A DNA stretch of 62,121 nt, filler included, from Actinobacteria bacterium UBA7524 (GTDB lineage: Bacteria; Actinomycetota; Coriobacteriia; Anaerosomatales; UBA912): assembly GCA_002478275.1 (NCBI GenBank). It is 8 parts of 8 records of this genome, joined end to end, with 100 filler letters (N's around TTAATTAATTAA, not from the genome) between each part and the next. Parts side by side here need not be neighbours in the genome. Positions count along the whole stretch, not along the records: positions 42,226 to 54,113 come from DLMY01000045.1; 7 more parts are not named here. One strand, given 5' to 3'. Positions 1 through 62,121 of this stretch are shown here, in pieces. Numbering within the stretch: position 1 is the first letter of the stretch; every line of letters begins with the position of its first letter. Below the pieces are notes generated by a model, which was given only the letters and a program-made list of their open reading frames with translations, was not told where the DNA came from and did not search any database. Position numbers and translations under genes: made by a program.

Positions 1-41
1 CGCTTCGAGCGCTGACCGCAGGCATCACATCGATCTGTCTG

Positions 42-3000
42 GTGACCCAACTCATCCACATCGTTCCCGCCGCGGCGGCGCCGCTGCCCGTGAGACGGGA
101 GCTGGCCGACAAACGCACACCCTACACAAAGACATTCGATAACGGTGATGGCACCCTTACGCTCGAGAGCTACGCCGAGCCGGTCCACTATCGCAGCAAG
201 GAGTCCGGCAACTACGAGCAGGTGGATGTTTCGCTGGTTGCGACCGAGACGCCGCACGGCAAGGGCGTGACCAACCGGGCTAATGCCTTCTCCATCCACC
301 TGCCTGACGTTGAGGGTCAGGCGCCCATCGGGATCAGTGCCGACGGGGTGGGGGTCTACCTGTCGCCGCAAGGGCGGCCGCTTGAGCCGCCCGTTGCCTC
401 CGCGCGCATCGAGTCAAGCGCCACGCCCGAGCCGGGGGCCCCTCGTTCCCGACGCTATCGGAACGCGTTCGCCGGCGCCGACGTCGTCTACACATCCGAA
501 CCTCGGGGACTGAAAGAGACGATAGTTCTGGACTACTTCCTTGGCCGCAACGTCTTCTCCTACGACATGGACTGCCCAGGGCTGGTCCCCTCGCTTGAGG
601 CGTCCGGGGCGATCACGTTCACACACGCGACCACTGGTCGCGTTGTCTTCGAGATGCCGCCCCCGTTCATGGAGGACTCATCTCAAGACGCGGCCGGGCA
701 GCCCGCGTACTCGGACGCGGTCCACTATGGGTTGAAGCAGACAGGGACAGTGTGGCGGCTCGACATCGTCGCAGACCGAAACTGGCTGCGCGACCCATCC
801 CGCGTGTTCCCTGTGAAGATCGATCCGACCACGTACTTCCTTGGGAGTCGCTACTGCCTCGACAGCTACGTGTACTCTTCAGCGTCGACCACGAACTACG
901 GGCTCTCGACGGACCTCCGCGCGGGCAGGATCTCAGCAGCATACGGCACGAATTACACCCTCGTCAGGCCTGAACTCTCGGGGCTGTCGGCGTCGGGCAT
1001 CAGCGTGCTGAAAGCCGAGCTGAGGCTCTACTGCTTTGATCGTCCGGTCGCAGGATCCACACGAATCGACGTCACTAGGGTCACTTCAGCGTGGGACGAG
1101 GACAGCGTCACTTGGAACAGCAGGCCCTCCACCACTGCATCGTTGGCGTACGCCAACGTCAGCAAGAACGCGTGGGCAGCGTGGGATGTGACGGCGTCAG
1201 TGCAGGACATCGTGGTCAGCGGTGGTGCCAATCAGGGATTCAGGCTGCATTCTCCAACCGCAGACACCTCGATCAACACGTTGTGTCGCTTCCATGCCCG
1301 CGAGTACTCAGGCACCAGCAAGCCCACCATGATCGTGACGTACACTTCCGAGCCATCTGTCGCGATTGTGTCTCCGTCGGCTTCTGTTGCCGTGGGGACA
1401 CACAACGCCGAGCTGCATGCCCACTGGACCTATTCGGACATCTTGGACAAGGAGCAGAGTTCGGTTCAGATTCAGGTGGCCACTGCACCGCCAGCGGTGA
1501 CATGGGACTCACAGAAGCTGGTTGTTCACAAGGACCTGCGGGTGCACGCGATCACCGTGCCTTCCGCCGTCGGCCGTTACTGGATTCGCATGCGAGTCTG
1601 GGCACGCTCATCCGAGACTGGGGCTGCGGGCTGTGAGGCGCCTTCGGCGTGGACCGCGTGGCAACCATTCGATCGCAAGTCCGTGACGAGCGCTCCGAGC
1701 GTCGCGGGTCTCCATTCCCCGGTGACCGCGTCGGTGCCAGTGGGCGCGGGGCTAGTAGTCGACTTGACGACGGGCCGCCTAAAAGGCTCCCGCACGGACT
1801 TCGCTGGAACAGGGCTTGGGCTGCCGCTCGCATACGAGGCCTTCTATGACTCGAGCCGAACGATTGACCAGGGACTCGGACCCGGATGGCAGGTCGTGGA
1901 GCAGAGGATCAGCAATCAGGGGCAGGTTCTAGCGAACGCAGGATTCGAGGCCACGCCAACAGACGGGGACAACCCGCCGGCCTGGGTGTACAGCAACGAT
2001 TCAGCGACTGCGCGCTCGAGTGCGTTCGGGGCGAGGACGGGATCCTACCACCTCATGATCGGCAGGCCGGCGAGTGAGGGGTTCTACAGTGCGTACGTGG
2101 CGAACAACGAGGGGGGCAAGAGCGGCATGCAGGTGTACCCAGGGCAGCGGCTCTCTGCCAAGGCATGGGTGATGACCCGTGACGTGACCACAGACACCAG
2201 CAAGTCCGAGCGTGGGGCACTGATGAAGCTCCATTTCTACGATGCGACCGGTGCGTATGTGTCGAGCACGGTGTCTGGAGGCTACTATCCCAGCGACACC
2301 ACGGCTTCTCCTCGATGGCAGCCGATAGCGCTTGAGAGTGTCGTTCCAGAAGGCGCGTACTATGCCAAGCTGAACCTGGAAGCGCGGAACATGAAGGGCT
2401 ACACCTATTGGGATGACGTGTCGCTTCTGACGTACGGCCTTACGTACACCGATGGCGACGGAACGCAGAGGGTATTTGCGCAGGTCGGTCCCGGAGTCTA
2501 CACAAGAGATCCACTGGAACCCTCCGTCAGATTCAATCGAGTCAACGCGATGCTCAACGGGGTCGGAAACACGGGGAGGGCGACCGACGGGGAGTTCGAC
2601 AGTCGCACGAACCCCTGGTCGTATGATCAAGTGCTGTGGAAGAGCGATGGTACGGCTCATCTCGAGTATGAACTCGCCAGCCCTGCACTATTGGATAACG
2701 TATCCTTCTACCTGCCGGACCCCAACGAGGATGCGCCACGGACGTATTCCTATGCGGTCAAGGTGAGCGAGGACGGAAGTACTTGGACAGAGGTGGTTCC
2801 GGCAACGAGCGGCGCGCGATCATGGGTGACGCACTCCTTCGCACCGACACGCGTGCGGTACATTCGTGTTGTCGCCCTCGGCAACACCGCCAACGGGGCC
2901 TTCCACATCTATGAAATCGAAGCGCACGTTCTGAAGCTGTCAGACCAGGCGCTCAGCGTCGACTCGATGGGGAGGGTCATCGCGTATGCCGATTCGTCCG

Positions 3001-3635
3001 GCAATCCCGTCTTCATCACTCGGAACGCTTCAGGGAAGATAACGCGGATTGCGGATAACACAGAGCGACGATTTGCGCCCCTCACACGGGCGCTGGAGCT
3101 GAACTGGAGCAGCGCCCAGGTGTTCGTCCCGCCCTACAGCTGGCAGACAGTCTGGAATCTGGACTCCTTGACGCACAAAGGGGTTTCGTCGTCGGGCGAG
3201 CAGTCGACCGAGACAGACGCAGTGACGTTCTCCAACATCCCGGGAGAGTACCGGGTGATGCGAAGCCATGACGGGACTCAGACTCCTGTGGCGATCTACA
3301 CCTATGATGCCCTGAAGCGCATCAACGGCGTGCGTGACGCCGACGGAATCGGTCTTGTGATCGGCTACGACTCCGCTGGGCGCGTCTCGACAGTGACGCG
3401 CTCAGGCGATCCGACAGAGACTGTGACCATGTACGCATACGCCGCAAGTCAAGCAACGATTGAGACTGCTGCCGGAGGGGTGGTAGCGCCACGTACTGTG
3501 GTCACCTGGGATGGTGCTGTTGGCAATCAGGTCACATCATGGACGGTAGATGGGCCGGGTTCCCCAGACCCAGTCACGTCAGTGACCTACGATGAGTACG
3601 GTCAAGTGTGGAAGACCATTGATCCGCTAGTGTAG
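42..3635 (+). CDS. RHS/YD-repeat wall-associated protein (DNRLRE-like, CBM4/9-like and F5/8 discoidin-like domains), C-terminally truncated
   Basis: WapA-like N-terminus (GLKETIVL, FPVKIDPT), DNRLRE-like block (DSYV..TNYG..WDE..VTWNSRP), YD-type repeats (YTYDALKRI, GYDSAGRV, TYDEYGQV); stop codon lies inside an IS-like end at the contig edge. Confidence 0.8.
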   Translation: MTQLIHIVPAAAAPLPVRRELADKRTPYTKTFDNGDGTLTLESYAEPVHYRSKESGNYEQVDVSLVATETPHGKGVTNRANAFSIHLPDVEGQAPIGISADGVGVYLSPQGRPLEPPVASARIESSATPEPGAPRSRRYRNAFAGADVVYTSEPRGLKETIVLDYFLGRNVFSYDMDCPGLVPSLEASGAITFTHATTGRVVFEMPPPFMEDSSQDAAGQPAYSDAVHYGLKQTGTVWRLDIVADRNWLRDPSRVFPVKIDPTTYFLGSRYCLDSYVYSSASTTNYGLSTDLRAGRISAAYGTNYTLVRPELSGLSASGISVLKAELRLYCFDRPVAGSTRIDVTRVTSAWDEDSVTWNSRPSTTASLAYANVSKNAWAAWDVTASVQDIVVSGGANQGFRLHSPTADTSINTLCRFHAREYSGTSKPTMIVTYTSEPSVAIVSPSASVAVGTHNAELHAHWTYSDILDKEQSSVQIQVATAPPAVTWDSQKLVVHKDLRVHAITVPSAVGRYWIRMRVWARSSETGAAGCEAPSAWTAWQPFDRKSVTSAPSVAGLHSPVTASVPVGAGLVVDLTTGRLKGSRTDFAGTGLGLPLAYEAFYDSSRTIDQGLGPGWQVVEQRISNQGQVLANAGFEATPTDGDNPPAWVYSNDSATARSSAFGARTGSYHLMIGRPASEGFYSAYVANNEGGKSGMQVYPGQRLSAKAWVMTRDVTTDTSKSERGALMKLHFYDATGAYVSSTVSGGYYPSDTTASPRWQPIALESVVPEGAYYAKLNLEARNMKGYTYWDDVSLLTYGLTYTDGDGTQRVFAQVGPGVYTRDPLEPSVRFNRVNAMLNGVGNTGRATDGEFDSRTNPWSYDQVLWKSDGTAHLEYELASPALLDNVSFYLPDPNEDAPRTYSYAVKVSEDGSTWTEVVPATSGARSWVTHSFAPTRVRYIRVVALGNTANGAFHIYEIEAHVLKLSDQALSVDSMGRVIAYADSSGNPVFITRNASGKITRIADNTERRFAPLTRALELNWSSAQVFVPPYSWQTVWNLDSLTHKGVSSSGEQSTETDAVTFSNIPGEYRVMRSHDGTQTPVAIYTYDALKRINGVRDADGIGLVIGYDSAGRVSTVTRSGDPTETVTMYAYAASQATIETAAGGVVAPRTVVTWDGAVGNQVTSWTVDGPGSPDPVTSVTYDEYGQVWKTIDPLV

Positions 3636-3652
3636 CCGACGATGTGAAACTG
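3631..3652. mobile_element. Probable IS21-family terminal inverted repeat (partial)
   Basis: TGTAGCCGACGATGTGAAACTG at contig end resembles IS21-type TGT...GACG...AAACTG termini and supplies the stop codon of the RHS ORF. Confidence 0.4.
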
Positions 3653-3752
3653 NNNNNNNNNNNNNNNNNNNNNNNNNNNNNNNNNNNNNNNNNNNNTTAA
3701 TTAATTAANNNNNNNNNNNNNNNNNNNNNNNNNNNNNNNNNNNNNNNNNNNN

Positions 3753-3863
3753 GGCTGCGGGAGTCCCCTCCGGTTCGGCGGTCACCGCTCGAAGATCCGC
3801 GCCGCACATCGCGCAGAACGCGCTGCCGTCTTCAGCCTGGGTGCCACATTGCGGGCAGAACAT
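3753..3863 (-). CDS. Zinc-ribbon domain protein, N-terminal fragment
   Basis: MFCPQCG...FCAMCG; runs into contig edge. Confidence 0.7.
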
Positions 3864-4066
3864 CGGATGACCCCCTGTCATCGGTTGTATGTGCTCCCCA
3901 TTGTAGCGGTAAGGTGCCGGGATTGTTCGCATCCAGGACTCCCTGGACGTCCCCGGAAAGCAGAGAGGCGCGGTATCGCGACCGTCTCGCGATACCGCGC
4001 CGTCATACACGTTTCGTACCCGGGCCTCTCGACATCACCCGCACGTGATGGAGGCGGCCTACATTC

Positions 4067-4756
4067 CTACCTGTAGCCGAGTTTTCGCGCGACGGTCCAG
4101 GGCTGCCAGCCACGGGACGTATGCATGCGCAAGGCCACCTCGGCGTTGAAGACGGGGTTGAAGATCTTGTACTCACCGGCTTTCGGTGCGTAGTACGTCA
4201 CTTCGGGAGCGCGATACCAGCCCGGGCCGTCACCCATGTAGGTGCTGTTCGTGTAAAGCTTGACCTTGCCCCACGCCCAATGTGAAGGGTGGTGTCCGGA
4301 GAAGCCGGCCTTCACGTACCAGCCGTCACCGACCCCCAGGTACGTTCCGTTCTGGTACTTCTTGATCGTGCCGAACCGCCATGGGGTCTCGCTCAGCGTG
4401 TAATGCTCCAGGGTCGCCGGATTCGAGAGTTCCTCGGCGGTCCAGCGTCCGTACATGCTCTTGCCCTTCAGTATCTGGAAAAGGCCGGAGCAGGACTTGT
4501 TGCGGTCGTTGAGCGGGTTCATGCCGCTCTCGCCAGCAGATACCATGATCGCTTGCGCCATGCGGTTCCGCTCGTAGGCGCTGTCGTATCCCCAGCCGGC
4601 ACGGGTGAGCGCCATCTGGACGATACGGGCTTGTGCCGGTCGTTCGGCCACGTACTGGGTGATGCGCGCGTGATAGCTGTTCGCGAAGGCGGGTGTTGCC
4701 TGTGCGAGCAGTGCGACCAGTGCCAGTGTGACGACGGACGATAGGCGACGGTACAT
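4067..4756 (-). CDS. Secreted lytic transglycosylase (SLT-like) protein
   Basis: Signal peptide (..TPAFA), AGESGMNP catalytic Glu motif, GLFQI, FNPVFNA..GWQPW; RBS AAGGAGG. Confidence 0.65.
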   Translation of the reverse strand: MYRRLSSVVTLALVALLAQATPAFANSYHARITQYVAERPAQARIVQMALTRAGWGYDSAYERNRMAQAIMVSAGESGMNPLNDRNKSCSGLFQILKGKSMYGRWTAEELSNPATLEHYTLSETPWRFGTIKKYQNGTYLGVGDGWYVKAGFSGHHPSHWAWGKVKLYTNSTYMGDGPGWYRAPEVTYYAPKAGEYKIFNPVFNAEVALRMHTSRGWQPWTVARKLGYR

Positions 4757-5063
4757 ACAATCTTCCTCCTTGTACGGGGACAGATCCACCGCAACGGCCC
4801 CGGAATTCTGGGCACACAGCGATGCCCGGGAAAGAGTGGGGGCATCTGCTGGCGGTGTGGTCCGCGAGACTACGAATGCTCGCGGTGCGCCTGTGTAAGG
4901 CGCGGGCGATATGCCATATCTCGGCTGCCGGCGCGGAGCCAGGGCGAGTTCTCGCCTTTTGGTCTACGTCATGGCCACCATCGTGGCCAGGTCGGTCGGA
5001 TGGGCGCGCTGATCAGGCATCTGTGCCGCGCGTGTGGCCCGTCGTTCCGGCAACAGCGAAGGA

Positions 5064-6842
5064 CTATACCATAGTCCGCATGTTGATAGCCAGTGCATGA
5101 CCTGCGAGATGCGGTGCCAAGGATATGGTCCGAGTGTACTGAACCAGCACATCGTCCACGTCGGCGCAGTGTCGGTCATCCCCGGTGAGCGCCGCAAGTC
5201 TCACCGCGTTCTCGGCGTGAAGCGATGCTCCAGAGGCGGTCGGGGTGTCGGTGGTCTCAAGAGGGACGAATGGCAGCAGGCCGTCGGGGGTGCTCATAAG
5301 CAGCCCTTCAGGATCCGCGAAACGAGTGCTTGCGGTTCGATGGAGCTTGAGGGCCGCTTTGAGCATGCTTCTGTCGTCAAGGTGCTCGACGGCCGAGAGG
5401 CACGCCGCGATCGTGGCCGCGTAGTCTTCCAGGAACCGGGGGGTCTTCATCCGGCCTTCTTCGGGCGTCCGGGGAAGGTCGCGTCCGCGCGCGACATCTC
5501 CCAGTAACCATCTGAGTACGTCCGTTCCTGCCGTGACCATCGCGTCGTCTCCGAATACCGCGCCGGCTTCGATCAGGCCGCGGGCCATCGACGCGTTCCA
5601 CGCGGTGATGGTGTTCTCCACCCTGGGCGGCTGTTCCCTCGCGTCGCGCGATCCCTGCAGCTTCTCGAGCAGTGAGCCGAGCGCGTCGTCCCTCGGCCCA
5701 TGCGCTTCGGTCATTCGCAGCACGTTCATGCCGTCCAGATCTCCCGCATGCGTCACTCCGAGGGCGCTGCAGGCCAACTCGAGTTCCTCGGCATCGAGGA
5801 CAGTCTCGAGCTCCTCGTACGACCACAGATACGTCCCGCCCTCGATTCCGCCGGTGTCGGCATCGAGTGCAGAGTAGAATCCACCCCCCTCCCTGCTCAG
5901 GGCTTGCTGGGCGAATGTCGCGATCGAGCGCGCGGCCGCAGCGTAGCTCCCATCGCGTACGACCCGCTCTGTCGCGGCGAGCACAAGCAGCATCGCGCCC
6001 TGGTCGTAGAGCATCTTCTCGAAGTGAGGGACGGTCCAGGAATCATCCGTCGAGTACCTGAACAGTCCGCCGCCTATGTGGTCGTTGATGCCCCCGGTCA
6101 GCATCGCGTCGAGCCATTGCCTCGCGGCCTCAAGAGGCCACTCGAGGCCGGTGTGGCGGTGGTACTCGAGCAGGAATCCGATCACCGGTGTCTGCGGGAA
6201 CTTCGGCGCGGGTCTCAGGCCGCCGTATCGCGGGTCGAGCATATCCCGCAGCTTCTGCGCTGCAAGGTCGATGTCCTCACGCGTGATGGCCTGTCCTTCT
6301 CGTGCCGAGGAACGGATGTGTCGCAGAGTCTCGACGCTTTGCCCGCCGGTCTCCATGACGGAAGGACGGTTCATGACCCATGCCTGCAGGACGGACCTGA
6401 GCGTCTCTGCAAAGGACGATCCACGCCCGTGGGGCGAGGTCGCAGGGAAGTACGTACCGCCCAGGAACGGAGCGCCGTCGGGGGTGAGGAACACCGTCAG
6501 CGGCCAGCCCCCGGAGCCCGTGGTGATTCCGACGAAGCTCTGGTAGAAGGCGTCGACGTCCGGACGCAATTCCCGGTCGACCTTGATGCTCACGAACTGT
6601 TCGTTGAGAAAGCCGGCGACGTCCGGATCGCGAAAGGACTCCCTCTGCATGACATGACACCAGTGGCATGATTGATAGCCGCCGGAGAGCAGTACCGGAC
6701 GGGCAAGGCGACCGGCTCGGTCGAAGGCCTCGCGGCCCCACGGCCGCCACTTGACCGGGTCGTACGCGTGAGCGCGCAGGTATGCCGAATGAGAGCCCGC
6801 GAGCCTGTTCGGCTGCGCTGTGCCGTGCGGGGGGTCTGTCAC
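5064..6842 (-). CDS. Thioredoxin domain-containing protein YyaL/SSP411 family
   Basis: NRLAGSHSAYLRAHA, GYQSCHWCHVM, KVDRELRPDVD, GGWPLTVFLTP, PHFEKMLYD. Confidence 0.93.
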   Translation of the reverse strand: MTDPPHGTAQPNRLAGSHSAYLRAHAYDPVKWRPWGREAFDRAGRLARPVLLSGGYQSCHWCHVMQRESFRDPDVAGFLNEQFVSIKVDRELRPDVDAFYQSFVGITTGSGGWPLTVFLTPDGAPFLGGTYFPATSPHGRGSSFAETLRSVLQAWVMNRPSVMETGGQSVETLRHIRSSAREGQAITREDIDLAAQKLRDMLDPRYGGLRPAPKFPQTPVIGFLLEYHRHTGLEWPLEAARQWLDAMLTGGINDHIGGGLFRYSTDDSWTVPHFEKMLYDQGAMLLVLAATERVVRDGSYAAAARSIATFAQQALSREGGGFYSALDADTGGIEGGTYLWSYEELETVLDAEELELACSALGVTHAGDLDGMNVLRMTEAHGPRDDALGSLLEKLQGSRDAREQPPRVENTITAWNASMARGLIEAGAVFGDDAMVTAGTDVLRWLLGDVARGRDLPRTPEEGRMKTPRFLEDYAATIAACLSAVEHLDDRSMLKAALKLHRTASTRFADPEGLLMSTPDGLLPFVPLETTDTPTASGASLHAENAVRLAALTGDDRHCADVDDVLVQYTRTISLAPHLAGHALAINMRTMV

Positions 6843-6844
6843 GG

Positions 6845-7030
6845 TCAGCCGGACGCGCGCTCGAGAGCCTGCTCGAACCGGTTGCGGCGGAGTTCGTGCT
6901 CGGTCGCGGCGTACAACGCCGACGCGCGCTCGATCGCCTCTTCCGCCACGGCGTCGTGGCTCATCTCGTCCTTTGCGTGAGCGGTGGTGTCGTGAGTCTC
7001 GTCCGGTCCAGGCATGTCCGGGTGAAACAT
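6845..7030 (-). CDS. Small hypothetical protein (61 aa)
   Basis: RBS GGGAGG before ATG; stop abuts start of the YyaL gene. Confidence 0.5.
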   Translation of the reverse strand: MFHPDMPGPDETHDTTAHAKDEMSHDAVAEEAIERASALYAATEHELRRNRFEQALERASG

Positions 7031-7266
7031 CGTGGCCTCCCGTACGCGGTGTTCAGAAAGTACCCAGACCGTTATACCCGTTCGCCCGAGTTCTCGCAGT
7101 ACCGTTCGCGGGGAAACCGAATGAATCCGACGAACGGCTGCTCGGACGGATATCCGGTACGGGTCCGGGGGATACCGCCCGCGGGGTTGCGGGTACGTTC
7201 GTATGCAGTGACCGTACGAAGCCGCCACTGATCGAGATCAGGCGGCATAGGGGACGGAGGCTTCCT

Positions 7267-8733
7267 GTGGAAGGGCTCTCCTGGTGTTCGTCACCCGGGC
7301 TTCTGACCGACCTTTACCAGCTGACCATGGCCCAGGGGTACTGGAGTTCGGGTGCAAGCCGCCTGGAGGCGAGCTTCTACATGTCGTTCAGGGAGAACCC
7401 TTTCGGGGGCGGTTACAGTGTCTTCGCTGGCCTGGAGCCGGCCCTGACACATATCCAGGCCCTGCGTTTCGGGCCCGAAGACCTCGCCTTCCTTGCGGGG
7501 CAACACGCAGTCGACGGTACGCCCTTGTTCGCCGAGGAATTCCTGAAATGGTTGGCAGGTTTCCGCTTCAGCGGTGACGTGGACGCGGTCGCGGAGGGCT
7601 CGGTCGTGTTCCCGGGGGAGCCGGTCGTCAGGGTCACCGGTCCGATGATCGATTGCCAGCTGGTGGAGACAGCACTGCTCAACGTCGTGAACTTCCAGAC
7701 CCTCGTGGCTACGAAGGCTTCGCGTGTGTGCCGCGCCGCTCAGGGCGATCCAGTGGTCGAATTCGGTCTGCGGCGGGCGCAGGGTCCGGATGGAGGGCTG
7801 TCCGCGAGCCGGGCCGCCTACATCGGTGGATGCAGCGCGACCTCGAATACGTTGGCGGCCCGGGCGTTTGGCATCCCGGCAGCAGGGACTCATGCGCACA
7901 GTTGGGTGATGGCGTTTCGAAGTGAGCAGGAGGCGTTCGACGAGTACGCCAAAGCCCTGCCGAACAACTGCACGTTCCTCGTGGATACGTACGACACTCT
8001 CAGAGGCGTGGAGAGGGCGATATCGACCGGTCTGCGATTGCGGGAGTCGGGGCACGAGATGCTCGGTATCCGAATCGACTCCGGTGACCTGGCATGGCTT
8101 TCCATACGGGCGCGCAAGATGCTTGACGACGCCGGCTTCCCCGACGCACACATCGTTGCGAGCAACGAGCTCGACGAACATCTGATTGGGAGCCTGAAAG
8201 AGCAGGGGGCGGCGATCGATGTCTGGGGCGTCGGCACTAAGCTGGTCACCGCCCATGACCAGCCAGCGCTCGGCGGTGTCTACAAGCTCTCCGCGATACG
8301 CGAGTCCGACGCTGCGTGGGAGCCCAAGCTCAAGGTCTCCGAGCAGACCGCGAAGATCACTGTTCCCGGAAGGCTGGGAGTTCGTCGCTTCGAAGATTCC
8401 GGCAAGCTCGTCGGGGACATGGTCTACGAGATCGACAGCCCACCGTCTGGAGACACCGTCATGGTCGACCCGGCCGATCCGACCAGACGCAAGTCGTTCG
8501 ACGTCCTCACAAGCTTCCGGGAGCTCCTGGAGCCTGTGATGAGGTCGGGGAAGCTCCAGGGACGGCAGCCGGAGCTGGCCGCTGTGCGCCGACGTGCGAC
8601 CGAGGAGGTATCGACGCTCGATGCGACTCAGACCCGTTTCTTGAACCCGCACAGTTATCCGGTCGGCCTGGAGCGGTCCTTGCACGATTCCAGGATGGCG
8701 TTGATCCTCAAGGAACGTGGAGTAGAGGAGTAG
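7267..8733 (+). CDS. pncB: Nicotinate phosphoribosyltransferase
   Basis: LLTDLYQLTM, EFGLRRAQG, GTHAHSWV, LVDTYDT, IRIDSGDL, ALGGVYKL; GTG start after GGAGG. Confidence 0.95.
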   Translation: MEGLSWCSSPGLLTDLYQLTMAQGYWSSGASRLEASFYMSFRENPFGGGYSVFAGLEPALTHIQALRFGPEDLAFLAGQHAVDGTPLFAEEFLKWLAGFRFSGDVDAVAEGSVVFPGEPVVRVTGPMIDCQLVETALLNVVNFQTLVATKASRVCRAAQGDPVVEFGLRRAQGPDGGLSASRAAYIGGCSATSNTLAARAFGIPAAGTHAHSWVMAFRSEQEAFDEYAKALPNNCTFLVDTYDTLRGVERAISTGLRLRESGHEMLGIRIDSGDLAWLSIRARKMLDDAGFPDAHIVASNELDEHLIGSLKEQGAAIDVWGVGTKLVTAHDQPALGGVYKLSAIRESDAAWEPKLKVSEQTAKITVPGRLGVRRFEDSGKLVGDMVYEIDSPPSGDTVMVDPADPTRRKSFDVLTSFRELLEPVMRSGKLQGRQPELAAVRRRATEEVSTLDATQTRFLNPHSYPVGLERSLHDSRMALILKERGVEE

Positions 8734-8740
8734 TGATTCG

Positions 8741-9361
8741 ATGGACGCGCTTGTGCTGGTCGACATCCAGAATGACTTCATGCCCTTTGGTGCGCTGCCT
8801 GTCGCCGACGGTGATGCCGTCGTCCCTGTAGCCAACGCGCTTGCTGGCCGGTTCGAGCTCGTTGTCGCCACGCAGGACTGGCATCCTGTCGGGCACGCCA
8901 GCTTCGCCTCCTCGTATGAGGGACGATCTCCCGGGGACGTGATAGACATCGATGGCCTGGAACAGGTGTTGTGGCCGGATCACTGCGTCCAGCATTCGCC
9001 CGGGGCGTCGTTCCATTCTGGGCTCGATGTCGCCGCCATCGATCATGTGGTCCGAAAAGGTTCGGATCCGGCGATCGACAGCTACAGCGGCTTTTTCGAC
9101 AATGATCACAAGAATGCGACCGGACTGGACGTCCTGCTCAGACGTGAACGGGCAGAGCGCATAGTGCTCGTCGGCCTGGCGACCGACTACTGCGTGCTGT
9201 ACACCGCACTCGACGGGGCGCGCCTGGGCTTCGATGTCGTCGTGGTGCGCGATGGTTGCAGGGCCGTGGGCATCTCACCCAGCGACGAAAGCAGGGCTTA
9301 CGAACGCATGACGCAGGCGGGCTGCAAGGTGGTCTCCGCGGGGGATTTCCTCGGCAAGTAG
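8741..9361 (+). CDS. pncA: Nicotinamidase/pyrazinamidase
   Basis: VDIQNDF, TQDWHP, WPDHCVQ, DSYSGF, GLATDYCV. Confidence 0.95.
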   Translation: MDALVLVDIQNDFMPFGALPVADGDAVVPVANALAGRFELVVATQDWHPVGHASFASSYEGRSPGDVIDIDGLEQVLWPDHCVQHSPGASFHSGLDVAAIDHVVRKGSDPAIDSYSGFFDNDHKNATGLDVLLRRERAERIVLVGLATDYCVLYTALDGARLGFDVVVVRDGCRAVGISPSDESRAYERMTQAGCKVVSAGDFLGK

Positions 9362-9373
9362 GATACTTGGCGA

Positions 9374-9979
9374 TCAGAACAGGTCGTGAAGGTCCGACAT
9401 CGCCTCGGCCGCGTGGTCCATGTGCCAGTCTTCCAGGGACAGGTACAGAGTGGGGCTGAACACGATACCCATCGCCTGTATGAGGTCGACGACCATCGCG
9501 AGGAGATGATCGCTCGTGATGAGATGTTCGACCAGACCCGGGTGGACGTAGTCTGTCGTCACCGGCATCGGGGTCCAGAAGTACTTCGTCTCGCCTTGGC
9601 GGACGATCAGGTCGAGCACGAGGTTTCCCGCAGTGGTCAGGACTATGTCGAACCCGTCGGGCGTGGACTTCTTGAGTACTGCCAGACTCTTCTCCAGCTC
9701 CGCCACGCGTATGAGCGTCTGCTCGTCTATCGCCATGGTGAACGGTGAGGCCGGCAGCGCCTTGAGCACCTCACGCAGGTTGATGGTGGTTACCAGAGCC
9801 CGTTCGGGGACGGTCTTGAGCAGAAGGTCGAGCGCTATGTTCGCCTCGACGACCGACGTCGAGTTCGCAAGGATACGGAACAAGTACTGCGTATCGGGCG
9901 TGTAGTGTTCGCGTATGGCGTGCAGCCGCTGTGTCGCGAGGATCATCGTCTCAGCCTTGAGGTCGTCGGTGTCGCGCAA
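9374..9979 (-). CDS. Hypothetical protein
   Basis: 201-aa ORF with protein-like composition filling the space between pncA and arcC. Confidence 0.65.
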   Translation of the reverse strand: MRDTDDLKAETMILATQRLHAIREHYTPDTQYLFRILANSTSVVEANIALDLLLKTVPERALVTTINLREVLKALPASPFTMAIDEQTLIRVAELEKSLAVLKKSTPDGFDIVLTTAGNLVLDLIVRQGETKYFWTPMPVTTDYVHPGLVEHLITSDHLLAMVVDLIQAMGIVFSPTLYLSLEDWHMDHAAEAMSDLHDLF

Positions 9980-10096
9980 GTGCGCTACTTATCCTATCGG
10001 TTCGCACCCCCTCATTCTGAAAAACGCTCTGACGAGCGGAAACGATACGAGGTCGCGATGAGCTCGCCTAGCTGCACTGTGCGCGAACGCACATGA

Positions 10097-11074
10097 TCAG
10101 GGTGTGATCGTCGTACCCGCTCGCCCGTCCAGTGCCGCTTCCAGCTCGTCTGTAGCGCACAGGACAGCCCGGCACCCGCATGTGTCCACGGCATAGGCCG
10201 CCGCCGCGACCTTGGGCCCGATGCTGCCCTCGTCCAACTGCCCGGTGTCCAGCAACTCTCGGATCTGCGCCGAGGAGATCGTGTCGATATGGCGCGCGTC
10301 CGGTGTCCCGAACCCCTCGTAGAGGCCGTCGGCTTCCATGAGGATGGCGAAGAAGTCGGCGCCGAGTGCGACTGCGAGCAAGGCCCCCGCCCAGTCCTTG
10401 TCCACCACGGCATCGATGCCAGCGAGGGTCCCGTCTGCGTGCTCCACCACGGGTACACCTCCGCCCCCGGCGGCTATGACGATACAGCCTTCCTCGGCGA
10501 GTCTGACCACGGTGTCGATCTCGACGATGCGTGAAGGGAGCGGTGATGCGACCACCCGCCTCCACCCCAGGTCCGGGACGTTGCGAAAGACCCAGCCGTC
10601 CTCAGCGGCGCGGCGATGCATCTGTTCTTCGTCGAGATAGGGGCCTATGGGCTTGGTCGGGTGTGAGAAGGCCGGATCCGAAGCATCGACCACCGCCTGG
10701 GTCACGATCGTCGCGATCGGGCGGCGGGTCCCGTCGGCTACCATCGTGTTGTGCAGTGCCTGCTGGAGCATGAGTCCCACACCGCCTTCGGAATCCGCGC
10801 CAGCGATGTAGAGGGGCATCGGCGGTATGAGGTCGCGCGCAGCTTCACCCCGGATGACGATGTTGCCGACCACGGGACCGTTGCCGTGGGTCAGCACCAT
10901 GATCGCGCCGGTCCGCGCGAGCGAGGCGATGCCTCGCATGGCGTCGGCTGCATGAGCGAACTGCTGCTCGATGGTGCCGCGTTCACCTACGCGAACGATC
11001 GCGTTGCCGCCCAGTGCGGCCACGATTCGTTTCCGTCTGCCGGGAACCTGGCCCATCCGCATCTCTCCTGCCAC
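10097..11074 (-). CDS. arcC: Carbamate kinase
   Basis: ALGGNA, THGNGPVVG, PTKPIGP, WRRVVASP, GGGGVPV, AVVDKD. Confidence 0.95.
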   Translation of the reverse strand: MAGEMRMGQVPGRRKRIVAALGGNAIVRVGERGTIEQQFAHAADAMRGIASLARTGAIMVLTHGNGPVVGNIVIRGEAARDLIPPMPLYIAGADSEGGVGLMLQQALHNTMVADGTRRPIATIVTQAVVDASDPAFSHPTKPIGPYLDEEQMHRRAAEDGWVFRNVPDLGWRRVVASPLPSRIVEIDTVVRLAEEGCIVIAAGGGGVPVVEHADGTLAGIDAVVDKDWAGALLAVALGADFFAILMEADGLYEGFGTPDARHIDTISSAQIRELLDTGQLDEGSIGPKVAAAAYAVDTCGCRAVLCATDELEAALDGRAGTTITP

Positions 11075-11079
11075 TTACT

Positions 11080-12444
11080 TCACCCGCTGTTAGACGCGTC
11101 GCCGTCAAGGCCGTGGGTCTCGATGAAGGAGTCGATCACGTCCGTGAGTCTCGGCGATCCGTGGTCTTCGATACCATACGTCACCCGCACGACCGGCTTG
11201 TCGATCTCGATGAGACGTGCCAGGTCTATCGGAGTGCCGATAGCCACGACGTCCGCAGGGGTCGCCGTGATCGTCGCCTGCAGGTCGGCAAGCTGTTCGG
11301 CGGAGTAGCCCATCGCCGGGAGCGCCGAATCCAGGTGGGGGTAGTGCTCGAAGGTCGTGCGCAGGGAGCCTGTCGCGTAGGGAGCCGGATTGACGAGTTC
11401 TGCTGCGCCCGCTGCACGGGCGGCCAACACAGCGGCTCCATACGGCATCCCGCCGTGAGTCACCGTCGGGCCGTCTTCGACGCACAAGACCCGTGCGCCC
11501 GACAGCAGGGAGTCGTCGGCACTCTCGATCCTCGATGCGGTCTGGATCACGGTCGCTGTTGGGTTGTGCTCCCGTGCAGCATTCAGCACCGCACCGATAT
11601 CCTTGGCATCGGCGGAGTCCACCTTGTTGACGACGAGCACGTCAGCGGAGAGGAAGTTCGCTTCTCCCGGGTGGAAGAGGCGCTCGTGTCCGGGCCGGTG
11701 GGGGTCGAGGGCGACGATCGAGAGGTCGGGCCGGACGAAGGGCATATCGTTGTTCCCTCCGTCCCAGATGATGACGTCGGCCTCGGCCTCGGCAGCACGC
11801 AGGATCGCTTCGTAGTCGACACCGGCGAACACGACCATTCCCTGCGCGATGAGGTGTTCGTATTCCTCCCGCTCCTCGATCGTGCAACCGTAGCGGTCCA
11901 GGTCCTCAAGGGTCGCATAGCGTTCGACGGCCATGCGGGAGAGGTCCCGGTAGGGCATGGGATGCCGGATGTCGACCGCAACGAGGCCCCGTTCCCTGAG
12001 AAGTTCGAAGATGTGTCTGGAGATGCCGGACTTGCCTACGCCGGTGCGAACGGCGCACACGGAGATGATCGGGACGGCGCCCGGCAGCATCGTCCGGTTC
12101 GGGCCCAGAAGCTCGAAGTCGGCGCCGAGCGACAAGACAAGAGAGGCTCGGTGCATGACCTCTATGTGAGACACATCGCTGTATGCGAAGACGACCGCAT
12201 CTATGTCTTCTTCGCGTACCAGAGCAGGCAGGCGGTCCTCGGCGACGATCGGGATGCCGTCCGGATACAGCGGCCCGGCCAGGTCAGGCGGGAACCGCCT
12301 GTCGTCGATCCCGGGGATCTGAGTCGCGGTGAACGATACGACCTCGGTGTCCGGGTCGTCACGGTAGCAGGTCAGGAAGTTGTGGAAGTCCCTGCCGGCG
12401 GCACCCATTATCACTATCTTCTTACGCGGGTCCTTTGCGAGCAT
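11080..12444 (-). CDS. COG2403 P-loop NTPase (cyclic 2,3-diphosphoglycerate synthetase-like; probable arginine synthetase)
   Basis: IMGAAGRDFHNF, AVRTGVGKS P-loop, RHPMPY, TIEEREEYE, WDGGNND, VEDGPTVTHGGM; 5 bp upstream of arcC. Confidence 0.85.
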   Translation of the reverse strand: MLAKDPRKKIVIMGAAGRDFHNFLTCYRDDPDTEVVSFTATQIPGIDDRRFPPDLAGPLYPDGIPIVAEDRLPALVREEDIDAVVFAYSDVSHIEVMHRASLVLSLGADFELLGPNRTMLPGAVPIISVCAVRTGVGKSGISRHIFELLRERGLVAVDIRHPMPYRDLSRMAVERYATLEDLDRYGCTIEEREEYEHLIAQGMVVFAGVDYEAILRAAEAEADVIIWDGGNNDMPFVRPDLSIVALDPHRPGHERLFHPGEANFLSADVLVVNKVDSADAKDIGAVLNAAREHNPTATVIQTASRIESADDSLLSGARVLCVEDGPTVTHGGMPYGAAVLAARAAGAAELVNPAPYATGSLRTTFEHYPHLDSALPAMGYSAEQLADLQATITATPADVVAIGTPIDLARLIEIDKPVVRVTYGIEDHGSPRLTDVIDSFIETHGLDGDASNSG

Positions 12445-12471
12445 GCCGCTCCTTTCGAGTGGTCGCGGTGG

Positions 12472-13383
12472 TCAGGATATGACTGTCGTCACTCCGGGAT
12501 GCTGCCTGGCTATCACCAGCACAGCCGCCGTACCCGCTTCCGGGTGGGTACTCAGCTGCAGGCCTGCATCAAGTGCCTCGACCGCAGCGAGCAGGATCGA
12601 GAACCCCAGACCGGAGAGTGATGGGTCGTCAGCGCCGGTTCCCGGGACACGGTAGAGTCTGTCGAGGCCGTGCGGCAGCTCGTAGTCCGGTATGCCTCCG
12701 CCCTCGCTCTCGATCAGCACGTGCGTCTCCTCGGCCTCGTCGGTGACGCGCAGGGATACTCTGCCGTTCGAATCCGCCAACTCCACGGCACCGGAGAGAA
12801 GTGCAGCTATGGCCCGCGAGAGTATCTCCGGATCCGCCTGGACCGGGCAGGCGTAGCTGGGTAAGTCCAGCTCCAGCCGCAGACCACGCTCCCACAGCTC
12901 TCTTTCCAGGTTTCGGGAGACGGAGCGTGCGATCGAGCAGATGTCCGCATCCAGGGCCCGATCCTCTTCCAGACCCTCATGTGCGTCGGTGAACGCGAGC
13001 AGGTCGTCGAGGACCGCGAGCAACTGGTCCCCCGAGGCCTTCATCATCTCGAGCTGGGTTCGCTGTTCGGCGTTGAGTGGACCTGCAGCCTCCGAGAGCA
13101 GCACCTTGGTGAAGCCGATGATAGAGGTCAGTGGCGTGCGCAGTGAATGGTTCATGTCCGCCAGGAAACGGTCCTTCGTCCTGGCGCTGAGCTGCAGGCG
13201 CGCGTTGGAATTCCTGACCTCGCTCAGGCTTCTGTCCACGATCCTTGCGATGTGCTGCTGGTACTCCTGGACTTCGGCAAGGAGGGAATCGCGGGAGCGG
13301 CTCACCGTCTCCAGTTCCGCTTCCAGCTGACGCATGTGCTCGCTGTCCAAGGAGGTCTCGTCATCCACGGCGGTATCCCTCAA
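12472..13383 (-). CDS. Cytoplasmic HisKA/HATPase histidine kinase-like protein with degenerate ATP-binding boxes
   Basis: FLADMNHSLRTPLTSIIGF H-box; N and G1 boxes altered (LLSGAV, ESEGGGI). Confidence 0.75.
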   Translation of the reverse strand: MRDTAVDDETSLDSEHMRQLEAELETVSRSRDSLLAEVQEYQQHIARIVDRSLSEVRNSNARLQLSARTKDRFLADMNHSLRTPLTSIIGFTKVLLSEAAGPLNAEQRTQLEMMKASGDQLLAVLDDLLAFTDAHEGLEEDRALDADICSIARSVSRNLERELWERGLRLELDLPSYACPVQADPEILSRAIAALLSGAVELADSNGRVSLRVTDEAEETHVLIESEGGGIPDYELPHGLDRLYRVPGTGADDPSLSGLGFSILLAAVEALDAGLQLSTHPEAGTAAVLVIARQHPGVTTVIS

Positions 13384-13490
13384 GCAGGTCGGCTGCCCTC
13401 CAGTGCAGTATAGTCCTTATGACAGGTTCGCATCTGGAAGACGGGTCTTCATGCCGAGGAGACCCTGTGTGCATGAGGAGGGGTTCGCGG

Positions 13491-13793
13491 ATGGAGATGG
13501 CGCTGATGATCGTCGGCGGCCTTGCGGGACTGGTCGGAGGCTTCTTCTCGGGCATGCCTGTCGGCCGCTTTGTGAAAGGGCGTCCGCTGTTCATCTATTG
13601 GCTCGCGGGGTTCGGGGTGTTCGTCGTGGGCGTCGCGATCTCGACGATCGGTTTCGCCATGGACTGGACCGCATTGGCCCTTTTCGGCGCAGGGCTGGTC
13701 GGCGGTGGACTGACTGGCATGAAGTACGGGTCGGGGAAGGTACCGCTGGTAGTCGCGCCAAGAGACGAATCAGCCCCCGTCGATGCCGAGTAG
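13491..13793 (+). CDS. Small membrane protein
   Basis: Three hydrophobic Gly-rich segments; RBS GGAGG. Confidence 0.65.
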   Translation: MEMALMIVGGLAGLVGGFFSGMPVGRFVKGRPLFIYWLAGFGVFVVGVAISTIGFAMDWTALALFGAGLVGGGLTGMKYGSGKVPLVVAPRDESAPVDAE

Positions 13794-14585
13794 CTCCGTC
13801 AGGCGGTCGGCCCGGAAGTCCACACAGATATCCTCGCCGATCTCGAACGTGGGGGTGTGAAGCCGGCCATCGTTGAGCGCGGCCGCGCGCTCGCGCGCTG
13901 TGTTGTCCGATGAGACGTCGACTTCCGTGAAGCTGATGCCGTGTTGCTTGAGCCACGCCCTTGCCGACCTGCAGTCAGGACACCAGGGGGTGCAGTACAT
14001 CACGACGGCGGAGCCGGCGCCGGATGTTGAGGCCGCAGGCGAGGACTCCGCAGGCGCCGTGTCGGTCTCGGCAGTCTGTTCGGACGGCTCCGGCTGTGTG
14101 GCCGGCAGGGCCGCCAGTTCGGGTTCCAGCTCACCGAGCAAGTCGAAGAGCACTTCGTTGTCCGGCTGGTCGTCGATGGCGTGGACGTCCGAGTAGCGCA
14201 CGATCCCCTCGCGGTCCACCAGGAAGACCGCCCGTTCGGAGGTTCCCTCCTCGCGGCGGAACACGCCCCACGTCGTGGCGACCTCGCCATGAGGCCAGAA
14301 ATCGGACAGCAGCGGATAGGTGATTCCCTCCAGACTCTCCGCCCAGGCCTTCAGGCAGGGAACATGGTCGACGCTCACACCCACGACCTGGGTGTCGAAC
14401 CCTTCGAACCGGGCCAGTTGCGCCTGATACGAGGGTATCTGGTTGGTTCAAACAGGCGTCCATGCGAGGGGGAAGAACGCGATCACCACGTTGCGTCCGC
14501 GAAGCGCGGAAAGGTCGAACGACTCGTCCAGGTGGGTCGTTCCGACGAGTGCGGGTGCAGGGTCACCAGGCTGTGGAACCTTCAT
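13770..14585 (-). CDS. Selenocysteine-containing peroxiredoxin (AhpC/TSA) fused to a glutaredoxin-like domain
   Basis: ORFs 14448-14585 and 13770-14384 are in frame across TGA at 14448-14450: FFPLAWTPV-U-TNQIPSY..GVSVDH..LLSDFWPHG..ERAVFLVD; C-terminal YCTPWCPDC. Confidence 0.85.
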
Positions 14586-14599
14586 CGCGAACCCCCGTA

Positions 14600-15529
14600 T
14601 CATCGCTCCTGTTCCAGGCACCAGCTGTAGAGGGTCGGCAAGGTCGTGTCCAGTGGCAAGGCGTCGTAATAGAGCGTTCGTCCGTCTCTGTCGACCAAGA
14701 GCCACGACGGTGCGACCAGTGTCTTGTTCTGTCCTGTCAGTCCACTCGGCTGGACATGGAACAGCCGCAGTAACGTGGCGACCGTGTCCCACCATCCCGA
14801 AACCGTCACTGTCGGGAGATCGTACTCCTTGATGAGTGCCTCGGTTTCGGCGCGCTGTGTCAGCAAGTCGACCGTCACGACCTCGATGTCGTTGGGGAAC
14901 TGATCCTCAAGACCCATCGTCTCCTTGCGCAGAGTGCGCAGGTCCGCGGCGGTCACGGTGCCGAACAGGTTGGGTGCGTTGTCGGTGTCCGACACGTAGA
15001 AGTAGTAGATGAGCGCAGGGTTGGTCTTGACGCGTGCATCAGTGCCGGCGAAGGAGCCCTGCCACTGGTCATGACCCCCGGCAACATAATGCGAGTTGTT
15101 GAACCCTTCGCGAGCGAGTATCGCTTGAGCGGACCTTGCGCGAGACTCCGCAGAGCTGGTGATCACGATGGTATCCGACCGGGCCCATGTGGTCATCAGA
15201 TCGTTCAGCGATCGCATCGGGACGTTTGATGTTCCCGCGATATGCTCGCGGTCGTACTCGCTCTTGGTGTCCACGTTGATGAATCGCGCTCCGTCGGCGA
15301 CAAGCTCTGCTGCGTCGAAGTAGTCGATCTTCGGCTCCAGGCCAGAGTCGGAGACGGGAGCGGTGTCCTCGACCGATGGCTGGACGGGCGGAGGCGGCGG
15401 CGTGGTCACCGCCAGGTCGTCGGATTCGAACATGAAGCAGCCGGAAAGTGCCAGCATCGCCGGCAGTAGGACAAGCAGGGTGACTGAACGTATAGTGCGG
15501 GCCGCCCGGTGGTGTGACGTCGAGTGCAT
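14600..15529 (-). CDS. Lipoprotein with rhodanese-like and thioredoxin-like domains
   Basis: Lipobox LSGC; EYDREHIAG..VAGG..W rhodanese-like motifs without an obvious catalytic Cys. Confidence 0.7.
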   Translation of the reverse strand: MHSTSHHRAARTIRSVTLLVLLPAMLALSGCFMFESDDLAVTTPPPPPVQPSVEDTAPVSDSGLEPKIDYFDAAELVADGARFINVDTKSEYDREHIAGTSNVPMRSLNDLMTTWARSDTIVITSSAESRARSAQAILAREGFNNSHYVAGGHDQWQGSFAGTDARVKTNPALIYYFYVSDTDNAPNLFGTVTAADLRTLRKETMGLEDQFPNDIEVVTVDLLTQRAETEALIKEYDLPTVTVSGWWDTVATLLRLFHVQPSGLTGQNKTLVAPSWLLVDRDGRTLYYDALPLDTTLPTLYSWCLEQER

Positions 15530-15765
15530 CGGGGCTCCTCCTTCGAGGCTATGGTCCACAGTGACGCCGCGGCCGGTTCTCCTCGGCCGAAGCGCATCGT
15601 GCGAGACATGTCTTTCGCCGACGATGTTACCATGCTAGAGGATGAATACGCTGCATTCACAGTGTTATTGCCACGTGTGGCTGCGTACGTGCCGCGCGTG
15701 GTGTGTCATCATCTTGGACCAGGGGCGGAAGCCGGAACGATGACGTGAGGTCAGGTGAGGTAGCA

Positions 15766-16560
15766 GTGCCCGATGAAGCGCACTCTCTTGCGGTGTTCAT
15801 CGATTTCGAGAATCTTGCGCTCGGCATAGAGAAGTCCGGTCCCCGGGGGCGTGGACGCGGTGCGGTCAAGAAGAACGGCGCGATGCTCGACATGAAGCGG
15901 GTACTTGAGCGTCTCGTCGAGAAAGGCAAGATCGTCGCGAAGCGCGCGTACTCCGATTGGAGCCGCTTCGGTGATTACGTCACGCCGTTGCACGAGCTGG
16001 GCATCGAGCTCACCGAGATCCCCGAGCGGGGCATGACCGGCAAGAATTCCGCCGACATCCGGCTTGTGGTCGATGCGATGGAGCTGTCGTACACCAAGGA
16101 GCACATCGACACCTTCGTGATCGTTTCAGGTGACAGCGACTTCACCCCGCTGGTGAGCAAGCTCAAGGAGAACGGCAAGACCGTCATCGGCCTGGGGCTC
16201 AAGGACTCCACAAGCGATCTTCTCGCCGCGAACTGCGACGAGTTCATCTACTACGAGGACATCGGCGCCGCTGCGGGTGCGCCCGCGTTGGGAGACAGCG
16301 TGTCCGCCAAGAAGCGTCCTGCGTTCAAGTTGCTGTTCGAAACCATCGAGGCCCTGCAGCGCGAGAACGTGGACCCCATGCACAGCTCGCTGATCAAGGA
16401 CACCATCAAGCGCAAGCAACCTTCGTTCGCCGAATCGAGCTTCGGGTACCGCTCCTTCACCCAGCTGCTCGAGGACGCCCAGAAGCTCGGTTTCGTCACG
16501 CTGCGCAAGGACCAGCGTTCCGGTACGTACGTCGTCGAAGGATTCGTCGAGAAGAAGTGA
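15766..16560 (+). CDS. NYN (LabA/DUF88) domain protein with C-terminal OST-HTH/LOTUS
   Basis: FIDFEN, KNSADIRLVVDA, VSGDSDF, CDEFIYY, FGYRSFTQLL. Confidence 0.9.
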   Translation: MPDEAHSLAVFIDFENLALGIEKSGPRGRGRGAVKKNGAMLDMKRVLERLVEKGKIVAKRAYSDWSRFGDYVTPLHELGIELTEIPERGMTGKNSADIRLVVDAMELSYTKEHIDTFVIVSGDSDFTPLVSKLKENGKTVIGLGLKDSTSDLLAANCDEFIYYEDIGAAAGAPALGDSVSAKKRPAFKLLFETIEALQRENVDPMHSSLIKDTIKRKQPSFAESSFGYRSFTQLLEDAQKLGFVTLRKDQRSGTYVVEGFVEKK

Positions 16561-16634
16561 GTGCCCCTGTCGAGACTCCAGCAGTACCAGCCGCACTCTG
16601 ATACGCACCCCGATACCTGCCGAGGAGACCTTTG

Positions 16635-18110
16635 ATGGGCACAGCATCCCGAAACGATCCGATCCGACGCGCCTCGCTGAGGGCGTGGTGTTCGAGGATG
16701 TTCGCGCTTCTCGGGGCTGCGGCGCTCGTGTTCGTCTGTGTGGTCGAACCCGCGTATGCCATATCTCGCGACACCATCATCGCGCGTGCTCAGCGGTGGG
16801 TGGACCTCAAGGTTCCCTACAGCCAGACCACCACCTTCGAGGGCTATCGCACGGACTGTTCGGGGTTCGTCTCCATGGCATGGGCTCTGCCCGTGCCGGG
16901 CCGCAGTACCCGTAACCTCGCTGAGGTCTGCACACCCATCACCAAAGACGATCTTCAGCCCGGTGACATGATGCTGCTTGAGGGTTCCCATGCGGCCATC
17001 TTCGCGGGGTGGGCGAACCCAGAGCGTACGGTCTGGCGTTCGCTTGAGCAGTCGAGCTCGAACAGCGGTGCTGTGGCCAGACTCATCCCGTACCCATGGT
17101 GGGGAGGTACCGCATACCTTCCGTATCGCTACAAGGGGGTCGGTGACGACTATCTCGACGCGATCGTTCCCGTATACGGTCAGACGCGTTACGAGACCGC
17201 GGTCAAAGCCGCATGGCTCGGTCATGCCACTGCGGGCTCCACGCAAGTGGTCGTCGTTGCGACGGGGGCTGACTGGCCCGACGCTCTGGGTGGAGCTGCT
17301 CTGGCGGGTGCGTACGACGCTCCGGTCCTGTTGACGCGCGGGAAGACGCTGCCGACCGAGGTGCGCGACGAGATCGCGCGTCTCGGGGCCGAGCGAGCGA
17401 TCGTTCTCGGTGGACCTTCCGCCGTGGAGACCGCCGTGGTCGATGCGATAGCCGCACTCCCCGGTGTCGCGGTCGAGCGTATCGGGGGCAAGGACCGCTA
17501 CGAGACCGCAGCGCTCGTGGCCCGCGCTACCGCCGCGGGCCTTGCCGCAGGTGGACGCACATACGATGGCGGGGCGTATCTTGCGACGGGTCGCGACTTC
17601 CCCGATGCGCTGGCCGCCTCACCTCCCGCGTATGTCTCGGGCCGTCCCATACTGCTCACCAGGCGCTCCCAGGTCCCCAGCTCGACGCTCGAGGTGTTCG
17701 CCGACCTGGCCGTCGAAGACGTGTGGGTCCTTGGTGGTGAGGCCGCAGTGGATACCACCGCGGCGGCGCAGGTCGAAGCCACGGGTGCGACGGTGAGGCG
17801 TCTCTCGGGCGCGAACAGGTACGCGACGGCGCTGGTTGTGGCCACGCACGGGGAGGCTCTCGGCCTGAAGTGGGCAGGGGCGGGTATGGCGACGGGTACA
17901 TCGTTCGCCGATGCGCTGAGCGGAGGTGTCGCACAAGGCAAGGCCGGCTCACTCATGTTGCTGACACCGCCGAACTCGATGCGTATCGATGTCGAGTCGG
18001 CGTTGCGTGCCAAGCGCTCACAGATCGGGAAGGTGCGCTGCTACGGTGGGTACGCCGCGATCGGCGATGCGGTACGGGCCCGCATCGCGCATGCGATCCG
18101 CGGGGAGTAA
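16635..18110 (+). CDS. NlpC/P60-type peptidoglycan hydrolase with three cell wall binding 2 repeats
   Basis: YRTDCSGFVSMAW, LQPGD, H; repeats GQTRYETA / GKDRYETA / GANRYATA with PDAL/ADAL. Confidence 0.9.
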   Translation: MGTASRNDPIRRASLRAWCSRMFALLGAAALVFVCVVEPAYAISRDTIIARAQRWVDLKVPYSQTTTFEGYRTDCSGFVSMAWALPVPGRSTRNLAEVCTPITKDDLQPGDMMLLEGSHAAIFAGWANPERTVWRSLEQSSSNSGAVARLIPYPWWGGTAYLPYRYKGVGDDYLDAIVPVYGQTRYETAVKAAWLGHATAGSTQVVVVATGADWPDALGGAALAGAYDAPVLLTRGKTLPTEVRDEIARLGAERAIVLGGPSAVETAVVDAIAALPGVAVERIGGKDRYETAALVARATAAGLAAGGRTYDGGAYLATGRDFPDALAASPPAYVSGRPILLTRRSQVPSSTLEVFADLAVEDVWVLGGEAAVDTTAAAQVEATGATVRRLSGANRYATALVVATHGEALGLKWAGAGMATGTSFADALSGGVAQGKAGSLMLLTPPNSMRIDVESALRAKRSQIGKVRCYGGYAAIGDAVRARIAHAIRGE

Positions 18111-18120
18111 TCCGACCGTC

Positions 18121-20361
18121 ATGACTTCGTACACGTTCTTCGCGCCATCGGCTCTGGGCATCGAGGACCTCCTCGGCGAGGAATTGCGCGTATTGGGCGC
18201 CGAGCGTGTCCGCGCCGCGCGTGCCGGCGTCGCTTTCAGTGGTTCACTCGAGACCGCCTACCGTGCGTGCCTGTGGAGCAGGACCGCCTCACGCGTCTTG
18301 CTGCGTCTTGCCGAAGTCCCTGCGTCCGATGCCGAGGAGCTCTATGAGAACGTGCGAGCCATCGCGTGGGAGGACCACCTGGCGGCCGACGGCACGCTTG
18401 CGGTGGACTTCACCGGCGCGAGGTCGCCGATCACGCACTCGCACTACGGGGCGCTCAAGGTCAAAGACGCTGTCGTGGACCGGTTCAGGGACAGGACGGG
18501 CAAGAGGCCTTCTGTGGACACGGAGTCGCCGGATGTTCGGATCAACGTCGCCGCCCGGACGCGAAGTGCGGTCATCAGCATCGACCTTGCCGGGGATGCG
18601 CTCCACAGGCGGGGCTACCGTGCTCCGGGTGAGCAGGCTGAAGCGCCGCTCAAAGAGACGTTGGCGGCCGCAGTGCTTCTGTTCGCGGGCTGGCCTGAGA
18701 TCGCTGCCGGGGGCGGTGCGCTGATCGACCCTATGTGCGGTTCGGGGACGCTTGTCATCGAGGGCGCTTCGATGGCAGGCGACCGCGCCCCGGGGCTCCT
18801 GCGTCACCGCTGGGGATTCGACCGGTGGCTCGGGCACGACGCAGAGGTGTGGGCCGGCCTGCTCGACGAAGCCGATGCGCGTGCTGAGGCGGGCGCCTCC
18901 ACCGTGCCGCCGATACGAGCTACAGACAACGATCCGAGGGCGGTCGAACTCGCGCGCGCATGTGTCGCGAGGGCGGGACTCTCGACCGCCGTTGATGTGG
19001 ACCTTGCAGATGTGCGTGAGCTCGCCGCTCCCGGGACCGTGACACCCTCTGGGGCCGCCGCGATCCCGGGGCTGCTCGTCACCAACCCGCCGTATGGCGA
19101 AAGACTGGGTACCCAAGACGAAGCCGCCACACTGTTGGAGACGCTGGGTTCTCGCGCTCGCGAGGCGCTGCCCGGCTATCGGGTCGCCGTCATCTCCGCG
19201 CGGGAGGCGCCGCTTCATCGCATGCAGCTGCCCGAGCACAAGACCTGTCACGTCTACAACGGGCGCATCCCGGCCGCCGTCACGGTGTTCTCGGTGCCCG
19301 GGCGAAAGGCCGTTGCCGGTCGCGGGCCCGGCGAAGGGACGGCTGGCGGCGAATGCCGGAGCGTCGGGTCTTTCTCGGCCGATTCCATGTTCGCGAACCG
19401 CTTGCGCAAGAACGTCAAGCGTCTCGGCAAGTGGGCGCGGCGCACGGGTGTGAGCTGCTATCGCCTCTACGATGCGGACATGCCCGAGTTCGCTGTCGCG
19501 GTCGACCTGTACCACGGAGCGGGACCCGATGAGGGCGGCAGCTGGCTGCACGTCGCCGAGTACGCGCCGCCGAAGGATGTCGACCCGGTCGCGGCCAGGC
19601 GGCGCCTGGATGAAGTCATCGAGGTGCTGCCTGAGGTCACCGGTGTGCCGCCCGAGAACGTGCATCTGAAGGTCCGTGTCCGCCAGAAGGGCGATAGCCA
19701 GTACGAGCGCCTCGGGCGCAGCGGGCGTATGTACACGGTGAGCGAAGCCGGGCTCGTGTTCCTGGTGAACCTGACGGACTACCTGGATACGGGGTTGTTC
19801 CTCGATCATCGTCCGACCCGGGCACTGGTGCGTGAGCTGGCGGGTGGCGGGCGCTTCCTGAACCTGTTCGCTTACACGGGTGCGGCGACGGTCTATGCGG
19901 TAGCCGGTGGCGCTCGCGAGTCGCTGACCATCGACATGTCCAACACCTATCTCGACTGGGCGCGACGCAATCTGGCCCTCAATGCCCTGGACGGCGGGCG
20001 GCACGAGTTCCTTCGCGCTGACGTGCTTGACTGGCTCGAGAAGCAGGAGCCGGGACGTGTCGCGCCGTTCGACCTGATCTTCTGCGACCCGCCGACGTTC
20101 TCCACTTCCAAGCGAATGGAAGGCACGCTGGACGTGCAGCGCGACCACGCAGGGCTCCTCGGCGGGCTGGGGAAGTTGCTCGCACCCGGAGGGACCATCC
20201 TGTTCTCCAACAACTTCCGGCGGTTCAAGATGGACCACGCCGGGCTCAGGCGCGAGGGTCTGTGCGCCGAGGACATCACGGCGTCGACCATCCCCGAGGA
20301 CTTCGCCCGCAACCCCCGCATCCACAACACCTGGAGGATCTCGCGTGACGGTGGCGGCTGA
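18121..20361 (+). CDS. rlmKL: Bifunctional 23S rRNA methyltransferase RlmKL
   Basis: THUMP, LHRRGYR, APLKETLAA, DPMCGSGT, NPPYGERL; second domain FANRLRKN, DYLDTGLFLDHR, LNLFAYTG, DPPTFS. Confidence 0.95.
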   Translation: MTSYTFFAPSALGIEDLLGEELRVLGAERVRAARAGVAFSGSLETAYRACLWSRTASRVLLRLAEVPASDAEELYENVRAIAWEDHLAADGTLAVDFTGARSPITHSHYGALKVKDAVVDRFRDRTGKRPSVDTESPDVRINVAARTRSAVISIDLAGDALHRRGYRAPGEQAEAPLKETLAAAVLLFAGWPEIAAGGGALIDPMCGSGTLVIEGASMAGDRAPGLLRHRWGFDRWLGHDAEVWAGLLDEADARAEAGASTVPPIRATDNDPRAVELARACVARAGLSTAVDVDLADVRELAAPGTVTPSGAAAIPGLLVTNPPYGERLGTQDEAATLLETLGSRAREALPGYRVAVISAREAPLHRMQLPEHKTCHVYNGRIPAAVTVFSVPGRKAVAGRGPGEGTAGGECRSVGSFSADSMFANRLRKNVKRLGKWARRTGVSCYRLYDADMPEFAVAVDLYHGAGPDEGGSWLHVAEYAPPKDVDPVAARRRLDEVIEVLPEVTGVPPENVHLKVRVRQKGDSQYERLGRSGRMYTVSEAGLVFLVNLTDYLDTGLFLDHRPTRALVRELAGGGRFLNLFAYTGAATVYAVAGGARESLTIDMSNTYLDWARRNLALNALDGGRHEFLRADVLDWLEKQEPGRVAPFDLIFCDPPTFSTSKRMEGTLDVQRDHAGLLGGLGKLLAPGGTILFSNNFRRFKMDHAGLRREGLCAEDITASTIPEDFARNPRIHNTWRISRDGGG

Positions 20362-20890
20362 TCTCTCGCAGCTCGTGGAGGCGGTGCTGCCCGACGAGGT
20401 CGCGCTGCGCGCGTTCGGCGAGGTGTGGCCGGTCGAGTACCGGCACGCCGACGCGGCTCGCGTGAGGGTCACCTGCGACGGCTCGGTGCTTGCGCTCAAG
20501 GGGGCGGTGCACGATGCCTCCGCCTGCCTGCTCGCGCTGCAACGCTGGCGCGACCGCGTGGGCAAGGAGCGGCTGCCCGTGCTGCTGGAAGAGGTCTCCT
20601 CGGCGTGTGGGATCGGCTACGAGCGCGTGACGGTGCGTGGGCAGCGCACGCGGTGGGGGAGTTGCTCATCGCGCGGGACGATCTCGCTCAACCGCAACCT
20701 GATGTTCCTGCCCGAGGAGCTCGTCCGTTACGTGATGCTGCACGAACTCGTGCATATGCGGGTACCGAACCACTCGAAGCGGTTCTGGGACTCGGTGACG
20801 AGGTACTATCCTGAGGTGGACGTGGCGCGCGCCGAGATGCGCCGGGGCATGTCGTACATACCGCCGTGGGCGTTGGTGAGGACTGCGTGA
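20345..20890 (+). CDS. YgjP/DUF45-like metallopeptidase
   Basis: QRTRWGSCS, YVMLHELVH, NHSKRFW. Confidence 0.85.
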   Translation: MTVAADLSQLVEAVLPDEVALRAFGEVWPVEYRHADAARVRVTCDGSVLALKGAVHDASACLLALQRWRDRVGKERLPVLLEEVSSACGIGYERVTVRGQRTRWGSCSSRGTISLNRNLMFLPEELVRYVMLHELVHMRVPNHSKRFWDSVTRYYPEVDVARAEMRRGMSYIPPWALVRTA

Positions 20891-21795
20891 ACAGGGTCGT
20901 GTACAAGGGCGACGAACTGGTGACCAAGGCGCGCTCGACGCGTTTCTGGTCCATCGCCGAGGAGACCCTGTCGCGCTTCGGCGAGAACCAGGGCGGCATG
21001 ATGGCTGCAGCGCTGACCCTGTTCCTGCTGCTCACGATCGCGCCGCTGGTGCTCATCTTCCTGTCCGTGGCTGGTCAGGTGCTCTCGGCGCACGAGGTCC
21101 GCGAGACGCTCATCGCCGCGCTCGTGACCGCTGTCGGCACCGCCGATGATGACCTGGTGCGCTTCATCGTGGAGGCCGTAGGCGGCACGGGCTCGAGGTC
21201 CGTGACGGCGGCGGCGTTTCTGGTGGCGCTCTACGGTGCGACAGGGGTGTTCGCGGGGTTCCGGGCCGCGCTCGGGCACATGTGGGAGGCCGAGCCGCTG
21301 CTCTCCGGCTGGCGCGCGTTCGTGCGCGGTCGCGCGGTCGCGCTGGTCACTTTGCTGCTGACCGGCGGCTCGATGGCGCTCGCCGTGCTGGTGCTGGCGT
21401 TCGGTACGGTGATCGTCAACATCATCATCCCCGAGGTTTGGCGCACAGGCTTACTCGCGGTACTCATCAACGACGGGATGGGTCTGTTGCTCGCTACGGT
21501 GGTGTTCGCGATCGCCTATCGTGTGCTACCAGAGCGCCGGCTCCCGTGGCGAGATCTGCTCGTAGGTGCGTTCGTGACCGCAGGCCTGGTGACACTGGGG
21601 CGGGTCGGCCTGGGCATCTACTTCTCCTTCAGCCGCCTGGCCACGGTCTACGGCGCTGTCGGCTCGTTCCTGATCGTGCTGCTCTGGCTGTACTATTCCG
21701 CCCAGGTCACGTTGATCGGCGCGCAGTTCACCTACGTCTGGTCGATCCGCGACATGCTCGACGAACCGGATGCCGCGCATCGTCCTTTGACCTGA
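20887..21795 (+). CDS. YihY/virulence factor BrkB family membrane protein
   Basis: MAAALTLF, YRVLP, YGAVGSFLIVLLWLYYSAQVTLIGA; start approximate. Confidence 0.9.
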   Translation: MNRVVYKGDELVTKARSTRFWSIAEETLSRFGENQGGMMAAALTLFLLLTIAPLVLIFLSVAGQVLSAHEVRETLIAALVTAVGTADDDLVRFIVEAVGGTGSRSVTAAAFLVALYGATGVFAGFRAALGHMWEAEPLLSGWRAFVRGRAVALVTLLLTGGSMALAVLVLAFGTVIVNIIIPEVWRTGLLAVLINDGMGLLLATVVFAIAYRVLPERRLPWRDLLVGAFVTAGLVTLGRVGLGIYFSFSRLATVYGAVGSFLIVLLWLYYSAQVTLIGAQFTYVWSIRDMLDEPDAAHRPLT

Positions 21796-21810
21796 CGGTC
21801 GCGCGAGCGC

Positions 21811-22924
21811 TCACTCCTCGTCAGGCTCCCGTGCCAGAAGCGGGGACGCCTGCCGCACCCTCTCGACCACCGCGGAGGTCTCTGCGTGCACGGCTTCGGC
21901 GACCCCGGGCAAAGGATGGAACGAGTCTTCCATGAGGAGTGCGGGCGCGGGGAGGCCGGAGGTCTCCTCGGCAAGAGTGCGCCACGCCTGCGGTAGCTCA
22001 TCGGGCAGATCGACGCCGAGGAGAGCCGCCAGCAGGCACGTCCACGCGCGCGGCACGCCCGAGTACGTGTCGTAGCCGCCTCCGCCGGTGACACAGATGC
22101 GTCCGTCGCACGAGGCGTCGGCGGCGGCGATGATGCTCGTGACGAGGTCGCGATATCCGCTGAGGGTGAGTCCGAGATGGGTGAGGGGGTCGGTGTGCAG
22201 CGCGTCGGCACCGCACTGTGCGATGACGGCGTCGGGAGCAAACGCCGCAAGGGCCGGTGCGATGATGTAGCGGGCGACGAGGCGGTAGGCGGTGTCATCG
22301 GCGTACGGCGGGAGGGGCACGTTGATGGCGAAGCCCTGACCGGCCCCTTTGCCCGTCTCTACCACGCGTCCGGTGCCGGGATAGAGGTAGCGTCCGGACT
22401 CGTGAACGGAGATGGTGAGCACGTCGGGGTCCTCGTAGAAGATCTCCTGTACGCCGTCGCCGTGATGGGCGTCGACGTCCACGTAGGCGACGCGCAGGCC
22501 GGGATGGTCGCGACGAAGCACCTCGATCGCGACGGCCAGGTCGTTGTAGACGCAGAAGCCAGCCGCCCGGTCGCGATGAGCGTGATGGAGCCCTCCGGCG
22601 ATGCTCATCGAGCGGCGGGTCTCGCCTTCGACGATCGCGCGCAGCGCGCGGGTGGTCGCCCCGCATGCCATGAGCGCTGCGTCGTGCATGCTGCGAAAGG
22701 CCGGCGTGTCACCGGGACCGATGCCACGACGCGGGGCGAAGCCCGTCGGATCGGCCCCTGCGGCGATCACGGTCTCGATGTAGGAGGTATCGTGTACGAG
22801 TTCGAGGCTGACGCGATCGAGCGGCTCGGGCTGCACCGCTTTGACGCGGGATGCGTGTGGGGCCGGGGCGGGGGAGCCGGGCAACAACCCGTACGCGCGC
22901 ATCAGATCGACGGCAAGCGTGAAC
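21811..22924 (-). CDS. acuC: Acetoin utilization protein AcuC / HDAC family deacetylase (5' partial)
   Basis: GGLHHA, GFCVYND, VDVDAHHGDGVQ, SVHESG, YPGTG, GGGGY. Confidence 0.88.
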
Positions 22925-23024
22925 NNNNNNNNNNNNNNNNNNNNNNNNNNNNNNNNNNNNNNNNNNNNTTAATTAATTAANNNNNNNNNNNNNNNNNNNN
23001 NNNNNNNNNNNNNNNNNNNNNNNN

Positions 23025-23046
23025 CACTTCAAACTTGAACTCAGGC
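23025..23046. mobile_element. Repeated element end, copy 1 (IS30-like IR)
   Basis: CACTTCAAACTTGAACTCAGGC is identical at 28754-28775 and 42226-42247, each at a contig start. Confidence 0.6.
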
Positions 23047-24077
23047 AAGTGGGGCAGCCCCGGCTGCGTCTTGACCGCCGTCACCCATGACACGACAACA
23101 AGAGGCACATTCGAGAGGAGACCGAGACCCGCCTGGCGTATGAACTCAGCGGGAGCCGGCCAGTTCGCGACGTCCGTCTCCTTCAGCAGAGCGCCGAACG
23201 CATCCCAGGCGCCTGCGTACACCAGTGCCCCGAAGCCCGTTCCGAGCAGCACCCACAAGGCGACACCCATCCAGACGTAGACGGGTGCGCCACCGCGCCG
23301 CGCACGACTGATCGCCACCCAGGCCACTGCGCAGGACACGACCACCCAGATGACGACGACTGAAATCCGCCCTAGACCGAAAGCCCGCGTCAGCTGCCCG
23401 AACGCGCTGCCGCCCGCCCAGGTGTAGAGCGCGGCCCCTGCGATCCACGAGGCGGAGGATCGAGGGTACACGCCGCGGGTCACCTCGACCGCACGCGCGG
23501 CAAGTTCGGGCGCCCTCTCCATGTCCCGCGCCGCTTGAGCGAGCAAGCGCCTCGTCTCATCCGGCCTGGACAGCCGCCACGCGAGCCATCCGATGGTCAC
23601 GGTGATGGCGGCGGCCACGCCGACGAGCAGCCATCCGACCGGGGTGAGCGAACGAGGACCGCCCAGGTCCCAGGTAACCGATATGAAAGCAATCATCAGC
23701 AGAGACAGTGGGATCATCAAGGCGGCGAACGGCAGCAGCATGGCCACACCGACGGTTCTCCAACCGGGACCCCCCATGCTCCAGACTCTGCCTCGCGCAG
23801 CCGCGAGCGGCTCATCCAGGGCGGCCGCGAGCGCCTCGCTGTACATGCGGAGTACCGAGAGCCGCGGGGTCGCCCACAGTACGTAAACCACGAACGACGC
23901 AAGCGCCGCCCCTGAAACGAGGTAGGACGTTAGCTGGGAAACCGCATCTGGAAGCACGAACGACGTCAGCACCAGGGCGACCACCGCCACCGCCGAGGAG
24001 ATCAGCAAGCCGAAGATGGCAGCCTGCAACCATGCGGGCGCTTCCGCATTGAGTCTCTCCACCAGGCTCCTCGACAC
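23047..24077 (-). CDS. Gene-cassette multi-pass membrane protein (3' end abuts IS end)
   Basis: Many hydrophobic segments; GTG start 15 bp after the attC R' site. Confidence 0.7.
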
Positions 24078-24091
24078 GACTCCCCCACTTT

Positions 24092-24196
24092 GCCTAACGC
24101 TTGTGCGGATGAGCTGCAATACGCCGCCCTCCACGCTTTCCTAGCCGAGTGTACCTCGTCACGCGGCGTATTGACTGCTCGATCCGCTTGTTAGAC
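24092..24196 (-). repeat. Integron attC site (105 bp)
   Basis: Minus strand GTCTAAC-AAGCG-GATCGAGC-AGTCAATACGCCGC...GCGGCGTATTGCA-GCTCATC-..-GTTAGGC; R''/L''/L'/R' with extrahelical base. Confidence 0.9.
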
Positions 24197-24225
24197 ACAC
24201 AGCCGACACCACCGAAACAGCAGGC

Positions 24226-24720
24226 TCACATCTGATTTCGCCGGCTCTGCGAACGCCTCGACACAAGACAGGCCAGCAAAGTCAGCGAGTAGGTCAAGAT
24301 GCCAACAACCGCGACCTGCAACGCTGGCTCCATGCGAGGCAACATGGCGACGACCCCGTACACCGGCGCACCGAAAGCGAAGACCAGGACCAGCGGCAAC
24401 AGCGCCAGTCCCGCTAGTTCCGAGTTCTGCACATCTGAGATGATGAGCCCCCAGAGCATCAGGGGCATCACTAAGGCGGCGGCGACCCAAAAGACCGTGG
24501 CGAAGCGAACGAAACGTGCCTCAAGGCGTCCGCCGGAGTACAACCCCGCGACAGGCCATGCCGCGAGTGCGACCAAGGTGGATAGGCTGCCCAAGAAGGA
24601 TGGCGAACCGCCCATGATGAAGTCCCCGGAGTTGACCGTGGCCGCAACCACCCACAGCAGCACCAAGACCAATGCCGACACCAGGGTGCGTCGTCTCACT
24701 GCAACCACGATTCGCATCAC
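24226..24720 (-). CDS. Gene-cassette membrane protein
   Basis: Hydrophobic 164-aa ORF bounded by attC sites; cassette ends GTTAGACACA / TGTGTCTAAC complementary. Confidence 0.75.
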   Translation of the reverse strand: MMRIVVAVRRRTLVSALVLVLLWVVAATVNSGDFIMGGSPSFLGSLSTLVALAAWPVAGLYSGGRLEARFVRFATVFWVAAALVMPLMLWGLIISDVQNSELAGLALLPLVLVFAFGAPVYGVVAMLPRMEPALQVAVVGILTYSLTLLACLVSRRSQSRRNQM

Positions 24721-24749
24721 TCAACCCCCCGGAAAGCATGCGTTGTTGT

Positions 24750-25002
24750 GTCTAACGCTTGTGCGGATGAGCTNNNNNNNNNNNNNNNNNNNNNNNNNNN
24801 NNNNNNNNNNNNNNNNNNNNNNNNNNNNNNNNNNNNNNNNNNNNNNNNNNNNNNNNNNNNNNNNNNNNNNNNNNNNNNNNNNNNNNNNNNNNNNNNNNNN
24901 NNNNNNNNNNNNNTTGCGCATGACACGCGAGCCGCGGGCCATACGCGTCTACCCCAATCACCGTACCGGCGCGGCGAGTCGTTGTCGATGCGCGTGTTGG
25001 AC
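24750..25002 (-). repeat. Two partial attC sites flanking an N gap
   Basis: 24750-24773 GTCTAACGCTTGTGCGGATGAGCT is near-identical to the start of attC 24092; 24914-25002 is a hairpin ending GTCGATGCGCGTGTTGGAC. Confidence 0.8.
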
Positions 25003-25035
25003 AGGCCGGTGCAGGTCTCGACCAGTGTCGGTCCG

Positions 25036-25828
25036 CTAGGAACCCGGGTAGCCATATTCCTGGTGCGCCGGATGCGCGCTCATGAACTTTCGAATCCGCT
25101 CAGCGAGTTCCGTCGCTGTCTGGTGACTGACGCCGCCCCCTGTCACCATTCGGACCTGGTCGGCTGTGCCGAAAGTGAGCCAGTGAACCTCATTCGAGAT
25201 TCGCTCGATCCACCTGACCGAGTCGGGCGAGCGGACATTCACTTCAGTGCACGCTGAACGCATCTGCACTTCCAGCACAACGCCCCCGCGCGCGAGGCTG
25301 ACGAACCGGGAGTCGACCTCTACAACCTCCCGTTTGGCACCTGCTCGTGATGCCCAAAGTAAGCCCAACAGCATAAAGACGCCAATAGCAGCTGCCGGCA
25401 GCGTCCAGGACGGACCCTCCAGTCNNNNNNNNNNNNNNNNNNNNNNNNNNNNNNNNNNNNNNNNNNNNNNNNNNNNNNNNNNNNNNNNNNNNNNNNNNNN
25501 NNNNNNNNNNNNNNNNNNNNNNNNNNNNNNNNNNNNNNNNNNNNNNNNNNGTCCAGGACGGACCCTCCAGTCTGGATGGAACAATCGCGTCTAGCGCACC
25601 CCAAGTGAGCGCAAGCGTAGCGAACGACAAAGATGCCGCCAGCACAGCGGCCAAGAGCCTAGCCGCCGATCGTGCAGGCATGTCGATTACAAGGCGTATC
25701 GGACCTCGAGCGACCTGACCAACGCCGGTCACGAAAGGCTGGTCGAGCTTGGTCTGCCATTCGACGGTTGCTGGCGTTGAGTCGAGATAGACGTAGGTGT
25801 GTCTAGAATCTCGCTCGGGCACCATCAT
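25036..25828 (-). CDS. Gene-cassette membrane protein (one ORF across an overlap gap)
   Basis: 22-bp overlap either side of the gap merges ...LEGPSW with LEGPSWTLPAAA... in frame; two TM segments. Confidence 0.65.
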
Positions 25829-25839
25829 CTCCTGGCTCT

Positions 25840-25906
25840 GTCCAACGTCTCTTGAGATGAGCTGCAGCCGGCAAGGCCGGCTGTCAGCTCGATCTCATGG
25901 TTAGGC
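25840..25906 (-). repeat. Integron attC site (67 bp)
   Basis: Plus strand GTCCAAC..GAGATGAGCTGCAGCCGG caagg CCGGCTGTCAGCTCGATCTC..GTTAGGC. Confidence 0.9.
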
Positions 25907-25914
25907 CGGTCCGA

Positions 25915-26403
25915 CTAGTGGCCAGAGTCGTGGACCAGCCATCGCCCCGAACCGTCCTCCACCACTATGACATCGAAGTCGTCAGGCAGGACATCGTCGG
26001 GCTGTGGCTGCGGGAGCCGGCCGGTAACGTGGAAGACGGCGATTCGCTTGAATCCGCTTTCCTCGTACTGATCGACGAGCTCACTCGGTTTGATGAACCG
26101 CCCGCCCTGCACAATCGACTCGACCTCGAATCCTGTCCAGCGCTTCAGTTGTCCGAGATTGTCAAGATAGGCGGAGCGTCTGCTCTCAGTCACCGTCTCG
26201 ACCAGCGCGTCAATGTCGTTGCCGCTGAGCGCTTCAAGGTAACGCTCGACCACAGCGGCTGCGTCGCTCGTCTCCTGCGAGTCAAGCGGAGCAGTCAGAC
26301 TAGCCGCTCCTCCGGCTCGCGTCTCTGGAGCAACCGCACAACCTGCCAAGAGTGAAACCAGTATCATCACAAGTACCGCAACGGAGACTCGCTTTGCCAA
26401 CAT
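25915..26403 (-). CDS. Cassette lipoprotein (NTF2-like/DUF4829-like)
   Basis: Lipobox LAGC; VVERYLEAL...GRWLVHDSG; RBS AGGAGG. Confidence 0.65.
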   Translation of the reverse strand: MLAKRVSVAVLVMILVSLLAGCAVAPETRAGGAASLTAPLDSQETSDAAAVVERYLEALSGNDIDALVETVTESRRSAYLDNLGQLKRWTGFEVESIVQGGRFIKPSELVDQYEESGFKRIAVFHVTGRLPQPQPDDVLPDDFDVIVVEDGSGRWLVHDSGH

Positions 26404-26477
26404 GACCCTCCTGACGTCATCGAGCCGAGAGTTCGGTCGCCGTTCGTCGTGCATGTCTGCTGTCTCGATGCTCTCGA

Positions 26478-27743
26478 TCATTTGTCGAAACTCGCCGTGC
26501 CGAACCGAAGTCTCCGCATATAGCAGTTGGAACCGCCCCAGCCATTGATCACGTCGGTGAGCGCCCGGTCCTTCAGATCGCTTGAATGCTGACAAACGAA
26601 CCACCTGCTCCACCCGGACTTCGAATTGTCGAGGCGGCTTGCGTATACGGAGTGACCGTAGCTGCCGCTGCTGCCGTTGCGCACCTGCAGTACGTTACCA
26701 ACTTCGAGATCGCTTGAGCTCATGTTGGTGTACTTGAGATTGTTGTTGAAGCCAGTCGCTTTGGGGCCAACCGTCTTGGACGAGATGGAGTACGTCCAGA
26801 ATGAGCTGACGCTTTCCCAGTTGGACACGCCGCCGCCCGTCCCAGCCTGCCAGATGCTAGGTACCATGCGCACCTTGTTAGTGATATTCGCTTTGCTCTG
26901 AGTGTCGTTTCCCTCAACGTAGCCGCCATAGGCCGCCCAGACGCACTGCGATACGAAGTTCGTGCAGTCACCCCCGTTGACGTAGTAGAACCATCTTGGC
27001 GCGGAGGAAGGGGCGAACCTGTTTGCATAGTTGACTCCGCGAGGGATGTAGTAGGAGTAGGAACTCGCAGCCAGCGCTACAGGCTCAGACTCGAGCATAG
27101 ACAAGTCCGCGTCCGCCGCACTCCTCTTCACCTCGTCGGCAAGTCCCGCAAGGGCATCTCTCCTCCGGCTCTTGACCGCTCCCAGCGAATCGTCAAATGA
27201 CTGTCCTGCTCTGATGCCCCCAGAAACCTCGTCCCTGAGCACCCGGTATCCGTCAAAGTCGCTTTGGATGCCGACTATCCGCCACGAGCTGCCGACGCGC
27301 TTGAGCTGGAACCTATAGGTCACGTTGTAGATGCCTGATTCGACCTCGGGTGACGACTTGTAGTGGTAGTCGACATCCGCAACAAGTGCGACTTCGGCCG
27401 TCCGTGGCTTGACCGACACCTCGACAACCCGCGTGCGCAAGGAGAAGTCGGACCAGCCTGTGCCGAGCCGCCTTGCACCGTCAAGCTCAAGCGCGTCCCA
27501 AGAGAGTGCGACTGCGGTGTCTTTGGTCAGATCGACGTTCGCGGGCTGGCGGTAGGAATCAAGTGAGACCAGTGCATCCAGACGCTCCCGCACATAGCCC
27601 TGGGCAATCGCGACGACCGCGTCTTGTTCCAGAGTATCGACAGGTGCGGCGAATGCTGGGAGTGGAGCGCCGACCGACGCGAGTGTCACCACCAATGCAA
27701 GCACCCCGCCGAAGCACCTGCTGACCAGCGCATGTACCGACAT
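26478..27743 (-). CDS. Cassette secreted putative amidase (Amidase_6-like C-terminal domain)
   Basis: Signal peptide (PAFA), YANRFA..GGDCTNFVSQC, GHS, CQHS. Confidence 0.75.
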   Translation of the reverse strand: MSVHALVSRCFGGVLALVVTLASVGAPLPAFAAPVDTLEQDAVVAIAQGYVRERLDALVSLDSYRQPANVDLTKDTAVALSWDALELDGARRLGTGWSDFSLRTRVVEVSVKPRTAEVALVADVDYHYKSSPEVESGIYNVTYRFQLKRVGSSWRIVGIQSDFDGYRVLRDEVSGGIRAGQSFDDSLGAVKSRRRDALAGLADEVKRSAADADLSMLESEPVALAASSYSYYIPRGVNYANRFAPSSAPRWFYYVNGGDCTNFVSQCVWAAYGGYVEGNDTQSKANITNKVRMVPSIWQAGTGGGVSNWESVSSFWTYSISSKTVGPKATGFNNNLKYTNMSSSDLEVGNVLQVRNGSSGSYGHSVYASRLDNSKSGWSRWFVCQHSSDLKDRALTDVINGWGGSNCYMRRLRFGTASFDK

Positions 27744-27806
27744 GATTTCCCCCTCAGAAACGGCGCACCCCCTCGGATGCACATCGCCGTAATCATGCCG
27801 CCAACG

Positions 27807-27839
27807 TGTTACCAGAGTCTTACCAGGATCTTAACCGGC
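27807..27839. promoter_or_regulatory. Three 11-bp direct repeats in the cassette leader (possible response-regulator site)
   Basis: TGTTACCAGAG TCTTACCAGGA TCTTAACCGGC. Confidence 0.4.
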
Positions 27840-27851
27840 ACCAGAAACTCG

Positions 27852-27943
27852 GCCTAACGTGGTTGCGGATAACCTGCGCGCCTACAGCTTACCGCGCGAA
27901 GCGCCGAGACGCTTGTCGCGTCAGGTTGATCCGCTTGTTAGCA
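27852..27943 (-). repeat. Integron attC site (92 bp)
   Basis: Plus strand GCCTAAC..GCGGATAACCTGCGCG...CGCGTCAGGTTGATCCGCTTGTTAGCA. Confidence 0.9.
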
Positions 27944-27952
27944 GGCACGCCG

Positions 27953-28564
27953 CTAGTCCGGCACCGCTCTCCACCAATGACCAGACTCGTGCTCGACCCG
28001 GTACATTTCCCGAAGCGACGCTGGGACGCGCGTACCCGTGGAGTCCGACACGTAGATCGAGGCCGAGTATGAGTCCAAGATGCCTCTCACGTCCCAGAAC
28101 CACACCGCCAACACGTCGCTGTCACGGTAGACGGTCACGACACCGCTGTCCGAAAGCAGCTTCTTGTATCCCTCCAGCTCGATGTCGTGGTGACCGGATG
28201 CATCTGCGTGCCGGTTTCGCTCGATGACCCTCTCAGCCAGCATCTCACGGACAGGTCGCTTCACTACGCGAGCACCTTCGTCAGCAACCATCGACAGAGG
28301 CAGGAACAGCAGGCAGGCGGCCACCGTGCCGCATGAGACGGCCAGCAGAGTGCGAGGTCGACGGCCACCGAATCTGGACGACACGGAATCGAGCATGAAG
28401 ATCGCACTCACGACGGCACCGATAAGCCCAATCGCGCCTGCAGCGAGCACCACAAAGCCGATAAGGATGAAGCCGAAGAACCCGATGGCTGCAGCCAACG
28501 GTGCTAGAAGCACGGTGATGGCAATCGGGGCCGCAAAGGCTGCGATGAGTGGACGGCGCTTCAT
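27953..28564 (-). CDS. Gene-cassette membrane protein
   Basis: N-terminal TM helices; bounded by an attC and an IS-interrupted R' site. Confidence 0.7.
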   Translation of the reverse strand: MKRRPLIAAFAAPIAITVLLAPLAAAIGFFGFILIGFVVLAAGAIGLIGAVVSAIFMLDSVSSRFGGRRPRTLLAVSCGTVAACLLFLPLSMVADEGARVVKRPVREMLAERVIERNRHADASGHHDIELEGYKKLLSDSGVVTVYRDSDVLAVWFWDVRGILDSYSASIYVSDSTGTRVPASLREMYRVEHESGHWWRAVPD

Positions 28565-28632
28565 GAGTCGACGCTACCGCAGCTACAACCTCTTCGAGCC
28601 GTATCGTAAGCGGGACGACATCTTGTCCTGCT

Positions 28633-28652
28633 AGTCACTATGAGATGGCCGG
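28633..28652 (+). mobile_element. IS1111-type IS110 element, left end (copy 3)
   Basis: AGTCACT-ATGAGATGGCCGG identical to 46391 and 52644; follows CCTGCT, the R' of the next attC. Confidence 0.85.
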
Positions 28653-28752
28653 NNNNNNNNNNNNNNNNNNNNNNNNNNNNNNNNNNNNNNNNNNNNTTAA
28701 TTAATTAANNNNNNNNNNNNNNNNNNNNNNNNNNNNNNNNNNNNNNNNNNNN

Positions 28753-28775
28753 GCACTTCAAACTTGAACTCAGGC
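28753..28775. mobile_element. Repeated element end, copy 2 (IS30-like IR)
   Basis: GCACTTCAAACTTGAACTCAGGC. Confidence 0.6.
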
Positions 28776-28786
28776 GCCCGCCAACA

Positions 28787-29386
28787 TCAAGACGCGAGCA
28801 TAAGCAGCCCGCCCAACGTCCATGTAATCAGAGCGCGAACAGCAATAGGCATCCAGATGCCGGCGCTAAGCACCGCGGCTACGATGTATGAGATTCCCTT
28901 GGTCTTCTTGCTTAGATTGCCATTCCATAGCAGACCGAATATCAGACCGCCAAACATGAAGTTGGCGAAAGAAATTGCCTTGCTGGACCTGAGCAAGGGC
29001 TTATCTGTGAAGTACGACGGATAGAACTTCACGGCATAGACGAACATGACGATGTTTCCGACCATGCCGGACAGCTGAGGGAACATTTCCTCGCTGCCTC
29101 CGAGCATGGCAGTCAGCATCATCAGAGGCATTGCGACCAGAGTCCCCAGGAACACAAACAGCAGGAAGCCAGGTATCAGCCCGAGAACAGAGAATCCTAC
29201 TGATGTTTTCCATGCTTCCAGGACCGGTGCCGGGGGCGATTCGCCGGAAGGTGCCCCCGACTCAGCAGTGGGTGAACTGGCAAGAGTGGGCGCCATATCC
29301 TGTGTCCATGCGGTTCCATCCCAGTACCGCTGTTGTTCAGGGCTCTCGGGATCCGGATACCATCCGGCGGGTGCTGTCTGCGTCAT
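28787..29386 (-). CDS. DUF2510-type domain membrane protein (cassette)
   Basis: PAGWYPDP..QRYWDGTAWT followed by TM helices. Confidence 0.8.
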   Translation of the reverse strand: MTQTAPAGWYPDPESPEQQRYWDGTAWTQDMAPTLASSPTAESGAPSGESPPAPVLEAWKTSVGFSVLGLIPGFLLFVFLGTLVAMPLMMLTAMLGGSEEMFPQLSGMVGNIVMFVYAVKFYPSYFTDKPLLRSSKAISFANFMFGGLIFGLLWNGNLSKKTKGISYIVAAVLSAGIWMPIAVRALITWTLGGLLMLAS

Positions 29387-29479
29387 GTGGGCCCCGTCCC
29401 TCGTTCGGTTTCGTATGCGACGCGGACTCCCCAGTTGCGTCGCCTGCAGACAGTGTACATTCGCCGATGACATCTGCGC

Positions 29480-29551
29480 GTCTCACGTGTTTGGCGTGAC
29501 CCGCAGACCGCGGCTCGTCAGCCGGGGTTCGCCGTCCCCGCCGATGCGGTC
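29480..29551 (-). repeat. Degenerate attC remnant
   Basis: GTCTCAC (for GTCTAAC) GTGTTTGGCGTGACCCGCAGACCGC...GCGGTC; the L''/R'' arm is missing. Confidence 0.45.
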
Positions 29552-30863
29552 ATTGATTCCTAGGCGGAGGGTAGAGCTTGGGCTTGGGGGGGCCTGGGAC
29601 TGGCCACACCCGATAGATGTCGTCTAGCTCCTTCTGCATCTTCCCATCCGCATCACGCCAAACCTTGAACCTGACGACATAGTTCTCATCTTCACGGTTG
29701 ACGTCGTGCAGGCCGTGAACAAGCACGGTGTCAGTTCCATTTCTGCTTACGTGCGCGCTGCTCCCCCAAACGAGGTCGGCGAAGTGTTCGTCCTTTGCGG
29801 CCGCGGCATCTCGCGCGTCAGCAAGTAGCCTGTCCCTACTGCCGAGTTCCTTGACCCAGAAGTGCTGCGGGTCCGGCCTTCCTTCGGAATACAGGGGCCA
29901 ATCGTCACTCCGCATCAGCTCGACTTCATCCCCCTGGAAAGTGACGTAGACATAGCCGCCCTCGACCCCGAGCTGCACGTCTGATGTCCGCGAGGGGTAC
30001 GCCTTCGCATCAATCACATTGACCATAGAAATGGAGTCGACGCCCAAGGACCTCAACACCTCAACCAGACTGTGCGCCTGCGCATCACGAAGTCCCTGGT
30101 ACTTGAACTCGCGAATGACCCGTTTGGGGTCATCCCTGATCGACAGCATGGCGTCTGAACCTTCCGAGAAGAAGCTGGACAATGCCAGAAGCAGGATCGG
30201 TAGAGCAACCGCCCAGTACACCCAGCGCGGCCTTCCCCACTCAAGCAGCCTCTTCGCTCGAGAGGAGATCGATTGTGGGTCACCTGGGACCGGTCCTGCG
30301 GGAGCGGCCCATGAAGCGCCCTCCCAGAACCTCTGTAGACCGGGATGCTCGGGGTCCTCATACCAGCCAGCCGGTGGGAACCTTTCGGGCCAGAGAGCGC
30401 GCTCAATCTCCTCAGCCCTGGCAAGAAGAGCGGCGTGACGTTGATCTCTTGAAACGGTCGCCACTTCCCTGAGTGGGTACCACTTCCCCGTGTCGTTCGG
30501 CACGAACAGCCACATGAGTTCCTCTGCGTCCGTGAAGGAAACGGGCGTCTTGAGCGTGATGCGGATATAGAGCCAAGTCGAGAGAGTGTGAATCCAGCGA
30601 CCGGCGGTCATGGCGTTGAGGTAGCCGGCAAGCGCGAAGAAGCTGGGTATTCCGACCAGGAGGAAGATGCCGATTACTATGGTCGCCAAGCTGCGAGGCA
30701 GCAGCATGACCAGATTGAAGGGGTTGAACCCCACGGCGTGGAAGTAGCTCGGGATTGCCCACAGAGCCGCCCAGAGAACACCCATCCACATGAAATAGGT
30801 GGCGTATACAAGCACATTCAGGGCGCGGTAGTACCCGTGGGTGTTTGGAACTTTGACTGCCAC
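29550..30863 (-). CDS. DUF2510-type domain membrane protein (cassette)
   Basis: TM helices plus PAGWYEDP..QRFWEGASW; RBS GAGAGGAG. Confidence 0.75.
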   Translation of the reverse strand: MAVKVPNTHGYYRALNVLVYATYFMWMGVLWAALWAIPSYFHAVGFNPFNLVMLLPRSLATIVIGIFLLVGIPSFFALAGYLNAMTAGRWIHTLSTWLYIRITLKTPVSFTDAEELMWLFVPNDTGKWYPLREVATVSRDQRHAALLARAEEIERALWPERFPPAGWYEDPEHPGLQRFWEGASWAAPAGPVPGDPQSISSRAKRLLEWGRPRWVYWAVALPILLLALSSFFSEGSDAMLSIRDDPKRVIREFKYQGLRDAQAHSLVEVLRSLGVDSISMVNVIDAKAYPSRTSDVQLGVEGGYVYVTFQGDEVELMRSDDWPLYSEGRPDPQHFWVKELGSRDRLLADARDAAAAKDEHFADLVWGSSAHVSRNGTDTVLVHGLHDVNREDENYVVRFKVWRDADGKMQKELDDIYRVWPVPGPPKPKLYPPPRNQ

Positions 30864-30906
30864 GGAGCTACTCCTCTCAGGCGCGCTCCACTTGTCTGCT
30901 TCGTGC

Positions 30907-30996
30907 GTCTAACGATGTAGCGCATAAGCTGCGCGCCACCAGCTTACCGCGAAGCGCCGAGGACATGTGCGCGTCAGCTTGATGCGCCTGTTAGCG
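30907..30996 (-). repeat. Integron attC site (90 bp)
   Basis: Plus strand GTCTAAC..GCGCATAAGCTGCGCGC...GCGCGTCAGCTTGATGCGCCTGTTAGCG. Confidence 0.9.
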
Positions 30997-31009
30997 CGAT
31001 CGCGTCGAC

Positions 31010-31153
31010 TCAGGACTCATCCCGGCTCGCTGCTGCACGATCCTCACGCCGACGAGCGCGCCGGCTGGCCTGCTTGGCCAGTGCCTTACGACCCCAGTAG
31101 CCCTTGCCGCGCTTGGCGCCCGCATGCTCTGACTTGACCCGTCCCCATGCCAT
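31010..31153 (-). CDS. Small basic 47-aa protein in the TA cassette
   Basis: MAWGRVKSEHAGAKRGKGYWGRKALAKQASRRARRREDRAAASRDES; AGGTG RBS just after the antitoxin stop. Confidence 0.55.
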   Translation of the reverse strand: MAWGRVKSEHAGAKRGKGYWGRKALAKQASRRARRREDRAAASRDES

Positions 31154-31162
31154 CGCGTTCAC

Positions 31163-31447
31163 CTATGCCGACACGTGCAGCTTGAGCCCGAGCGAGCGCA
31201 CGACCTTTTGCACGGTACCGAACTCAGGGTTGCCCTCAGGTGACAAAGCCTTGTAGAGACTCTCGCGCCCGAGCCCGGTCTCACGGGCGATCTGCGTCAT
31301 ACCCTTCGCGCGCGCGACATCTCCGAGGGCGGCGGCAAGAAGCGCCGGGTCATCCTCTTCGAGGGCTGCATCGAGATACGCCGCGATGGCCTCGTCTGAA
31401 TCGAGGTAGCGGGTGACATCCCAGGGATGTGTCTTCGTCTTAGCCAT
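31163..31447 (-). CDS. Addiction module antidote (HTH antitoxin)
   Basis: WDVTRYLDSDEAIAAYL, ALGDVARAKGMTQIARETGLGRESLYKALS..GNPEFGT. Confidence 0.92.
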   Translation of the reverse strand: MAKTKTHPWDVTRYLDSDEAIAAYLDAALEEDDPALLAAALGDVARAKGMTQIARETGLGRESLYKALSPEGNPEFGTVQKVVRSLGLKLHVSA

Positions 31448-31458
31448 CACAGTCCTCC

Positions 31459-31749
31459 TCACAACCCGCGCGCCAGTTCCTTCGCGCGTTCGATGTCGCG
31501 CCTCTGGGTGGACTTGTCGCCACCCGCAAGTAGCACGATCACGGTCTCGCCTTGCCGGATGAAGTAGATACGGTAGCCCGGACCGTAGGTGATCCTGAGC
31601 TCTGACACTCCGTCTCCGACCGGCTTGGCGTCTCCCAGATTGCCGAGGGACACCCGCCGGATGCGTGCGGCGATGCGCAGTTGTGCGTTCAGATCGCGAA
31701 GCGACTCGAACCATTTCCGGTACGCATCTGTCTCCCGAATCTCGTACAT
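31459..31749 (-). CDS. Addiction module killer (RelE/ParE-family toxin)
   Basis: WFESLRD..GNLGDAKPVGDGVSELRI.YGPGYRIYF..LLAGGDKSTQ. Confidence 0.92.
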   Translation of the reverse strand: MYEIRETDAYRKWFESLRDLNAQLRIAARIRRVSLGNLGDAKPVGDGVSELRITYGPGYRIYFIRQGETVIVLLAGGDKSTQRRDIERAKELARGL

Positions 31750-31755
31750 GCTGTC

Positions 31756-31784
31756 AGTGTATCCCCAAAGATACATTCTGGCAA
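31756..31784 (-). promoter_or_regulatory. Sigma70 promoter and palindromic operator of the TA cassette (leaderless)
   Basis: TTGCCA-17bp-TACACT, ATG 6 nt after the -10; operator TGTATC-N6-GATACA. Confidence 0.8.
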
Positions 31785-31801
31785 ACGGCCGCGGAGATTC
31801 G

Positions 31802-31888
31802 GGCTAACGTCTTCGCGCATAAGCTGCGCGCCATGCGCCTTCAGGTCGATTCTACCTTGTACGCGCCAGCTTGATGCGCTTGTTAGGC
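31802..31888 (-). repeat. Integron attC site (87 bp)
   Basis: Plus strand GGCTAAC..GCGCATAAGCTGCGCG...CGCGCCAGCTTGATGCGCTTGTTAGGC. Confidence 0.9.
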
Positions 31889-32293
31889 CTCTCTCATGTC
31901 AGCTAGCTCGGACGTGCGGATGTGTCTAGCTCGGATCAGTCTTACGACCGCTGATCCCAGCTCGGCAAAGGCTGCCGAAAGGGCCGCGATGTAGACCGCG
32001 TTCGCCACGGAGGACGACTGCCATATGTTCGTCGTCAGTTGCAGACTCGTGTACGGGTTGATGTGCCTGACCGCGGTCACCAGCACACCGATTAGGACCG
32101 TGAACCATAGTGGCACCGTCGCTGGTCGCGCAATCTGCACAACCAGACCCAGGACGAACGGAGTCAGACCCACGGCACCAACCCAGGTTGCCAAGACCAA
32201 CCACTCGACTGGCCCGAGACCTCCCCAGGTATTGATCGCAATCAGAAGAAGGGCGGCGGCAACAACAAGGGTCGCACCTGTGAAACGAGCCAT
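31883..32293 (-). CDS. Gene-cassette membrane protein
   Basis: Four TM segments; TAA stop lies inside attC R''; next R' GCCTAAC at 32312-32318. Confidence 0.75.
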   Translation of the reverse strand: MARFTGATLVVAAALLLIAINTWGGLGPVEWLVLATWVGAVGLTPFVLGLVVQIARPATVPLWFTVLIGVLVTAVRHINPYTSLQLTTNIWQSSSVANAVYIAALSAAFAELGSAVVRLIRARHIRTSELADMREA

Positions 32294-32422
32294 CCGGCCA
32301 CCCCCTAGTAGGCCTAACGTGGNNNNNNNNNNNNNNNNNNNNNNNNNNNNNNNNNNNNNNNNNNNNTTAATTAATTAANNNNNNNNNNNNNNNNNNNNNN
32401 NNNNNNNNNNNNNNNNNNNNNN

Positions 32423-33048
32423 TCGTCGGAGCCATCGGCCACACGCGCCGAGTACACGAGCCACGTCCCACCGTTGCCGGCAGCGTCCACGTACTGGATG
32501 AATGGATGCGCCGCCCAGAAGTCCGCGTCTCCGTAGGAGGCGAGAACGCCGAACATCGAGCCGTCCCGCATGTTGTGGCCGTGGAGCAGCGTCGCCCGCG
32601 AGCTGTCGCCCGCGTAGCGCGGCGAGCGGTAGTCGGCGAAGATCGCGCCACGCGCATCGGCATCGCCATCCGCCGCGTGAGTGAGGTAGTTCACGTTGTC
32701 CGTCGTCTGCACCACGGGCTCATGGAGGTCGGTGCCGGGAATCGAGAGGTAGCCGATCACGTCCGGATTCGCAGCCTTCGCCTCGAGGAGCCGGGAGTAG
32801 AGCTCGGCATCCGAGAGCAGCCCGTAGGTCTCGCGGTCTCTCGCCGTCAGCCGTGCCCGGCCGTCGTCGCCGGTGCGAACCTTCAGCCAGCCCCCGGATA
32901 TGGTCTGCCGGTACCAGTACGTGACCAGCAGCTTGCCGTCGACGAGCTCGGTATAGGGCGCGTAGTCGGCTGTCACGTACGAGAAGCCCTCGATCGGTAG
33001 CTTGTCGAGGCCTTCGGCCCGGACACGCGGCATGTCCGATCGGGTCAC
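32423..33048 (-). CDS. Class B sortase domain protein, partial (probably 5'-truncated)
   Basis: NPDVIGYLSIPGT..PVVQTTDN.NYL, GAIFADYR, HGHNMRDGSMFG. Confidence 0.75.
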
Positions 33049-33113
33049 TCAGAGGGCCGCAGCCGACAGTATCGGCGACCTATTCAGCGGCGCTCTAGGT
33101 GCAGTAGAAAAGC

Positions 33114-33263
33114 AATCGGGCAACAAATCGGGCAACAATTCAGAGGCCGTACCCCCTCTGACCTGCGAAAATGTGGTGCCCCCAAGGGAATTCGAATCTG
33201 CGCACCTGCTTGCAGGGGGTTTCGAGGCGGTTCATGCCGTTGCGGTATCGCCGCAGGTCAGAG
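33114..33263. mobile_element. Integrative-element att site: tRNA 3' fragment with arm-type repeats
   Basis: 33174-33198 reverse complement GATTCGAATTCCCTTGGGGGCACCA (tRNA-Glu-like T-loop to CCA); tandem AATCGGGCAACA x2 at 33114-33137; perfect IR CTCTGACCTGCG (33156-33167) / CGCAGGTCAGAG (33252-33263). Confidence 0.7.
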
Positions 33264-33493
33264 ACTGTTTCCGTGTCGATTCGTGCCAGCCATGGGATGC
33301 CGTTTCGAGCTGTTTCGCGGACGGATGGCGAGTGAATGGCGAGTGTCGGTAAGGCCTGCTCAGACTGCGGCACCTCCCGTGATGGCACCGCCCCCTGACG
33401 CGTGAGTGCATTCCCGTCTGCCGTGTTGGGCGACATCTGGGAGACTCCTCGCGGGAGCTGCCCGACAGGAGTTGACAGTCATCGCCACATGTG

Positions 33494-33522
33494 TTGCACG
33501 ATTCGATCTCGAGTACTATGCT
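33494..33522 (+). promoter_or_regulatory. Putative sigma70 promoter for the RiPP precursor
   Basis: TTGCAC-17bp-TATGCT upstream of the RBS GGGGAGGGG. Confidence 0.45.
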
Positions 33523-33560
33523 CGCGCCGGGCCAGCGTGTCAGATGGGGAGGGGTGCTTT

Positions 33561-33755
33561 ATGCAGCACATAGGACTGATTGGCCAGAAATATCGGGGAT
33601 GTCAGGACAAAGAGGCTCAGGCTATGGCGTGCTCAGTACTGGACCTTTGCTGGTCGTATGACGGCAGTGGTTGGTGCCCCAACTACGACGTCTGCAACTA
33701 CGACTTCAAGACAAGGTGCCCAGTGTATGACTCCTGCAACGCCGACTACAGCTAG
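33561..33755 (+). CDS. Cys-rich RiPP (ranthipeptide-like) precursor, 64 aa
   Basis: MQHIGLIGQKYRGCQDKEAQAMA-CSVLDLCWSYDGSGW-CPNYDVCNYDFKTR-CPVYDSCNADYS; good RBS; directly upstream of a radical SAM/SPASM gene. Confidence 0.8.
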   Translation: MQHIGLIGQKYRGCQDKEAQAMACSVLDLCWSYDGSGWCPNYDVCNYDFKTRCPVYDSCNADYS

Positions 33756-33998
33756 AAGCCTCATCCGCACCCAACGCAATCAGACAGGTCGGGCGTGGAG
33801 TCTCGCGCTGCTTGTTCATGACGCAAGCTAGACACGCGCGCTTATCAAATCTGGCATCGCTGGCCCAAGGGCGCGCTCCGCGTGATGATGAACCTCACTC
33901 TCCTATCGGCCGTACAACAAGTTCAGCGCAGCCCGCGCCGTAGGTCGGGGGGTCCGTCTGCCCCCCGCCTACCACTTCACCTACATCTAGGAGGAGTA

Positions 33999-35363
33999 AT
34001 GCACGAGTTCTCAATCAGGGACCGCTCGTACCTCGTGGACGAGGAGACCTTCGTATGTCTCTCCCCTGATGAAGTGGCATTCAGGGGACTGCACATTTGG
34101 GAGGAGGCCGGACGCGGACCTGAAGGGGATGTGAGGTCCAGACTACTTGCCGAAGGATTTCCCCCAGATTCGGTTGATGAGTTCGCAAGAGAACTCCCCG
34201 AGTTGAGCGAAATGCTGTCAGCTCATCGCATGACGGAGGAAGTCCCTCTGTCCATTCGCAACCTCGAGCTGCACGTCGCGCATTCATGCAACCTTGGCTG
34301 CCAGTACTGCTTCGCGGGGCAAGGCGCCTATGGGCTTAAGCAGACGCTGATGTCTGATGAGGTAGCCTTCCAGGCCGTCGATATGCTCGTTGAAGGCTCT
34401 AAGAGTAGTGAGCCCCTCGGAATCGTCTTCTTCGGAGGAGAGCCGCTGATGAATCGCGCGCTGATTCGCAAGACGATCACACATGCCAAGGAGCACCACT
34501 CGAACAGGTCTTTCCAGTACTCTGTCACGACCAACGGCACCCTCATCGACGAAGAAGTGGTGACCCTGTTCAAAGAGAACAACTTCACTGTCGTGGTCAG
34601 CATGGATGGCGTCGGCGGTACGCAAGACACGCTTAGACCCTACAAGAACGGACGTGGAAGTTCAGCGGACATTGTGCGCAACGTGGGAAGCCTCACGAAA
34701 CACATGCCGGCCACCGTGCGATGCACGCTCACTAGACGGAATCTGGCGATGATGGAGATCTGCGACGAGCTTTGTGCCATCGGCTTTCGTAAGGTGCACT
34801 TTGCACCCGTCAGCGCTGAGGACGATGACTTGCGCATCGATATGGAGAGCCTTCACGTGTTGAAACGCGAGCTGCTCGGGTTCGCCGACGAGTTCATCGA
34901 ACGCGCCAAGGAGCGTCGCCCGCAGAGATTCTCTGGATTCGATGACCTCCTCTCTCAGCTCAACAGGGGCACCACCACGTCGGTGGGTTGTGGCGCGGGA
35001 CGGCGGCTTGTCGCAGTCGCCCCGGATGGCGATTTGTACCCTTGCCATCGCTATGTCGGGACATCTGCCTACAAGATGGGCGATGTCTGGCAGGGAATGG
35101 ACGACTGCGCTTCTGAGCGTTTCCGGAGAGTGAACACAAGCACGCGCGAGGACTGCCGGACGTGTTGGATCCGGGGCGTGTGCGGCGGAGGCTGCGTTCA
35201 TGAGGCGTCCCGAGATGACGGGAGTATCGGACGAGTTGCCGACTCAGTCATGTGTGACTACCGCCGCACATGCGCTGAGGTTGCAATCGACCTGTTGTGG
35301 CGCCTCGAAGCCGAGCAAGTGAAGGACGTGCTGGAAGCCTCCGACGGGAAGACGGCATGTTGA
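33999..35363 (+). CDS. Radical SAM/SPASM peptide maturase (SCIFF/CteB-like)
   Basis: LHVAHSCNLGCQYCF, FFGGEPL, TTNGTL, SMDG, CGAG..PDGDLYPCH, CRTCWIRGVCGGGC; RBS AGGAGG. Confidence 0.92.
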   Translation: MHEFSIRDRSYLVDEETFVCLSPDEVAFRGLHIWEEAGRGPEGDVRSRLLAEGFPPDSVDEFARELPELSEMLSAHRMTEEVPLSIRNLELHVAHSCNLGCQYCFAGQGAYGLKQTLMSDEVAFQAVDMLVEGSKSSEPLGIVFFGGEPLMNRALIRKTITHAKEHHSNRSFQYSVTTNGTLIDEEVVTLFKENNFTVVVSMDGVGGTQDTLRPYKNGRGSSADIVRNVGSLTKHMPATVRCTLTRRNLAMMEICDELCAIGFRKVHFAPVSAEDDDLRIDMESLHVLKRELLGFADEFIERAKERRPQRFSGFDDLLSQLNRGTTTSVGCGAGRRLVAVAPDGDLYPCHRYVGTSAYKMGDVWQGMDDCASERFRRVNTSTREDCRTCWIRGVCGGGCVHEASRDDGSIGRVADSVMCDYRRTCAEVAIDLLWRLEAEQVKDVLEASDGKTAC

Positions 35364-36241
35364 GTCCCGCACTCCAAGTCGATGGAGTCTCCAAGACGTA
35401 CCGCGACAACGTGCGCGCGCTGATGAGCGTTGACCTTAGTCTGGGGTGTGGCGTCTTCGGACTGCTGGGCCCTAACGGGGCGGGAAAGACCACACTGCTG
35501 AGGCTCCTGGCCACCCTCATCGAGCCGACGTCAGGCCGCATCGCCCTCGATGGTCTTGACTCCAAGCGTGATCGCGCTCGCTATCGCTCGAGCCTGGGCT
35601 ATCTTCCCCAACGGTTCGGCCTCCACTCGCGTCTGACCGCCCACGAGCACGTGCTCTACTTCGCATCGCTCAAAGGCATCACAGGCGCTCCTGCGCGTGC
35701 TGATGCGGAACGCCTCATAGAGGAGGTCGGGCTGTCGTCCGTGGCCGGTCGTCAGGTCGGGGGCCTCTCAGGGGGGATGAAGCAGCGGATCGGCATCGCG
35801 GGGGCGCTGCTCGGGTCCCCAAGGCTCATCGTGGTAGACGAGCCGACCGCCGGACTAGATCCCGAGGAGCGGATTCGCTTCCGCAACCTTCTGGAACAGG
35901 TGTCTCGCGACGCTGTGGTGATTCTCTCAACGCATATCGTCCAGGATGTGGATCTCGGATGTTCGCGCGTGGCCGTTATCGCCGGGGGCCGGATTCTGCA
36001 CGACTCCAGTCCGGACGAGCTAGCCGCTGTGGCCCGGAACAAGGTGTGGACCCTCGAGACTCAGCCTGAGTGCCTTGAGCAACTGAAGCACACGCATGCC
36101 ATCACATCAGTGCAGAGCCAACCGAGCGGTGCTGTCCGCGCCCGTCTTGTCGGCCGAGAGGCTGTCGCCGGGGCAGTGCCCGCTGACGCACAGGTGGAGG
36201 ATGGTTACGTGGAGTTGCTCAGGCCAGGTGGCCTGTCGTGA
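35357..36241 (+). CDS. ABC transporter ATP-binding protein
   Basis: GPNGAGKTT, LSGGMKQR, VDEPTAGLD, STH. Confidence 0.93.
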   Translation: MLSPALQVDGVSKTYRDNVRALMSVDLSLGCGVFGLLGPNGAGKTTLLRLLATLIEPTSGRIALDGLDSKRDRARYRSSLGYLPQRFGLHSRLTAHEHVLYFASLKGITGAPARADAERLIEEVGLSSVAGRQVGGLSGGMKQRIGIAGALLGSPRLIVVDEPTAGLDPEERIRFRNLLEQVSRDAVVILSTHIVQDVDLGCSRVAVIAGGRILHDSSPDELAAVARNKVWTLETQPECLEQLKHTHAITSVQSQPSGAVRARLVGREAVAGAVPADAQVEDGYVELLRPGGLS

Positions 36242-37870
36242 GTCCCGCCACCCTCACTGTGGCCCGGGTTGAGATCAGCCGATTCTGGAGTTCGCCGGCG
36301 CGTGTTGGAGCCCTGCTGCTCGTAGTCGTAGCAGGGTGGGTCCTGGGTGGACCGCTGAACCAGGCGCCCGAGGTCTATCGCACGTCGAGCGACTGGCCGC
36401 TTGCCGGCCAGGCGTTACAGGTGGCGGCGGCCATCGCTGCCCTTCTGGGCTGTGGATGGGCTGCCGGAGCCGTGCTTGACGATGCAGACGGCGGGATCCT
36501 GGAGATGGTCATCGCTTCGGGCACTTCGGCACGAGCGTACGTGCTCGGCAAGATCGCCGCTCTCATGGCAGTCCTGTCGACCCCTGCCATCGTGCTGGCG
36601 TTCCTCCTCCCGATTCAGCGCCGGGCTGAGGTCGGACTCGGCAGCCTCTGGCCGTACCTTGCCGCCTTCCTGGTCGTGTANNNNNNNNNNNNNNNNNNNN
36701 NNNNNNNNNNNNNNNNNNNNNNNNNNNNNNNNNNNNNNNNNNNNNNNNNNNNNNNNNNNNNNNNNNNNNNNNNNNNNNNNNNNNNNNNNNNNNNNNNTGG
36801 TCCTGGTCGTGTACATCCCCACAAGTGGATTCGCCGTCTGCTTCGGCGCGGCGGCAGGCACACTGGCGCGGAGCCGGTCGCTCGCGATCGTCACCTTTGC
36901 AGTCTTGTGGGTGACAGGCTTCATGGGGTTTGCGATGCCTGTCGTGACACAGGTTCTCGACGTGACAGGGGCTTCGCTCAACACCGCCTTCTTCCAGAGC
37001 GTGTCCGCGACTGCCGGCGGTGTTGATGCGGCTGTGGTGCCAGCGGCGGCCTCATACATGCGAGAGCTGCTGCTCTATGCGCGGCTGTCGCTTGGATTCC
37101 TGGTGCTCGGCGCGCTGCTGTCTGCAGGTGTACTGGGTGTCTGGCTGACTCGACGATGGCAGGGCGATGCTCTGCCCCTTTTTGGAGGCCGCGTGGCTGC
37201 AGGGGTGCCGCGCGAGCCAGGCCGGCAGTGGTTGCTCGGACTAAGGGTTGGAGGATTCGGCAGAATTGCCGCAGCCATGGCGGCTGCTCTGGCGACATGC
37301 GTGCTATCGGCAACGACCGACGATCCTCGGCGCGTCGGCATCTTCCTTATCGAGTCGATGACGCCACTGCTCTTCGTCTTTGCCTATGCGAGTGTGTTCC
37401 CGTCGGATGCGACGGCGGGCGTGAGTGAGACGACTCTGTCCACGCCTGGTTTCCGCAGACCCTACCTGATGCGCCTTGCCGCAACAACGCTGGCGTTGCT
37501 ACTCACCCTGCTCGTCCAGGTGGGTGTCTGGGGCAAACACATGCCGTTCAGTGTGCCGTCCGCGTTGATTTTGGGTCTCACACCAGCGCTGCTGTTCGGC
37601 GGCGCTGCGTGGGTGCTCGGCGTGATGTCGCGAAACGCAGCAACAGCATCCACGACGATGTCGGCCGTATGGGTCGTGGCGCAGACCCCCTTCGTGGCGA
37701 CATTCATGTCGAGTTCGTGGCTGAGTCGGCTCTATCCGTTCCCGACAAGTCACGGACTCATCGCGAATGTGACGATGCTCGATAGGCTTCCGCTCCTGCT
37801 CGTGGGCCTGATTCTGTTCGGAATCGGACTCGCCAACCTGGGCAGACCCGAACACCTGTTGGCGACGTGA
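36238..37870 (+). CDS. ABC-2 type permease (tandem), one ORF across an overlap gap
   Basis: Many TM helices; TCCTGGTCGTGTA repeated either side of the gap. Confidence 0.7.
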
Positions 37871-38472
37871 TGCCCGATCTCTACACTGCCCTACTGGTCG
37901 TGGGCATGTACGCCGTGCTGCACGTCGGATACACCCTGCGTGTGATTCCTGCGGGGTTCCTGATTGCGGTTGGGGTCGTGATTGTGGCAGTTACCGGCAG
38001 AGCCCAATCTATGATTCTCGACGTCAGCCTGGTTCATGCGTGCATTGCGGGCCCCCTGATAGGCGCGGGCCTGTTTGCGGTGTCGTGCATCGTTTCTCGG
38101 CGGAGTCTTCCGGCCGCCGTGAAGAGGATTGCGCGTTCCCACTCTGGGACTTCAGACGGACATGACTTGCGGAGAATCAGTGGACAACTCGGAGGCGCGC
38201 TGTGGGAGGAAGCCTTCTGGCGCGGCACGGTCGTGTACTTCGCAAGCCCGTCGATCATCGGCATCGGCTTGGCAAACGTGGCCTTCGTGGGTTCACACTA
38301 CCCGCGAGTCCGTTCAGTTGCTGGGTTAGTCGATCTAGCCGTCGTCGGCCTGGTCCTGTCGGTTGTCTACCTAGCTCTCGGAGACGTGTTGGTCGTCGCC
38401 GTGGCCCATTGGGTCCGCAACGCCCTGATACTTGTGTCACTACCTCGAGAGGAGACTCATCATGACTGCTGA
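37867..38472 (+). CDS. CPBP/Abi (CAAX-type) intramembrane metalloprotease
   Basis: EEAFWRG, FVGSH, AHWVRN. Confidence 0.85.
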   Translation: MMPDLYTALLVVGMYAVLHVGYTLRVIPAGFLIAVGVVIVAVTGRAQSMILDVSLVHACIAGPLIGAGLFAVSCIVSRRSLPAAVKRIARSHSGTSDGHDLRRISGQLGGALWEEAFWRGTVVYFASPSIIGIGLANVAFVGSHYPRVRSVAGLVDLAVVGLVLSVVYLALGDVLVVAVAHWVRNALILVSLPREETHHDC

Positions 38473-40153
38473 CAGTGGCCTACGGCCGTTTCTCAAGTAC
38501 GTGCGCCCGCATGCTGCAGGCTTCGTCGCAGCACTTGTCGCCTCTCTCGGGGCCGCCCTGCTGTCGCTGGCCTACCCGCTGCTGCTGAAGCGCCTGCTCG
38601 ATTCATGGTCTGAGGGGGTGGCGAGTGTGGTGTTCTGGCCAATTGTCGGCGTCTTCGCTGCCGCAGCAATTGCCCAGACCGTCACCACCATTGCTGGCCA
38701 GTTCGCGTTCGTCAGGGCTACCCAGAGAGCGCTCGCGTCAATGCGGCTCGATATGCTGGACAAAGTGATGTCGAAGCCAACGAACTTCTTCTCAGCGGAA
38801 CAAGAAGGGAGTGTCCTCTCGGTATTCATGAACGATGTGAACACCGTGAACGGCATGCTGACAGGTGGGCTACTTAGTGTGTTGACGAGTCTCCTCACGC
38901 TATTCGCTGTTCTTGGGGTCTTGTTCTACCTTGATTGGGCCGTCACTCTCATGCTCGCAGCTTTCATGTGCATGTTCGTACTCGTGCAGCTGTGGTTTGG
39001 GCCACGGCTCAGGCGCTTGAGCCGCGCGTACCATGAGCGACTTGCCGGGGTCACCGAGATGCTGCATGAAGCGTATGCAGGTATTCGCGTGATCAAGACA
39101 TTCAACCATGAAGACGGCTACTTGAACCGTTTCGATCGTTGTCTCGGAGCCGCTGTGTCGGCCTTCGAGCGCCTGAATTTGAATGGTCTGGTGATGACGG
39201 AATCTAGCGGGCTCGCCGGCTCGCTCGGCCTGGTGTGCGCGCTGGCATTCATGGGAATGGCGCTATCGCGCGGCACAATCTCGGTGGGTAGCACGGTCGC
39301 ATATCTCAGCCTAAGTTCCTCGGCCTTCGCGCCCCTCCGAGGAGTAATTGGATTCAGCGTGCAGTATCGCACAGCATTGGGCGCTGCAGAACGCATCAGC
39401 GAGCTGATGAACTCCGCACAGTCACGACTCATCCCGGAAGAATCTCGCATACGTACACTCACGACTACCGCCGATGCACCCATATTGCAGTTTGAGTCGG
39501 CCAGCTTCTCCTACGGCGACATCCGCGTATTGGACGAGGTCAGCTTCAGCCTGAGCCGAGGCGAACGCCTCCTGCTTACCGGGCCAAGCGGTGCCGGCAA
39601 GAGCACGTTGATCGACTTGGTACTTGGGTTTGTGCGCCCCGCGAAAGGCGAAATCAGATTCATGGGTGTACCCGTCAGCGAAGCGGACTCGGCATGGCTC
39701 CGAAGTCGGATTTCACTGGTGCAGCAGGATCCCTTCCTATTCAACGATTCTCTCCGATCAAATCTGGCCATCGCGGCGCCGGAGGCCGGGGAGGCAGCGA
39801 TGCTGTCTGCGATTGCCAAGGTGGGTCTTGGGCCGCTCGTAGACCGACTCCCCCGAGGGCTGGACTCCGAAGTGGGAGAGCGAGGCGCCATGCTATCCGG
39901 TGGCGAGAAGCAACGAATCGCTATCGCGAGAGCGTTGCTCCGAGACGGTGACCTGGTCGTTCTGGACGAGGCAACCGCATGGCTGGACTCAGAGACCGAA
40001 CAGGGCATGTGGGACGAATTAGCGGCCTGGCTCGACCACAAAGCGGTCATACTAGTGTCGCACAGGGACAGTACCAGCTTCGGTGCCGGTCGGCACCTGA
40101 GTCTCCGCTCAGGGCGACTCGAAACCATTGTGAGCGTCGTGGCTCAAGGGTAG
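38462..40153 (+). CDS. ABC exporter, fused permease/ATPase
   Basis: TM domain plus GPSGAGKST, LSGGEKQRIAIARA, LDEAT, SHR. Confidence 0.92.
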   Translation: MTADSGLRPFLKYVRPHAAGFVAALVASLGAALLSLAYPLLLKRLLDSWSEGVASVVFWPIVGVFAAAAIAQTVTTIAGQFAFVRATQRALASMRLDMLDKVMSKPTNFFSAEQEGSVLSVFMNDVNTVNGMLTGGLLSVLTSLLTLFAVLGVLFYLDWAVTLMLAAFMCMFVLVQLWFGPRLRRLSRAYHERLAGVTEMLHEAYAGIRVIKTFNHEDGYLNRFDRCLGAAVSAFERLNLNGLVMTESSGLAGSLGLVCALAFMGMALSRGTISVGSTVAYLSLSSSAFAPLRGVIGFSVQYRTALGAAERISELMNSAQSRLIPEESRIRTLTTTADAPILQFESASFSYGDIRVLDEVSFSLSRGERLLLTGPSGAGKSTLIDLVLGFVRPAKGEIRFMGVPVSEADSAWLRSRISLVQQDPFLFNDSLRSNLAIAAPEAGEAAMLSAIAKVGLGPLVDRLPRGLDSEVGERGAMLSGGEKQRIAIARALLRDGDLVVLDEATAWLDSETEQGMWDELAAWLDHKAVILVSHRDSTSFGAGRHLSLRSGRLETIVSVVAQG

Positions 40154-40318
40154 GGCTCTGGACTCACCTCATGTTCTCCACGTCCGAAGAGTCCTCACAG
40201 ACTCCGAGATCGTGATTGACGAGCCCCACAACCTGCGTCACCCCGGACTTCGGGTTAGACCGGAGCTCGGCACTGCGCGAGGCGCGAATCCGGAGCGCGC
40301 GGGCGAGCCCCGGCGCCC

Positions 40319-40933
40319 CTACGGCGACCGGCGTTCCTGAGAACCCGGCAGCTCCTCAGGCGTAGCGTCGGCCCGCTGCGGCCGCAGGGCGCGGGCCACG
40401 GCGGAGTGACTGACGCCGAGGGCGCCTGCAATCTGGCGGTAGGGCATGCCCTCGCCGCGCAAGCGCTTCGCCAGCGCCACACGTTCCGGTGTCATGACGG
40501 TCGGCCGGCCGCCGACGCGTCCTTCGGCGCGAGCGCGGGCCAGACCGTCGCGTGTGTTCTGGCGGATCGTATCGACGCGCAGCTGAGCGAAGACCGCGAT
40601 GATGCTGTAGAACGCGCGGCCCATCGGCGACGTCGTGTCGATCGCGGGCTCGGTGAGCGAGCGCAGGTCGATAGACCGGCGCTCGAGCTCGTCGAAGATC
40701 TGGAGCATCTGCTGTTGGGATCCCGCCAGCCGGTCGAGCCGGTAGACGAGGAGCGTGTCCCCGTCTCGCAGGTAGTCCAGGCAGGCCTTCCACTGCGGGC
40801 GGTCGGCGCGCCGGCTGGACTCCCCGTGATCGGTGAAGACCCGGACCGCTCCGGCGTTCCGTAGCGCGGTCTCCTGCATCCCTGGATCCTGGTCCCGCGT
40901 CGAGACGCGGGCGTAGCCGATAAGAGCGCCCAC
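40319..40933 (-). CDS. Serine recombinase (resolvase/invertase)
   Basis: IGYARVST, DRPQW, VYRLDRL, ARAEGRVGGRP, C-terminal HTH. Confidence 0.93.
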   Translation of the reverse strand: MGALIGYARVSTRDQDPGMQETALRNAGAVRVFTDHGESSRRADRPQWKACLDYLRDGDTLLVYRLDRLAGSQQQMLQIFDELERRSIDLRSLTEPAIDTTSPMGRAFYSIIAVFAQLRVDTIRQNTRDGLARARAEGRVGGRPTVMTPERVALAKRLRGEGMPYRQIAGALGVSHSAVARALRPQRADATPEELPGSQERRSP

Positions 40934-40937
40934 CTTC

Positions 40938-41621
40938 TCAGCGCTCCCTCAGCCGGGCGAACCAGGACCGGAGGGCGTTCGCGTCAAGTGCGAGTGCCGG
41001 CGCGTCCCGCTCGATGGTCGCCGCCCGGAAGACCGGCACGAGCGGGCGCGGGTCCGGCTCGCCGTACGGGTCTGCCGGTGCGGACAACCGGGAGGCCGTG
41101 TTCCACGTCTGCGGATCGATCGTATGGAAGCGGAGGCGGAACGCCGAGCGCTCCGCCACGTGCGCCATGAAGACCTTGGACGTCCGCCCGTTGCCCTCCC
41201 GGAACGGGTGCGCGTGATTCAGGTAGACGAACGCGCGGGCGGCCGCGGCCGCGAACGCGTCACGATCGAGAGTCCGCCAGTCGGTCGCCTCGATCACGCG
41301 GCGGGCGTAGCCGACGTACCGGCCGATGTGATCCGGGGGCGCGAAGGCGCTATTGCCCTTCTCCATCCCCACCGTGCGATACTCGCCAGCCCACTCATAC
41401 ACGTTGATGAACAGATGCGCGTGGATCGCGCGCAGGTGGGCGCCGTCGTAGGTGCGCGGGATCTCCACTCTACCGTGCTTGATATCCGCCTCGCGGCGAT
41501 CCGTCTCTCTATGCTCCCGGATGTGCAGGGCGAGCAGATCCCGCTCGCCCCACTTGTTCCGGAGCACTTCGCCGCCAGGCTCCCACAGGTAGGCGTTCCA
41601 GCGCTCCCACTCATCGCTCAT
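40938..41621 (-). CDS. Fic family toxin (AMPylase)
   Basis: HPFREGNGRTSK Fic motif. Confidence 0.92.
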   Translation of the reverse strand: MSDEWERWNAYLWEPGGEVLRNKWGERDLLALHIREHRETDRREADIKHGRVEIPRTYDGAHLRAIHAHLFINVYEWAGEYRTVGMEKGNSAFAPPDHIGRYVGYARRVIEATDWRTLDRDAFAAAAARAFVYLNHAHPFREGNGRTSKVFMAHVAERSAFRLRFHTIDPQTWNTASRLSAPADPYGEPDPRPLVPVFRAATIERDAPALALDANALRSWFARLRER

Positions 41622-41848
41622 CGTGCGGCCTTGGCCTTCTGCACGCGGAGCTCTGTGCGGCGATCGTACTCCGCATCGTCGATCTCGCCCTTGTCCCAGG
41701 CGATAAGGTCCGCCACGTCCTCGCGGTTCGGCTTCCAGCCTTCATGCCAGTTGCTCGCGAAGATCTCCAGGTAGCTCTCGATCGTCTCTCCATCCATCCC
41801 GACGAAGAGATCCGGGTAGAGCCTCACCAGATCGAGTGTCTTCGGCAC
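41618..41848 (-). CDS. VbhA/FicA-like antitoxin
   Basis: SNWHEG matches the (S/T)xxxE(G/N) inhibitory motif; overlaps the fic start; RBS AGGAGG. Confidence 0.8.
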   Translation of the reverse strand: MPKTLDLVRLYPDLFVGMDGETIESYLEIFASNWHEGWKPNREDVADLIAWDKGEIDDAEYDRRTELRVQKAKAAR

Positions 41849-42102
41849 GGTGGGCCTCCTGTCTGGCCGTGGTCTATCTCCATGGTACGCTCTTGTCTCG
41901 AAAACGTCACGCTCGGGTTGCGGTACACTTTCATTTCGATACAGGGTTTCGGTACATGGCGCCGTGCGTGAGCGCCTGCCCGGGTCCGGCGGCCTTGGCG
42001 GCGTCTCTATCGTCTTCGTTTTCGGTGCAAAACACCCCTTCGGAGGCCTGCGAAGGGGTGTGCCGTTCATCCCTGAAAACCGACCGCTCTTGCTGCGTTC
42101 TA

Positions 42103-42125
42103 GTTAACGTCCCCGGAAGTGGTGT
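42103..42125. mobile_element. Repeated element end (IS3-like IR), copy 1
   Basis: GTTAACGTCCCCGGAAGTGGTG also at 62100-62121; both at contig ends. Confidence 0.5.
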
Positions 42126-42225
42126 NNNNNNNNNNNNNNNNNNNNNNNNNNNNNNNNNNNNNNNNNNNNTTAATTAATTAANNNNNNNNNNNNNNNNNNN
42201 NNNNNNNNNNNNNNNNNNNNNNNNN

Positions 42226-42247
42226 CACTTCAAACTTGAACTCAGGC
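42226..42247. mobile_element. Repeated element end, copy 3 (IS30-like IR)
   Basis: CACTTCAAACTTGAACTCAGGC. Confidence 0.6.
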
Positions 42248-42264
42248 ACCTCACCGTCGACTTC

Positions 42265-42804
42265 TCAGCCTACCTGACCCGCAGACTGTCGGGACAGGGT
42301 CTCTACAGCCTGCACGTGGTCGTCAAGCCGCTGAGTGAAGGCCCGAGAGAGCATATCCACCACTTCGTCGAGCGTTCCGCTGAGGAGGTCGTACTCCTCA
42401 TTGAGATAGGGATCCGGCAAGCCAAGCTCCTGCGCGACGCGGGCAACTGCCTTCGCTTGAGCAGCATTGCTCTTGGCCGTGAATCCGTAGATGCGGCACT
42501 TGGTCGGATCGGACAACCGCTCGGTCCTCATGGCATCTGAGTACACTACCGAGTACTTCCATTCGCCGAACTGATCGAGCCCCGGAAGGTCGGTCTTCTT
42601 CACGTAGAAGCTAACGTACCCGCCGTCCTTCTGAACGTACTCTCCAAACGTGACGGACAGATCGCCGCGCGTCTTGAGTTCCTGTCGGACTGTCGCAGCC
42701 AACTTGTTGGCGATCTCATCGAGGTAGCGATGTGCTCCTGACCTGGCCTGCTCAAGCAGATAGTAGTCAGCAAGGTACAAGCGAGCGCTCTCATCCAACT
42801 TCAT
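42265..42804 (-). CDS. Hypothetical protein coupled to the PD-(D/E)XK nuclease (cassette)
   Basis: ATGA overlap with the upstream nuclease stop. Confidence 0.75.
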   Translation of the reverse strand: MKLDESARLYLADYYLLEQARSGAHRYLDEIANKLAATVRQELKTRGDLSVTFGEYVQKDGGYVSFYVKKTDLPGLDQFGEWKYSVVYSDAMRTERLSDPTKCRIYGFTAKSNAAQAKAVARVAQELGLPDPYLNEEYDLLSGTLDEVVDMLSRAFTQRLDDHVQAVETLSRQSAGQVG

Positions 42805-43727
42805 CGTGATCCCTCCAAGAGCAGGTCTACAAGCAGTCTGTTCCGGTCAACGATCCGGTCGAAGCGAAGGCGCTCGCCGAAGTCCGCATCCTGGGTTGCT
42901 GAAGCAGCTCGAGCCTCCAGGTCTTTGATCTCATCTTCAGCCCGTTCGTACGGACCTAGCGCCAAGTCCACGGCGAATCTCAGGAGGTTCTCTCGAGCAG
43001 TGGCTGACAGGTCGGTATCTCGCAGCAGGTCGAGGGCGACGTGGGCTAGATCGGAATGTGACAGGCCCAACCAGTCCACCAGACCGGACGAGGCACTGCC
43101 ACCGGGCGTCAGGTAGATGCGAATCTTCGACAAGTCCCCATACGCGGGGTTCCCGTCGATAGCGATGTCGTACCGGACGAGCTGTCGATCACCGCTGTTC
43201 GGATTGGTGCTTTGGCCGCTCTTCACTTTGTGCTCGATGAAGAACACGTAGCCGGAGCACTCAACCACGACATCACAGGTGCAGCCGACTGAGCGCCCGT
43301 TCTGCCCCGGTGCGGTGCCGATGTAGACCTCTGCCTCAACGACTGCCTCAGTCACGCTGATCTCGCTGGGGATGGAAGGGTTCGAGAGCCTCATCAGCGA
43401 GAGCAGACCATCGAGGTACCGGGCTCCGAGCCCATGCGGCTTCGAAGGGTTCAGGAAGTAGGCCAAGTATTGGGTGTAGCGAGTCTCAGCAGTGCCGTGA
43501 CCACATACGGACAGCACGGGCACGGGAATCCCGCCTGCGAGACTGGCCCGTAGAGCTTGCGCCTCGCCGAGTCTCCGATCTTCCCAGTCTCGATGGTATG
43601 CGGACCGAATCCGTTCGATGGTCTCAGGGAGCCGCGCGCCCTCAGCAGACTGAGTCAAGTCCTCCAGTTGCTCGCGGCGGCGCGCCTCGACTACCCGCTG
43701 GATGATTGATTCGAGTCTGGTGGTCAC
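42801..43727 (-). CDS. PD-(D/E)XK nuclease (PDDEXK_4-like), cassette
   Basis: ETRYTQYLAYFLNP..HGLG, CDVVV..IEHKV, QLVRY, IYLTP; RBS AAGGAGG. Confidence 0.8.
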   Translation of the reverse strand: MTTRLESIIQRVVEARRREQLEDLTQSAEGARLPETIERIRSAYHRDWEDRRLGEAQALRASLAGGIPVPVLSVCGHGTAETRYTQYLAYFLNPSKPHGLGARYLDGLLSLMRLSNPSIPSEISVTEAVVEAEVYIGTAPGQNGRSVGCTCDVVVECSGYVFFIEHKVKSGQSTNPNSGDRQLVRYDIAIDGNPAYGDLSKIRIYLTPGGSASSGLVDWLGLSHSDLAHVALDLLRDTDLSATARENLLRFAVDLALGPYERAEDEIKDLEARAASATQDADFGERLRFDRIVDRNRLLVDLLLEGSR

Positions 43728-43805
43728 GCGTCTCCTCCTTGGAGACCCATCGTCGCACGTGCCTCTGACACGTTGGCTCGGAGATGCAGAGCCTCGCTTG
43801 AGCGT

Positions 43806-43866
43806 GCCTAACGCTCTTGGAGATGAGCCGCGAGCGAAGCGAGTCGGCTCGATCTCCGGGTTAGCT
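43806..43866 (-). repeat. Integron attC site (61 bp)
   Basis: Plus strand GCCTAAC..GGAGATGAGCCGC gagcgaagcgag TCGGCTCGATCTCC GG GTTAGCT. Confidence 0.88.
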
Positions 43867-43973
43867 CGGCGCAACATGAGCGTGTTCTGCCAGCGGATGG
43901 AAATCAGAAATCGGCAAGACACGAGTGACGCCGAGAAGCGCAGCAGCGCCATATGCCCCACAAGAAATGGGCC

Positions 43974-44171
43974 CTAGCCACAATCCTGTGAAGAGGTAGT
44001 GCGTTTCGCCGGAAAAGGCACAGCTTCCTCCTGGCGAACAACTGCGCGCAAGAAAGCCTTCCGCGCCTTGGCAGCTTGGGCATCATTCTTCTCATCAATC
44101 ACGGAGAAGTAATCACGGGCGCTTGGACTGTTTGTGCTTCCTGCCCATCTCACAACGCGTGACGATGTCAT
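43974..44171 (-). CDS. Small hypothetical protein
   Basis: ATGA-coupled to the upstream 731-aa ORF within the same cassette. Confidence 0.4.
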   Translation of the reverse strand: MTSSRVVRWAGSTNSPSARDYFSVIDEKNDAQAAKARKAFLRAVVRQEEAVPFPAKRTTSSQDCG

Positions 44172-46363
44172 CTTGCCCCCTTCTGGCGGCGCCGCCCCTT
44201 CTCATGAAGGAGCTGGGCGCCAGCAAGCCACATTATACCCACAGCAGTAGTCGCCAGCCAAAGAAGCGGTGCGAGGACCAAGAACAGCACCGCCATTAGC
44301 AGCGCAATCCCAACCGTATAGGAGAGGATTGCCGATTCGTTCAGTAGCAGCGATCTCACGCCGTCGAACAACGGTGATGAGGCCAGTGGCCCCATCACAG
44401 AAAGGACGGGAACCGCTCCAGGATCAAGCACTGCGGCTCTCAGCATCAGGGACACGAGGAACACGGCAAACGCGATCAACGTGAGAATGACCCAACGCTG
44501 AAGCCAGCGCGAAACGAGCATGTTGTTGTGGCGCTCAAACGCGAACAGCAGCAACACTGTCAGAATCGCAGGTCCGAGCGAACGTCCGTATGCGATGGTG
44601 TCAAGACCGCCAGGAGCAACCTCGAGCGACTCAAACAGCACGCCCCTGAGCATAAGAAGACTGGCTCCAAGTACGCTCACCGCTGCTATAGCGTTCGTCC
44701 ACGAGAGAAGCGGCTTCACGCGGTAGCGTACCACCAGGTGCGGGAGCTCACCTGTATCAACTGAGTCCGCGCCAGTCGCTGTCGACCCCTCCGTCTTCGT
44801 AGTGTAGTAATGGTGGGCCCTAGTCCCTGCGCACGTGGTGCGCCCGAAGACGGATGAGGCTGGAATCCTGCGTAGCGGAAACATCATATCCACCCAGCGA
44901 CCCGCGGCGAGGCCCCTGAGCCGCGGATAGCCATAGTTGCGCTCGTGGATCTTCACCAAAGCTCCTCGCGGACTCAGTTCGAGAGCGGCAGTAGGAGACA
45001 CAATCTCCACATGGTAGCTTTGGGCATCATGCAGAACGAGCGGGTATGATTGCGTCAGACCAGACAGGGAACCCCCGCGCTGTCCGAAAGTTGCACACCG
45101 GAGGACGTACCGCCAGAACATGACTGCGCCACGTGCGGGACGGCGAACCAGCCAGTCCGCGAGCTGAAGCCAGACCCACGGACGCCTTCGAGTCAAATCG
45201 TAATCGGAGGCGAACCGATCTGGCGTCGAGGTCGGCAGGGCAGCAGAGGCCTCAACGCGAATGGTTCGCTCAAGCGGAATCTGGACTCTGAGAATCATAG
45301 GCCATGTGACGCCAATGCGACTCGCAAATCCGACTGTCGCCCTGCCAAGTGAGGCTGCGGCTGTCGCATCGTCGCCATCAGATCTGTCGGCCACATGCTC
45401 AAGAAGGTTCATCCAGCACTCGCACAGTCCCAGGAAGCTGCAAGACAGGTAAGAAGCAAAATCGTCTTGCAAGACGTAGTTGCCTCCCGAACGTCGCTCC
45501 AGCCATCGCAGATACTTCACGTACGAGTAATGCATCAGCAGGGGGTTTGCCGCCGGATTGAACGCCATGGCCTCTGGACTCGAAACGTCGCACCCGATGT
45601 CTTGCCAGAATGGTCTCAGTCCCAGTGATCGCCTAACCAACGAGTAGACGCGGTCGTGCGTGGATCTGAGCAATGTTTCCACGGAGCTGCCACCACAACC
45701 ACACGAACCTACATAGTTCTCATGCATCCATTCGCGAATTGCCAAGAAGTCTCTGTCTGCGTCAACGCCTCCGAGCCGAGACAAGGGACCCCTCTCCCGT
45801 AGAGACGAGGTGTCTGTAGCAGTCAGGCACCAGCCCGTGGCCGCCCAAAGACCCGATACCGATTCTGTGGGAATCGCGTCAATAGCGGCCGCCCCGTCAA
45901 GTTGCCAGCTGAAAAGGCGAGCCATGACATCTGCCGCCTCCCGTCGGTTCAACGGGGGAATCACTTTGCCGTCCACGCGGACATCGCTCTGCACCGCTGG
46001 TCCATCATGATAGCCAACGGGAACGAGGAGTTCAGCAGTTGTGAGCGGCGGATCAGCCAATGTGTTCCGCCCAAGGGCGTGGCACAGCCTCTCCGCTATG
46101 CGCAGCTTCTCGCGTGCACCAGCGACCTTCTCGCCAGCATCTTCCGCGTACGCCGTGGAGAGCTCATCCAACACTTGAAGGACGAATGCCCTCCGAATTC
46201 GAATGTCCACTTTCGTCAGCTTCTGGACCTCGATCCAGTCAGCGCTTTGGAACGAGTCAACGCGCCTGGTTCGCCAACGCAATGGATCGCCCACAAGCCG
46301 AGCGAACGTCATGGCACGGAATTCGTCAGCCATGGCCGCGCTCATACGATGCGTGAGTTCCAT
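44168..46363 (-). CDS. Large cassette protein with C-terminal TM helices
   Basis: 731-aa ORF with no recognised motif, starting just after the IS-interrupted R' site. Confidence 0.7.
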   Translation of the reverse strand: MELTHRMSAAMADEFRAMTFARLVGDPLRWRTRRVDSFQSADWIEVQKLTKVDIRIRRAFVLQVLDELSTAYAEDAGEKVAGAREKLRIAERLCHALGRNTLADPPLTTAELLVPVGYHDGPAVQSDVRVDGKVIPPLNRREAADVMARLFSWQLDGAAAIDAIPTESVSGLWAATGWCLTATDTSSLRERGPLSRLGGVDADRDFLAIREWMHENYVGSCGCGGSSVETLLRSTHDRVYSLVRRSLGLRPFWQDIGCDVSSPEAMAFNPAANPLLMHYSYVKYLRWLERRSGGNYVLQDDFASYLSCSFLGLCECWMNLLEHVADRSDGDDATAAASLGRATVGFASRIGVTWPMILRVQIPLERTIRVEASAALPTSTPDRFASDYDLTRRRPWVWLQLADWLVRRPARGAVMFWRYVLRCATFGQRGGSLSGLTQSYPLVLHDAQSYHVEIVSPTAALELSPRGALVKIHERNYGYPRLRGLAAGRWVDMMFPLRRIPASSVFGRTTCAGTRAHHYYTTKTEGSTATGADSVDTGELPHLVVRYRVKPLLSWTNAIAAVSVLGASLLMLRGVLFESLEVAPGGLDTIAYGRSLGPAILTVLLLFAFERHNNMLVSRWLQRWVILTLIAFAVFLVSLMLRAAVLDPGAVPVLSVMGPLASSPLFDGVRSLLLNESAILSYTVGIALLMAVLFLVLAPLLWLATTAVGIMWLAGAQLLHEKGRRRQKGAR

Positions 46364-46483
46364 CTTGCCCCCACCCACATTGCTCGAGCTAGTCACTATG
46401 AGATGGCCGGCCCGATTCCGGTGTATACGTGGATCGTCCCCGAGGAACAGGCCCCGGGGCGCCGACAAACGGAGGGACCGGCC

Positions 46484-47581
46484 ATGAACCAGATTACACA
46501 CATCGGACTCGACGTGCACAAGGACTCGATCGCGGTAGCGGTGCTGCGTCCAGACACCACTGAAGTCGACGAGCGGGTGATCCCCAACACACCCGAGGCG
46601 ATCCGGCGGCTACTTGGCCGCCACGACCCGCTCCTCACGACCGTGTGTTACGAGGCGGGCCCGAGCGGCTATGACACACACCGGCTCGTGAGCGGCTTGG
46701 GCTTTCCGTGCGACGTGATCGCGCCCTCACTCATCCCACGAAGGAGCGGCTCTCGCGTCAAGACCGACCGTATCGACGCAAGGAACCTCGCTCGCCTCCA
46801 TCGCGCAGGGGAGCTGACGTCCGTGCGCGTTCCCACGGCTGCCGAGGAGGCAGTGCGCGACCTTATCCGCGTGCGTGAGGAGGTCAAATGCGACAGGCGC
46901 ATCGCCCGCCAACGGATCCGAAGCTTCCTGCTTCGCTACGGCAAGCGCTATCCGGCAGGTCCGGACAGGTGGTCGCAGCGCTTCGAGGTCTGGGCGCGCT
47001 CGGTCACCTTCGAAGAGCCTTTGGCGACAGAGGCGTTTCGCAACCTGCTCGGCGCCTACTTCGTTCGAGACGTACAGCTCGCGGAGATGGGCAGGAGGAT
47101 CGAGGAGCTCGCGGCAGAAGAGCCATTCGCGACGGGTGTGGCGCGTCTTTCGGCACTTCGTGGCATCGGTGTGCTTAGTGCCATGACCATCCTTGCCGAG
47201 ACATGTGACTTCGCCCGCTTCGGCGATGCGAAAAGCTACATGGGCTTTACCGGGCTCACGCCATCCGAGCACTCGAGCGGCGCTTCGAGGCACCAAGGCT
47301 CGATCACCAAGACCGGTAACCGGCATGTGCGCCGCGTGCTCGTGGAATCGGCCTGGGCCTACCGGCACGCACCTGCGGTGCGAGGCAAGCTCAAAGAGCG
47401 GCTCGAAGGACAGGGGCCTGAAATCGCGGCCTACTCGTGGGCCGCGCAGGTGCGCCTGAACGGCGTCTTTCGCAGGATCTCAGCGAGGAAGGGTGCGCAC
47501 ACCGCCGTCGTGGCCACCGCGCGAGAGCTCTCCGGGTTCATCTGGGGGCTTATGACCGACAACCTCGGCCCTGCGCGGTAG
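46484..47581 (+). CDS. IS110-family transposase/recombinase
   Basis: IGLDVHKDSI, CYEAGPSG, VKTDRIDA, GLTPSEHSSG, ITKTGN, ATAREL. Confidence 0.95.
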   Translation: MNQITHIGLDVHKDSIAVAVLRPDTTEVDERVIPNTPEAIRRLLGRHDPLLTTVCYEAGPSGYDTHRLVSGLGFPCDVIAPSLIPRRSGSRVKTDRIDARNLARLHRAGELTSVRVPTAAEEAVRDLIRVREEVKCDRRIARQRIRSFLLRYGKRYPAGPDRWSQRFEVWARSVTFEEPLATEAFRNLLGAYFVRDVQLAEMGRRIEELAAEEPFATGVARLSALRGIGVLSAMTILAETCDFARFGDAKSYMGFTGLTPSEHSSGASRHQGSITKTGNRHVRRVLVESAWAYRHAPAVRGKLKERLEGQGPEIAAYSWAAQVRLNGVFRRISARKGAHTAVVATARELSGFIWGLMTDNLGPAR

Positions 47582-47799
47582 TAGACGTCATGCACGCGGG
47601 CGGGCGCCACATTCCGGAGAGATCCTCGATCACGTTATGCGACGTACGTAAGCGCGCGCCTAGTTGGAGGCAGGCTCCGGTCCGACCGAGATGTGGGGTT
47701 GAAATCCCCGGATATCAGCATGGTCGAGCGCCGAACCCATGTGCCCGCCCGCTTGCACAACCCCCAAGATCAAGACCGCCGTGAGCGATGGGGGGTTGA
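47582..47799 (+). ncRNA. Predicted seek/bridge RNA of the IS1111-type element
   Basis: Structured NCR closed by GCGGGCGGGC / GCCCGCCCGC; contains CACGTTA, CGCCTA (target-like) and ATATCAG (donor-junction-like); near-identical copy after 53951. Confidence 0.65.
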
Positions 47800-47898
47800 C
47801 CGGCCATCTCATATCAACGTGTTTGCGCATCACCCGCAAACCGCGGCCGATGCGACCGACGGCAAGCGTACAGCTCTTGGCCGCGGTTTGTCGCGGTG

Positions 47899-49178
47899 CT
47901 GCTCCTATGTCAATCCTACACCGCCTCAGCCACCACGACTGGTGAGAAATCGACGTGCACGACCCCTGCGCCCCTCGCTCGCTCCGCCCGAAGCATCGTC
48001 TTGTAGAGCGTGCGGGTGATGTGGCGCTTGAGGCATCTGAGCGCCTCGCGCGTGCTCATCCCTTCAGCCCGCTTGCGCTCGATGTAGGCGATCGCGGGCG
48101 GGTGCATGCGCGCCTGCGTGACGGCGATGATGTGGACCGTGGAGTTGAGTGTCCTGTTCCCCGTGCGATTCAGCCGGTGGCGCTCGGACTTGCCGGAACT
48201 GACCGCAAGGGGCGCCGTGCCTACGTGCATCGCGAAGGCGGCCTCTGAGCGGAATCGGCTTGCCGTGCCGGTCTGGCCCACAAGGTGGGCCGCGGACAGC
48301 GCAGAGCACCCGGGCACCTCCGTGAGCTCAGGTGCGAGCACGCGCACGTGTTCGCGTATCTCGCGTTCGAGTGCGCGGATGTCTGCCGTCAACTCGCGAC
48401 AGCGCCTCACCTGATCGATCGCAATACGCCGCCGCATGCTCTCAGGCAACAAACCAAGCGCCGCCTCGAGCTTATCGAGCCACACGTAGCGGTCGAGCAC
48501 TCGGGGCGGCAGCTCGAGTGCGACCTCGAGGTCATGGCAGTTCCAGCGCAGGCGCCTGATGATACGCTGGCGCTCTTCGACCAGGTCATCGCGGTGATCG
48601 GCAAGCAGGCGCACGTCGTGTTCGGGGCCGGCCGGCGTCGCGAGCGGCAGCGACGGCTCCCGAAGCGCGGCTCTGGCCACGCATGCGGCGTCGATCGGGT
48701 CGGACTTGCCGTACGTACCAAGAGGTGGCGCTCGAGCCTGCCCGACACATGCCGGCAGTCGTCGATCGCGAAAGTGCGCTGCTCGTCCAGGCCGCGTACC
48801 CAGGAAAGCAGAAGGGCGTACCCCTCCGAGGTGCAGGGGATGGTCTTGTCCCCCACGCTGCGTCCCGTCGATGCGTCGAGAGCCACCGCGGTGTGGGTCT
48901 TCATATGCGGGTCGATGCCGACTACGATCATCACTGTCCCCTTCCGTCGGAAACACCTTCCGATCGTGGGGCACGTCGGCGGACACGCCTTAGCTGGGGC
49001 CTCTAGGCCAGGCTCCTATCAGGTCACGACGACGACCCCTCGGATCCGGCGGCGGGGGACATAACACGCGTAGGTCAGCCCTTCGAAGCGACAGATGCGC
49101 AGGAGGGTCACCCCACCGCCAGAACCAAGGCTACCCGACTCGCGTCAGGCATCCCACAAGGAACAGAGTGACGCTAAG
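47899..49178 (-). mobile_element. Second IS110-family element with 5' non-coding region
   Basis: Right end TTGACATAGGAGCAG (minus strand); inserted in the L'' box of the attC; NCR about 48935-49178. Confidence 0.8.
47916..48934 (-). pseudogene. IS110 transposase, frameshifted by an internal deletion
   Basis: N-terminus IVVGIDPHMKTH..AIDDCRHVSGRLERHLL and C-terminus GKSDPIDA..GTAPLAVSSG..RLNRTGNR are in different frames, joined near 48715. Confidence 0.8.
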
Positions 49179-49188
49179 GATGCGCGGG

Positions 49189-50031
49189 TTAGCCAGCAAT
49201 CGGAGTGAGGAGCTGGAAGAAGGTCCACAGAACCAGTGCCAGCAGCAGGACCGCAAACACCCAGCGCGCAGTTACCGGCAGTCGATACCAGTCCCGGCGA
49301 ATCTCTAGGTACTGCCGAACTGCCCACCCAATGCCAAGCCCGAGAATCCCAGACAGCACTGTGGCGAGCACCAGTATTGCTGTGCGCTGCACCACCGTCG
49401 CAGCTTGAGGGATACCAAAGACACCCGCAGCCAACGCCCCAGTGAGAGAACCCACTAGACCACCGAAGCCTATTGGTGAAACACGGCCATACTCCTTAGC
49501 ACGGTGCCTCTTGTGGCGACGAATCGCGTCACGATCATCTGCGCCCGCGACCCCGATACCATCGACGGTACGCATGAAGACAGTTCGCTCAGAGTACTCC
49601 GTTGAAGAAGTGCGCAGTCTGCGCGTTGTCTCATGCACATGCGATGTCGGATGTATTGTGAGCACGCCAATGCGGCGAGACTCGAACTCGACGACATCGA
49701 ACTCGAGATGGTCAACGGGTGGGTCAGATGCTGACGAAAGCAGTTGAGCGATGCGCCTACAAACCCCATCGGTGGGGAAATCGATAGCGTCATACGTCTC
49801 CCGACCCCCGTTCTCATCTCTGGTGTCGGAAACGCCTACAACCAGATAGGCCTTGTCACCGGCGGTCGAAGCACTGCCGTTTGCAAGTGACAGGACATCC
49901 TTGATCAACTCACCTCTACTGCGCTCGCGAGCTTCAGTGGCCTCGGCGTCAATCGGATACCATGCGCGTTTGAACTCCAGAGTGGGGCCCTCGTCCCTCT
50001 GGATAAGTTCAACTAGCTGGTCGACGTTCAC
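49189..50031 (-). CDS. Schlafen/AlbA_2 domain protein with C-terminal TM helices (cassette)
   Basis: DEGPTLEFKR, KDVLSLANG, YLVVGVSD, three TM segments; TAA stop inside attC R''. Confidence 0.85.
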   Translation of the reverse strand: MNVDQLVELIQRDEGPTLEFKRAWYPIDAEATEARERSRGELIKDVLSLANGSASTAGDKAYLVVGVSDTRDENGGRETYDAIDFPTDGVCRRIAQLLSSASDPPVDHLEFDVVEFESRRIGVLTIHPTSHVHETTRRLRTSSTEYSERTVFMRTVDGIGVAGADDRDAIRRHKRHRAKEYGRVSPIGFGGLVGSLTGALAAGVFGIPQAATVVQRTAILVLATVLSGILGLGIGWAVRQYLEIRRDWYRLPVTARWVFAVLLLALVLWTFFQLLTPIAG

Positions 50032-50050
50032 TCTTGCCCTTCGTCGGTCT

Positions 50051-50299
50051 GGCTAACGTTCTTGGGCGTAACCCGCAACGCCGACGCCCGGCTTCCTGCC
50101 CGAGTCTACCTCACACNNNNNNNNNNNNNNNNNNNNNNNNNNNNNNNNNNNNNNNNNNNNNNNNNNNNNNNNNNNNNNNNNNNNNNNNNNNNNNNNNNNN
50201 NNNNNNNNNNNNNNNNNNNNNNNNNNNNNNNNNNNNNNNNNNNNNNNNNNNNNNNNNNNNNNNNNNNNNNNNNNNNNCGGGTTGACGCCCGGGTTAGAC
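50051..50299 (-). repeat. attC site spanning an N gap
   Basis: GGCTAAC..GGGCGTAACCCG ... CGGGTTGACGCCC GG GTTAGAC arms are complementary. Confidence 0.8.
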
Positions 50300-50384
50300 G
50301 TGACCCGATGTGCCATCGCGACCCGAGTATCCCAAGTCCGCCGCGCGCTCTCCATAGAGCAGTACTTCCGCCGGAATCGACCTC

Positions 50385-50430
50385 TTGACCACAGCCAAAC
50401 CTGCCCTAGTATGGTACTCATCATAGGTTT
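50385..50430 (+). promoter_or_regulatory. MTase promoter with inverted-repeat operator
   Basis: TTGACC then TAGTAT/TATGGT; AAACCT..AGTA-TGG-TACT..AGGTTT. Confidence 0.5.
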
Positions 50431-50447
50431 CGGAGGGGAATGTGCGC

Positions 50448-51881
50448 ATGAGTACCCAGATAGGCGTCCGTGAAGCCGCAGAACTCTTGGGAATCAGTCA
50501 GCAGAGAGTGCGGACGCTCTGTCGGTTAGGGACTCTGCCGGCCAAGATGGTCGGGAACGCCTGGGTCGTCGAGCGTGAAGCCGTGGATCTCTACGGACTC
50601 CAGACCGCGCATATGGTCGCCGAAGACCACCCTACGTATCAACCGGTCAGCTCCGCCCAGAGGAGGCCTATCGCGCTCAGCTTCTTCAGCGGGGCGATGG
50701 GCTTGGATTTGGGCATCGAGAAGACAGGGTTCCGTGTCCTGCTGGCGTGCGAGGTCGACAAGTACTGCAGGCAGACCATAGCCATCAACCGCCCAGCGAC
50801 CGCGCTGCTCAGCGACATCAGCACATACTCGAAGGGTGACGTCCTGGAGGCCGCAGGGCTCACCGAGGATGACGACATCGACCTGGTCATTGGTGGACCC
50901 CCTTGTCAGGCGTTCAGCACTGCCGGCAAGAGGAAGGCTTTCAACGACGACAGGGGGAACGTCTTCCTTGACTACATCGAACTAGCCCTGCAGCTTCGAC
51001 CCAAGTTCATCGTTATTGAGAACGTTCGGGGACTGCTGTCTTGCCCCTTGGATCACAGACCTCATGATCAGCGCGGTTCCGAGTTCCCAGACCTGACTGC
51101 TGACGAACTGAAGGGCGGCGCGCTGAACTTCATTCTCTCGAAGCTCCGGAACTCCGGGTACGGCTACTCCTTCAATCTGTATAACTCGGCCAACTTCGGG
51201 ACTCCCCAGATCAGAGAGCGCGTCATCATCGTTTGTGCTCGGGATGGCCAAGCACCACCGTTCCTGACTCCGACGCACTCTGAGAACGGAGAGTACGGAC
51301 TACTCAGGTGGCGTACTTTCAGGCAAGCGACTGCGGGACTGACGGATCACCAACACCTGACCTTCCCGGAGAAGCGGCTGAAGTATTATCGAATGCTCAA
51401 GCCCGGCCAGAACTGGAGGGCTCTTCCTAGAGAGTTGCAGAGAGAAGCTTTGGGCAATTCCTTCTATGCTGGCGGCGGCAAGACCGGCTTCCTGAGAAGG
51501 CTCGACTGGGACAAGCCCGCTCCCACGTTGGTGACCCACCCGGCGATGCCGGCGACCGACCTCGCCCATCCCGAGGAGGACAGACCTCTGTCTTTGCAGG
51601 AGTACAAGAGACTTCAGGAATTCCCTGACGACTGGCAGCTTGCCGGGCCCATGATTCAGCAGTACAAGCAGATTGGAAACGCTGTTCCGTGCAGCCTAGG
51701 ACAAGCCGTCGGCCGCCTGGTTATCGAGCTGATCAACGGGGAGACGCCCCAGGACTACCCGGGCTTCCCGTACTCCCGGTACAAGAACACCGCCAACACC
51801 GATTGGGAGAGAGAGTTCGCCCAGGCCCTCAGCAGATCTGTCGTGCCATCTCCGACTCAAGAGGAGCTGGCTCTCACCTAG
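50448..51881 (+). CDS. DNA (cytosine-5) methyltransferase with N-terminal HTH
   Basis: FFSGAMGLDLG, GGPPCQAFS, ENVRGL, PQIRER, QEFPDDW, QIGNAVP; N-terminal EAAELLGISQQRVR. Confidence 0.95.
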   Translation: MSTQIGVREAAELLGISQQRVRTLCRLGTLPAKMVGNAWVVEREAVDLYGLQTAHMVAEDHPTYQPVSSAQRRPIALSFFSGAMGLDLGIEKTGFRVLLACEVDKYCRQTIAINRPATALLSDISTYSKGDVLEAAGLTEDDDIDLVIGGPPCQAFSTAGKRKAFNDDRGNVFLDYIELALQLRPKFIVIENVRGLLSCPLDHRPHDQRGSEFPDLTADELKGGALNFILSKLRNSGYGYSFNLYNSANFGTPQIRERVIIVCARDGQAPPFLTPTHSENGEYGLLRWRTFRQATAGLTDHQHLTFPEKRLKYYRMLKPGQNWRALPRELQREALGNSFYAGGGKTGFLRRLDWDKPAPTLVTHPAMPATDLAHPEEDRPLSLQEYKRLQEFPDDWQLAGPMIQQYKQIGNAVPCSLGQAVGRLVIELINGETPQDYPGFPYSRYKNTANTDWEREFAQALSRSVVPSPTQEELALT

Positions 51882-52618
51882 GACGGGCTACCCCAGACGT
51901 TTCCCTCCTCCATGCAGAGACAATCTGGATTCGAAGACACCGTTGCGTTCACGAACGCCACGAAGGACTCCTCTGAGAGATCAGAAGTTCCGCAGATTTC
52001 GTTCAGCTCATCCCACATGTACTGGATTCTGTCGGCCTTGATTCGAAACCACTTCTCGATCACCGTTCCAGCTCTAACCGTGCTACTCGAACTGTTCTCG
52101 GAGTTGCTGCGGTTCTTCACTTGCAGCAACGCGCCGTTCTCATGGACGAAGTCGACAGACTTGACGGTCTCCCCCCAGGCACAGTGCCAACCATGTCCCT
52201 CGAGGTTCACGGCCAGATACTCCTCGAGAATCAACCCCAGGATGTTCTCCGCTGACATTGCGAGTCGGTGAGCGTACGTGATCCTCTCAAGATCCTCATC
52301 GCTCAACCCGTCAAGGCGAGCGGCGATGATCTTCTCAATCACGGGGTCAGCAACGGTTCCGGGGGGATTCGATGCTCTCACTGAGGCACGACCCTCGTAT
52401 CCGCGTTGGTACTTCAGAACCCACTTCTCTATAGCCGCACGGGCACTGTCGCTGGCACCGCCGATGTTTGCGGGGACGCGCTCCGGATCCGCAACAATTG
52501 CTGCGAACACGTAGCGGGCTCCGCCTTGCCAGTCGACACCCGCGATCTCCGCGTACTCCGCGGCGACGGCCGTCGCCCTGCTAGCACCCATGCTCGCAAT
52601 CGCATCCTTGAGCTTCAA
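51878..52618 (-). CDS. Type II restriction endonuclease, SinI-like family
   Basis: MSAENILGLILEEYL, GETVKSVDF, LQVKNRSNSENSSS; convergent with the C5-MTase. Confidence 0.75.
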   Translation of the reverse strand: MKLKDAIASMGASRATAVAAEYAEIAGVDWQGGARYVFAAIVADPERVPANIGGASDSARAAIEKWVLKYQRGYEGRASVRASNPPGTVADPVIEKIIAARLDGLSDEDLERITYAHRLAMSAENILGLILEEYLAVNLEGHGWHCAWGETVKSVDFVHENGALLQVKNRSNSENSSSSTVRAGTVIEKWFRIKADRIQYMWDELNEICGTSDLSEESFVAFVNATVSSNPDCLCMEEGNVWGSPS

Positions 52619-52643
52619 TGTGCCTCCGATCTTGTCTACGTCT

Positions 52644-54113
52644 AGTCACTATGAGATGGCCGGCCCGATTCCGGTGTATACGTGGATCGTCCGCGGGAAT
52701 GAGCCCGCGGCGCCGACAAACGGAGGGACCGNNNNNNNNNNNNNNNNNNNNNNNNNNNNNNNNNNNNNNNNNNNNNNNNNNNNNNNNNNNNNNNNNNNNN
52801 NNNNNNNNNNNNNNNNNNNNNNNNNNNNNNNNNNNNNNNNNNNNNNNNNNNNNNNNNNNNNNNNNNNNNNNNNNNNNNNNNNNNNNNNNNNNNNNNNNNN
52901 NNNNNNNNNNNNNNNNNNNNNNNNNNNNNNNNNNNNNNNNNNNNNNNNNNNNNNNNNNNNNNNNNNNNNNNNNNNCGGCTACTTGGCCGCCACGACCCCC
53001 TCGGCACACAGCTGTGCTACGAGGCCGGACCCACCGGCTACGACACCCACCGGCTCATAAGCGCACTGGGCTTTCCTTGCGAGGTGATCGCTCCTTCGAT
53101 GATCCCGCGCAGGAGCGGGGTACGCGTCAAGACCGACCGCATCGATGCCAGGAACCTCGCACGTCTGCACCGTGCAGGCGAGCTCACGAGCGTCCGCGTC
53201 CCGGGGATCGCCGAGGAGGCCGTGCGCGACCTCATACGCGTGCGCGAGGAGGTCAAGTGCGACCGAAGGATCGCGCGTCAGCGCATCCGCAGCTTCCTGC
53301 TGCGTTATGGCAAGCGCTATACGGGTCCGCGTGACGCATGGTCCAGGCGCTTCGAGACCTGGGCGCGCGCCGTGAAGTTCGACGAACCACACGCGGACGA
53401 GGCGTTCGGGCATCTGCTTGCCGCTTACTTCATGCGCGACGCACAACTCGCCGAGATGGGCAGGCGCATCGAGGAGATCGCGCAGACCGAGCCTTTCGCG
53501 ACGGATGTGCGCCGCCTGAGTGCGTTGCGCGGCATCTCCACTCTCTCTTCGATGACCATCCTCGCCGAGACATGCGACTTCGCTCGATTCGGTGATGCGG
53601 GAAGCTACATGGGGTTCACCGGCCTGACCCCTTGCGAACACTCGAGCGGGGCGAGCCGCCACCAAGGCTCGATCACCAAGACCGGCAACCGTCACGTACG
53701 CCGTGTGCTCGTCGAATCGGCCTGGGCATATCGCCACGCGCCTGCGGTGCGAGGCAAGCTCAAAGAACGGCTCGAAGGGCAACCGCCTGAGGTCGCGGCC
53801 TATTCGTGGGCCGCGCAGGTCAGGCTCAACGGAACATATCGACGTCTCGCCGCTAAGAAGGGTGCGCACACCGCCGTCGTGGCCACCGCCCGTGAACTCT
53901 CGGGCTTCATCTGGGGGCTTATGACCGACAACCTCGGCCCCTGCGCGGTAGTAGACGTCATGCACGCGGGTGGGCGCCACATTCCGGAGAGATCCTCGAT
54001 CACGTTATGCGACGTACGTAAGCGCGCGCCTAGTTGGAGGCAGGCTCCGGTCCGACCGAGATGTGGGGGTGAAATCCCCGGATATCAGCATGGTCGAGCG
54101 CCGAACCCATGTG
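52644..54113 (+). mobile_element. IS1111-type IS110 element, copy 2 (gapped, right end missing)
   Basis: Same left end after ACGTCT; homologous transposase at about 52976-53951 and near-identical NCR. Confidence 0.9.
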
Positions 54114-54213
54114 NNNNNNNNNNNNNNNNNNNNNNNNNNNNNNNNNNNNNNNNNNNNTTAATTAATTAANNNNNNNNNNNNNNNNNNNNNNNNNNNNNNN
54201 NNNNNNNNNNNNN

Positions 54214-57200
54214 AGGCGCTCATCGTCCCGGGTGTCGCTGAAAGATCGGTCTCCTTGACAGCCTGACGTTCCACTGAGACCTCGAGAGCGGGCGTCTCCG
54301 CTCGCTGTTCGTCGAGGTCGCGATGGAATCGTCTCGCGACGAACCGGTTGCCGTTCGCATAGATCAGGTTGCCCGGCACATACTCACGCAGCGCCACACT
54401 GGGCGGTCGCGGCAGCACGAAGTCGACCGCGCCCAGACGCCAGTACGGAATCTCCGCGAAGCCCAGAACGGACCCGACCTCCAGCCCATAACCGGGAAGG
54501 AATCCCTCAGCGGCGAGCATCCCCATCGTGTTGACGTCGTCGTAGCCTTCAGCATCACGCCGCTTGGCGCGGTCAGTACCCTTGAGGCGCTTGACCAGCC
54601 GGTCACAACGCTTGAAGAGCGCATCGTCCTCCGGATCGAGATCGCCTTGCTGCTCGCGCAGAGCGTTCAAACGCCGGATCTGCTCCATGGCCCATGAGAG
54701 ACGTCGTCGGAGTCTCAAGAGAACCGCTGAGAGCTCATCGGCCAACCCGCGCACGCAGCCTTCGAGGTGCTCGTGGGAGACGACATCCTCGTCCGCATCG
54801 GGCCATCCCTGACTGAAGGCTGCCGTCACGTACGCAACGAGATCCTCGCGGTTCGCCTCGATCAGCCGTCGCAACGGGCTCAAGTCGAAAGCCTCGGTGC
54901 GCACTCGCCCGCCCTCGAAGAGATATGAACTCACTTGGTTGGGCAAACAGGCCATAAGTGTCTCAGCGATAGACGCACGCTCTTCGGACGAGCGAAGCGG
55001 GTCACGCACGTACTGGTGCAGACGCGTGATGACGGTTGCGTGCACGTGTTTGGAGACCATCACCTCGTTCGACAGGTTGAAAGACGGCGGATCGACACGT
55101 CCGGCGAGAAGCTTCACAGGATCGGCGAAGTACGCACGGTCGTGTGAGACCGGGCGGCAGTACGTCATATCCACGGCCATCCGATGGCGGCGGCCGGCGC
55201 GCCCGGCGCGCTGCCAATAGTTGGCCGGAAGCGGAGGGACATTGCGCATGAGCACCGCATCGAGCTGGCCGATGTCGACGCCCAGCTCGAGTGTCGGCGT
55301 GCACACCAGTGCGTTCACGGCATCTGAGTCGCCCTTGAACAGGTTCTCGAGACGCTCGCGCTCCACTGCGGGGACCATGGCGGTGTGCTCCTCGGGCCGT
55401 AGCATCGAGTAGCCGGCATCGAGCAACTGCAGGTCGTAGTTGTCCGGATCCTCGGCCACCCACTCGAGCTCTCCATCGCAACGCCATGACGGGCAGGAGA
55501 GCTTCGGTGTGCGCTGGGGATACCGACGCCTGCACGCCTTGCAGCGCCAAACGCCGTGACCGGCACTCACCCGGAGCTTGTCCGCGTCGACCTGGTAGAC
55601 CTCGGTCACATCGGGCAGAGCCTTCCCTTTCGATCCTTTCAGCTGCACTGGCACGATCATGCCTGTCTGCACCAAGGCCGCGAACAGTCCCTCGAGAAAC
55701 GGCTCTATGTCATCCGAAGGCACACCCCATTTGCGGGCCAGCTGCCGAAGTGTCGTATCGCCGCGCTCGCTCAGCCACTGCGTGACGAGCGTCGGCTTCT
55801 CGTTGGCTGCGCGCCGAAGCTTCGTGCCTACAGGCGCCCCGAACTGCGGGAGGTAGCCCTGCTGGATCTCAAGGTCGCCGTCCATCCAGTACTTGGTGAA
55901 GATCTCGCGCTCCGGGTCGAACAGCACGCGCTTGCGGCGCAGGTAGTCGAGCACCGTCGCGACACCGTCGCGCAGATCCTCCGCCGGCATGCCGAGCAGG
56001 TTGGCGTTCTCCTGGATCCAACGCCAGGATGTGTCGAGACCCGCGTACGAGACCTTCAGCCGGCCCCAAGGCTCGAGGCCGATGGATTGTCTTGACGACA
56101 GAGTGATCTCGCGAAGGACCTGTATGCGCAGAAACTTGCGGCGCTCCTGTTCGTGGCGTGTACCGCCGCCCTCACGGCGTGCCACCTGCCAGACCTCCGG
56201 CGCCAACGCCCGCGAAAGCGACTCATCCGCCTCGAGTCTGTCGTCAAGATAGAGCGTGAGGTCACCTATCGATTTCGGCCCCTCCAGGAGACCCTCGTAC
56301 ATCAAGGCGCGAAGACGAAATCGTCTGGCATGGTCCTTCATCCATCCCGCTTGGAACGCAGCGTCCTGGCGGTTGTCGCAGAAGATGAGCAACCGTGGGC
56401 GCTCTGAGTGATGGACCATGTCCTGGGCGAGCACGTGGACGTCGGCCACGTTCACGGCACGGACCGGTTTGGCCGGCTCGCGGTACAACGCGCCGAAGCG
56501 ACGGCCGGTCGCGCCGCACGACAGACAACTCGTGAGCTTCCCGGTGTTGTCCGGGTTCTGCCGAACGGCGAAGAGCTTCACGCTCTCATCGGCGACGCCG
56601 CAGCTCAGGCAGCGTGAGACAGACTCCGGATGTAGCGCCCCGCAGTGACGACACAGGTACACGGCAGCGGTGCGTTCGCCGGCATCAAGGTCCTCGTCGT
56701 CAGCGCCACCGACGACACGGTCGACTAGGACGACACGCACACCGCCCTGGGCCTCTTCGAGGGGCTCCCACACGCTACCGTCGCCGGTCGCATCACCACC
56801 GCCCGGCTTCTTGCCCGTGTAGTCGAAATCCTTGACCGAGGTTGCGAAGTAGTGCTGCCCACAGGTGGTGCACGTGAGAACCGGCAGGTGCGCGACCGCG
56901 TCGCCGCCGCCGGCTTCGATCTCGTCTTCGGCCGCAAGCCAGAGTCTCGGCTCGTCACCTGCCGGGAACGACACCACCGCCCCGCTCACACCGCGCACGA
57001 AACCGTGCACAACCGGTCGAAGCAGCGGTCTTCCTTCGTGTCGTGCGGCCGCACCGAGCGTCAGCCACGCGAGGATCTCAGCCTCTGTCACCGCACGACC
57101 GATCAGCGGCTCGAGCAGCCCCGGAAGGTCACCGAGAGCGCGGGGCTCGCCGAGCAACTCGCTCAGCTGGAACGCGATCTCGTTCTGGGCGAGCTCGCCG

Positions 57201-58102
57201 TTGAGAGCCTCAGGCCACTCCCCACCTGGGAGCACTCGACCGGACAGCCGCCTGTAGACCTCGCCCACGGCTGCCGCGATCTGATCCTCGGGCGCCTCCA
57301 CAGCGGCGACACACGCGTCCAGCAGCGCGCCGGTATCCTCGGCCGGGATGGCGGGGACGAAGCGCGCGGCCGACCATGCGGCGGACTCGTACGCCTCACC
57401 GACCGTCGCCACATCTTCTGCCGCCACGCCGAAGAAGCGCGAAGCGAACGTGCGGGCAGCGTCCGGTTCATTCTCGTCCACGATGGTCGCAGAAGTCGCC
57501 ACGCAGACCGTCTCCTGCGCGCCCTTGCCACAGAACGCCCGCAGGCGCCGGATGAGGCAGGCGGTCTCGGCGCCCTGCGCACCCGTGAACGTGTGCGCCT
57601 CATCGAAGACCAGGAAGTCCAGGCGCGCATCGGCGAAGAGCTCAACATCCTTCTGGCGCGTGAGCAGAAGCTCGAGCTGCTTGGTGTTCGTGAGAAGGAT
57701 GCGGGGCTGGCTGCCGGGCGTGCGCATGGCTTCGCGAGAGCAGGCCTCTTCGGCGGGAAGGACCGTCTCAGCCGACCCGCGTTCCCGCAGTTCCGCGACC
57801 TTGGCCTCATACTGCGCGCGCGAAGATCCGGGCGGAAGACGCACGCCGACGACCTCGCTCTCCTGCTCAGGCGTCTTGCCCACGTACATGCCGAACGTGA
57901 TGTCGGTGCCGACTAGCAGAGAGCGCAGGCGCATGAGTTGATCTTCGGCGAGCGCGTTCATCGGGTAGACGATCACAGCGCTGATTCCGGCAGGCGCACC
58001 GGAATCGCGCAGCTCAAGGCACTTCGAGACAATCGGGTACAGGAAGCACTCGGTCTTGCCGGAGCCGGTACCCGTCGAGACGAGCGTGGTCTTGCCCGCC
58101 AT
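54214..58102 (-). CDS. Large DEAD/DEAH-box helicase, DruE/YprA-like (partial at both ends)
   Basis: TGTGSGKTE, YPMNALA, ILLTN, DEAH, TSAT, several CxxC pairs, TPTLELGVDIG, QRAGRAGR, FLPGYG. Confidence 0.85.
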
Positions 58103-58202
58103 NNNNNNNNNNNNNNNNNNNNNNNNNNNNNNNNNNNNNNNNNNNNTTAATTAATTAANNNNNNNNNNNNNNNNNNNNNNNNNNNNNNNNNNNNNNNNNN
58201 NN

Positions 58203-59993
58203 CCGCCGTTGCGCTGGGAGGACCCGCCATCGCGCACCATGATGGTCTTGGTGCCGGTCAGGTCGCTCATGGTCCGGTGCGTCTTGCCCGACGCGCTGGC
58301 GAGGTAGACGATCGCCGAGCAGTTGCCGCCGATGAGCGAGGCCGCTTCCACGCGGCCCTCGGCATACCGCTCCAGTTGTTCGATGCTCTGCACCACCATG
58401 AGGATTCGGATCCCGCGGCTCCGGGCCATCGTGAGCATGGAGACGAACTCCGGGATCTTGGGGATGTTGCCGAACTCCTCGAACAGGATGTTTACCGGCA
58501 CCGGGAGTCGTCCGCCGTGGGCGTTGGCGGCCTTCACGAGCGCCTGGTAGAGCTGCCGCACGTAGATCGTGACCATGACGTTGTAGGCGTCGCGCTCATC
58601 CGGCGTGATGATGAACACCGCCGACTTGCGCAGNNNNNNNNNNNNNNNNNNNNNNNNNNNNNNNNNNNNNNNNNNNNNNNNNNNNNNNNNNNNNNNNNNN
58701 NNNNNNNNNNNNNNNNNNNNNNNNNNNNNNNNNNNNNNNNNNNNNNNNNNNNNNNNNNNNNNNNNNNNNNNNNNNNNNNNNNNNNNNNNNNNNNNNNNNN
58801 NNNNNNNNNNNNNNNNNNNNNNNNNNNNNNNNNNNNNNNNNNNNNNNNNNNNNNNNNNNNNNNNNNNNNNNNNNNNNNNNNNNNNNNNNNNNNNNNNNNN
58901 NNNNNNNNNNNNNNNNNNNNNNNNNNNNNNNNNNNNNNNNNNNNNNNNNNNNNNNNNNNNNNNNNNNNNNNNNNNNNNNNNNNNNNTAGATCGTCTCTTG
59001 CCGGATGCTGTCGGCGCGCACCGCGGTTCGCTCTTTGCCATACGTTCCGAGTGCCCGGTAGACGTTGAACATGTTGCGCGAAAGCGGGTCGACTCCTTTG
59101 GGTTCGCTGGCGATCAGGAGCGCCGTGGCCGCGATGATCGCCTCGGCGCTGGCGTTCCAGAACGCCTCGTTGCCGCCATGCCCGCCGAGCTGTGCCGAGA
59201 CGATCGTCTTGGCGAGCTCGTGCGCCATGTCCTCGGCGTGTGCGATCTCATCAGACCAGATCAGGTCGACTATCAGGTCCAGCGGCGACCACTGGACGGA
59301 CCGCGATGGATCCCGCAGGTCGATGGTGTCGACGCGGTAGCCCTTGGCCTTGAGGTGCTCGCAGGTGGTGAGGTAGAGCTCGCCTTTGGGGTCCGGAATC
59401 ACCATCGACTCGCCGAGTTCGCCGAGCGCGTAGATGCTCGGCAGCACGATCCGGCGCGTCTTACCCGAGCCGGTGGAGCCGATCACGAGCACGTGGCCCT
59501 CTGAGCCCGAGAGGTAGTAGGTCTCCTTGCGACCGCGCGCGGCCGGGATGGCGCCGATCACGAAGCCCGAGACGCCGGGAGCCGGGGTCGTGCCGGGCGA
59601 CCACGTGACTGCGGAGGCCTCGAGCGCCGCGGGGGTCATGAGGTTCGAGGTGCCGTGTTCACCGCGGCCGGCTGTTCGCGGGATGCCAGCGACGACGCCG
59701 GTGCAGTTGGTGCGCGGGCGCATGAGGTGGCCGGAGATCCAGACCCACCAGGCCACGATGGCGGCGATGAGGAGGAGTGAGAGGATGAGCGTCGGCGGGC
59801 TCGTGACGGCGGCCAGCCAGCGGGTCGGTAGGAGGGAGGGCGCCCACGATGTCAGCGGCGCGGTGTGGGCAGAGTGGCTGAGGGCCAGTGAGGCGAGGGC
59901 GGAGAGGGCCAGGGGGATGAGGGCGGTGGCGAAGCACGCCACCACGGTGGAGGACGCGACTCGCCAGATTTCGGCCTTCCGAGCCACGTGCAC
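58203..59993 (-). CDS. VirD4/TraG type IV coupling protein (gapped, partial)
   Basis: N-terminal TMs, GEHGTS, HVLVIGSTGSGKT, DPKGEL, EEFGN, ARSRGI, QSIEQL. Confidence 0.9.
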
Positions 59994-60385
59994 CTCCTGA
60001 CCTCAGCGTCTTGTATTGAGCTGGGGTGGAAGCTAGCACAGGAGGCTGGTGGTCTCGGACTTTGTGGGTGGCAGGAGGTGACAACACGATCTGAAGCTCC
60101 GCCCGCCGCGGGCCGAACGGGCACCAGTCGTCACGTGGTCATCGGAGGATAGGGCGCCTTGGGCGTTGTCTCGCCCATGTGGCATCAGTGTGAAGCCGGT
60201 CGAGTTGACGATGTCTGCAATGGGCTTGGGGCGGAAGACCGCGCACGGCCTTTCGAATATGCTGTAAGACAGACTGCAGGATCATTGTTCGACGGACAGC
60301 AGACAGTACTTGCATCTGGAGGATTGCACCAATCGTGGCGCGGGGGGACACTCGAACTCCGGACGACGAGCAGGGGGAGGGTGCC

Positions 60386-60481
60386 ATGTTGAAGCTGAGT
60401 ATCGCGAAGTACCGCTCGCCAAGTGTTGTGTACGCGACCTGCAAGGGCGGCGGCGGCGGGACGACCTGCGGCCCGGCCTAG
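60386..60481 (+). CDS. Putative RiPP precursor, 31 aa
   Basis: MLKLSIAKYRSPSVVYATCKGGGGGTTCGPA; RBS GGGGGAGGG; upstream of an RRE-radical SAM gene. Confidence 0.7.
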   Translation: MLKLSIAKYRSPSVVYATCKGGGGGTTCGPA

Positions 60482-60500
60482 GTTGTCGTCTTGCGCAGCA

Positions 60501-60539
60501 CGGGGATGCCTCGCGCCTCGCTCGGGCGGGGCATCCCCG
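60501..60539 (+). other. Stem-loop between precursor and maturase
   Basis: CGGGGATGCCTCGC...GCGGGGCATCCCCG. Confidence 0.55.
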
Positions 60540-60577
60540 GCACTGAGGGAAGGCCGTCACACGTCGAGGGGGCAAGC

Positions 60578-61780
60578 GTGGATTCGCAGTACCCAGTCTT
60601 CGTCAATGGCACCAGAGTTGTTCCGCAACCAAACTCCTGCCTGATCTACTCGTGGCTCGCGTCTACTTTCGACATCCTCAACCTCGAGTCGCTAATCTTC
60701 CTGAACGAGATCCAGCGCAACCTGGCCACTAGGGAGATCATTGAGTCGGTATCCGCACGGTATCCAGACGAGTCCAAGGATCTGATAGCGAGCGATGTCG
60801 ATAGGCTGCTCGCGTTCTTGCAGGAGCGTGGGTACTTGGAGCTGAGTTCAAGTCCCGGTGCGAATGACGAGATCTTCGAGTTCGTCGATCGAATGGACGA
60901 AGTCAAGGTGGTGCAGGCGGACCTTGAGATCACCAAGAACTGCAACTTGCGTTGCGCATACTGTTTCGATGAGGCGGCGGCGGGTTACCCGGTACTTGCC
61001 GTCGGCAAGTGGATCGAGCTGTTTGATTCGCTTCACGGCGCAGGGTTGCGCGTGCTCAAGGTATCGGGCGGCGAGCCATTCACCTATCCGGCCATTCTGG
61101 AGTTCCTGGAGTATGCGCAGGAGAAGTTCATCGTCTCCATCAACACGAATGGGCACTACGTCGACGAGAGAGTGGCCGCGAGGCTTGCGGGTATGCATCT
61201 TCAGGCTGTCCAAGTCTCACTCGATAGCGCAACCTCGCACGTGCATGACCTGTTCAGGGGCGTCGGAACCTGGGAGCGGGCCGTGCGCGCGATTGACCTG
61301 CTCCACGGCCAAGGCGTTCCTCTCAGAATATCCGCGACGGCAACGACACGAAACGTCGATGGTTTGCAGCAACTCAGGGACTTCGCACACGCACGTGACG
61401 CGGAGCTGAGTGTTGAAGTCCTGAAGCCCGTTGGCAAAGCCGCCTCAATGGACGCGACTCATTTCCTGGCGGATCCACAAGTCGTCACTCAGTACTCAGA
61501 GAAGGCGAGTGCACACAAAGTCCTTGGTGAGATGGCCATGACCTGCCAAGCGCAGCTCGGAGTCGTCGGGATCTCGTACAAGGGCAACATCAAGCCCTGC
61601 AACCTTACGGAGGAGTTCTTCGACGATCGCCGGGCTGATGTCGTGAAGTCGCTAGACGAGGACTGGCGCTATGACGGCTCGGCAACCCTGAGTGCGAGCA
61701 ATGCGGCGAGTGAGCGAGTTGTCGGCCTCATGGCGTCAGGCGCGATTGAGTCGAAGGACAAGTGCATCTTCGAGTACTGA
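60578..61780 (+). CDS. PqqD/RRE-radical SAM peptide maturase with a short Cys-containing C-terminal (Twitch-like) domain
   Basis: IASDVDRLLAFLQERGYL (PqqD-like), EITKNCNLRCAYC, SGGEPF, NTNG, VSLDS, CQA..GNIKPC, C-terminal KCIFEY. Confidence 0.88.
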   Translation: MDSQYPVFVNGTRVVPQPNSCLIYSWLASTFDILNLESLIFLNEIQRNLATREIIESVSARYPDESKDLIASDVDRLLAFLQERGYLELSSSPGANDEIFEFVDRMDEVKVVQADLEITKNCNLRCAYCFDEAAAGYPVLAVGKWIELFDSLHGAGLRVLKVSGGEPFTYPAILEFLEYAQEKFIVSINTNGHYVDERVAARLAGMHLQAVQVSLDSATSHVHDLFRGVGTWERAVRAIDLLHGQGVPLRISATATTRNVDGLQQLRDFAHARDAELSVEVLKPVGKAASMDATHFLADPQVVTQYSEKASAHKVLGEMAMTCQAQLGVVGISYKGNIKPCNLTEEFFDDRRADVVKSLDEDWRYDGSATLSASNAASERVVGLMASGAIESKDKCIFEY

Positions 61781-62099
61781 CCTCGCTGCGGCTGACCACC
61801 GCAAGCCAGTTGTCGTAGCGCAATTGCCGGGCTACACGTCCGCCGGAGCCGCCCAACAATGGCGTCGAGCGGACGGCGAAAGGTCGTACCAACCAGTGAG
61901 CGCATGACCGCCGCTCATGCCAAGCACGTTCGGCCGACAGCACAGAGGGGGATTAGAGTGGTGATTCCTGACTACCAGACCGTGATGCCACAAGACTAGC
62001 TCAGTGCTGTGACGTCCGTGACAGCACCATTGCCATGTCGCGAAGGGGCGCCTGTTCCGGTTGGCTGGGGCGCCGTTCGTGTCTAACCGCATTTCGCTG

Positions 62100-62121
62100 G
62101 TTAACGTCCCCGGAAGTGGTG
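62100..62121. mobile_element. Repeated element end (IS3-like IR), copy 2
   Basis: Identical to 42103-42124. Confidence 0.5.

What the first reader, a model, noticed from the sequence alone, without database searches (positions are those of the whole stretch)
23025..54113. Integron gene-cassette array in an apparently actinobacterial (Coriobacteriia-like) genome
Seen: three contigs (23025-28652, 28753-32322, 42226-54113) carry minus-strand ORFs separated by imperfect palindromes with attC architecture: R'' RYYYAAC, 5 nt, L'' with an extra base, variable stem, L', R' GTTRRRY. Six are intact (24092, 25840, 27852, 30907, 31802, 43806; 61-105 bp) and several more are gapped or IS-interrupted. Two ORFs end with TAA inside R''. 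Known: large genome surveys reported integrons as essentially absent from Actinobacteria. Inference: DUF2510-type cargo, a leaderless TA promoter and GC content similar to the core contig suggest the array is native. No intI or attI lies in the window.
Basis: partly seen in the sequence, partly recalled or inferred. Interest (0 to 1): 0.9.

Follow-up and report, generated by a model that had tools for sequence, protein, structure and literature searches.

The report
Integron cassette arrays in Coriobacteriia
Three contigs of this uncultured Coriobacteriia-type actinobacterium carry genuine integron gene-cassette arrays, and about two thirds of the species-level genomes in its order encode the matching integrase, in a phylum that published surveys describe as essentially lacking integrons.

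Summary

- **Sites in the window.** It holds 12 attC-type sites, 7 of them intact. They separate co-oriented minus-strand ORFs on three IS-broken contigs.
- **Model test.** A covariance model built from six window sites scores them 62-89 bits on one strand and 10-19 on the other. It finds nothing in the core contigs. It finds rows of sites directly downstream of integron-integrase genes on megabase contigs of related genomes.
- **Structure.** Pairing covaries strongly. AAC/GTT and two extrahelical bases (G, T) are nearly invariant, and their spacing matches a class 1 attC.
- **Integrase in relatives.** IntI over the NCBIfam cut-off occurs in 96 of 145 genomes of the relatives' order. Source names label these Coriobacteriia or Anaerosomatales. 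In a phylum sample it occurs in 23 of 401 genomes.
- **Arrangement.** intI is co-oriented with the cassettes (the "inverted" type).
- **Mobility.** The window's toxin-antitoxin cassette recurs at about 98.6% identity in metagenomes of two other studies. Its flanks diverge at the attC R' boxes.
- **Gaps.** No intI or attI lies in the window, and the whole assembly is not held.
- **Prior record.** Papers of 2016, 2022 and 2026 report Actinobacteria as lacking complete integrons. NCBI already auto-names these proteins "integron integrase".
- **Earlier scan note.** This scan noted a similar array before in another Coriobacteriia genome (e1-4869052).

The parts
24092..24196 (-). attC A, intact, 105 nt. 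The cassette top strand is -. The folded bottom strand is +.
   Evidence: R1 73.9 bits on + against 10.1 on -; fold.
24750..24773 (-). attC B. Only the R' box and L' arm are present. The rest is lost in scaffold gap 24774-24913.
   Evidence: Sequence GTCTAACG..GCGGATGAGCT matches the 5' arm of attC A.
24914..25002 (-). attC B'. The 5' end is lost in the gap. The 3' arm ends in GTTGGAC 24996-25002. It is a different site from B, because the arms are not complementary.
   Evidence: R1 17.1 bits, E 0.0099, at 24901-25004; sequence.
25840..25906 (-). attC C, intact, 67 nt.
   Evidence: R1 61.8 bits; fold z -4.87.
27852..27943 (-). attC D, intact, 92 nt.
   Evidence: R1 83.2 bits.
30907..30996 (-). 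attC E, intact, 90 nt. It belongs to the toxin-antitoxin cassette.
   Evidence: R1 86.5 bits. Contigs from other studies' runs diverge at 30906-30909.
31802..31888 (-). attC F, intact, 87 nt. R'' holds the TAA stop of ORF 31883-32293.
   Evidence: R1 89.3 bits. It is 85-90% identical to attCs in G117, G107, G143 and G089.
32312..32322 (-). attC G. Only the R' box GCCTAACGTGG is present, at the contig end.
   Evidence: Sequence.
43806..43866 (-). attC H, intact, 61 nt.
   Evidence: R1 66.4 bits.
47816..49194 (-). attC K, split. The 5' part is 47816-47892 and the 3' arm is about 49150-49194 (..GGATGCGCGGGTTAGCC). A second IS110-family element lies inside, with its transposase at 47916-48986 on -.
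   Evidence: By eye, plus duplex of the two arms. Pfam Transposase_20/DEDD_Tnp_IS110.
50051..50299 (-). attC I, with scaffold gap 50117-50277 inside. More may be hidden in the gap.
   Evidence: R1 26.7 bits, E 4.2e-5; sequence.
61849..61936 (+). attC J, a lone site in the opposite orientation. It lies downstream of the radical-SAM gene 60491-61780 (+) on the contig carrying T4SS coupling-protein genes.
   Evidence: R1 41.2 bits on -, E 8.4e-10; Pfam/PADLOC.
23025..24077 (-). Cassette ORF for an unknown membrane protein. Its 3' end is cut by the repeat at the contig start.
   Evidence: ORF and Shine-Dalgarno sequence; no Pfam hit.
24226..24717 (-). Cassette ORF, 163 aa, function unknown.
25036..25828 (-). 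Cassette ORF with scaffold gap 25425-25550 inside.
25915..27743 (-). Two-gene cassette: a 162-aa unknown protein (25915-26403) and an Amidase_6 protein (26478-27743). No attC lies between them.
   Evidence: Pfam PF12671, 1.8e-23. R1 finds nothing between the genes.
27953..28564 (-). Cassette ORF, 203 aa, function unknown. An IS110 copy starts at 28631.
28787..30863 (-). Two DUF2510-domain membrane proteins (28787-29386 and 29550-30863) in one cassette.
   Evidence: Pfam PF10708, 5e-12 and 1.1e-6.
31163..31776 (-). Toxin-antitoxin cassette. The Gp49/HigB-like toxin is 31459-31749 (or -31776). The HI1420/HigA-like antitoxin is the 3' part of frame 31163-31714 (domain at residues 95-182, about 31163-31432).
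   Evidence: Pfam PF05973, 7.3e-7, and PF21716, 1.7e-34. Promoter-like site 31784-31756. The same cassette occurs in G117 and G125 and in runs X2-X4.
31883..32293 (-). Cassette ORF, 136 aa, function unknown.
42265..43727 (-). Two-gene cassette: a 179-aa unknown protein plus a PD-(D/E)XK protein that matches a candidate defence family.
   Evidence: Pfam PF14281; PADLOC PDC-S26, 3.8e-15.
43974..46363 (-). Two overlapping ORFs of 65 aa and 731 aa, function unknown. They are followed by IS110 at 46389.
49189..50031 (-). Cassette ORF with a Schlafen/AlbA_2 domain. Its TAA stop lies inside R'' of attC K.
   Evidence: Pfam PF04326; PADLOC PDC-S50, 2.3e-8.
50442..52618 (.). Type II restriction-modification pair: a C5 methylase on + (50442-51881) and a SinI-like endonuclease on - (51878-52618). 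It lies between attC I and an IS110 copy.
   Evidence: Pfam PF00145, 2.4e-57, and PF09570, 2.1e-37; PADLOC MTase_II/REase_II.
46389..47815 (+). IS110-family element (transposase 46484-47581). It abuts the AAC of attC K. Further copies start at 28631 and 52642.
   Evidence: Pfam PF01548/PF02371. The shared 22-nt start occurs at three places.

Best explanation
**What it is.** These are fragments of one or more integron cassette arrays. They belong to an uncultured member of a Coriobacteriia order that source records label Anaerosomatales/OPB41-type.

**Cassette structure.** Each cassette is one or two genes followed by its own attC. Most of these genes have no promoter of their own.

**Mechanism (inferred from the family).**
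- The bottom strand of attC, which is the window's + strand, folds into a hairpin.
- The hairpin's R box (AAC/GTT), L box and two extrahelical bases (G and T) are recognised by an IntI tyrosine recombinase.
- IntI cuts at G|TT of R'.
- It excises cassettes by attC x attC recombination and reinserts them at an attI site.
- In this lineage attI lies about 110-170 bp downstream of the intI stop codon, because intI points into the array.

**Shown here.**
- The site structure and its covariation.
- The strand asymmetry, which is in register with gene orientation.
- Bona fide IntI genes adjoining the same type of site in relatives.
- The same cassette sitting in different neighbourhoods, with break-points at the R' boxes.

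**Inferred, not shown.**
- Catalysis by IntI.
- The attI site.
- Expression from a promoter near intI.
- That this genome still has an intI.

**Cargo and later damage.** The cargo is typical of sedentary chromosomal integrons: mostly unknown membrane proteins, a toxin-antitoxin pair with its own promoter, a restriction-modification pair, and two candidate defence genes. IS110-family elements have since inserted into or beside attC sites and broke the assembly.
For: **Sites in the window**
- Six sites share one fold.
- 7 of 19 pairs already covary among the six.
- The R1 model separates the strands: 62-89 bits against 10-19 bits. It is silent on the core contigs.

**Structure across 51 sites**
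- The set is 7 window sites plus 44 from six relatives.
- 94.5% of cells pair, against 78.1% in shuffles (0 of 500 shuffles reach it).
- 12 of 19 pairs carry compensatory changes.
- Slid controls give 22-48%.
- AAC-G and G-T-T are invariant in 51 of 51. The extrahelical G is present in 50 of 51 and the extrahelical T in 48 of 51.

**Comparison with a class 1 integron**
- In an E. coli plasmid, R1 finds attC(aadA5) on the strand opposite its ORF (17 bits, E 0.0018).
- That site has the same T-6 nt-G-8 nt-GTTAG spacing.

**Integrase in relatives**
- TIGR02249 over its cut-off: 96 of 145 genomes of the order, 97 of 400 in the class sample, 0 of 14 control genomes.
- One IntI aligns end to end with VchIntIA (PDB 2A3V, E 1.5e-89). 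The alignment includes the IntI-specific insert and the catalytic motifs.
- It is 54% identical to IntI1.

**Adjacency of attC and intI**
- attC rows start 0.3-1.1 kb after the intI stop in 6 of 6 fetched regions.
- They are downstream and co-oriented in all 8 short loci that showed a site, out of 18 loci searched.
- That makes 13 genomes in all.
- Of 63 genomes with R1 hits, 55 are IntI-positive.

**Host**
- Source names of the IntI clusters read Coriobacteriia, Anaerosomatales, Actinobacteria or Actinomycetota.

**Mobility**
- Runs X2 and X3 (one study) and X4 (another study) hold only the TA cassette. In X2 an 879-nt contig covers 30932-31810 with 12 differences.
- Their flanks diverge at 30906-30909 and at 31811.
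- One X2 contig carries a different 1455-nt insert between E-like and F-like attCs.
Against: - No intI, attI or Pc lies in the window, and no whole genome is held. The arrays may therefore be integrase-less CALINs. In one search, 8 of 63 genomes with attC hits had no IntI.
- The curated IntegronFinder attC model could not be run. Rfam has no attC family and gave no hit.
- R1 was built from the sites it is used to support. Alignment A2 is fitted to the model, which inflates the paired-cell figures.
- The class 1 cross-hit is weak: 17 bits for one attC and 7.2 bits (E 1.3) for the other.
- The 5' arm spacer is 3-4 nt longer than in that class 1 site, so recognition by a typical IntI is not guaranteed.
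- The WhiB family, an actinobacterial signature, is missing from 5 of 5 tested genomes of the lineage. Phylum membership rests on depositors' labels and the reference taxonomy, not on a test of mine.
- The window is a binned assembly. The cassette contigs could come from a related strain in the same sample.
- The excision-like joint in the probable source run (30968->31862) is a single contig with a 27-nt side, which is weak.
Confidence: 0.9

Rival explanations
1. The arrays are CALINs: cassette clusters in a genome that has lost its integron integrase or never had one. They would be immobile relics, or would be serviced only in trans.
For: No intI lies in the 62 kb window. In one search, 8 of 63 genomes with attC hits lacked IntI. 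Several relatives carry attC clusters far from their intI, for example G085 at 0.90 Mb against intI at 0.57 Mb, and G063 on several contigs. At least four IS insertions have disrupted the arrays.
Against: 102 of 145 genomes of the order have an IntI match at E<=1e-40. The seven intact sites keep every conserved feature and score as high as the best sites next to intI genes. The assembly is fragmented exactly at repeats, so an intI contig could simply lie outside the window.
Confidence: 0.3
2. The cassette contigs were binned wrongly and belong to another organism of the same sample, so the link to this Coriobacteriia genome is an artefact.
For: The window is a set of short contigs from a metagenome-type assembly. 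Cassette contigs have somewhat lower G+C than the core contig (0.59-0.62 against 0.65). Short mobile contigs are the ones binners place worst.
Against: Window attCs are 85-90% identical to attCs of G117, G107, G143 and G089. Those genomes are also among the closest to the core contig, at 78-80% identity. Pooled cassette contigs correlate in tetranucleotide use at r 0.83 with the core contig and 0.85-0.91 with relatives' arrays, against 0.10-0.46 with proteobacterial loci. A donor from another phylum is therefore very unlikely. A sister strain of the same order cannot be excluded, and that would not change what the element is.
Confidence: 0.12
3. The palindromes are an unrelated intergenic repeat family (REP- or MITE-like elements, or terminators) that only resembles attC by chance.
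For: G+C-rich genomes have many imperfect palindromes after genes. Three of six sites fold no better than shuffles at z > -2.2. No curated attC model was available.
Against: The same model finds rows of sites immediately downstream of integron-integrase genes in 13 of 13 genomes that showed a site in the fetched flank. 55 of 63 hit-bearing genomes are IntI-positive. The AAC/GTT triplets and both extrahelical bases are conserved while the stems covary. A class 1 attC is detected on the correct strand. Cassette break-points in other metagenomes fall at the R' boxes.
Confidence: 0.02

Closest known systems
Sedentary chromosomal integrons (Vibrio superintegrons, Xanthomonas integrons; Cury et al. 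2016, Neron et al. 2022)
   Same: Chromosomal arrays of many co-oriented cassettes, mostly of unknown function. The attC sites are alike within a lineage. Toxin-antitoxin cassettes carry their own promoter. Defence-type cargo is present. The relatives' IntI has the family-specific insert.
   Different: The host is a Gram-positive-type actinobacterial order rather than Proteobacteria. intI points into the array. The R'-L' spacer of attC is 3-4 nt longer than in the class 1 site compared, and three extra base pairs shorten the unpaired central region.
Inverted-integrase integrons (Treponema denticola and others). I saw the arrangement described only in the methods passage of PMC13323075. The organism examples are recalled.
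   Same: intI and the cassettes are on the same strand, with attC sites downstream of the intI 3' end. This held in 13 of 13 genomes that showed a site.
   Different: I made no phylogenetic test of whether these IntI belong to that clade. The best plasmid-borne match is a cyanobacterial IntI at 60.7%, and IntI1 is 54%.
CALIN (cluster of attC sites lacking an integron integrase; IntegronFinder definition)
   Same: Within the window, each contig holds two or more attC sites and no integrase. This is the formal class the window itself would receive.
   Different: The lack of an integrase may be an effect of the fragmented assembly. Most relatives have a complete integron.
Class 1 mobile integron (intI1, dfrA17, aadA5 on E. 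coli plasmid NZ_CP115371.1, used as control)
   Same: The IntI family is the same, at 54% identity. The attC bottom strand shows the same order and spacing of extrahelical T, extrahelical G and GTTAG.
   Different: intI1 is divergent from its cassettes. It sits on a plasmid or transposon and carries resistance cargo. There are no resistance genes here. Its attCs score only 7-17 bits with the window's model.
IS1111-attC group of IS110-family elements that target attC sites (recalled, not read here)
   Same: IS110-family elements sit inside or against attC sites. One is inside attC K. Another abuts the AAC of attC K. Another copy of that element also lies where an upstream attC is expected. The same IS end interrupts an F-like attC in run X2 (loose end at 31877, compared by eye with window 47893-47916).
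   Different: Membership of that subgroup was not tested. The target position was inferred from only two cases.

Membership tests
Integron (complete) | An IntI tyrosine recombinase with the IntI-specific additional domain, next to the array. | tested here: not met
   No recombinase was found among the 53 window ORFs scanned, and the assembly is not held. The feature is met in relatives: 96 of 145 genomes of the order are over the TIGR02249 cut-off, and one IntI aligns end to end with PDB 2A3V, insert included.
Integron (complete) | An attI site adjoining intI. | tested here: inconclusive
   Not in the window. In relatives, a TACAC(G/A)GA motif (5 of 6 regions) and, in 3 of 6, a ..TTGTTAGRY junction follow the intI stop within about 170 nt. 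This is read by eye and was not modelled.
Integron (complete) | A Pc promoter driving the cassettes. | not tested
   Only the TA cassette's own promoter-like site was scanned.
attC recombination site | An imperfect palindrome R''-L''...L'-R' with conserved AAC and GTT triplets and a variable, structure-conserved stem. | tested here: met
   Folds. AAC and GTT are invariant in 51 of 51 sites, and lengths run from 64 to 110 nt. 12 of 19 pairs carry compensatory changes, and 94.5% of cells pair against 78.1% in shuffles.
attC recombination site | Extrahelical bases on the bottom strand that set strand choice and orientation. | tested here: met
   The unpaired G is present in 50 of 51 sites and the unpaired T in 48 of 51, both on the 3' arm. 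Strand asymmetry is 62-89 bits against 10-19 bits. The spacing matches attC(aadA5).
attC recombination site | A score above threshold with the curated IntegronFinder attC covariance model. | not testable with these tools
   That model is not available here, and Rfam holds no attC family.
Integron gene cassette | A compact, co-oriented unit that mostly lacks a promoter, ends in its own attC, and occurs in different contexts. | tested here: met
   In the three array contigs all genes but the methylase are on the - strand. Each of these ORFs stops from 29 nt before the R'' box of its attC to inside it. The TA cassette recurs in G117 and G125 and in runs of two other studies, with flanks diverging at the R' boxes.
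CALIN | At least two attC sites, with no integron integrase nearby on the replicon. | tested here: met
   There are 5, 3 and 3 sites on the three contigs and no integrase. This holds only for the DNA in view.

The most novel reading that the evidence does not exclude
Integrons are not foreign to Actinomycetota. One Gram-positive-type order of Coriobacteriia (Anaerosomatales/OPB41-type by source labels) carries resident chromosomal integrons of the inverted-integrase type in about two thirds of its species-level genomes. They have their own attC variant, a cassette pool shared across habitats, and attC-seeking IS110 elements. IntI also occurs in roughly one in twenty other sampled species of the phylum. 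On this reading, the reported absence of integrons from the phylum is an artefact of surveying cultured and complete genomes.
Probability: 0.75. Interest if true: 0.75.

Novelty: new member of a known kind. Interest (0 to 1): 0.68.

Why it matters
**What the literature says.** Surveys have stated that Actinobacteria lack complete integrons, and the authors called the gap puzzling.
- Cury 2016 (passages read) proposed that an unknown mechanism hinders their establishment in these lineages.
- A 2026 permafrost study (passages read) noted a "virtual absence" in Actinomycetota.

**What this changes.** Here is an order in which IntI plus attC arrays are the rule. That removes the need for such a barrier, at least for this branch.

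**What it opens up.**
- It gives a natural Gram-positive-type system for asking how integrons work outside Proteobacteria: folding of G+C-rich attC sites, expression with intI co-oriented, leaderless cassettes.
- The order has cultured members (Anaerosoma, Parvivirga; PMC9686372, passages read). I could not check whether those strains carry an integron. If they do, bench tests are possible.
- The cassettes are also an unexplored store of defence and membrane genes from subsurface and sediment habitats.

**What tempers it.** The element is an ordinary integron in kind, and NCBI's pipeline already names these proteins "integron integrase".

Tried and rejected
- **Rfam.** There were no matches at gathering thresholds across the window. 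An E-value scan of 23025-32322 gave only a chance RAGATH-32 hit. Rfam has no attC family.
- **Whole genome.** None is held, so intI could not be sought in the assembly.
- **Strict regex.** RYYYAAC...GTTRRRY caught only 2 of the 6 intact sites, because three R'' boxes depart from the consensus and attC C's R' box (GTTGGAC) also does. It was replaced by a covariance model.
- **WhiB as a phylum marker.** It was found in 0 of 5 genomes, while the control rang only in Corynebacterium glutamicum. It does not confirm the phylum. I could not tell whether this lineage simply lacks the family.
- **Genes upstream of intI.** Taking the longest ORF in 20 loci gave mostly spurious frames with no Pfam hit: 4 of 20 were informative, namely pnp, FprA-type, CWB2 and AbiEii. 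No conclusion on a conserved insertion locus.
- **LexA-type box.** I looked for GAAC-N4-GTTC (half-sites recalled) in the 200 nt upstream of intI in 13 loci. There were 0 perfect matches and 3 with one mismatch, at scattered positions. No support for SOS control.
- **RNA runs.** No RNA holder was listed.
- **Weak joints in the probable source run X1.** A joint skips the TA cassette (30968->31862; one contig, side 27). A second joint goes back 85 nt at 31888->31804. Both are too weak to count as excision products.
- **G309.** Its top-scoring IntI (508 bits) gave alignment statistics identical to those of the E. coli plasmid IntI1 and lies on a 1354-bp contig. It is probably contamination and is excluded from the lineage claim.
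- **Literature.** Searches on integrons in Coriobacteriia, Anaerosomatales, OPB41, Actinobacteriota or Actinomycetota found no paper describing resident integrons there. The archaeal-integron paper lists bacterial phyla without Actinobacteriota.

Full report
**1. What is in the window**

The window is eight contigs joined by artificial spacers. Other N runs are scaffold gaps.

Contig 3753-22924 carries housekeeping genes: NAPRTase, RlmKL, a histone-deacetylase-type enzyme, thioredoxin-like proteins.

On contigs 23025-28652, 28753-32322 and 42226-54113 all but one of the credible genes lie on the minus strand; the R-M methylase 50442-51881 is on plus. Most have Shine-Dalgarno sequences. Imperfect palindromes lie between them.

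As single-stranded DNA they share one fold:
- a helix pairing CTAAC with GTTAG;
- an internal loop of 5-6 nt on the 5' side and 1-2 nt on the 3' side;
- a 13-bp helix with two single-base bulges on the 3' arm;
- a variable loop.

**2. Is it more than chance?**

RNAalifold on the six sites gave 19 pairs, 7 with compensatory changes. I built covariance model R1 from that alignment.

With filters off over all 62 kb:
- the six sites score 61.8-89.3 bits on the plus strand and 10.1-18.8 bits on the minus strand;
- a seventh intact site appears at 61849-61936 in the opposite orientation (41.2 bits), just after a radical-SAM gene;
- a gapped site scores 17.1 bits at 24901-25004;
- nothing else exceeds 12.4 bits.

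Reading the sequence also shows four more damaged sites:
- one cut by the gap at 24774;
- one cut by the contig end at 32322;
- one with a gap inside (50051-50299; 26.7 bits);
- one split by an IS110-family element (47816-47892 and about 49150-49194).

That makes 12 sites, 7 of them intact.

The asymmetry has the same sense at all six array sites. The strand carrying the two bulged bases is the strand opposite the ORFs.

**3. Do the sites go with an integron integrase?**

No genome is held for the window, so I went through relatives.

- The core contig's RlmKL found its two best matches in MAGs titled Coriobacteriia (61%, handle G001) and Actinomycetota (58%, G002). Gammaproteobacteria followed at 44-53%.
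- G001 has a partial TIGR02249 match at a contig end: 253.8 bits over model positions 2-208.
- In a sample of 400 genomes of G001's class, 97 have IntI over the curated 265-bit cut-off, and 0 of 14 control genomes do.
- In the order of G005, which also holds G001, all 145 genomes were searched. 102 match at E<=1e-40 and 96 are over the cut-off.
- The one class-level positive outside that order (G309) gave alignment statistics identical to those of the E. coli plasmid IntI1, on a 1354-bp contig, and is probably contamination.

One of these proteins (342 aa) has these properties:
- It aligns from end to end with VchIntIA, PDB 2A3V (E 1.5e-89). The alignment includes the stretch specific to integron integrases and the catalytic R, K, HxxR, H and Y motifs.
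- It is 54.0% identical to IntI1 and 60.7% to a cyanobacterial plasmid IntI.

Within the order, IntIs are 65-78% identical to it.

**4. Are the window's sites the partners of these integrases?**

- R1, built only from window sites, found rows of hits beside intI in 6 of 6 regions fetched from contigs of 0.5-2.7 Mb. For example, it found 17 sites at E<=1 (16 at E<=1e-6) in the 10 kb next to intI of G044, whose other neighbour is the housekeeping gene pnp.
- In 18 shorter loci, 8 showed a site. All 8 were downstream of the intI 3' end and co-oriented with it.
- Across the two sets, 13 of 13 genomes that showed a site have this "inverted" arrangement.
- Over 151 genomes of the class, 63 had R1 hits at E<=1e-5. 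By my count from the tables, 55 of these 63 are IntI-positive, and 8 are not (G003, G011, G055, G067, G075, G097, G115, G123).
- Two IntI-positive handles up to G151 (G041, G095) showed no site. I assumed that those 151 genomes are a subset of the 400.
- Some genomes carry clusters far from intI.

**5. Structure across genomes**

The 51 best sites (7 window, 44 from six relatives) were aligned to R1. The results:
- 94.5% of cells pair, against 78.1% in shuffles (0 of 500 reach it).
- 12 of 19 pairs have changes on both sides.
- 142 double-change cells occur, against 35 expected.
- Sliding the partner by 1-3 columns gives 22-48%.

Caveat: the alignment is fitted to the model.

On the modelled strand:
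- AAC-G at the 5' end and G-T-T at the 3' end are invariant (51 of 51);
- the bulged G is present in 50 of 51 sites and the bulged T in 48 of 51;
- the order is T, 6 nt, G, 8 nt, GTTAG.

As a control from a textbook system, I fetched a class 1 integron on an E. coli plasmid. There:
- R1 finds attC(aadA5) on the strand opposite its gene (17 bits, E 0.0018), with the same T-6-G-8-GTTAG spacing and a 4-nt shorter 5' spacer;
- attC(dfrA17) is caught only through its R boxes (7.2 bits, E 1.3).

So the geometry of the arm that carries the extrahelical bases is the canonical one. The sequence and the other spacer are lineage-specific. That the bulged strand is the recombined bottom strand is established knowledge of the family (recalled), not something tested here.

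**6. Host**

- The core contig matches 393 of 400 class genomes. Its best matches, at 66-82% identity, are to members of the IntI-rich order. There is no species-level relative.
- Window attC F is 85-90% identical to attCs of G117, G107, G143 and G089. The TA cassette is 74-79% identical to copies in G117 and G125, one of them flanked by attCs.
- Tetranucleotide profiles of the pooled cassette contigs correlate at:
  - r 0.83 with the core contig;
  - r 0.77 with core DNA of G044 and G005;
  - r 0.85-0.91 with their arrays;
  - r 0.10-0.46 with proteobacterial loci of similar G+C.
- Exact-sequence look-ups show that NCBI and JGI already name these proteins "integron integrase". The organism labels are Coriobacteriia bacterium, Anaerosomatales bacterium, Actinobacteria bacterium HGW-Actinobacteria-1 and -6, and Actinomycetota bacterium.
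- Against this, WhiB is missing in 5 of 5 genomes tested. I therefore rely on those labels and on the reference taxonomy for the phylum.
- A phylum-wide sample gave 24 of 401 genomes with IntI at E<=1e-40, 23 of them over the cut-off. Three are from the order and 21 from elsewhere. Two of the 24 (G477, G538) are unpublished genomes and count only in this tally.
- Two of the outside genomes show weaker R1 hits (20.6 and 22 bits), again downstream of intI.

**7. Mobility in nature**

The 3.6-kb contig 28753-32322 is held almost whole by one run, the probable source. It is held in small part by 16 other runs.

Laying contigs of four runs showed the following:
- X2 and X3 (one study, marine sediment) and X4 (another study) hold only the TA cassette.
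- An 879-nt X2 contig covers 30932-31810 with 12 differences.
- The neighbouring sequence diverges at 30906-30909 and at 31811. These are the R' boxes of attC E and attC F, where integron recombination is expected to cut.
- Another X2 contig has E-like and F-like attCs with 1455 unrelated letters between them.

These are contigs, not reads. They show the same cassette in other contexts but not a recombination event.

**8. Cargo and later damage**

The cargo is as follows:
- Most cassettes encode unknown membrane or secreted proteins.
- Two have DUF2510 domains and one an Amidase_6 domain.
- One is a HigB/HigA-type pair with a promoter-like TTGCCA-17-TACACT that ends 6 nt before an ATG, which is compatible with a leaderless transcript.
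- One region is a SinI-type restriction-modification pair.
- Two proteins match candidate defence families PDC-S26 and PDC-S50.

The later damage:
- IS110-family elements start with the same 22 nt at 28631, 46389 and 52642.
- One abuts the AAC of the split attC K, and a second lies inside that site.
- The three cassette contigs begin with another shared 22-nt repeat. On contigs 28753-32322 and 42226-54113 it lies 11-17 nt from an ORF stop, where an R'' box is expected; on contig 23025-28652 it cuts into ORF 23025-24077.

**9. Comparison with what is known**

In kind this is an integron cassette array of the sedentary chromosomal type. Inside the window it is formally a CALIN.

What is unusual is the host:
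- Passages of Cury 2016 (PMC4889954) say all Actinobacteria genomes lacked complete integrons.
[quoted passage not shown] - The description of Anaerosomatales (PMC9686372, term search) mentions neither "integrase" nor "mobile genetic" elements.
- Seven full-text searches found no paper on resident integrons in these taxa.

This scan noted a similar array, without an integrase, in another Coriobacteriia genome (e1-4869052). I did not re-examine that DNA.

**10. Verdict**

The finding is real and its interpretation holds. I file it as a new member of a known kind. Interest is above average, because it contradicts a repeated generalisation and points to a whole order where integrons are common. 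Open points are whether this genome keeps an intI, where attI and Pc lie, and whether the system is active.

Noticed in passing
window 60491-61936: A lone attC (61849-61936; 41.2 bits, opposite orientation to the arrays) follows a radical-SAM gene that weakly matches prokaryotic viperin models (1.8e-17). It sits on the contig with T4SS coupling-protein genes. It may be a single cassette outside the arrays.
   Followed up: partly
window 46389-49150; run X2 loose end at 31877: IS110-family elements sit at fixed places of attC sites. The end of the element inside attC K (window 47893-47916) is the same 24 letters that interrupt an F-like attC in a marine-sediment run. This suggests attC-targeting insertion.
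   Followed up: partly
window 23025-23046, 28753-28775, 42226-42247; also 42104-42125 and 62100-62121: Contigs begin or end with exactly 22 nt of a shared repeat. Three contigs share one repeat and two share another. This marks unassembled IS copies at the breaks.
   Followed up: no
window 40319-42070: A serine resolvase, a Fic-domain protein and a VbhA-type antitoxin lie together on contig 32423-42125, next to a radical-SAM/SPASM gene and ABC-transporter genes.
   Followed up: no
window 17989-20361: Apart from two actinobacterial MAGs, the fused RlmKL methyltransferase has its closest relatives among Gammaproteobacteria (44-53%). This hints at an old transfer.
   Followed up: no
loci L089, L091, L101, L107, L108, L110, L112, L113, L115: 50-75 nt upstream of intI: A recurring GGT(T)AAG motif, followed in several loci after about 14-20 nt by TAYGCT or a similar hexamer, precedes intI in 9 of 13 loci read by eye. 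It is a candidate intI promoter or operator.
   Followed up: no
G309:C21 (locus L090): A public genome of the class carries an IntI with alignment statistics identical to those of the E. coli plasmid IntI1, on a 1354-bp contig. It is most likely a contaminating contig.
   Followed up: partly
genomes G044, G005, G151, G001, G285: None of the five has a WhiB-family gene, while the control rings in Corynebacterium glutamicum.
   Followed up: no

Follow-up and report, generated by a model that had tools for sequence, protein, structure and literature searches.

What kind of peptide is made by an operon in which a small Cys- and Asp-rich open reading frame stands before a radical SAM/SPASM enzyme and a series of transport genes? 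The operon lies in the genome of Actinobacteria bacterium UBA7524 (GCA_002478275.1) and was put forward, in an original prediction made from the DNA alone, as a candidate new ranthipeptide-like RiPP cluster. Ranthipeptides are a young class of RiPPs, and the available text of a review of the class lists few characterised members, mainly SCIFF, freyrasin and NxxcA. The locus raises the questions of whether the small peptide is a precursor, which enzyme group modifies it and which residues would be linked. Positions given below refer to the window, i.e., the whole stretch of 62,121 nucleotides that was analysed.

The precursor gene and its operon

The following features were recognised on the contig that carries the operon:

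33561-33755, (+), precursor peptide, 64 aa (ORF with Shine-Dalgarno, family alignment, profile search)
33756-33998, (+), spacer of 243 nt from precursor to maturase, with a G+C-rich hairpin at 33940-33972
33999-35363, (+), radical SAM/SPASM maturase, 454 aa (Pfam Radical_SAM, Fer4_12, SPASM)
35357-36241, (+), ABC-2-type transporter ATPase, 294 aa (ABC_tran; DrrA-like, 188.6 bits)
36238-37870, (+), ABC-2-type permease, ~540 aa (ABC2_membrane_3, below cut-off)
37867-38472, (+), CPBP/Rce1-like intramembrane protease, 201 aa (PF02517, 34.3 bits, cut-off 22.4)
38462-40153, (+), fused ABC exporter, membrane part and ATPase, 563 aa (ABC_membrane and ABC_tran; MsbA-like)
40319-40933, (-), serine recombinase (same contig, outside the operon)
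40938-41621, (-), Fic-domain protein (same contig, outside the operon)
41618-42070, (-), VbhA-type antitoxin (same contig, outside the operon)

The predicted 64-aa ORF with its three repeats was reproduced at 33561-33755 (+). Its leader comprises approximately residues 1-23 and begins with MQHI, and its core of 41 aa, with a net charge of about -4, contains the repeats CSVLDLC-WSYD, CPNYDVC-NYD and CPVYDSC-NAD, i.e., three C-x3-D-x-C motifs. The six Cys (24, 30, 39, 45, 53, 59) and six Asp (28, 34, 43, 48, 57, 62) form four C-x3-D and two C-x2-D pairs. Translated in six frames, the 1.81-Mb assembly contains 94 occurrences of the C-x3-D-x-C motif, and the precursor frame is the only stop-to-stop frame in that assembly that holds two or more. 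A Shine-Dalgarno-like GGGGAGGGG lies 6 nt upstream of the precursor ATG, and a Shine-Dalgarno sequence is present at all five precursor genes examined. An alternative start at ATG 33625 (MACSV...) was rejected because the longer N-terminus is common to the family.

The hairpin in the spacer is not followed by a T run. To call it an attenuator would be guesswork, since the fold of the entire 243-nt spacer is no better than that of shuffled sequences (z -0.99).

Pfam searches bore out the genes said to follow the precursor, from the radical SAM/SPASM enzyme through the ABC ATPase and permease to the CPBP protease and the fused ABC exporter. Overlapping starts and stops had been predicted throughout; they are found at the four junctions from the maturase on (7, 4, 4 (or 1) and 11 nt) but not between precursor and enzyme, where the spacer lies instead. 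The permease gene contains a run of 117 N (36681-36797) with different reading frames on either side, and it is read as one gene because both parts match a single 520-aa permease of the metagenome locus L084 (residues 30-120 and 160-473). The CPBP protein has EEAFWR, FVGSH and HWVRN, which we take to be the three catalytic motifs of CPBP/Rce1-like proteases. The ABC exporter, with GAGGAG upstream of its ATG at 38462, is without an N-terminal peptidase domain.

The contig and its surroundings

The operon is carried on a contig of 9,703 bp (32423-42125), one of several MAG contigs that are joined by N spacers in the window. Beyond the operon this contig holds only a cut sortase-like ORF, the serine recombinase and the Fic/VbhA toxin-antitoxin pair; the latter two features are a hint of mobility. 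The idea that the cluster is carried on an integrative element found no support, since the window strings together separate MAG contigs; neither an integrase nor an att site was found, and a near-identity search of a plasmid collection with the whole 9.7-kb contig gave no match. Scanning the contig for promoters and terminators gave a site count not above that of shuffled sequences, with none promoter-like upstream of the precursor, and there are no dehydrogenase genes on the contig. Contigs from three sequencing runs span precursor and maturase with zero differences and are, therefore, uninformative on selection.

The maturase and its predicted complex with the precursor

ATG 33999, preceded by GGAGGAG, is the most likely start of the maturase. 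The enzyme has a leader-binding, RRE-like N-terminal part, the radical SAM motif CX3CX2C (C97/C101/C104), a seven-Cys SPASM set (C331, C349, C386, C389, C395, C399, C419) and Arg351, and its residues 1-427 match the CteB structure 5wgg (8.4e-62). Every match to an NCBIfam model is below the curated cut-off: 284.6 bits against 340 for PapB (NF047865), 265.5 against 425 for SCIFF (TIGR03974) and 256.9 against 453 for QhpD (TIGR03906). True SCIFF maturases score 768 and 785.4 on TIGR03974 and 274-276 on NF047865; since these Cys-to-Thr enzymes score approximately the same on the PapB model as the maturase studied here, its score on that model is uninformative on the acceptor residue.

The residue two positions after the second SPASM Cys was also compared. 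Arg372 of PapB is reported to be essential (PMC9413430) and, since the second SPASM Cys of PapB is C370 (PMC10177961), it occupies position Cys+2. The maturase has C349-H350-R351, the same spacing, so that Arg351 corresponds to Arg372 as mapped via residue numbering, not by alignment to PapB. All 7 members of the maturase clade have C-H-R, whereas 107 of the 113 next homologues, and also CteB, have C-H-Q; the best model for the six exceptions is QhpD (5) or nif11 (1).

The modelled complex of maturase and precursor scored 0.78 (runs 0.78, 0.73 and 0.79) against 0.00 for the best control, a mark that 116 of 157 solved complexes attain, compared with 2 of 215 mismatched pairs. Contact agreement between the runs was at least 30%, with a partner pLDDT of 41-48. 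In the model, precursor residues 1-11 are predicted to lie on enzyme residues 19-27 and 58-69, and residues 38-47 (with C39, D43 and C45) in the cavity near enzyme residues 330-337, 349-351 and 398-399. This result may reflect likeness to a known structure, since the CteB-CteA complex has already been solved, and the predicted fold of the peptide is uncertain (pLDDT <50).

Distribution of the precursor family

The peptide is conserved beside homologous maturases. Homologous precursors adjoin maturases with 39-41% identity both in Collinsella and on a single metagenome contig, and among the 80 genome loci kept they occur beside the maturase in 50 (Collinsella). The Collinsella loci have two paralogous precursors downstream of the enzyme. 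Locus L084, on the metagenome contig, has two divergently transcribed precursors and the same five-gene operon, with identities of 41% for the maturase, 46% for the ATPase, 31% for the CPBP protein and 35% for the exporter; its permease also matches. Neither the CPBP gene nor the ABC-2 genes occur in the Collinsella loci, so they are not needed family-wide.

Run against 1.84 billion representatives, a profile built from five precursors retrieved 47 proteins with E<=0.001, 35 of them 56-108 aa in size; one relative, from Collinsella intestinalis, is annotated as ‘hypothetical protein.’ In 23 aligned precursors M1, C24, C30, C39, C45, C59, D43, D48 and D57 are invariant, which covers every Cys column but one and half of the six Asp columns. 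The fifth Cys, as read off the printed alignment, falls in one column in 17 members and is shifted in six. The D28 column has 21 Asp and 2 Glu, the D34 column 20 Asp and 3 Asn, and D62 is present in 22 of 23. The Asn at D34 in these 3 of 23 members was counted against the Cys-Asp reading. H3 occurs in at least 90% of the members, and the family leader begins with M-K-H-I where the peptide in the window has MQHI. No repeat in any of the 23 members departs from D-x-C and, as read from the alignment, the D-x-C spacing is far stricter than that of C-xn-D, where n varies from 1 to 5.

None of the Pfam or NCBIfam models covers the peptides. A search with the precursor profile of 401 sampled genomes in the phylum of the genome with locus L061 gave no match, an empty answer that carries no weight. 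In a protein atlas no match was found at >=0.9; the nearest named clusters there, of other Cys-rich putative bacteriocins, reach 0.76-0.77 and are no more than leads. Going by the papers listed, the literature on ranthipeptides with SCIFF and Asp has none on such a family; a paper among those on ranthipeptides and Collinsella is a general survey of BGCs, and the one listed for Collinsella with radical SAM RiPPs is unrelated. In the available 2023 spreadsheet of PMC10288494, with 3,421 sactipeptide and ranthipeptide precursors, 16 of the 18 family motif words tried are absent and the remaining two are each found a single time, one in a thermocellin peptide and one in a RumMC peptide.

Could the small ORF be a chance frame, with the radical SAM enzyme acting on another substrate? 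The peptide matches no curated family, and no RNA is among the sequencing runs listed, which would fit such a frame. Against this stand the conserved presence of family members next to this enzyme clade in loci of three kinds, the 35 small relatives, a motif count unique in the genome and the Shine-Dalgarno sequence at every precursor gene examined. A chance frame has, in our estimate, almost no probability left and appears in effect already refuted by locus conservation, profile relatives and alignment. Judged by these sequence comparisons, the 64-aa peptide is a real precursor. The suggested novelty also held up, in that neither peptide nor enzyme falls in a curated family, and the best reading of the data is that precursor and maturase represent a putative undescribed ranthipeptide-type RiPP family.

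Comparison with characterised systems

With precursors kept beside homologous maturases, and a maturase of the CteB/PapB/QhpD group adjoining a Cys-bearing precursor, the cluster is, judged by sequence, a ranthipeptide-type RiPP cluster, as had been proposed. Freyrasin (PapA/PapB) of Paenibacillus polymyxa comes close to it in several respects: its core pairs six Cys with six Asp as C-Xn-D, its radical SAM/SPASM maturase belongs to the CteB/QhpD group, to which the window enzyme also belongs, and Arg372 of PapB has its counterpart in Arg351. Freyrasin contains six thioethers from Cys-S to Asp-C-beta, and the product of the window operon is predicted to be alike. PapB tolerates n = 0-6 in C-Xn-D and installs both in-line and nested links (PMC9413430, available text); the in-line spacings of the family are all 1-5, and those in the window 2 and 3. 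The two systems differ in that the window maturase stays below the cut-off of NF047865 and in that the freyrasin precursor model NF037957 (cut-off 30 bits) matches none of the first five precursors, the window peptide included; on 22 relatives it gave two faint matches (16.0 and 13.7 bits). Furthermore, the window peptide has a leader of SCIFF type and a core of three double units, C-xn-D-x-C-xm-D; its family has Coriobacteriia as hosts, and the operon adds the ABC-2 transporter, the CPBP protein and the exporter.

SCIFF peptides (CteA/CteB thermocellin, Tte1186a/Tte1186) share the M-K-H-I/V leader and six Cys in a short peptide. The noted resemblance of the MQHI start to the SCIFF leader rests on MxHI, which is common to both, and the alignment with the CteB structure and the modelled position of the leader on the N-terminal domain extend the likeness to the enzyme. 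The core was rightly held not to be that of SCIFF: the SCIFF core CGECQTSCQSACKTSC... is absent from the precursor, no NCBIfam model matches, and hhalign of the precursor profile against 12 SCIFF peptides aligns residues 1-12 only, with a probability of 21.6%. The maturase also differs from SCIFF maturases in having Arg instead of Gln after the second SPASM Cys. In CteA the acceptor shown is Thr, and a single thioether is shown despite six Cys (review, available text).

QhpD, the radical SAM/SPASM enzyme that matures QhpC of quinohemoprotein amine dehydrogenase, is also related and forms thioethers from Cys to Asp and to Glu (review, available text). QhpD-like homologues have C-H-R as does the window enzyme, but the substrate of QhpD is an enzyme subunit and not a small leader-bearing peptide. 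NxxcA/NxxcB of Streptococcus orisratti is a ranthipeptide system with a C-beta thioether formed by a radical SAM enzyme; its single Cys-to-Asn link, to the residue three positions before the Cys (review, available text), and its different precursor set it apart by description, not by sequence.

Cross-link chemistry and ring topology

We consider it probable (approximately 0.6) that the operon is an undescribed one of ranthipeptide type, likely stapling Cys to the following Asp, and that its product is exported. The short SCIFF-type leader (M-x-H-I...) would be bound by the N-terminal recognition domain of the CteB/PapB-like maturase, which would then work along three tandem units, C-x(1-5)-D-x-C-x(2-3)-D. 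Each Cys sulfur would most likely be joined to the beta-carbon of the next Asp, so that at most six small thioether rings would arise, like those installed by PapB in freyrasin. The leader would subsequently be removed, and the fused ABC exporter would carry the acidic product out of the cell. Producer protection is the most likely task of the ABC-2 transporter and the CPBP protein; alternatively, the CPBP protein could be the leader protease. The sequence itself shows the genes with their order and coupling, a peptide family conserved beside a maturase clade of its own, the conserved Cys and Asp and the PapB-like Arg; we infer every step of the chemistry, how many rings form and how they are arranged, cleavage of the leader, transport of the product and any activity.

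The conserved Cys and Asp and the PapB-like Arg make Cys-to-Asp thioethers the best-supported candidate chemistry, so that this part of the original proposal of interlocking Cys-Asp thioethers stands; the interlocking found no support, as six in-line C-x(2-3)-D rings fit equally well. Six Cys need not mean six links, because CteA has six Cys and one thioether shown. A ranthipeptide of the SCIFF kind, with one or a few thioethers to an acceptor that is possibly not Asp, would leave the other Cys free, in disulfides or binding metal together with Asp, which a Cys/Asp-rich core would presumably suit. The type of leader, the single link shown in CteA and a TIGR03974 score near that on the PapB model agree with it, but the SCIFF core fails to align beyond the first 12 residues, Asp is nearly as conserved as Cys in the 23 members, and the enzyme has the PapB/QhpD-type Arg where 107 of the 113 SCIFF-like homologues have Gln. 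We regard such a product as unlikely.

The strict D-x-C spacing may hint that the pairing is not in-line. Links between Cys and Asp may run backward across D-x-C, from a Cys to the Asp two positions earlier, or be nested within each unit, as the interlocking of the original prediction would have it, and the constancy of D-x-C in all repeats next to C-xn-D spacings of 1-5 would fit such non-freyrasin rings. PapA itself has in-line and nested links (PMC9413430), and the backward N-x-x-C link of NxxcA offers a precedent; PapB, on the other hand, favoured C-X3-D over the alternatives in nested test peptides (PMC9413430, available text), and we hold rings of these kinds to be distinctly improbable. 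Returning to Cys-to-Asp stapling in a family of its own, one may tentatively go further and see the first example to be described of a third ranthipeptide branch, with a SCIFF-type leader, three C-xn-D-x-C-xm-D units, its own maturase clade and a new ring pattern, e.g., a forward and a backward Cys-Asp link per unit, whose anionic product may serve anaerobic Coriobacteriia, among them the common human-gut genus Collinsella, as a bacteriocin or a signal; this extended proposal is possible but rather doubtful.

Implications

PapB is already in use as a peptide-stapling tool (PMC9413430). Because the family described here couples a SCIFF-like leader with a Cys/Asp core, a separate natural family of this kind would test what sets the acceptor residue in these enzymes, and would also test whether the Arg/Gln switch past the second SPASM Cys predicts the acceptor and which number and pattern of rings are attainable. 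Since the family occurs in cultivable human-gut strains of Collinsella, its product and role could be sought directly.

Precursor Gene and Operon Organization

The cluster is located on contig C29 (32423-42125; 9,703 bp; G+C 62.7%), one of at least eight contigs of a metagenome-assembled genome (1.81 Mb in 60 contigs; completeness 83%; G+C about 63%) that are chained in the window by spacers of 44 N, 12 bases, and 44 N. The joins lie at 3653-3752, 22925-23024, 28653-28752, 32323-32422, 42126-42225, 54114-54213, and 58103-58202, and N runs also occur inside contigs, such as 24774-24913, 36681-36797, 50117-50277, 52732-52975, and 58634-58986. Since the window consists of separate contigs, neighborhoods are unreadable across the joins and genes beyond 32423-42125 provide no context for the cluster.

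The translation of the precursor ORF is identical to the 64-aa peptide of the original prediction, and GGGGAGGGG is found 6 nt upstream of its ATG. When the entire assembly is translated in six frames, 94 copies of the motif C-x3-D-x-C appear, and the precursor ORF, which has three copies, is the only stop-to-stop frame with at least two. A 243-nt spacer separates it from five downstream genes, annotated with Pfam and NCBIfam:

33561-33755, precursor peptide, 64 aa
33999-35363, radical SAM/SPASM enzyme (the maturase), 454 aa, ATG behind GGAGGAG
35357-36241, ABC ATPase
36238-37870, ABC-2 permease
37867-38472, CPBP/Rce1-like protease
38462-40153, fused ABC exporter without peptidase domain

The overlapping starts and stops that had been proposed for the whole cluster are present at the four junctions from maturase through exporter (7, 4, 4 (or 1), and 11 nt) but not between precursor and maturase, where the spacer intervenes. 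The permease gene contains a 117-nt N run and its reading frame is not the same on either side; we read it as one gene because both parts match a single 520-aa permease of a related locus. A G+C-rich hairpin (33940-33972; 13 pairs, 6-nt loop), which is not followed by a T run, lies 26 nt 5′ of the maturase start and might govern how much precursor is made per enzyme, although folding of the entire spacer is no better than that of shuffled sequences.

The Precursor Is Conserved Beside Related Maturases

Close relatives of the maturase are few among 5.8 billion proteins (84, 53, 52, 45, 41, and 40% identical), while the remaining matches listed show at most 39% identity and several of them are named SCIFF maturases by their source. 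Genome contigs were scanned with the maturase and the best 80 of 595 relatives were analyzed. In 50 of these 80 loci (L003-L051 and L072; Collinsella or Coriobacteriaceae records, one titled “uncultured bacterium”) the maturase is 36-43%, mostly 39-40%, identical, and in Collinsella two small genes with a good Shine-Dalgarno sequence follow directly downstream. Both encoded peptides start with M-K-H-I-H-P and bear three Cys/Asp repeats; of the best 80 loci, 50 contain one type and 49 the other. The best 80 loci of a scan of metagenome contigs, which include the window's own contig (L083), contain a locus (L084) with a 41% identical maturase and two family peptides transcribed divergently from it. 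This locus repeats the entire operon (maturase 41%, ATPase 46%, permease, CPBP protein 31%, exporter 35%) as an island of 45-48% G+C within flanks of 59%. Homologous precursors thus do occur beside related maturases, in 50 of the 80 genome loci and in L084. The SCIFF-type loci recovered by the same scans carry ordinary SCIFF peptides in place of family precursors. A frame at another metagenome locus (L130) fits the crude pattern but shows no feature of the family.

One Collinsella locus (L009) comprises an island of ca. 6 kb with maturase, two precursors, and exporter, flanked by ORFs at 5078-5572 (-) and 11748-12686 (-) whose C-terminal parts are nearly alike, resembling a duplicated flank. 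A hydrophobic ORF of 48 aa (7983-8129) located after its precursors might encode an immunity peptide.

The Precursor Family

A profile of five precursors, searched against 1.84 billion representative proteins, matched 47 proteins with E ≤ 0.001, of which 12 reach E ≤ 1e-10. Thirty-five of the 47 are small (56-108 aa); the other 12 are 256-1022 aa long. These long proteins (P0134-P0136, P0140, P0144, and others of the matching set) match the profile in 4-9 separate stretches and may be unrelated Cys/Asp-rich repeat proteins. The family alignment (n = 23) comprises 21 of the 35 small relatives and the two Collinsella peptides. The 14 excluded were five truncated or frame-shifted calls (P0123, P0128, P0130, P0141, P0162), five whose N-terminus is extended or partial (P0126, P0132, P0147, P0150, P0153), three with extra repeats (P0142, P0143, P0159), and one in which the third repeat is absent (P0165). 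The three with additional repeats have four to six Cys/Asp units, so the repeat number is not constant in the family.

M1, C24, C30, C39, C45, C59, D43, D48, and D57 are invariant in all 23 aligned peptides. D28 is Asp in 21 and Glu in two, D34 is Asp in 20 and Asn in three, D62 is Asp in 22, and H3 is conserved in at least 90%; the fifth Cys, as read off the printed alignment, occupies one column in 17 peptides and is shifted in six. Also read off the alignment, the D-x-C spacing is constant in every repeat of all 23 members and the C-to-D spacings are variable.

Many family members have the leader M-K-H-I-K-L-L-N, where SCIFF peptides start with M-K-H-I-K-T-L-N. In a profile comparison with 12 SCIFF peptides only residues 1-12 align (probability 21.6%, E 0.001) and, therefore, the leader is SCIFF-like but the core is not, as had been predicted. 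The peptides fall outside all Pfam and NCBIfam models; the freyrasin family model gave only faint matches to two of 22 relatives (16.0 and 13.7 bits, cut-off 30), and the only named relative is a “hypothetical protein” of Collinsella intestinalis.

The Maturase Clade

Residues 1-427 of the maturase align with the solved SCIFF maturase CteB (5wgg; 8.4e-62). Its CX3CX2C motif is formed by C97, C101, and C104, and the SPASM domain has seven cysteines (C331, C349, C386, C389, C395, C399, C419). The scores on four curated models all fall below the cut-offs:

Scores of the maturase on NCBIfam models (bits)
PapB: 284.6 (cut-off 340)
nif11-type maturase: 276.4 (cut-off 518.7)
SCIFF maturase: 265.5 (cut-off 425)
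QhpD: 256.9 (cut-off 453)

The closest relatives score 252-293 on the PapB, nif11, and SCIFF models and 228-265 on the QhpD model, so the clade of seven is about equally distant from all four families. Two true SCIFF maturases, used for calibration, reach 768 and 785 with the SCIFF model and still 274-276 with that of PapB. Given this, the PapB match alone is uninformative on the chemistry.

A single SPASM position is more telling. PMC9413430 reports that an alignment pointed to Arg372 of PapB and that mutating this residue eliminated cross-linking. As the first auxiliary cluster of PapB is ligated by C352, C370, and C421 (PMC10177961), Arg372 is located two residues after the second SPASM Cys. 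At the same spacing, mapped by numbering and not by an alignment with the PapB sequence, the window maturase has C349-H350-R351, whereas CteB has C362-H-Q. C-H-R occurs in all seven clade members; the next 113 homologs have C-H-Q (107) or C-H-R (six), and among these six the top-scoring model is that of QhpD for five and that of nif11 for one. QhpD forms Cys-Asp and Cys-Glu links, according to a review. Arg at this position thus accompanies known acidic-acceptor enzymes and Gln the Thr-linking SCIFF enzymes.

Together with three 4Fe-4S clusters and SAM, maturase (alignment of seven) and precursor (alignment of 23) were modeled as a complex, which scored 0.78, 0.73, and 0.79 in three runs (best of three controls 0.00). 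This mark was attained by 116 of 157 complexes with solved structures and by 2 of 215 mismatched pairs; because the CteB-CteA complex is solved, this passing score reflects likeness to it and is not independent proof. At least 30% of the contacts agree across runs. The precursor has a pLDDT of 41-48 and its own fold in the model is, therefore, uncertain. In the model, precursor residues 1-11 contact maturase residues 19-27, 58-69, and 430-437, and the second repeat (residues 38-47, including C39, D43, and C45) is placed in a cavity by residues 330-337, 349-351, and 398-399.

Proposed Chemistry, Export, and Immunity

The model and homology suggest that the leader would dock on the N-terminal domain of the maturase. 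By analogy with the proposal for PapB, we infer that the enzyme would abstract hydrogen from the β-carbon of Asp, and that the Cys, bound at the open auxiliary cluster, would close the thioether. The core has four C-x3-D pairs (C24-D28, C30-D34, C39-D43, C53-D57) and two C-x2-D pairs (C45-D48, C59-D62). Read most simply, these pairs would form six in-line rings, with two in each repeat. PapB tolerates C-to-D spacings of 0-6 and forms both in-line and nested links (PMC9413430). Because D-x-C is constant while the C-to-D spacings vary, the family may use a pairing other than in-line. With six Asp against one Lys and one Arg in the core, the product is predicted to be anionic.

The three CPBP motifs are intact in the translated protein. 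This protein could remove the leader. CPBP/Abi proteins are, however, known bacteriocin immunity proteins, and the Collinsella loci have neither the CPBP protein nor the ABC-2 pair; for these reasons we lean towards a role in immunity for both.

Distribution and Mobility

In the class of the window's genome, the precursor profile matched 58 of 401 sampled genomes and 2 of 124 genera; the matching genomes are the window's own and 57 from a single other genus, which belongs to a different order. We infer that this genus is Collinsella, since its two-gene arrangement equals that of the Collinsella records. The kinship labels would then place the window's organism within Coriobacteriia, but in an order other than that of Collinsella. 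At the phylum level 2 of 401 sampled genomes and 2 of 249 genera matched, and no match was obtained in 401 sampled genomes of a second phylum, chosen via a Clostridia-type locus. The maturase is absent (E ≤ 1e-20) from all 40 nearest genomes.

Nineteen runs from 11 studies, labeled as hydrocarbon, soil, groundwater, sludge, biofilm, and landfill metagenomes, have contigs with near-identical DNA; five of these entries may be the window's own source. Contigs of three runs from three studies cover precursor and maturase without any difference. In one biofilm run (X7), two versions of the ATPase/permease region (35398-36482) occur, one identical to the window and one much diverged (e.g., 44 differences in a 454-letter contig); across precursor and maturase, only the identical version is represented. 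The biofilm may contain a second strain or a recombinant transporter module.

Besides the operon, the cluster's 9.7-kb contig carries a cut, weak sortase-like ORF and, at 40319-42070 (-), a serine recombinase and a Fic-domain protein with a VbhA-type antitoxin; the latter two are likely a toxin-antitoxin pair on a mobile or island-like stretch. The proposed “integrative element” was not borne out, as no integrase, att site, or plasmid-collection match was seen on this contig. Horizontal spread of the cluster fits the data because related clusters lie in low-G+C islands and the family is patchy among genera. A second toxin-antitoxin pair in the window, unrelated to the cluster, is located on a neighboring contig (31163-31776 (-)), where a Gp49-like (RelE/HigB-type) toxin gene adjoins an addiction-module antidote gene. 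Other contigs carry a C-5 cytosine DNA methylase with HTH domain (50442-51881 (+)) and a PD-(D/E)XK nuclease-family protein (42801-43961 (-)), possibly restriction-modification or defense genes.

Novelty of the Family

Our literature searches found no description of the precursor family, although members may be listed by Hudson et al. (2019) or Precord et al. (2019). Of 18 family motif words, 16 are absent from a 2023 compilation of 3,421 precursors of sactipeptides and ranthipeptides (PMC10288494), and the other two occur once each, in unrelated peptides. The ranthipeptide class and the proposed Cys-Asp chemistry are already known; neither the curated libraries nor this compilation include the precursor family, its combination of a SCIFF-type leader and a Cys/Asp core, or the maturase clade.

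What the first reader, a model, noticed from the sequence alone, without database searches (positions are those of the whole stretch)
46391..47815. IS1111-type bridge/seekRNA recombinase targeting the attC R' box, with readable guides
Seen: all three copies (28633, 46391, 52644) sit at the same position of the plus-strand R' (..CT|AAC), and removing the complete copy restores AGCTAAC. The IRs lie 7 and 3 nt from the ends, and the circle junction would form TTGACC-17bp-CACTAT. The 3' NCR holds CACGTTA (47631-47637, opposite strand of TAACGTG), CGCCTA (47657-47662, like the R' consensus GCCTA) and ATATCAG (47712-47718, the donor junction). Known: IS1111 elements encode a guide RNA downstream of the transposase, and attC-targeting IS1111 groups exist in Proteobacteria. 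Inference: an RNA-guided recombinase programmed to the IntI crossover site, which would lock cassettes in place.
Basis: partly seen in the sequence, partly recalled or inferred. Interest (0 to 1): 0.82.

Follow-up and report, generated by a model that had tools for sequence, protein, structure and literature searches.

The report
RNA-guided insertion sequence hitting integron attC
This is a jumping gene that uses its own small guide RNA to land at one exact spot in the recombination sites of an integron; the kind is already known from Proteobacteria, and this is a separate lineage in Actinomycetota that hits the other end of the site.

Summary
The sequence observations hold. 46391-47815 is a complete IS1111-type element: a DEDD/Transposase_20 transposase, 13-bp subterminal inverted repeats 7 and 3 nt from the ends, and a 234-nt 3' non-coding region.

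The window is a chain of draft contigs. The copies at 28633 and 52644 are cut by contig ends, so they show only the left junction.

Across relatives, mostly in MAGs named Coriobacteriia or Actinomycetes, 24 of 25 distinct left flanks end in CT. All 18 distinct right flanks start with AAC. I could read a whole canonical attC in 14 of those 18. The insertion point is GTT|AG of R', antisense to the cassettes.

The 3' region is a conserved two-arm RNA (9 of 38 pairs compensatory). Its 5' guide covaries with the flank (p = 0.0003), and a sister clade has different guides, ends and target.

So the RNA-guided reading is supported. The claim that it locks cassettes is untested. The idea is not new: seekRNAs were shown for attC-targeting ISKpn4 and ISPst6 in 2024. 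What is new is the lineage (26% identity to ISPa21), the host phylum and the sub-site, since ISPa21 sits beside R''.

Earlier notes of this scan recorded IS1111-attC-type elements on other DNA.

The parts
46391..47815 (+). Complete IS1111-type insertion sequence (1425 bp), with no target duplication
   Evidence: Ends were defined by the shared sequence of three window copies and of relatives.
46398..46410 (+). Left subterminal inverted repeat ATGAGATGGCCGG, 7 nt from the end
47800..47812 (+). Right subterminal inverted repeat CCGGCCATCTCAT, 3 nt from the end
46484..47581 (+). Transposase/recombinase gene, 365 aa
   Evidence: Pfam DEDD_Tnp_IS110 (2.9e-18) and Transposase_20 (4.7e-19). NCBIfam NF033542 'IS110 family RNA-guided transposase', 244.7 bits against a cut-off of 140. 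The motif G257-L-x-P-xxxx-S265-G266 was read from the alignment.
47591..47757 (+). Structured 3' RNA (long seekRNA / bridge RNA). A closing stem (47591-47606 with 47742-47757) encloses a target arm and a donor arm.
   Evidence: RNAalifold on 22 sequences gave 38 pairs, 9 of them with compensatory changes. 98.8% of cells are paired, against 37-46% when partners are slid.
47629..47637 (+). Top-strand target guide AUCACGUUA, complementary to T|AACGTG
   Evidence: It covaries with flank positions +5 to +8 in 16 guide/flank pairs. The sister clade has CGGACGCUA with flank AGCGTCC.
47657..47664 (+). Bottom-strand target guide CGCCUA plus GU. The GU continues into the element's left end (CT|AGT).
   Evidence: Flank logo: G at -4 in 17/25, C at -2 in 24/25, T at -1 in 25/25. 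Reading GU as a 'handshake' is inference.
47712..47718 (+). Donor guide AUAUCAG, which equals right end ATATC plus left end AG of the circle junction
   Evidence: Clade A rows have AUAUCAG with right end ...CATATC. Clade B/C rows have AUACGAG with right end ...CATACG.
47796..47801 (+). TTGACC, a putative -35 of a promoter formed only in the circular form. The -10 candidate CACTAT lies at 46394-46399.
   Evidence: Read from the sequence. TTGAC and the 17-nt spacing are kept in the sister clade. Not tested.
28633..28652 (+). Left-end stub of another copy, cut by a contig end
52644..54113 (+). Second, diverged copy with an internal N gap, cut by a contig end. It is about 80% identical in tnp and 99% identical in the 3' RNA region.
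47816..47893 (-). Body of the target attC on the cassette strand: the rest of L'', the variable stem, L', spacer AAACAC and the GTT of R'
46384..46390 (-). Rest of R' (AGCT...), which is also the start of the downstream cassette (ORF 46369 down to 44168)
49175..49197 (-). 5' part of the same attC: R'' GGCTAAC, spacer CC, L'' GCGCATC
   Evidence: With both insertions removed the three pieces fold as one hairpin with a paired R box (about -30 kcal/mol, DNA parameters).
47894..49174 (-). Second, unrelated IS110-family element inserted in L'' of the same attC. It has a 5' non-coding region and a frameshifted transposase. Boundaries are good to +/-3 nt.
27854..27861 (+). Unoccupied target CTAACGTG in the R' of an intact attC (27941 down to 27850 on the minus strand). 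Two more lie at 32314-32321 and 50053-50060.

Best explanation
46391-47815 is an active-looking IS1111-family insertion sequence. Its recombinase is directed by an RNA transcribed from the element's own 3' non-coding region.

Inferred cycle:
1. The element excises as a circle.
2. Joining the ends places TTGACC 17 nt from CACTAT, which drives the transposase gene and the downstream RNA.
3. The RNA folds into a closed two-arm structure.
4. In the target arm, AUCACGUUA pairs with the top strand T|AACGTG. That is the GTT of R' plus the adjacent unpaired spacer, read on the attC bottom strand. CGCCUA pairs with the bottom strand of ..G.CT|A.
5. In the donor arm, AUAUCAG matches the circle junction ATATC|AG.
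6. The recombinase then exchanges strands and inserts the element without a duplication, at GTT|AG of R' and antisense to the cassettes. This is 2 nt from the integrase crossover.

Shown here: the anatomy, the target site, the conserved RNA structure, and the covariation of guides with target and donor.

Inferred only: expression and processing of the RNA, the circle, the promoter, the chemistry, and any effect on cassette mobility.
For: Family anatomy.

Target:
- 25 distinct left flanks have T at -1 in 25/25, C at -2 in 24/25 and G at -4 in 17/25.
- 18 distinct right flanks have AAC in 18/18 and G at +4 in 17/18.
- Whole attC sites (R''-2 nt-L''...L'-5/6 nt-GTT) were read in 11 flanks, in 2 more (L128, L129) and in the window.
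- An integron integrase above the NCBIfam cut-off is present in 5 of 5 relatives' genomes and in 0 of 14 control genomes.
- One MAG contig has intI, at least 4 attC sites, and the IS in the second attC.

Guide covariation in 16 guide/flank pairs:
- Positions +5 to +8 match in 40/64 cells against a permutation mean of 31.1 (p = 0.0003).
- Position +6 matches in 11/16 against 5.2 expected.
- L002 matches over 9/9 (T|AACGATGT).

Sister clade (about 60% identical transposase): guide CGGACGCUA with flank AGCGTCC in 9 of 12 readable flanks; donor guide AUACGAG with right end CATACG.

RNA structure.

Guide layout: the top-strand match lies 5' of the bottom-strand match, and the two overlap at the insertion point. 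This is as described for IS1111 seekRNAs (PMC11187229, section 9).

Multi-copy behaviour: contigs of public runs branch into different flanks at 46388/46389 and from 47816 on.
Against: - There is no RNA evidence.
- In 6 of 16 pairs the guide mismatches its flank somewhere in +1 to +6.
- The bottom-strand guide matches the flanks poorly at -3 (C in 7/25) and -5 (C in 8/25). For the window copy it matches only CTA.
- No convincing second donor guide was found on the 5' side of the donor arm (GAGAUGU).
- At the second core position the target has A and the donor has G, which does not fit a simple identical 2-nt core.
- The copies are related, so covariation counts are not fully independent events.
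- The -10 candidate CACTAT is weak.
Confidence: 0.85

Rival explanations
1. The recombinase finds attC through protein recognition of the hairpin or of the subterminal repeats. On this view the short matches in the non-coding region are coincidence or serve another purpose.
For: - The matches are short (7 nt).
- In the window alone 41 of 2000 shuffles gave as many junction-spanning 7-mers.
- The bottom-strand guide fits the flanks loosely.
- IS1111 elements have long subterminal repeats whose reader is unknown (PMC11187229, Discussion).
Against: - The guide and flank change together within the clade (p = 0.0003).
- They also change together between clades, and the donor guide changes with the right end.
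- The RNA structure is conserved with compensatory changes.
Confidence: 0.05
2. It is simply a member of the published proteobacterial IS1111-attC group (ISPa21, ISPst6, ISKpn4) that has moved into Actinomycetota.
For: - It shares the same family architecture, an attC target and an orientation antisense to the cassettes.
- This matches the description in the Discussion passage of PMC3001079.
Against: - The transposase is only 26% identical to that of ISPa21 (E = 2e-13). That is no closer than to IS4321 (23%).
- ISPa21 in pME-1a sits 5-6 nt after the AAC of R'', between R'' and L''. This element sits inside R' at the other end of the attC.
- The best plasmid hits are 43-47% identical and are unnamed IS110-family genes.
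Confidence: 0.07
3. The insertion locks cassettes by destroying R'.
For: - The insertion splits R' (GTT|AGNC), so 4 of the 7 R-box positions are replaced by IS sequence (GATA).
- The authors of PMC11616780 speculate in their Discussion passage that ISPa21 may disrupt attC sites.
Against: - The conserved GTT and the G|TT crossover stay on the attC side, so the site might still recombine. The IS would then travel with the downstream cassette.
- Nothing here tests either outcome.
Confidence: 0.35

Closest known systems
IS1111-attC group (ISPa21, ISPst6, ISKpn4, ISPa25), whose seekRNAs were shown by Siddiquee et al. 2024 (PMC11187229)
   Same: IS1111 architecture, a 3' guide RNA with the top-strand match 5' of the bottom-strand match, an attC target, and insertion antisense to the cassettes.
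   Different: - About 26% transposase identity to ISPa21.
- It inserts inside R' at the 3' end of attC. ISPa21 inserts between R'' and L'' at the 5' end.
- The hosts are mostly MAGs named Coriobacteriia or Actinomycetes, not Proteobacteria.
- I could not read Tetu & Holmes 2008 or Post & Hall 2009. [quoted passage not shown]
ISEc11 / ISXne4 natural reprogramming (PMC11187229, section 10)
   Same: Close relatives keep the stems of the RNA but swap the guide segments and the target.
   Different: Here the swap also involves the donor guide and the right end. Within one clade there are also single-base guide variants that track attC spacer variants.
IS621 bridge RNA (Durrant et al. 2024, PMC11208160)
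   Same: A two-loop RNA that reads both target and donor, each on both strands.
   Different: The RNA here is 3' of the gene, the guide order is reversed and the subterminal repeats are long. The second donor guide was not identified.
IS4321 / IS5075 (target the terminal repeats of Tn21-family transposons; known to me only as a title in a reference list)
   Same: IS1111 family elements that parasitise another mobile element's recombination sequence.
   Different: The target is different, and identity is 23%.
Group IIC-attC introns (PMC3001079)
   Same: An RNA-guided element that homes to attC, antisense to the cassettes.
   Different: That is a retroelement, not a DEDD recombinase.

Membership tests
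IS1111 family (within ISfinder IS110) | DEDD (RuvC-like) N-terminal domain plus PF02371 C-terminal domain | tested here: met
   Pfam PF01548 (2.9e-18) and PF02371 (4.7e-19). NF033542 scores 244.7 bits.
IS1111 family (within ISfinder IS110) | Subterminal inverted repeats of sufficient length | tested here: met
   A perfect 13-bp repeat, 7 and 3 nt from the ends, kept in relatives.
IS1111 family (within ISfinder IS110) | The longer non-coding region lies downstream of tnp | tested here: met
   93 nt upstream against 234 nt downstream.
IS1111 family (within ISfinder IS110) | C-terminal GL-P----S(T)G motif | tested here: met
   GLTPSEHSSG at residues 257-266, read from the alignment. The motif is as given in PMC11187229, section 6.
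IS1111 family (within ISfinder IS110) | The seekRNA carries a top-strand match 5' of a bottom-strand match, and the two overlap at the insertion point | tested here: met
   47629-47637 and 47657-47662 overlap at T|A.
IS1111 family (within ISfinder IS110) | The transposase clusters with IS1111 transposases in a tree | tested here: inconclusive
   Only pairwise comparisons were made: 23% to IS4321, 26% to ISPa21, and 26% over a shorter stretch to the neighbouring IS110-type element. No ISfinder reference set was available.
IS1111 family (within ISfinder IS110) | The RNA is made, binds the transposase and is needed for movement; a circular intermediate forms | not testable with these tools
   This needs wet-lab work.
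IS1111-attC group (Tetu & Holmes 2008) | Inserts site-specifically in attC, antisense to the cassettes | tested here: met
IS1111-attC group (Tetu & Holmes 2008) | Insertion near the 5' end of attC (as stated in PMC3001079; ISPa21 read here) | tested here: not met
   This element splits R' at the 3' end. ISPa21 in pME-1a lies 5-6 nt after the AAC of R''.
IS1111-attC group (Tetu & Holmes 2008) | Monophyletic transposase subgroup with ISPa21 and ISPst6 | tested here: inconclusive
   26% identity to ISPa21, no closer than to IS4321. No tree was built.
Integron attC site (the target) | R''(..AAC)-spacer-L''...L'-spacer-R'(GTT..), with paired R and L boxes, directly downstream of a cassette ORF | tested here: met
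   The reconstituted site folds with a 6-bp R box.
Integron attC site (the target) | An integron integrase is present in the genome | tested here: inconclusive
   None was found among 54 ORFs of the window, and no whole genome is held. It is present above the cut-off in 5 of 5 relatives' genomes and next to the array in one.

The most novel reading that the evidence does not exclude
Two unrelated RNA-guided insertion-sequence lineages have each specialised on the attC sites of integrons in Coriobacteriia.

- One is this IS1111-type element at R', with a 3' guide RNA, antisense to the cassettes.
- The other is the neighbouring IS110-type element at L'', with a 5' guide RNA, in the sense orientation.
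- The host phylum is one for which a 2022 survey reported no complete integron.

The R' lineage exists as a set of guide variants, each matched to a different attC spacer variant. That would mean guide and target are diversifying together. Because the insertion leaves GTT on the attC, the element may ride along with the downstream cassette rather than lock it.
Probability: 0.4. Interest if true: 0.6.

Novelty: new member of a known kind. Interest (0 to 1): 0.42.

Why it matters
It gives a natural series of closely related guide RNAs with single-base guide changes matched to their insertion sites. It also gives a sister clade retargeted in target guide, donor guide and right end together. This is ready material for testing the rules of IS1111 seekRNA targeting.

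It shows that attC parasitism by RNA-guided recombinases arose more than once and at different sub-sites.

It points to apparently complete integrons in Coriobacteriia genomes. The IntegronFinder 2.0 survey (PMC9024848, passages read) reported no complete integron in Actinobacteria.

It does not change the known picture of how such elements work.

Tried and rejected
- Rfam has no family for this RNA. Only chance-level microRNA hits came back.
- Megablast of the element against plasmids found nothing.
- No whole genome is held for the window.
- My own structural scan for attC sites (AAC...GTT with an L-box duplex) was too unspecific: 0 hits under the strict filter and 314 under the loose one. 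I dropped it and read attC sites flank by flank instead.
- No RNA holder was listed among 19 public runs.
- The four runs I laid are DNA contigs. They show branching flanks but cannot show an RNA, a circle junction or an empty site for this exact attC.
- I looked for a second donor guide complementary to the left end (AGTCACT) and found none. GAGAUGU on the 5' side of the donor arm matches the inverted repeat in clade A, but not in the sister clade.
- Tetu & Holmes 2008 (PMC2447020) is not held, and Post & Hall 2009 was not read. The figures and supplements of PMC11187229 that show the ISKpn4 target were not visible. The sub-site comparison therefore rests on my own reading of one ISPa21 copy.
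- Accessions NC_006385, CP041734 and KP975077 were not in the plasmid collection. NZ_CP041734 was.
- Two regex hits (L035, L102/L103) were false right ends and were left out of all counts.
- L017 and L065 matched the loose left-end pattern only by chance and were excluded by the exact pattern.

Full report
**What the window is.** The 62-kb window is not one molecule. It is eight draft contigs joined by N44-TTAATTAATTAA-N44 linkers, with further N gaps inside some of them. G+C is 63%. No whole genome is held for it. This matters for the finding, because two of the three 'copies' lie at contig ends.

**The observation.**
- The complete copy runs from AGTCACT... (46391) to ...CATATC (47815).
- Its flanks are GAGCT| and |AACGTG.
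- The 13-bp inverted repeats ATGAGATGGCCGG and CCGGCCATCTCAT lie 7 and 3 nt from the ends.
- Joining the ends would place TTGACC 17 nt from CACTAT.
- CACGTTA, CGCCTA and ATATCAG are at the stated coordinates.
- The copy at 28633 is a 20-nt stub. The copy at 52644-54113 has an N gap and is cut at the contig end. For both, only the left junction CT|AGTCAC is visible.
- The third copy is about 80% identical in the gene but 99% identical in the 3' region.
- In the window alone the two junction-spanning 7-mers are only mildly unusual. 41 of 2000 shuffles had as many, and 9 of 2000 had one for each site.

**What the element is.**
- The 365-aa ORF (46484-47581) carries DEDD_Tnp_IS110 and Transposase_20.
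- It scores 244.7 bits on NCBIfam NF033542, 'IS110 family RNA-guided transposase'.
- It has the GL-P----SG motif that PMC11187229 (section 6) gives for IS1111 transposases.
- With subterminal repeats, a 234-nt 3' non-coding region against 93 nt at the 5' end, and no target duplication, it has the IS1111 architecture.
- Pairwise identity to IS1111-family references found on plasmid pME-1a is low: 23% to IS4321 and 26% to ISPa21.
- The best plasmid hits are 43-47% identical.

**Relatives.**
- A scan of one genome per species found 38 loci. Those at about 60% identity or more are mostly in MAGs named Coriobacteriia, Coriobacteriaceae, Actinomycetes or Actinomycetota. One partial 59% hit (L035) is in a MAG named Spirochaetota.
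- A metagenome scan added 73 loci.
- Searches of five relatives' genomes added more ends.
- After collapsing identical flanks there are 25 distinct left junctions and 18 distinct right junctions for the close clade, clade A.
- Left flanks have T at -1 in 25/25, C at -2 in 24/25 and G at -4 in 17/25.
- Right flanks have AAC in 18/18, G at +4 in 17/18 and T at +5 in 15/18.

**The target is attC R'.** Read on the opposite strand, the right flanks are canonical attC sites: R'' (..YAAC), 2 nt, L'' with extra bases, a variable stem, L', a 5-6-nt spacer, then GTT at the junction.
- I read the whole site in 11 flanks, in L128 and L129, and in the window. That is 14 of 18.
- The other four flanks were seen only for 49-60 nt. 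They begin with the same spacer and L' pattern.
- In the window the attC is split twice. Its 5' part is at 49197-49175, its body at 47893-47816, and the remainder of R' at 46390 and below.
- With both insertions removed in a script, the three pieces fold into one hairpin of about -30 kcal/mol with a 6-bp R box.
- Intact attC sites of the same type lie at 27941-27850 and 30995-30905 on the minus strand.
- The insertion point is therefore GTT|AG of R' on the cassette strand, 2 nt to the 3' side of the G|TT crossover. The crossover position is established knowledge that I recalled. The transposase gene is antisense to the cassettes.
- Three unoccupied CTAACGTK sites in the window all lie at such R' positions, upstream of minus-strand ORFs.
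- The window itself shows no integrase among 54 ORFs. However, 5 of 5 relatives' genomes have an integron integrase at about 470 bits (cut-off 265), against 0 of 14 control genomes.
- One MAG contig shows intI, at least four attC sites on the same strand, and the element in the second attC.

**The RNA.** An alignment of 22 non-coding regions from clade A and a sister clade with about 60% identical transposase gives a closed structure.
- A 15-bp closing stem (47591-47606 with 47742-47757) encloses two arms. Each arm is a stem, an internal loop and a distal hairpin.
- Of 38 pairs, 9 show compensatory changes.
- 98.8% of cells are paired against 37-46% when partners are slid by 1-3 columns. The covariation score is 0.215 against at most 0.073.
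- The length, about 167 nt, fits the 145-170 nt 'long seekRNA' of PMC11187229 (Discussion).

**Guides.**
- In the first arm the 5' side of the loop holds AUCACGUUA, which is complementary to the top strand T|AACGTG. The 3' side holds CGCCUA, which has the same sense as ..G.CT|A. The order (top-strand match first) and the overlap at the insertion point are as described for IS1111 seekRNAs (PMC11187229, section 9).
- The first guide varies among clade A copies (CAC, AGC, CAU, GAC, AAC, CAAC), and so does the flank.
- In 16 guide/flank pairs, positions +5 to +8 match in 40 of 64 cells, against 31.1 under permutation of the pairing (p = 0.0003). Position +6 matches in 11 of 16 against 5.2 expected.
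- With 13 pairs the test gave p = 0.0006. After collapsing identical combinations to 10 it gave p = 0.007.
- L002 matches over nine bases.
- Against this, 6 of 16 pairs have a mismatch within +1 to +6.
- The second guide fits the flanks only at -4, -2, -1 and +1.
- The two bases after CGCCUA (GU) continue into the element's own left end (CT|AGT). This resembles the 'handshake' extension of IS621 bridge RNAs. That comparison is recalled, not tested.

**The sister clade.**
- Its ends are AGTCACG... and ...CATACG.
- Its first guide is CGGACGCUA in most copies.
- Its right flank starts AGCGTCC in 9 of 12 readable flanks. The other three differ at +3.
- This is a natural retargeting of target guide, donor guide and right end together.
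- It counts as one evolutionary event, so it is supportive rather than statistical.
- I found no convincing partner guide for the left end on the 5' side of the second arm.

**Comparison with what is known.**
- attC-targeting IS1111 elements have been known since 2008-2009.
- PMC11187229 showed that ISKpn4 and ISPst6 make a seekRNA that co-purifies with the transposase and carries matches to both strands of the attC target. ISPa25 is predicted to do the same.
- To compare sub-sites I read ISPa21 in the class 1 integron of plasmid pME-1a. It lies antisense to the cassettes, 5-6 nt after the AAC of R'', between R'' and L''. This agrees with the statement in PMC3001079 that these elements sit near the 5' end of attC.
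- By eye, the non-coding region of ISPa21 holds UAACAAU and UUGAAC, which match its own target in the same order. That is a useful control for the reading method.
- The present element sits at the opposite end, inside R', and its transposase is only 26% identical.
- I could not read the two original papers, nor see the figures with the ISKpn4 logo.

**Consequences for the integron.** The insertion replaces the last four positions of R' by GATA but leaves GTT and the crossover on the attC. The site could be dead, so the cassette is locked. Or it could still recombine, so the element moves with the downstream cassette. This cannot be told from sequence.

**Verdict.** The RNA-guided, attC-R'-targeting reading is well supported by comparative evidence. 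The locking consequence is open. The kind is known, and this is a new lineage with a new sub-site in a new host phylum.

Noticed in passing
window 47894-49174 (minus strand), with relatives L134-L148: A second, unrelated IS110-family element sits in L'' of the same attC, right after GCGCATC, in the sense orientation. It has a 5' non-coding region of about 240 nt and a frameshifted transposase. Eleven distinct left flanks in three MAG genomes all read R''(CTAAC)-2 nt-L''. Segments of its 5' region (GCGC[A/U]UC and GUCAGCUG/UACGCGUG) seem to follow the flanks. It looks like a separate attC-targeting lineage with an IS110-type bridge RNA.
   Followed up: partly
L150 (a 15-kb contig of a Coriobacteriaceae MAG); genomes G001-G005: An apparently complete integron. 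intI lies at 14028-14978 on the minus strand, co-oriented with at least four attC-bounded cassettes. An integrase above the NCBIfam cut-off is present in 5 of 5 MAG genomes. The IntegronFinder 2.0 paper (PMC9024848) reported no complete integron in Actinobacteria.
   Followed up: partly
L003 1238-2298, L006 about 2700-2781, and run X2 at window 47704-47713: An IS1595-like element is inserted in the distal hairpin of the donor arm of relatives of this IS. It has a 324-aa ORF and terminal repeats GGGGGTAGTCGGTTAGCTCCACC. The hairpin, GGGGUUCGAAUCCCC, looks like a tRNA T-arm.
   Followed up: partly
window contig ends 42125 and 62121; contig starts 23025, 28753 and 42226: Two contigs end in GTTAACGTCCCCGGAAGTGGTG, and three start with CACTTCAAACTTGAACTCAGGC. 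This is an unidentified repeat that breaks the assembly. The sister-clade elements in other metagenomes land at T|AGCGTCC..GGAAGTGGTG, which is a very similar sequence.
   Followed up: no
window 52644-54113 against 46391-47815: The two copies differ by about 20% in the transposase gene but by 1% in the 3' RNA region. This suggests exchange of the region or strong constraint on it. The two may also come from different strains of a MAG.
   Followed up: no
window 40319-42070 and 50442-52618: The cassette-like units carry a Fic/VbhA toxin-antitoxin pair with a resolvase, and a SinI-type restriction enzyme with a C5 methylase. A Schlafen/AlbA_2 gene lies at 49189-50031.
   Followed up: no
L043 (metagenome relative): This copy lacks the whole donor arm of the RNA, a 40-column deletion in alignment A1, but keeps the target arm and both ends.
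   Followed up: no
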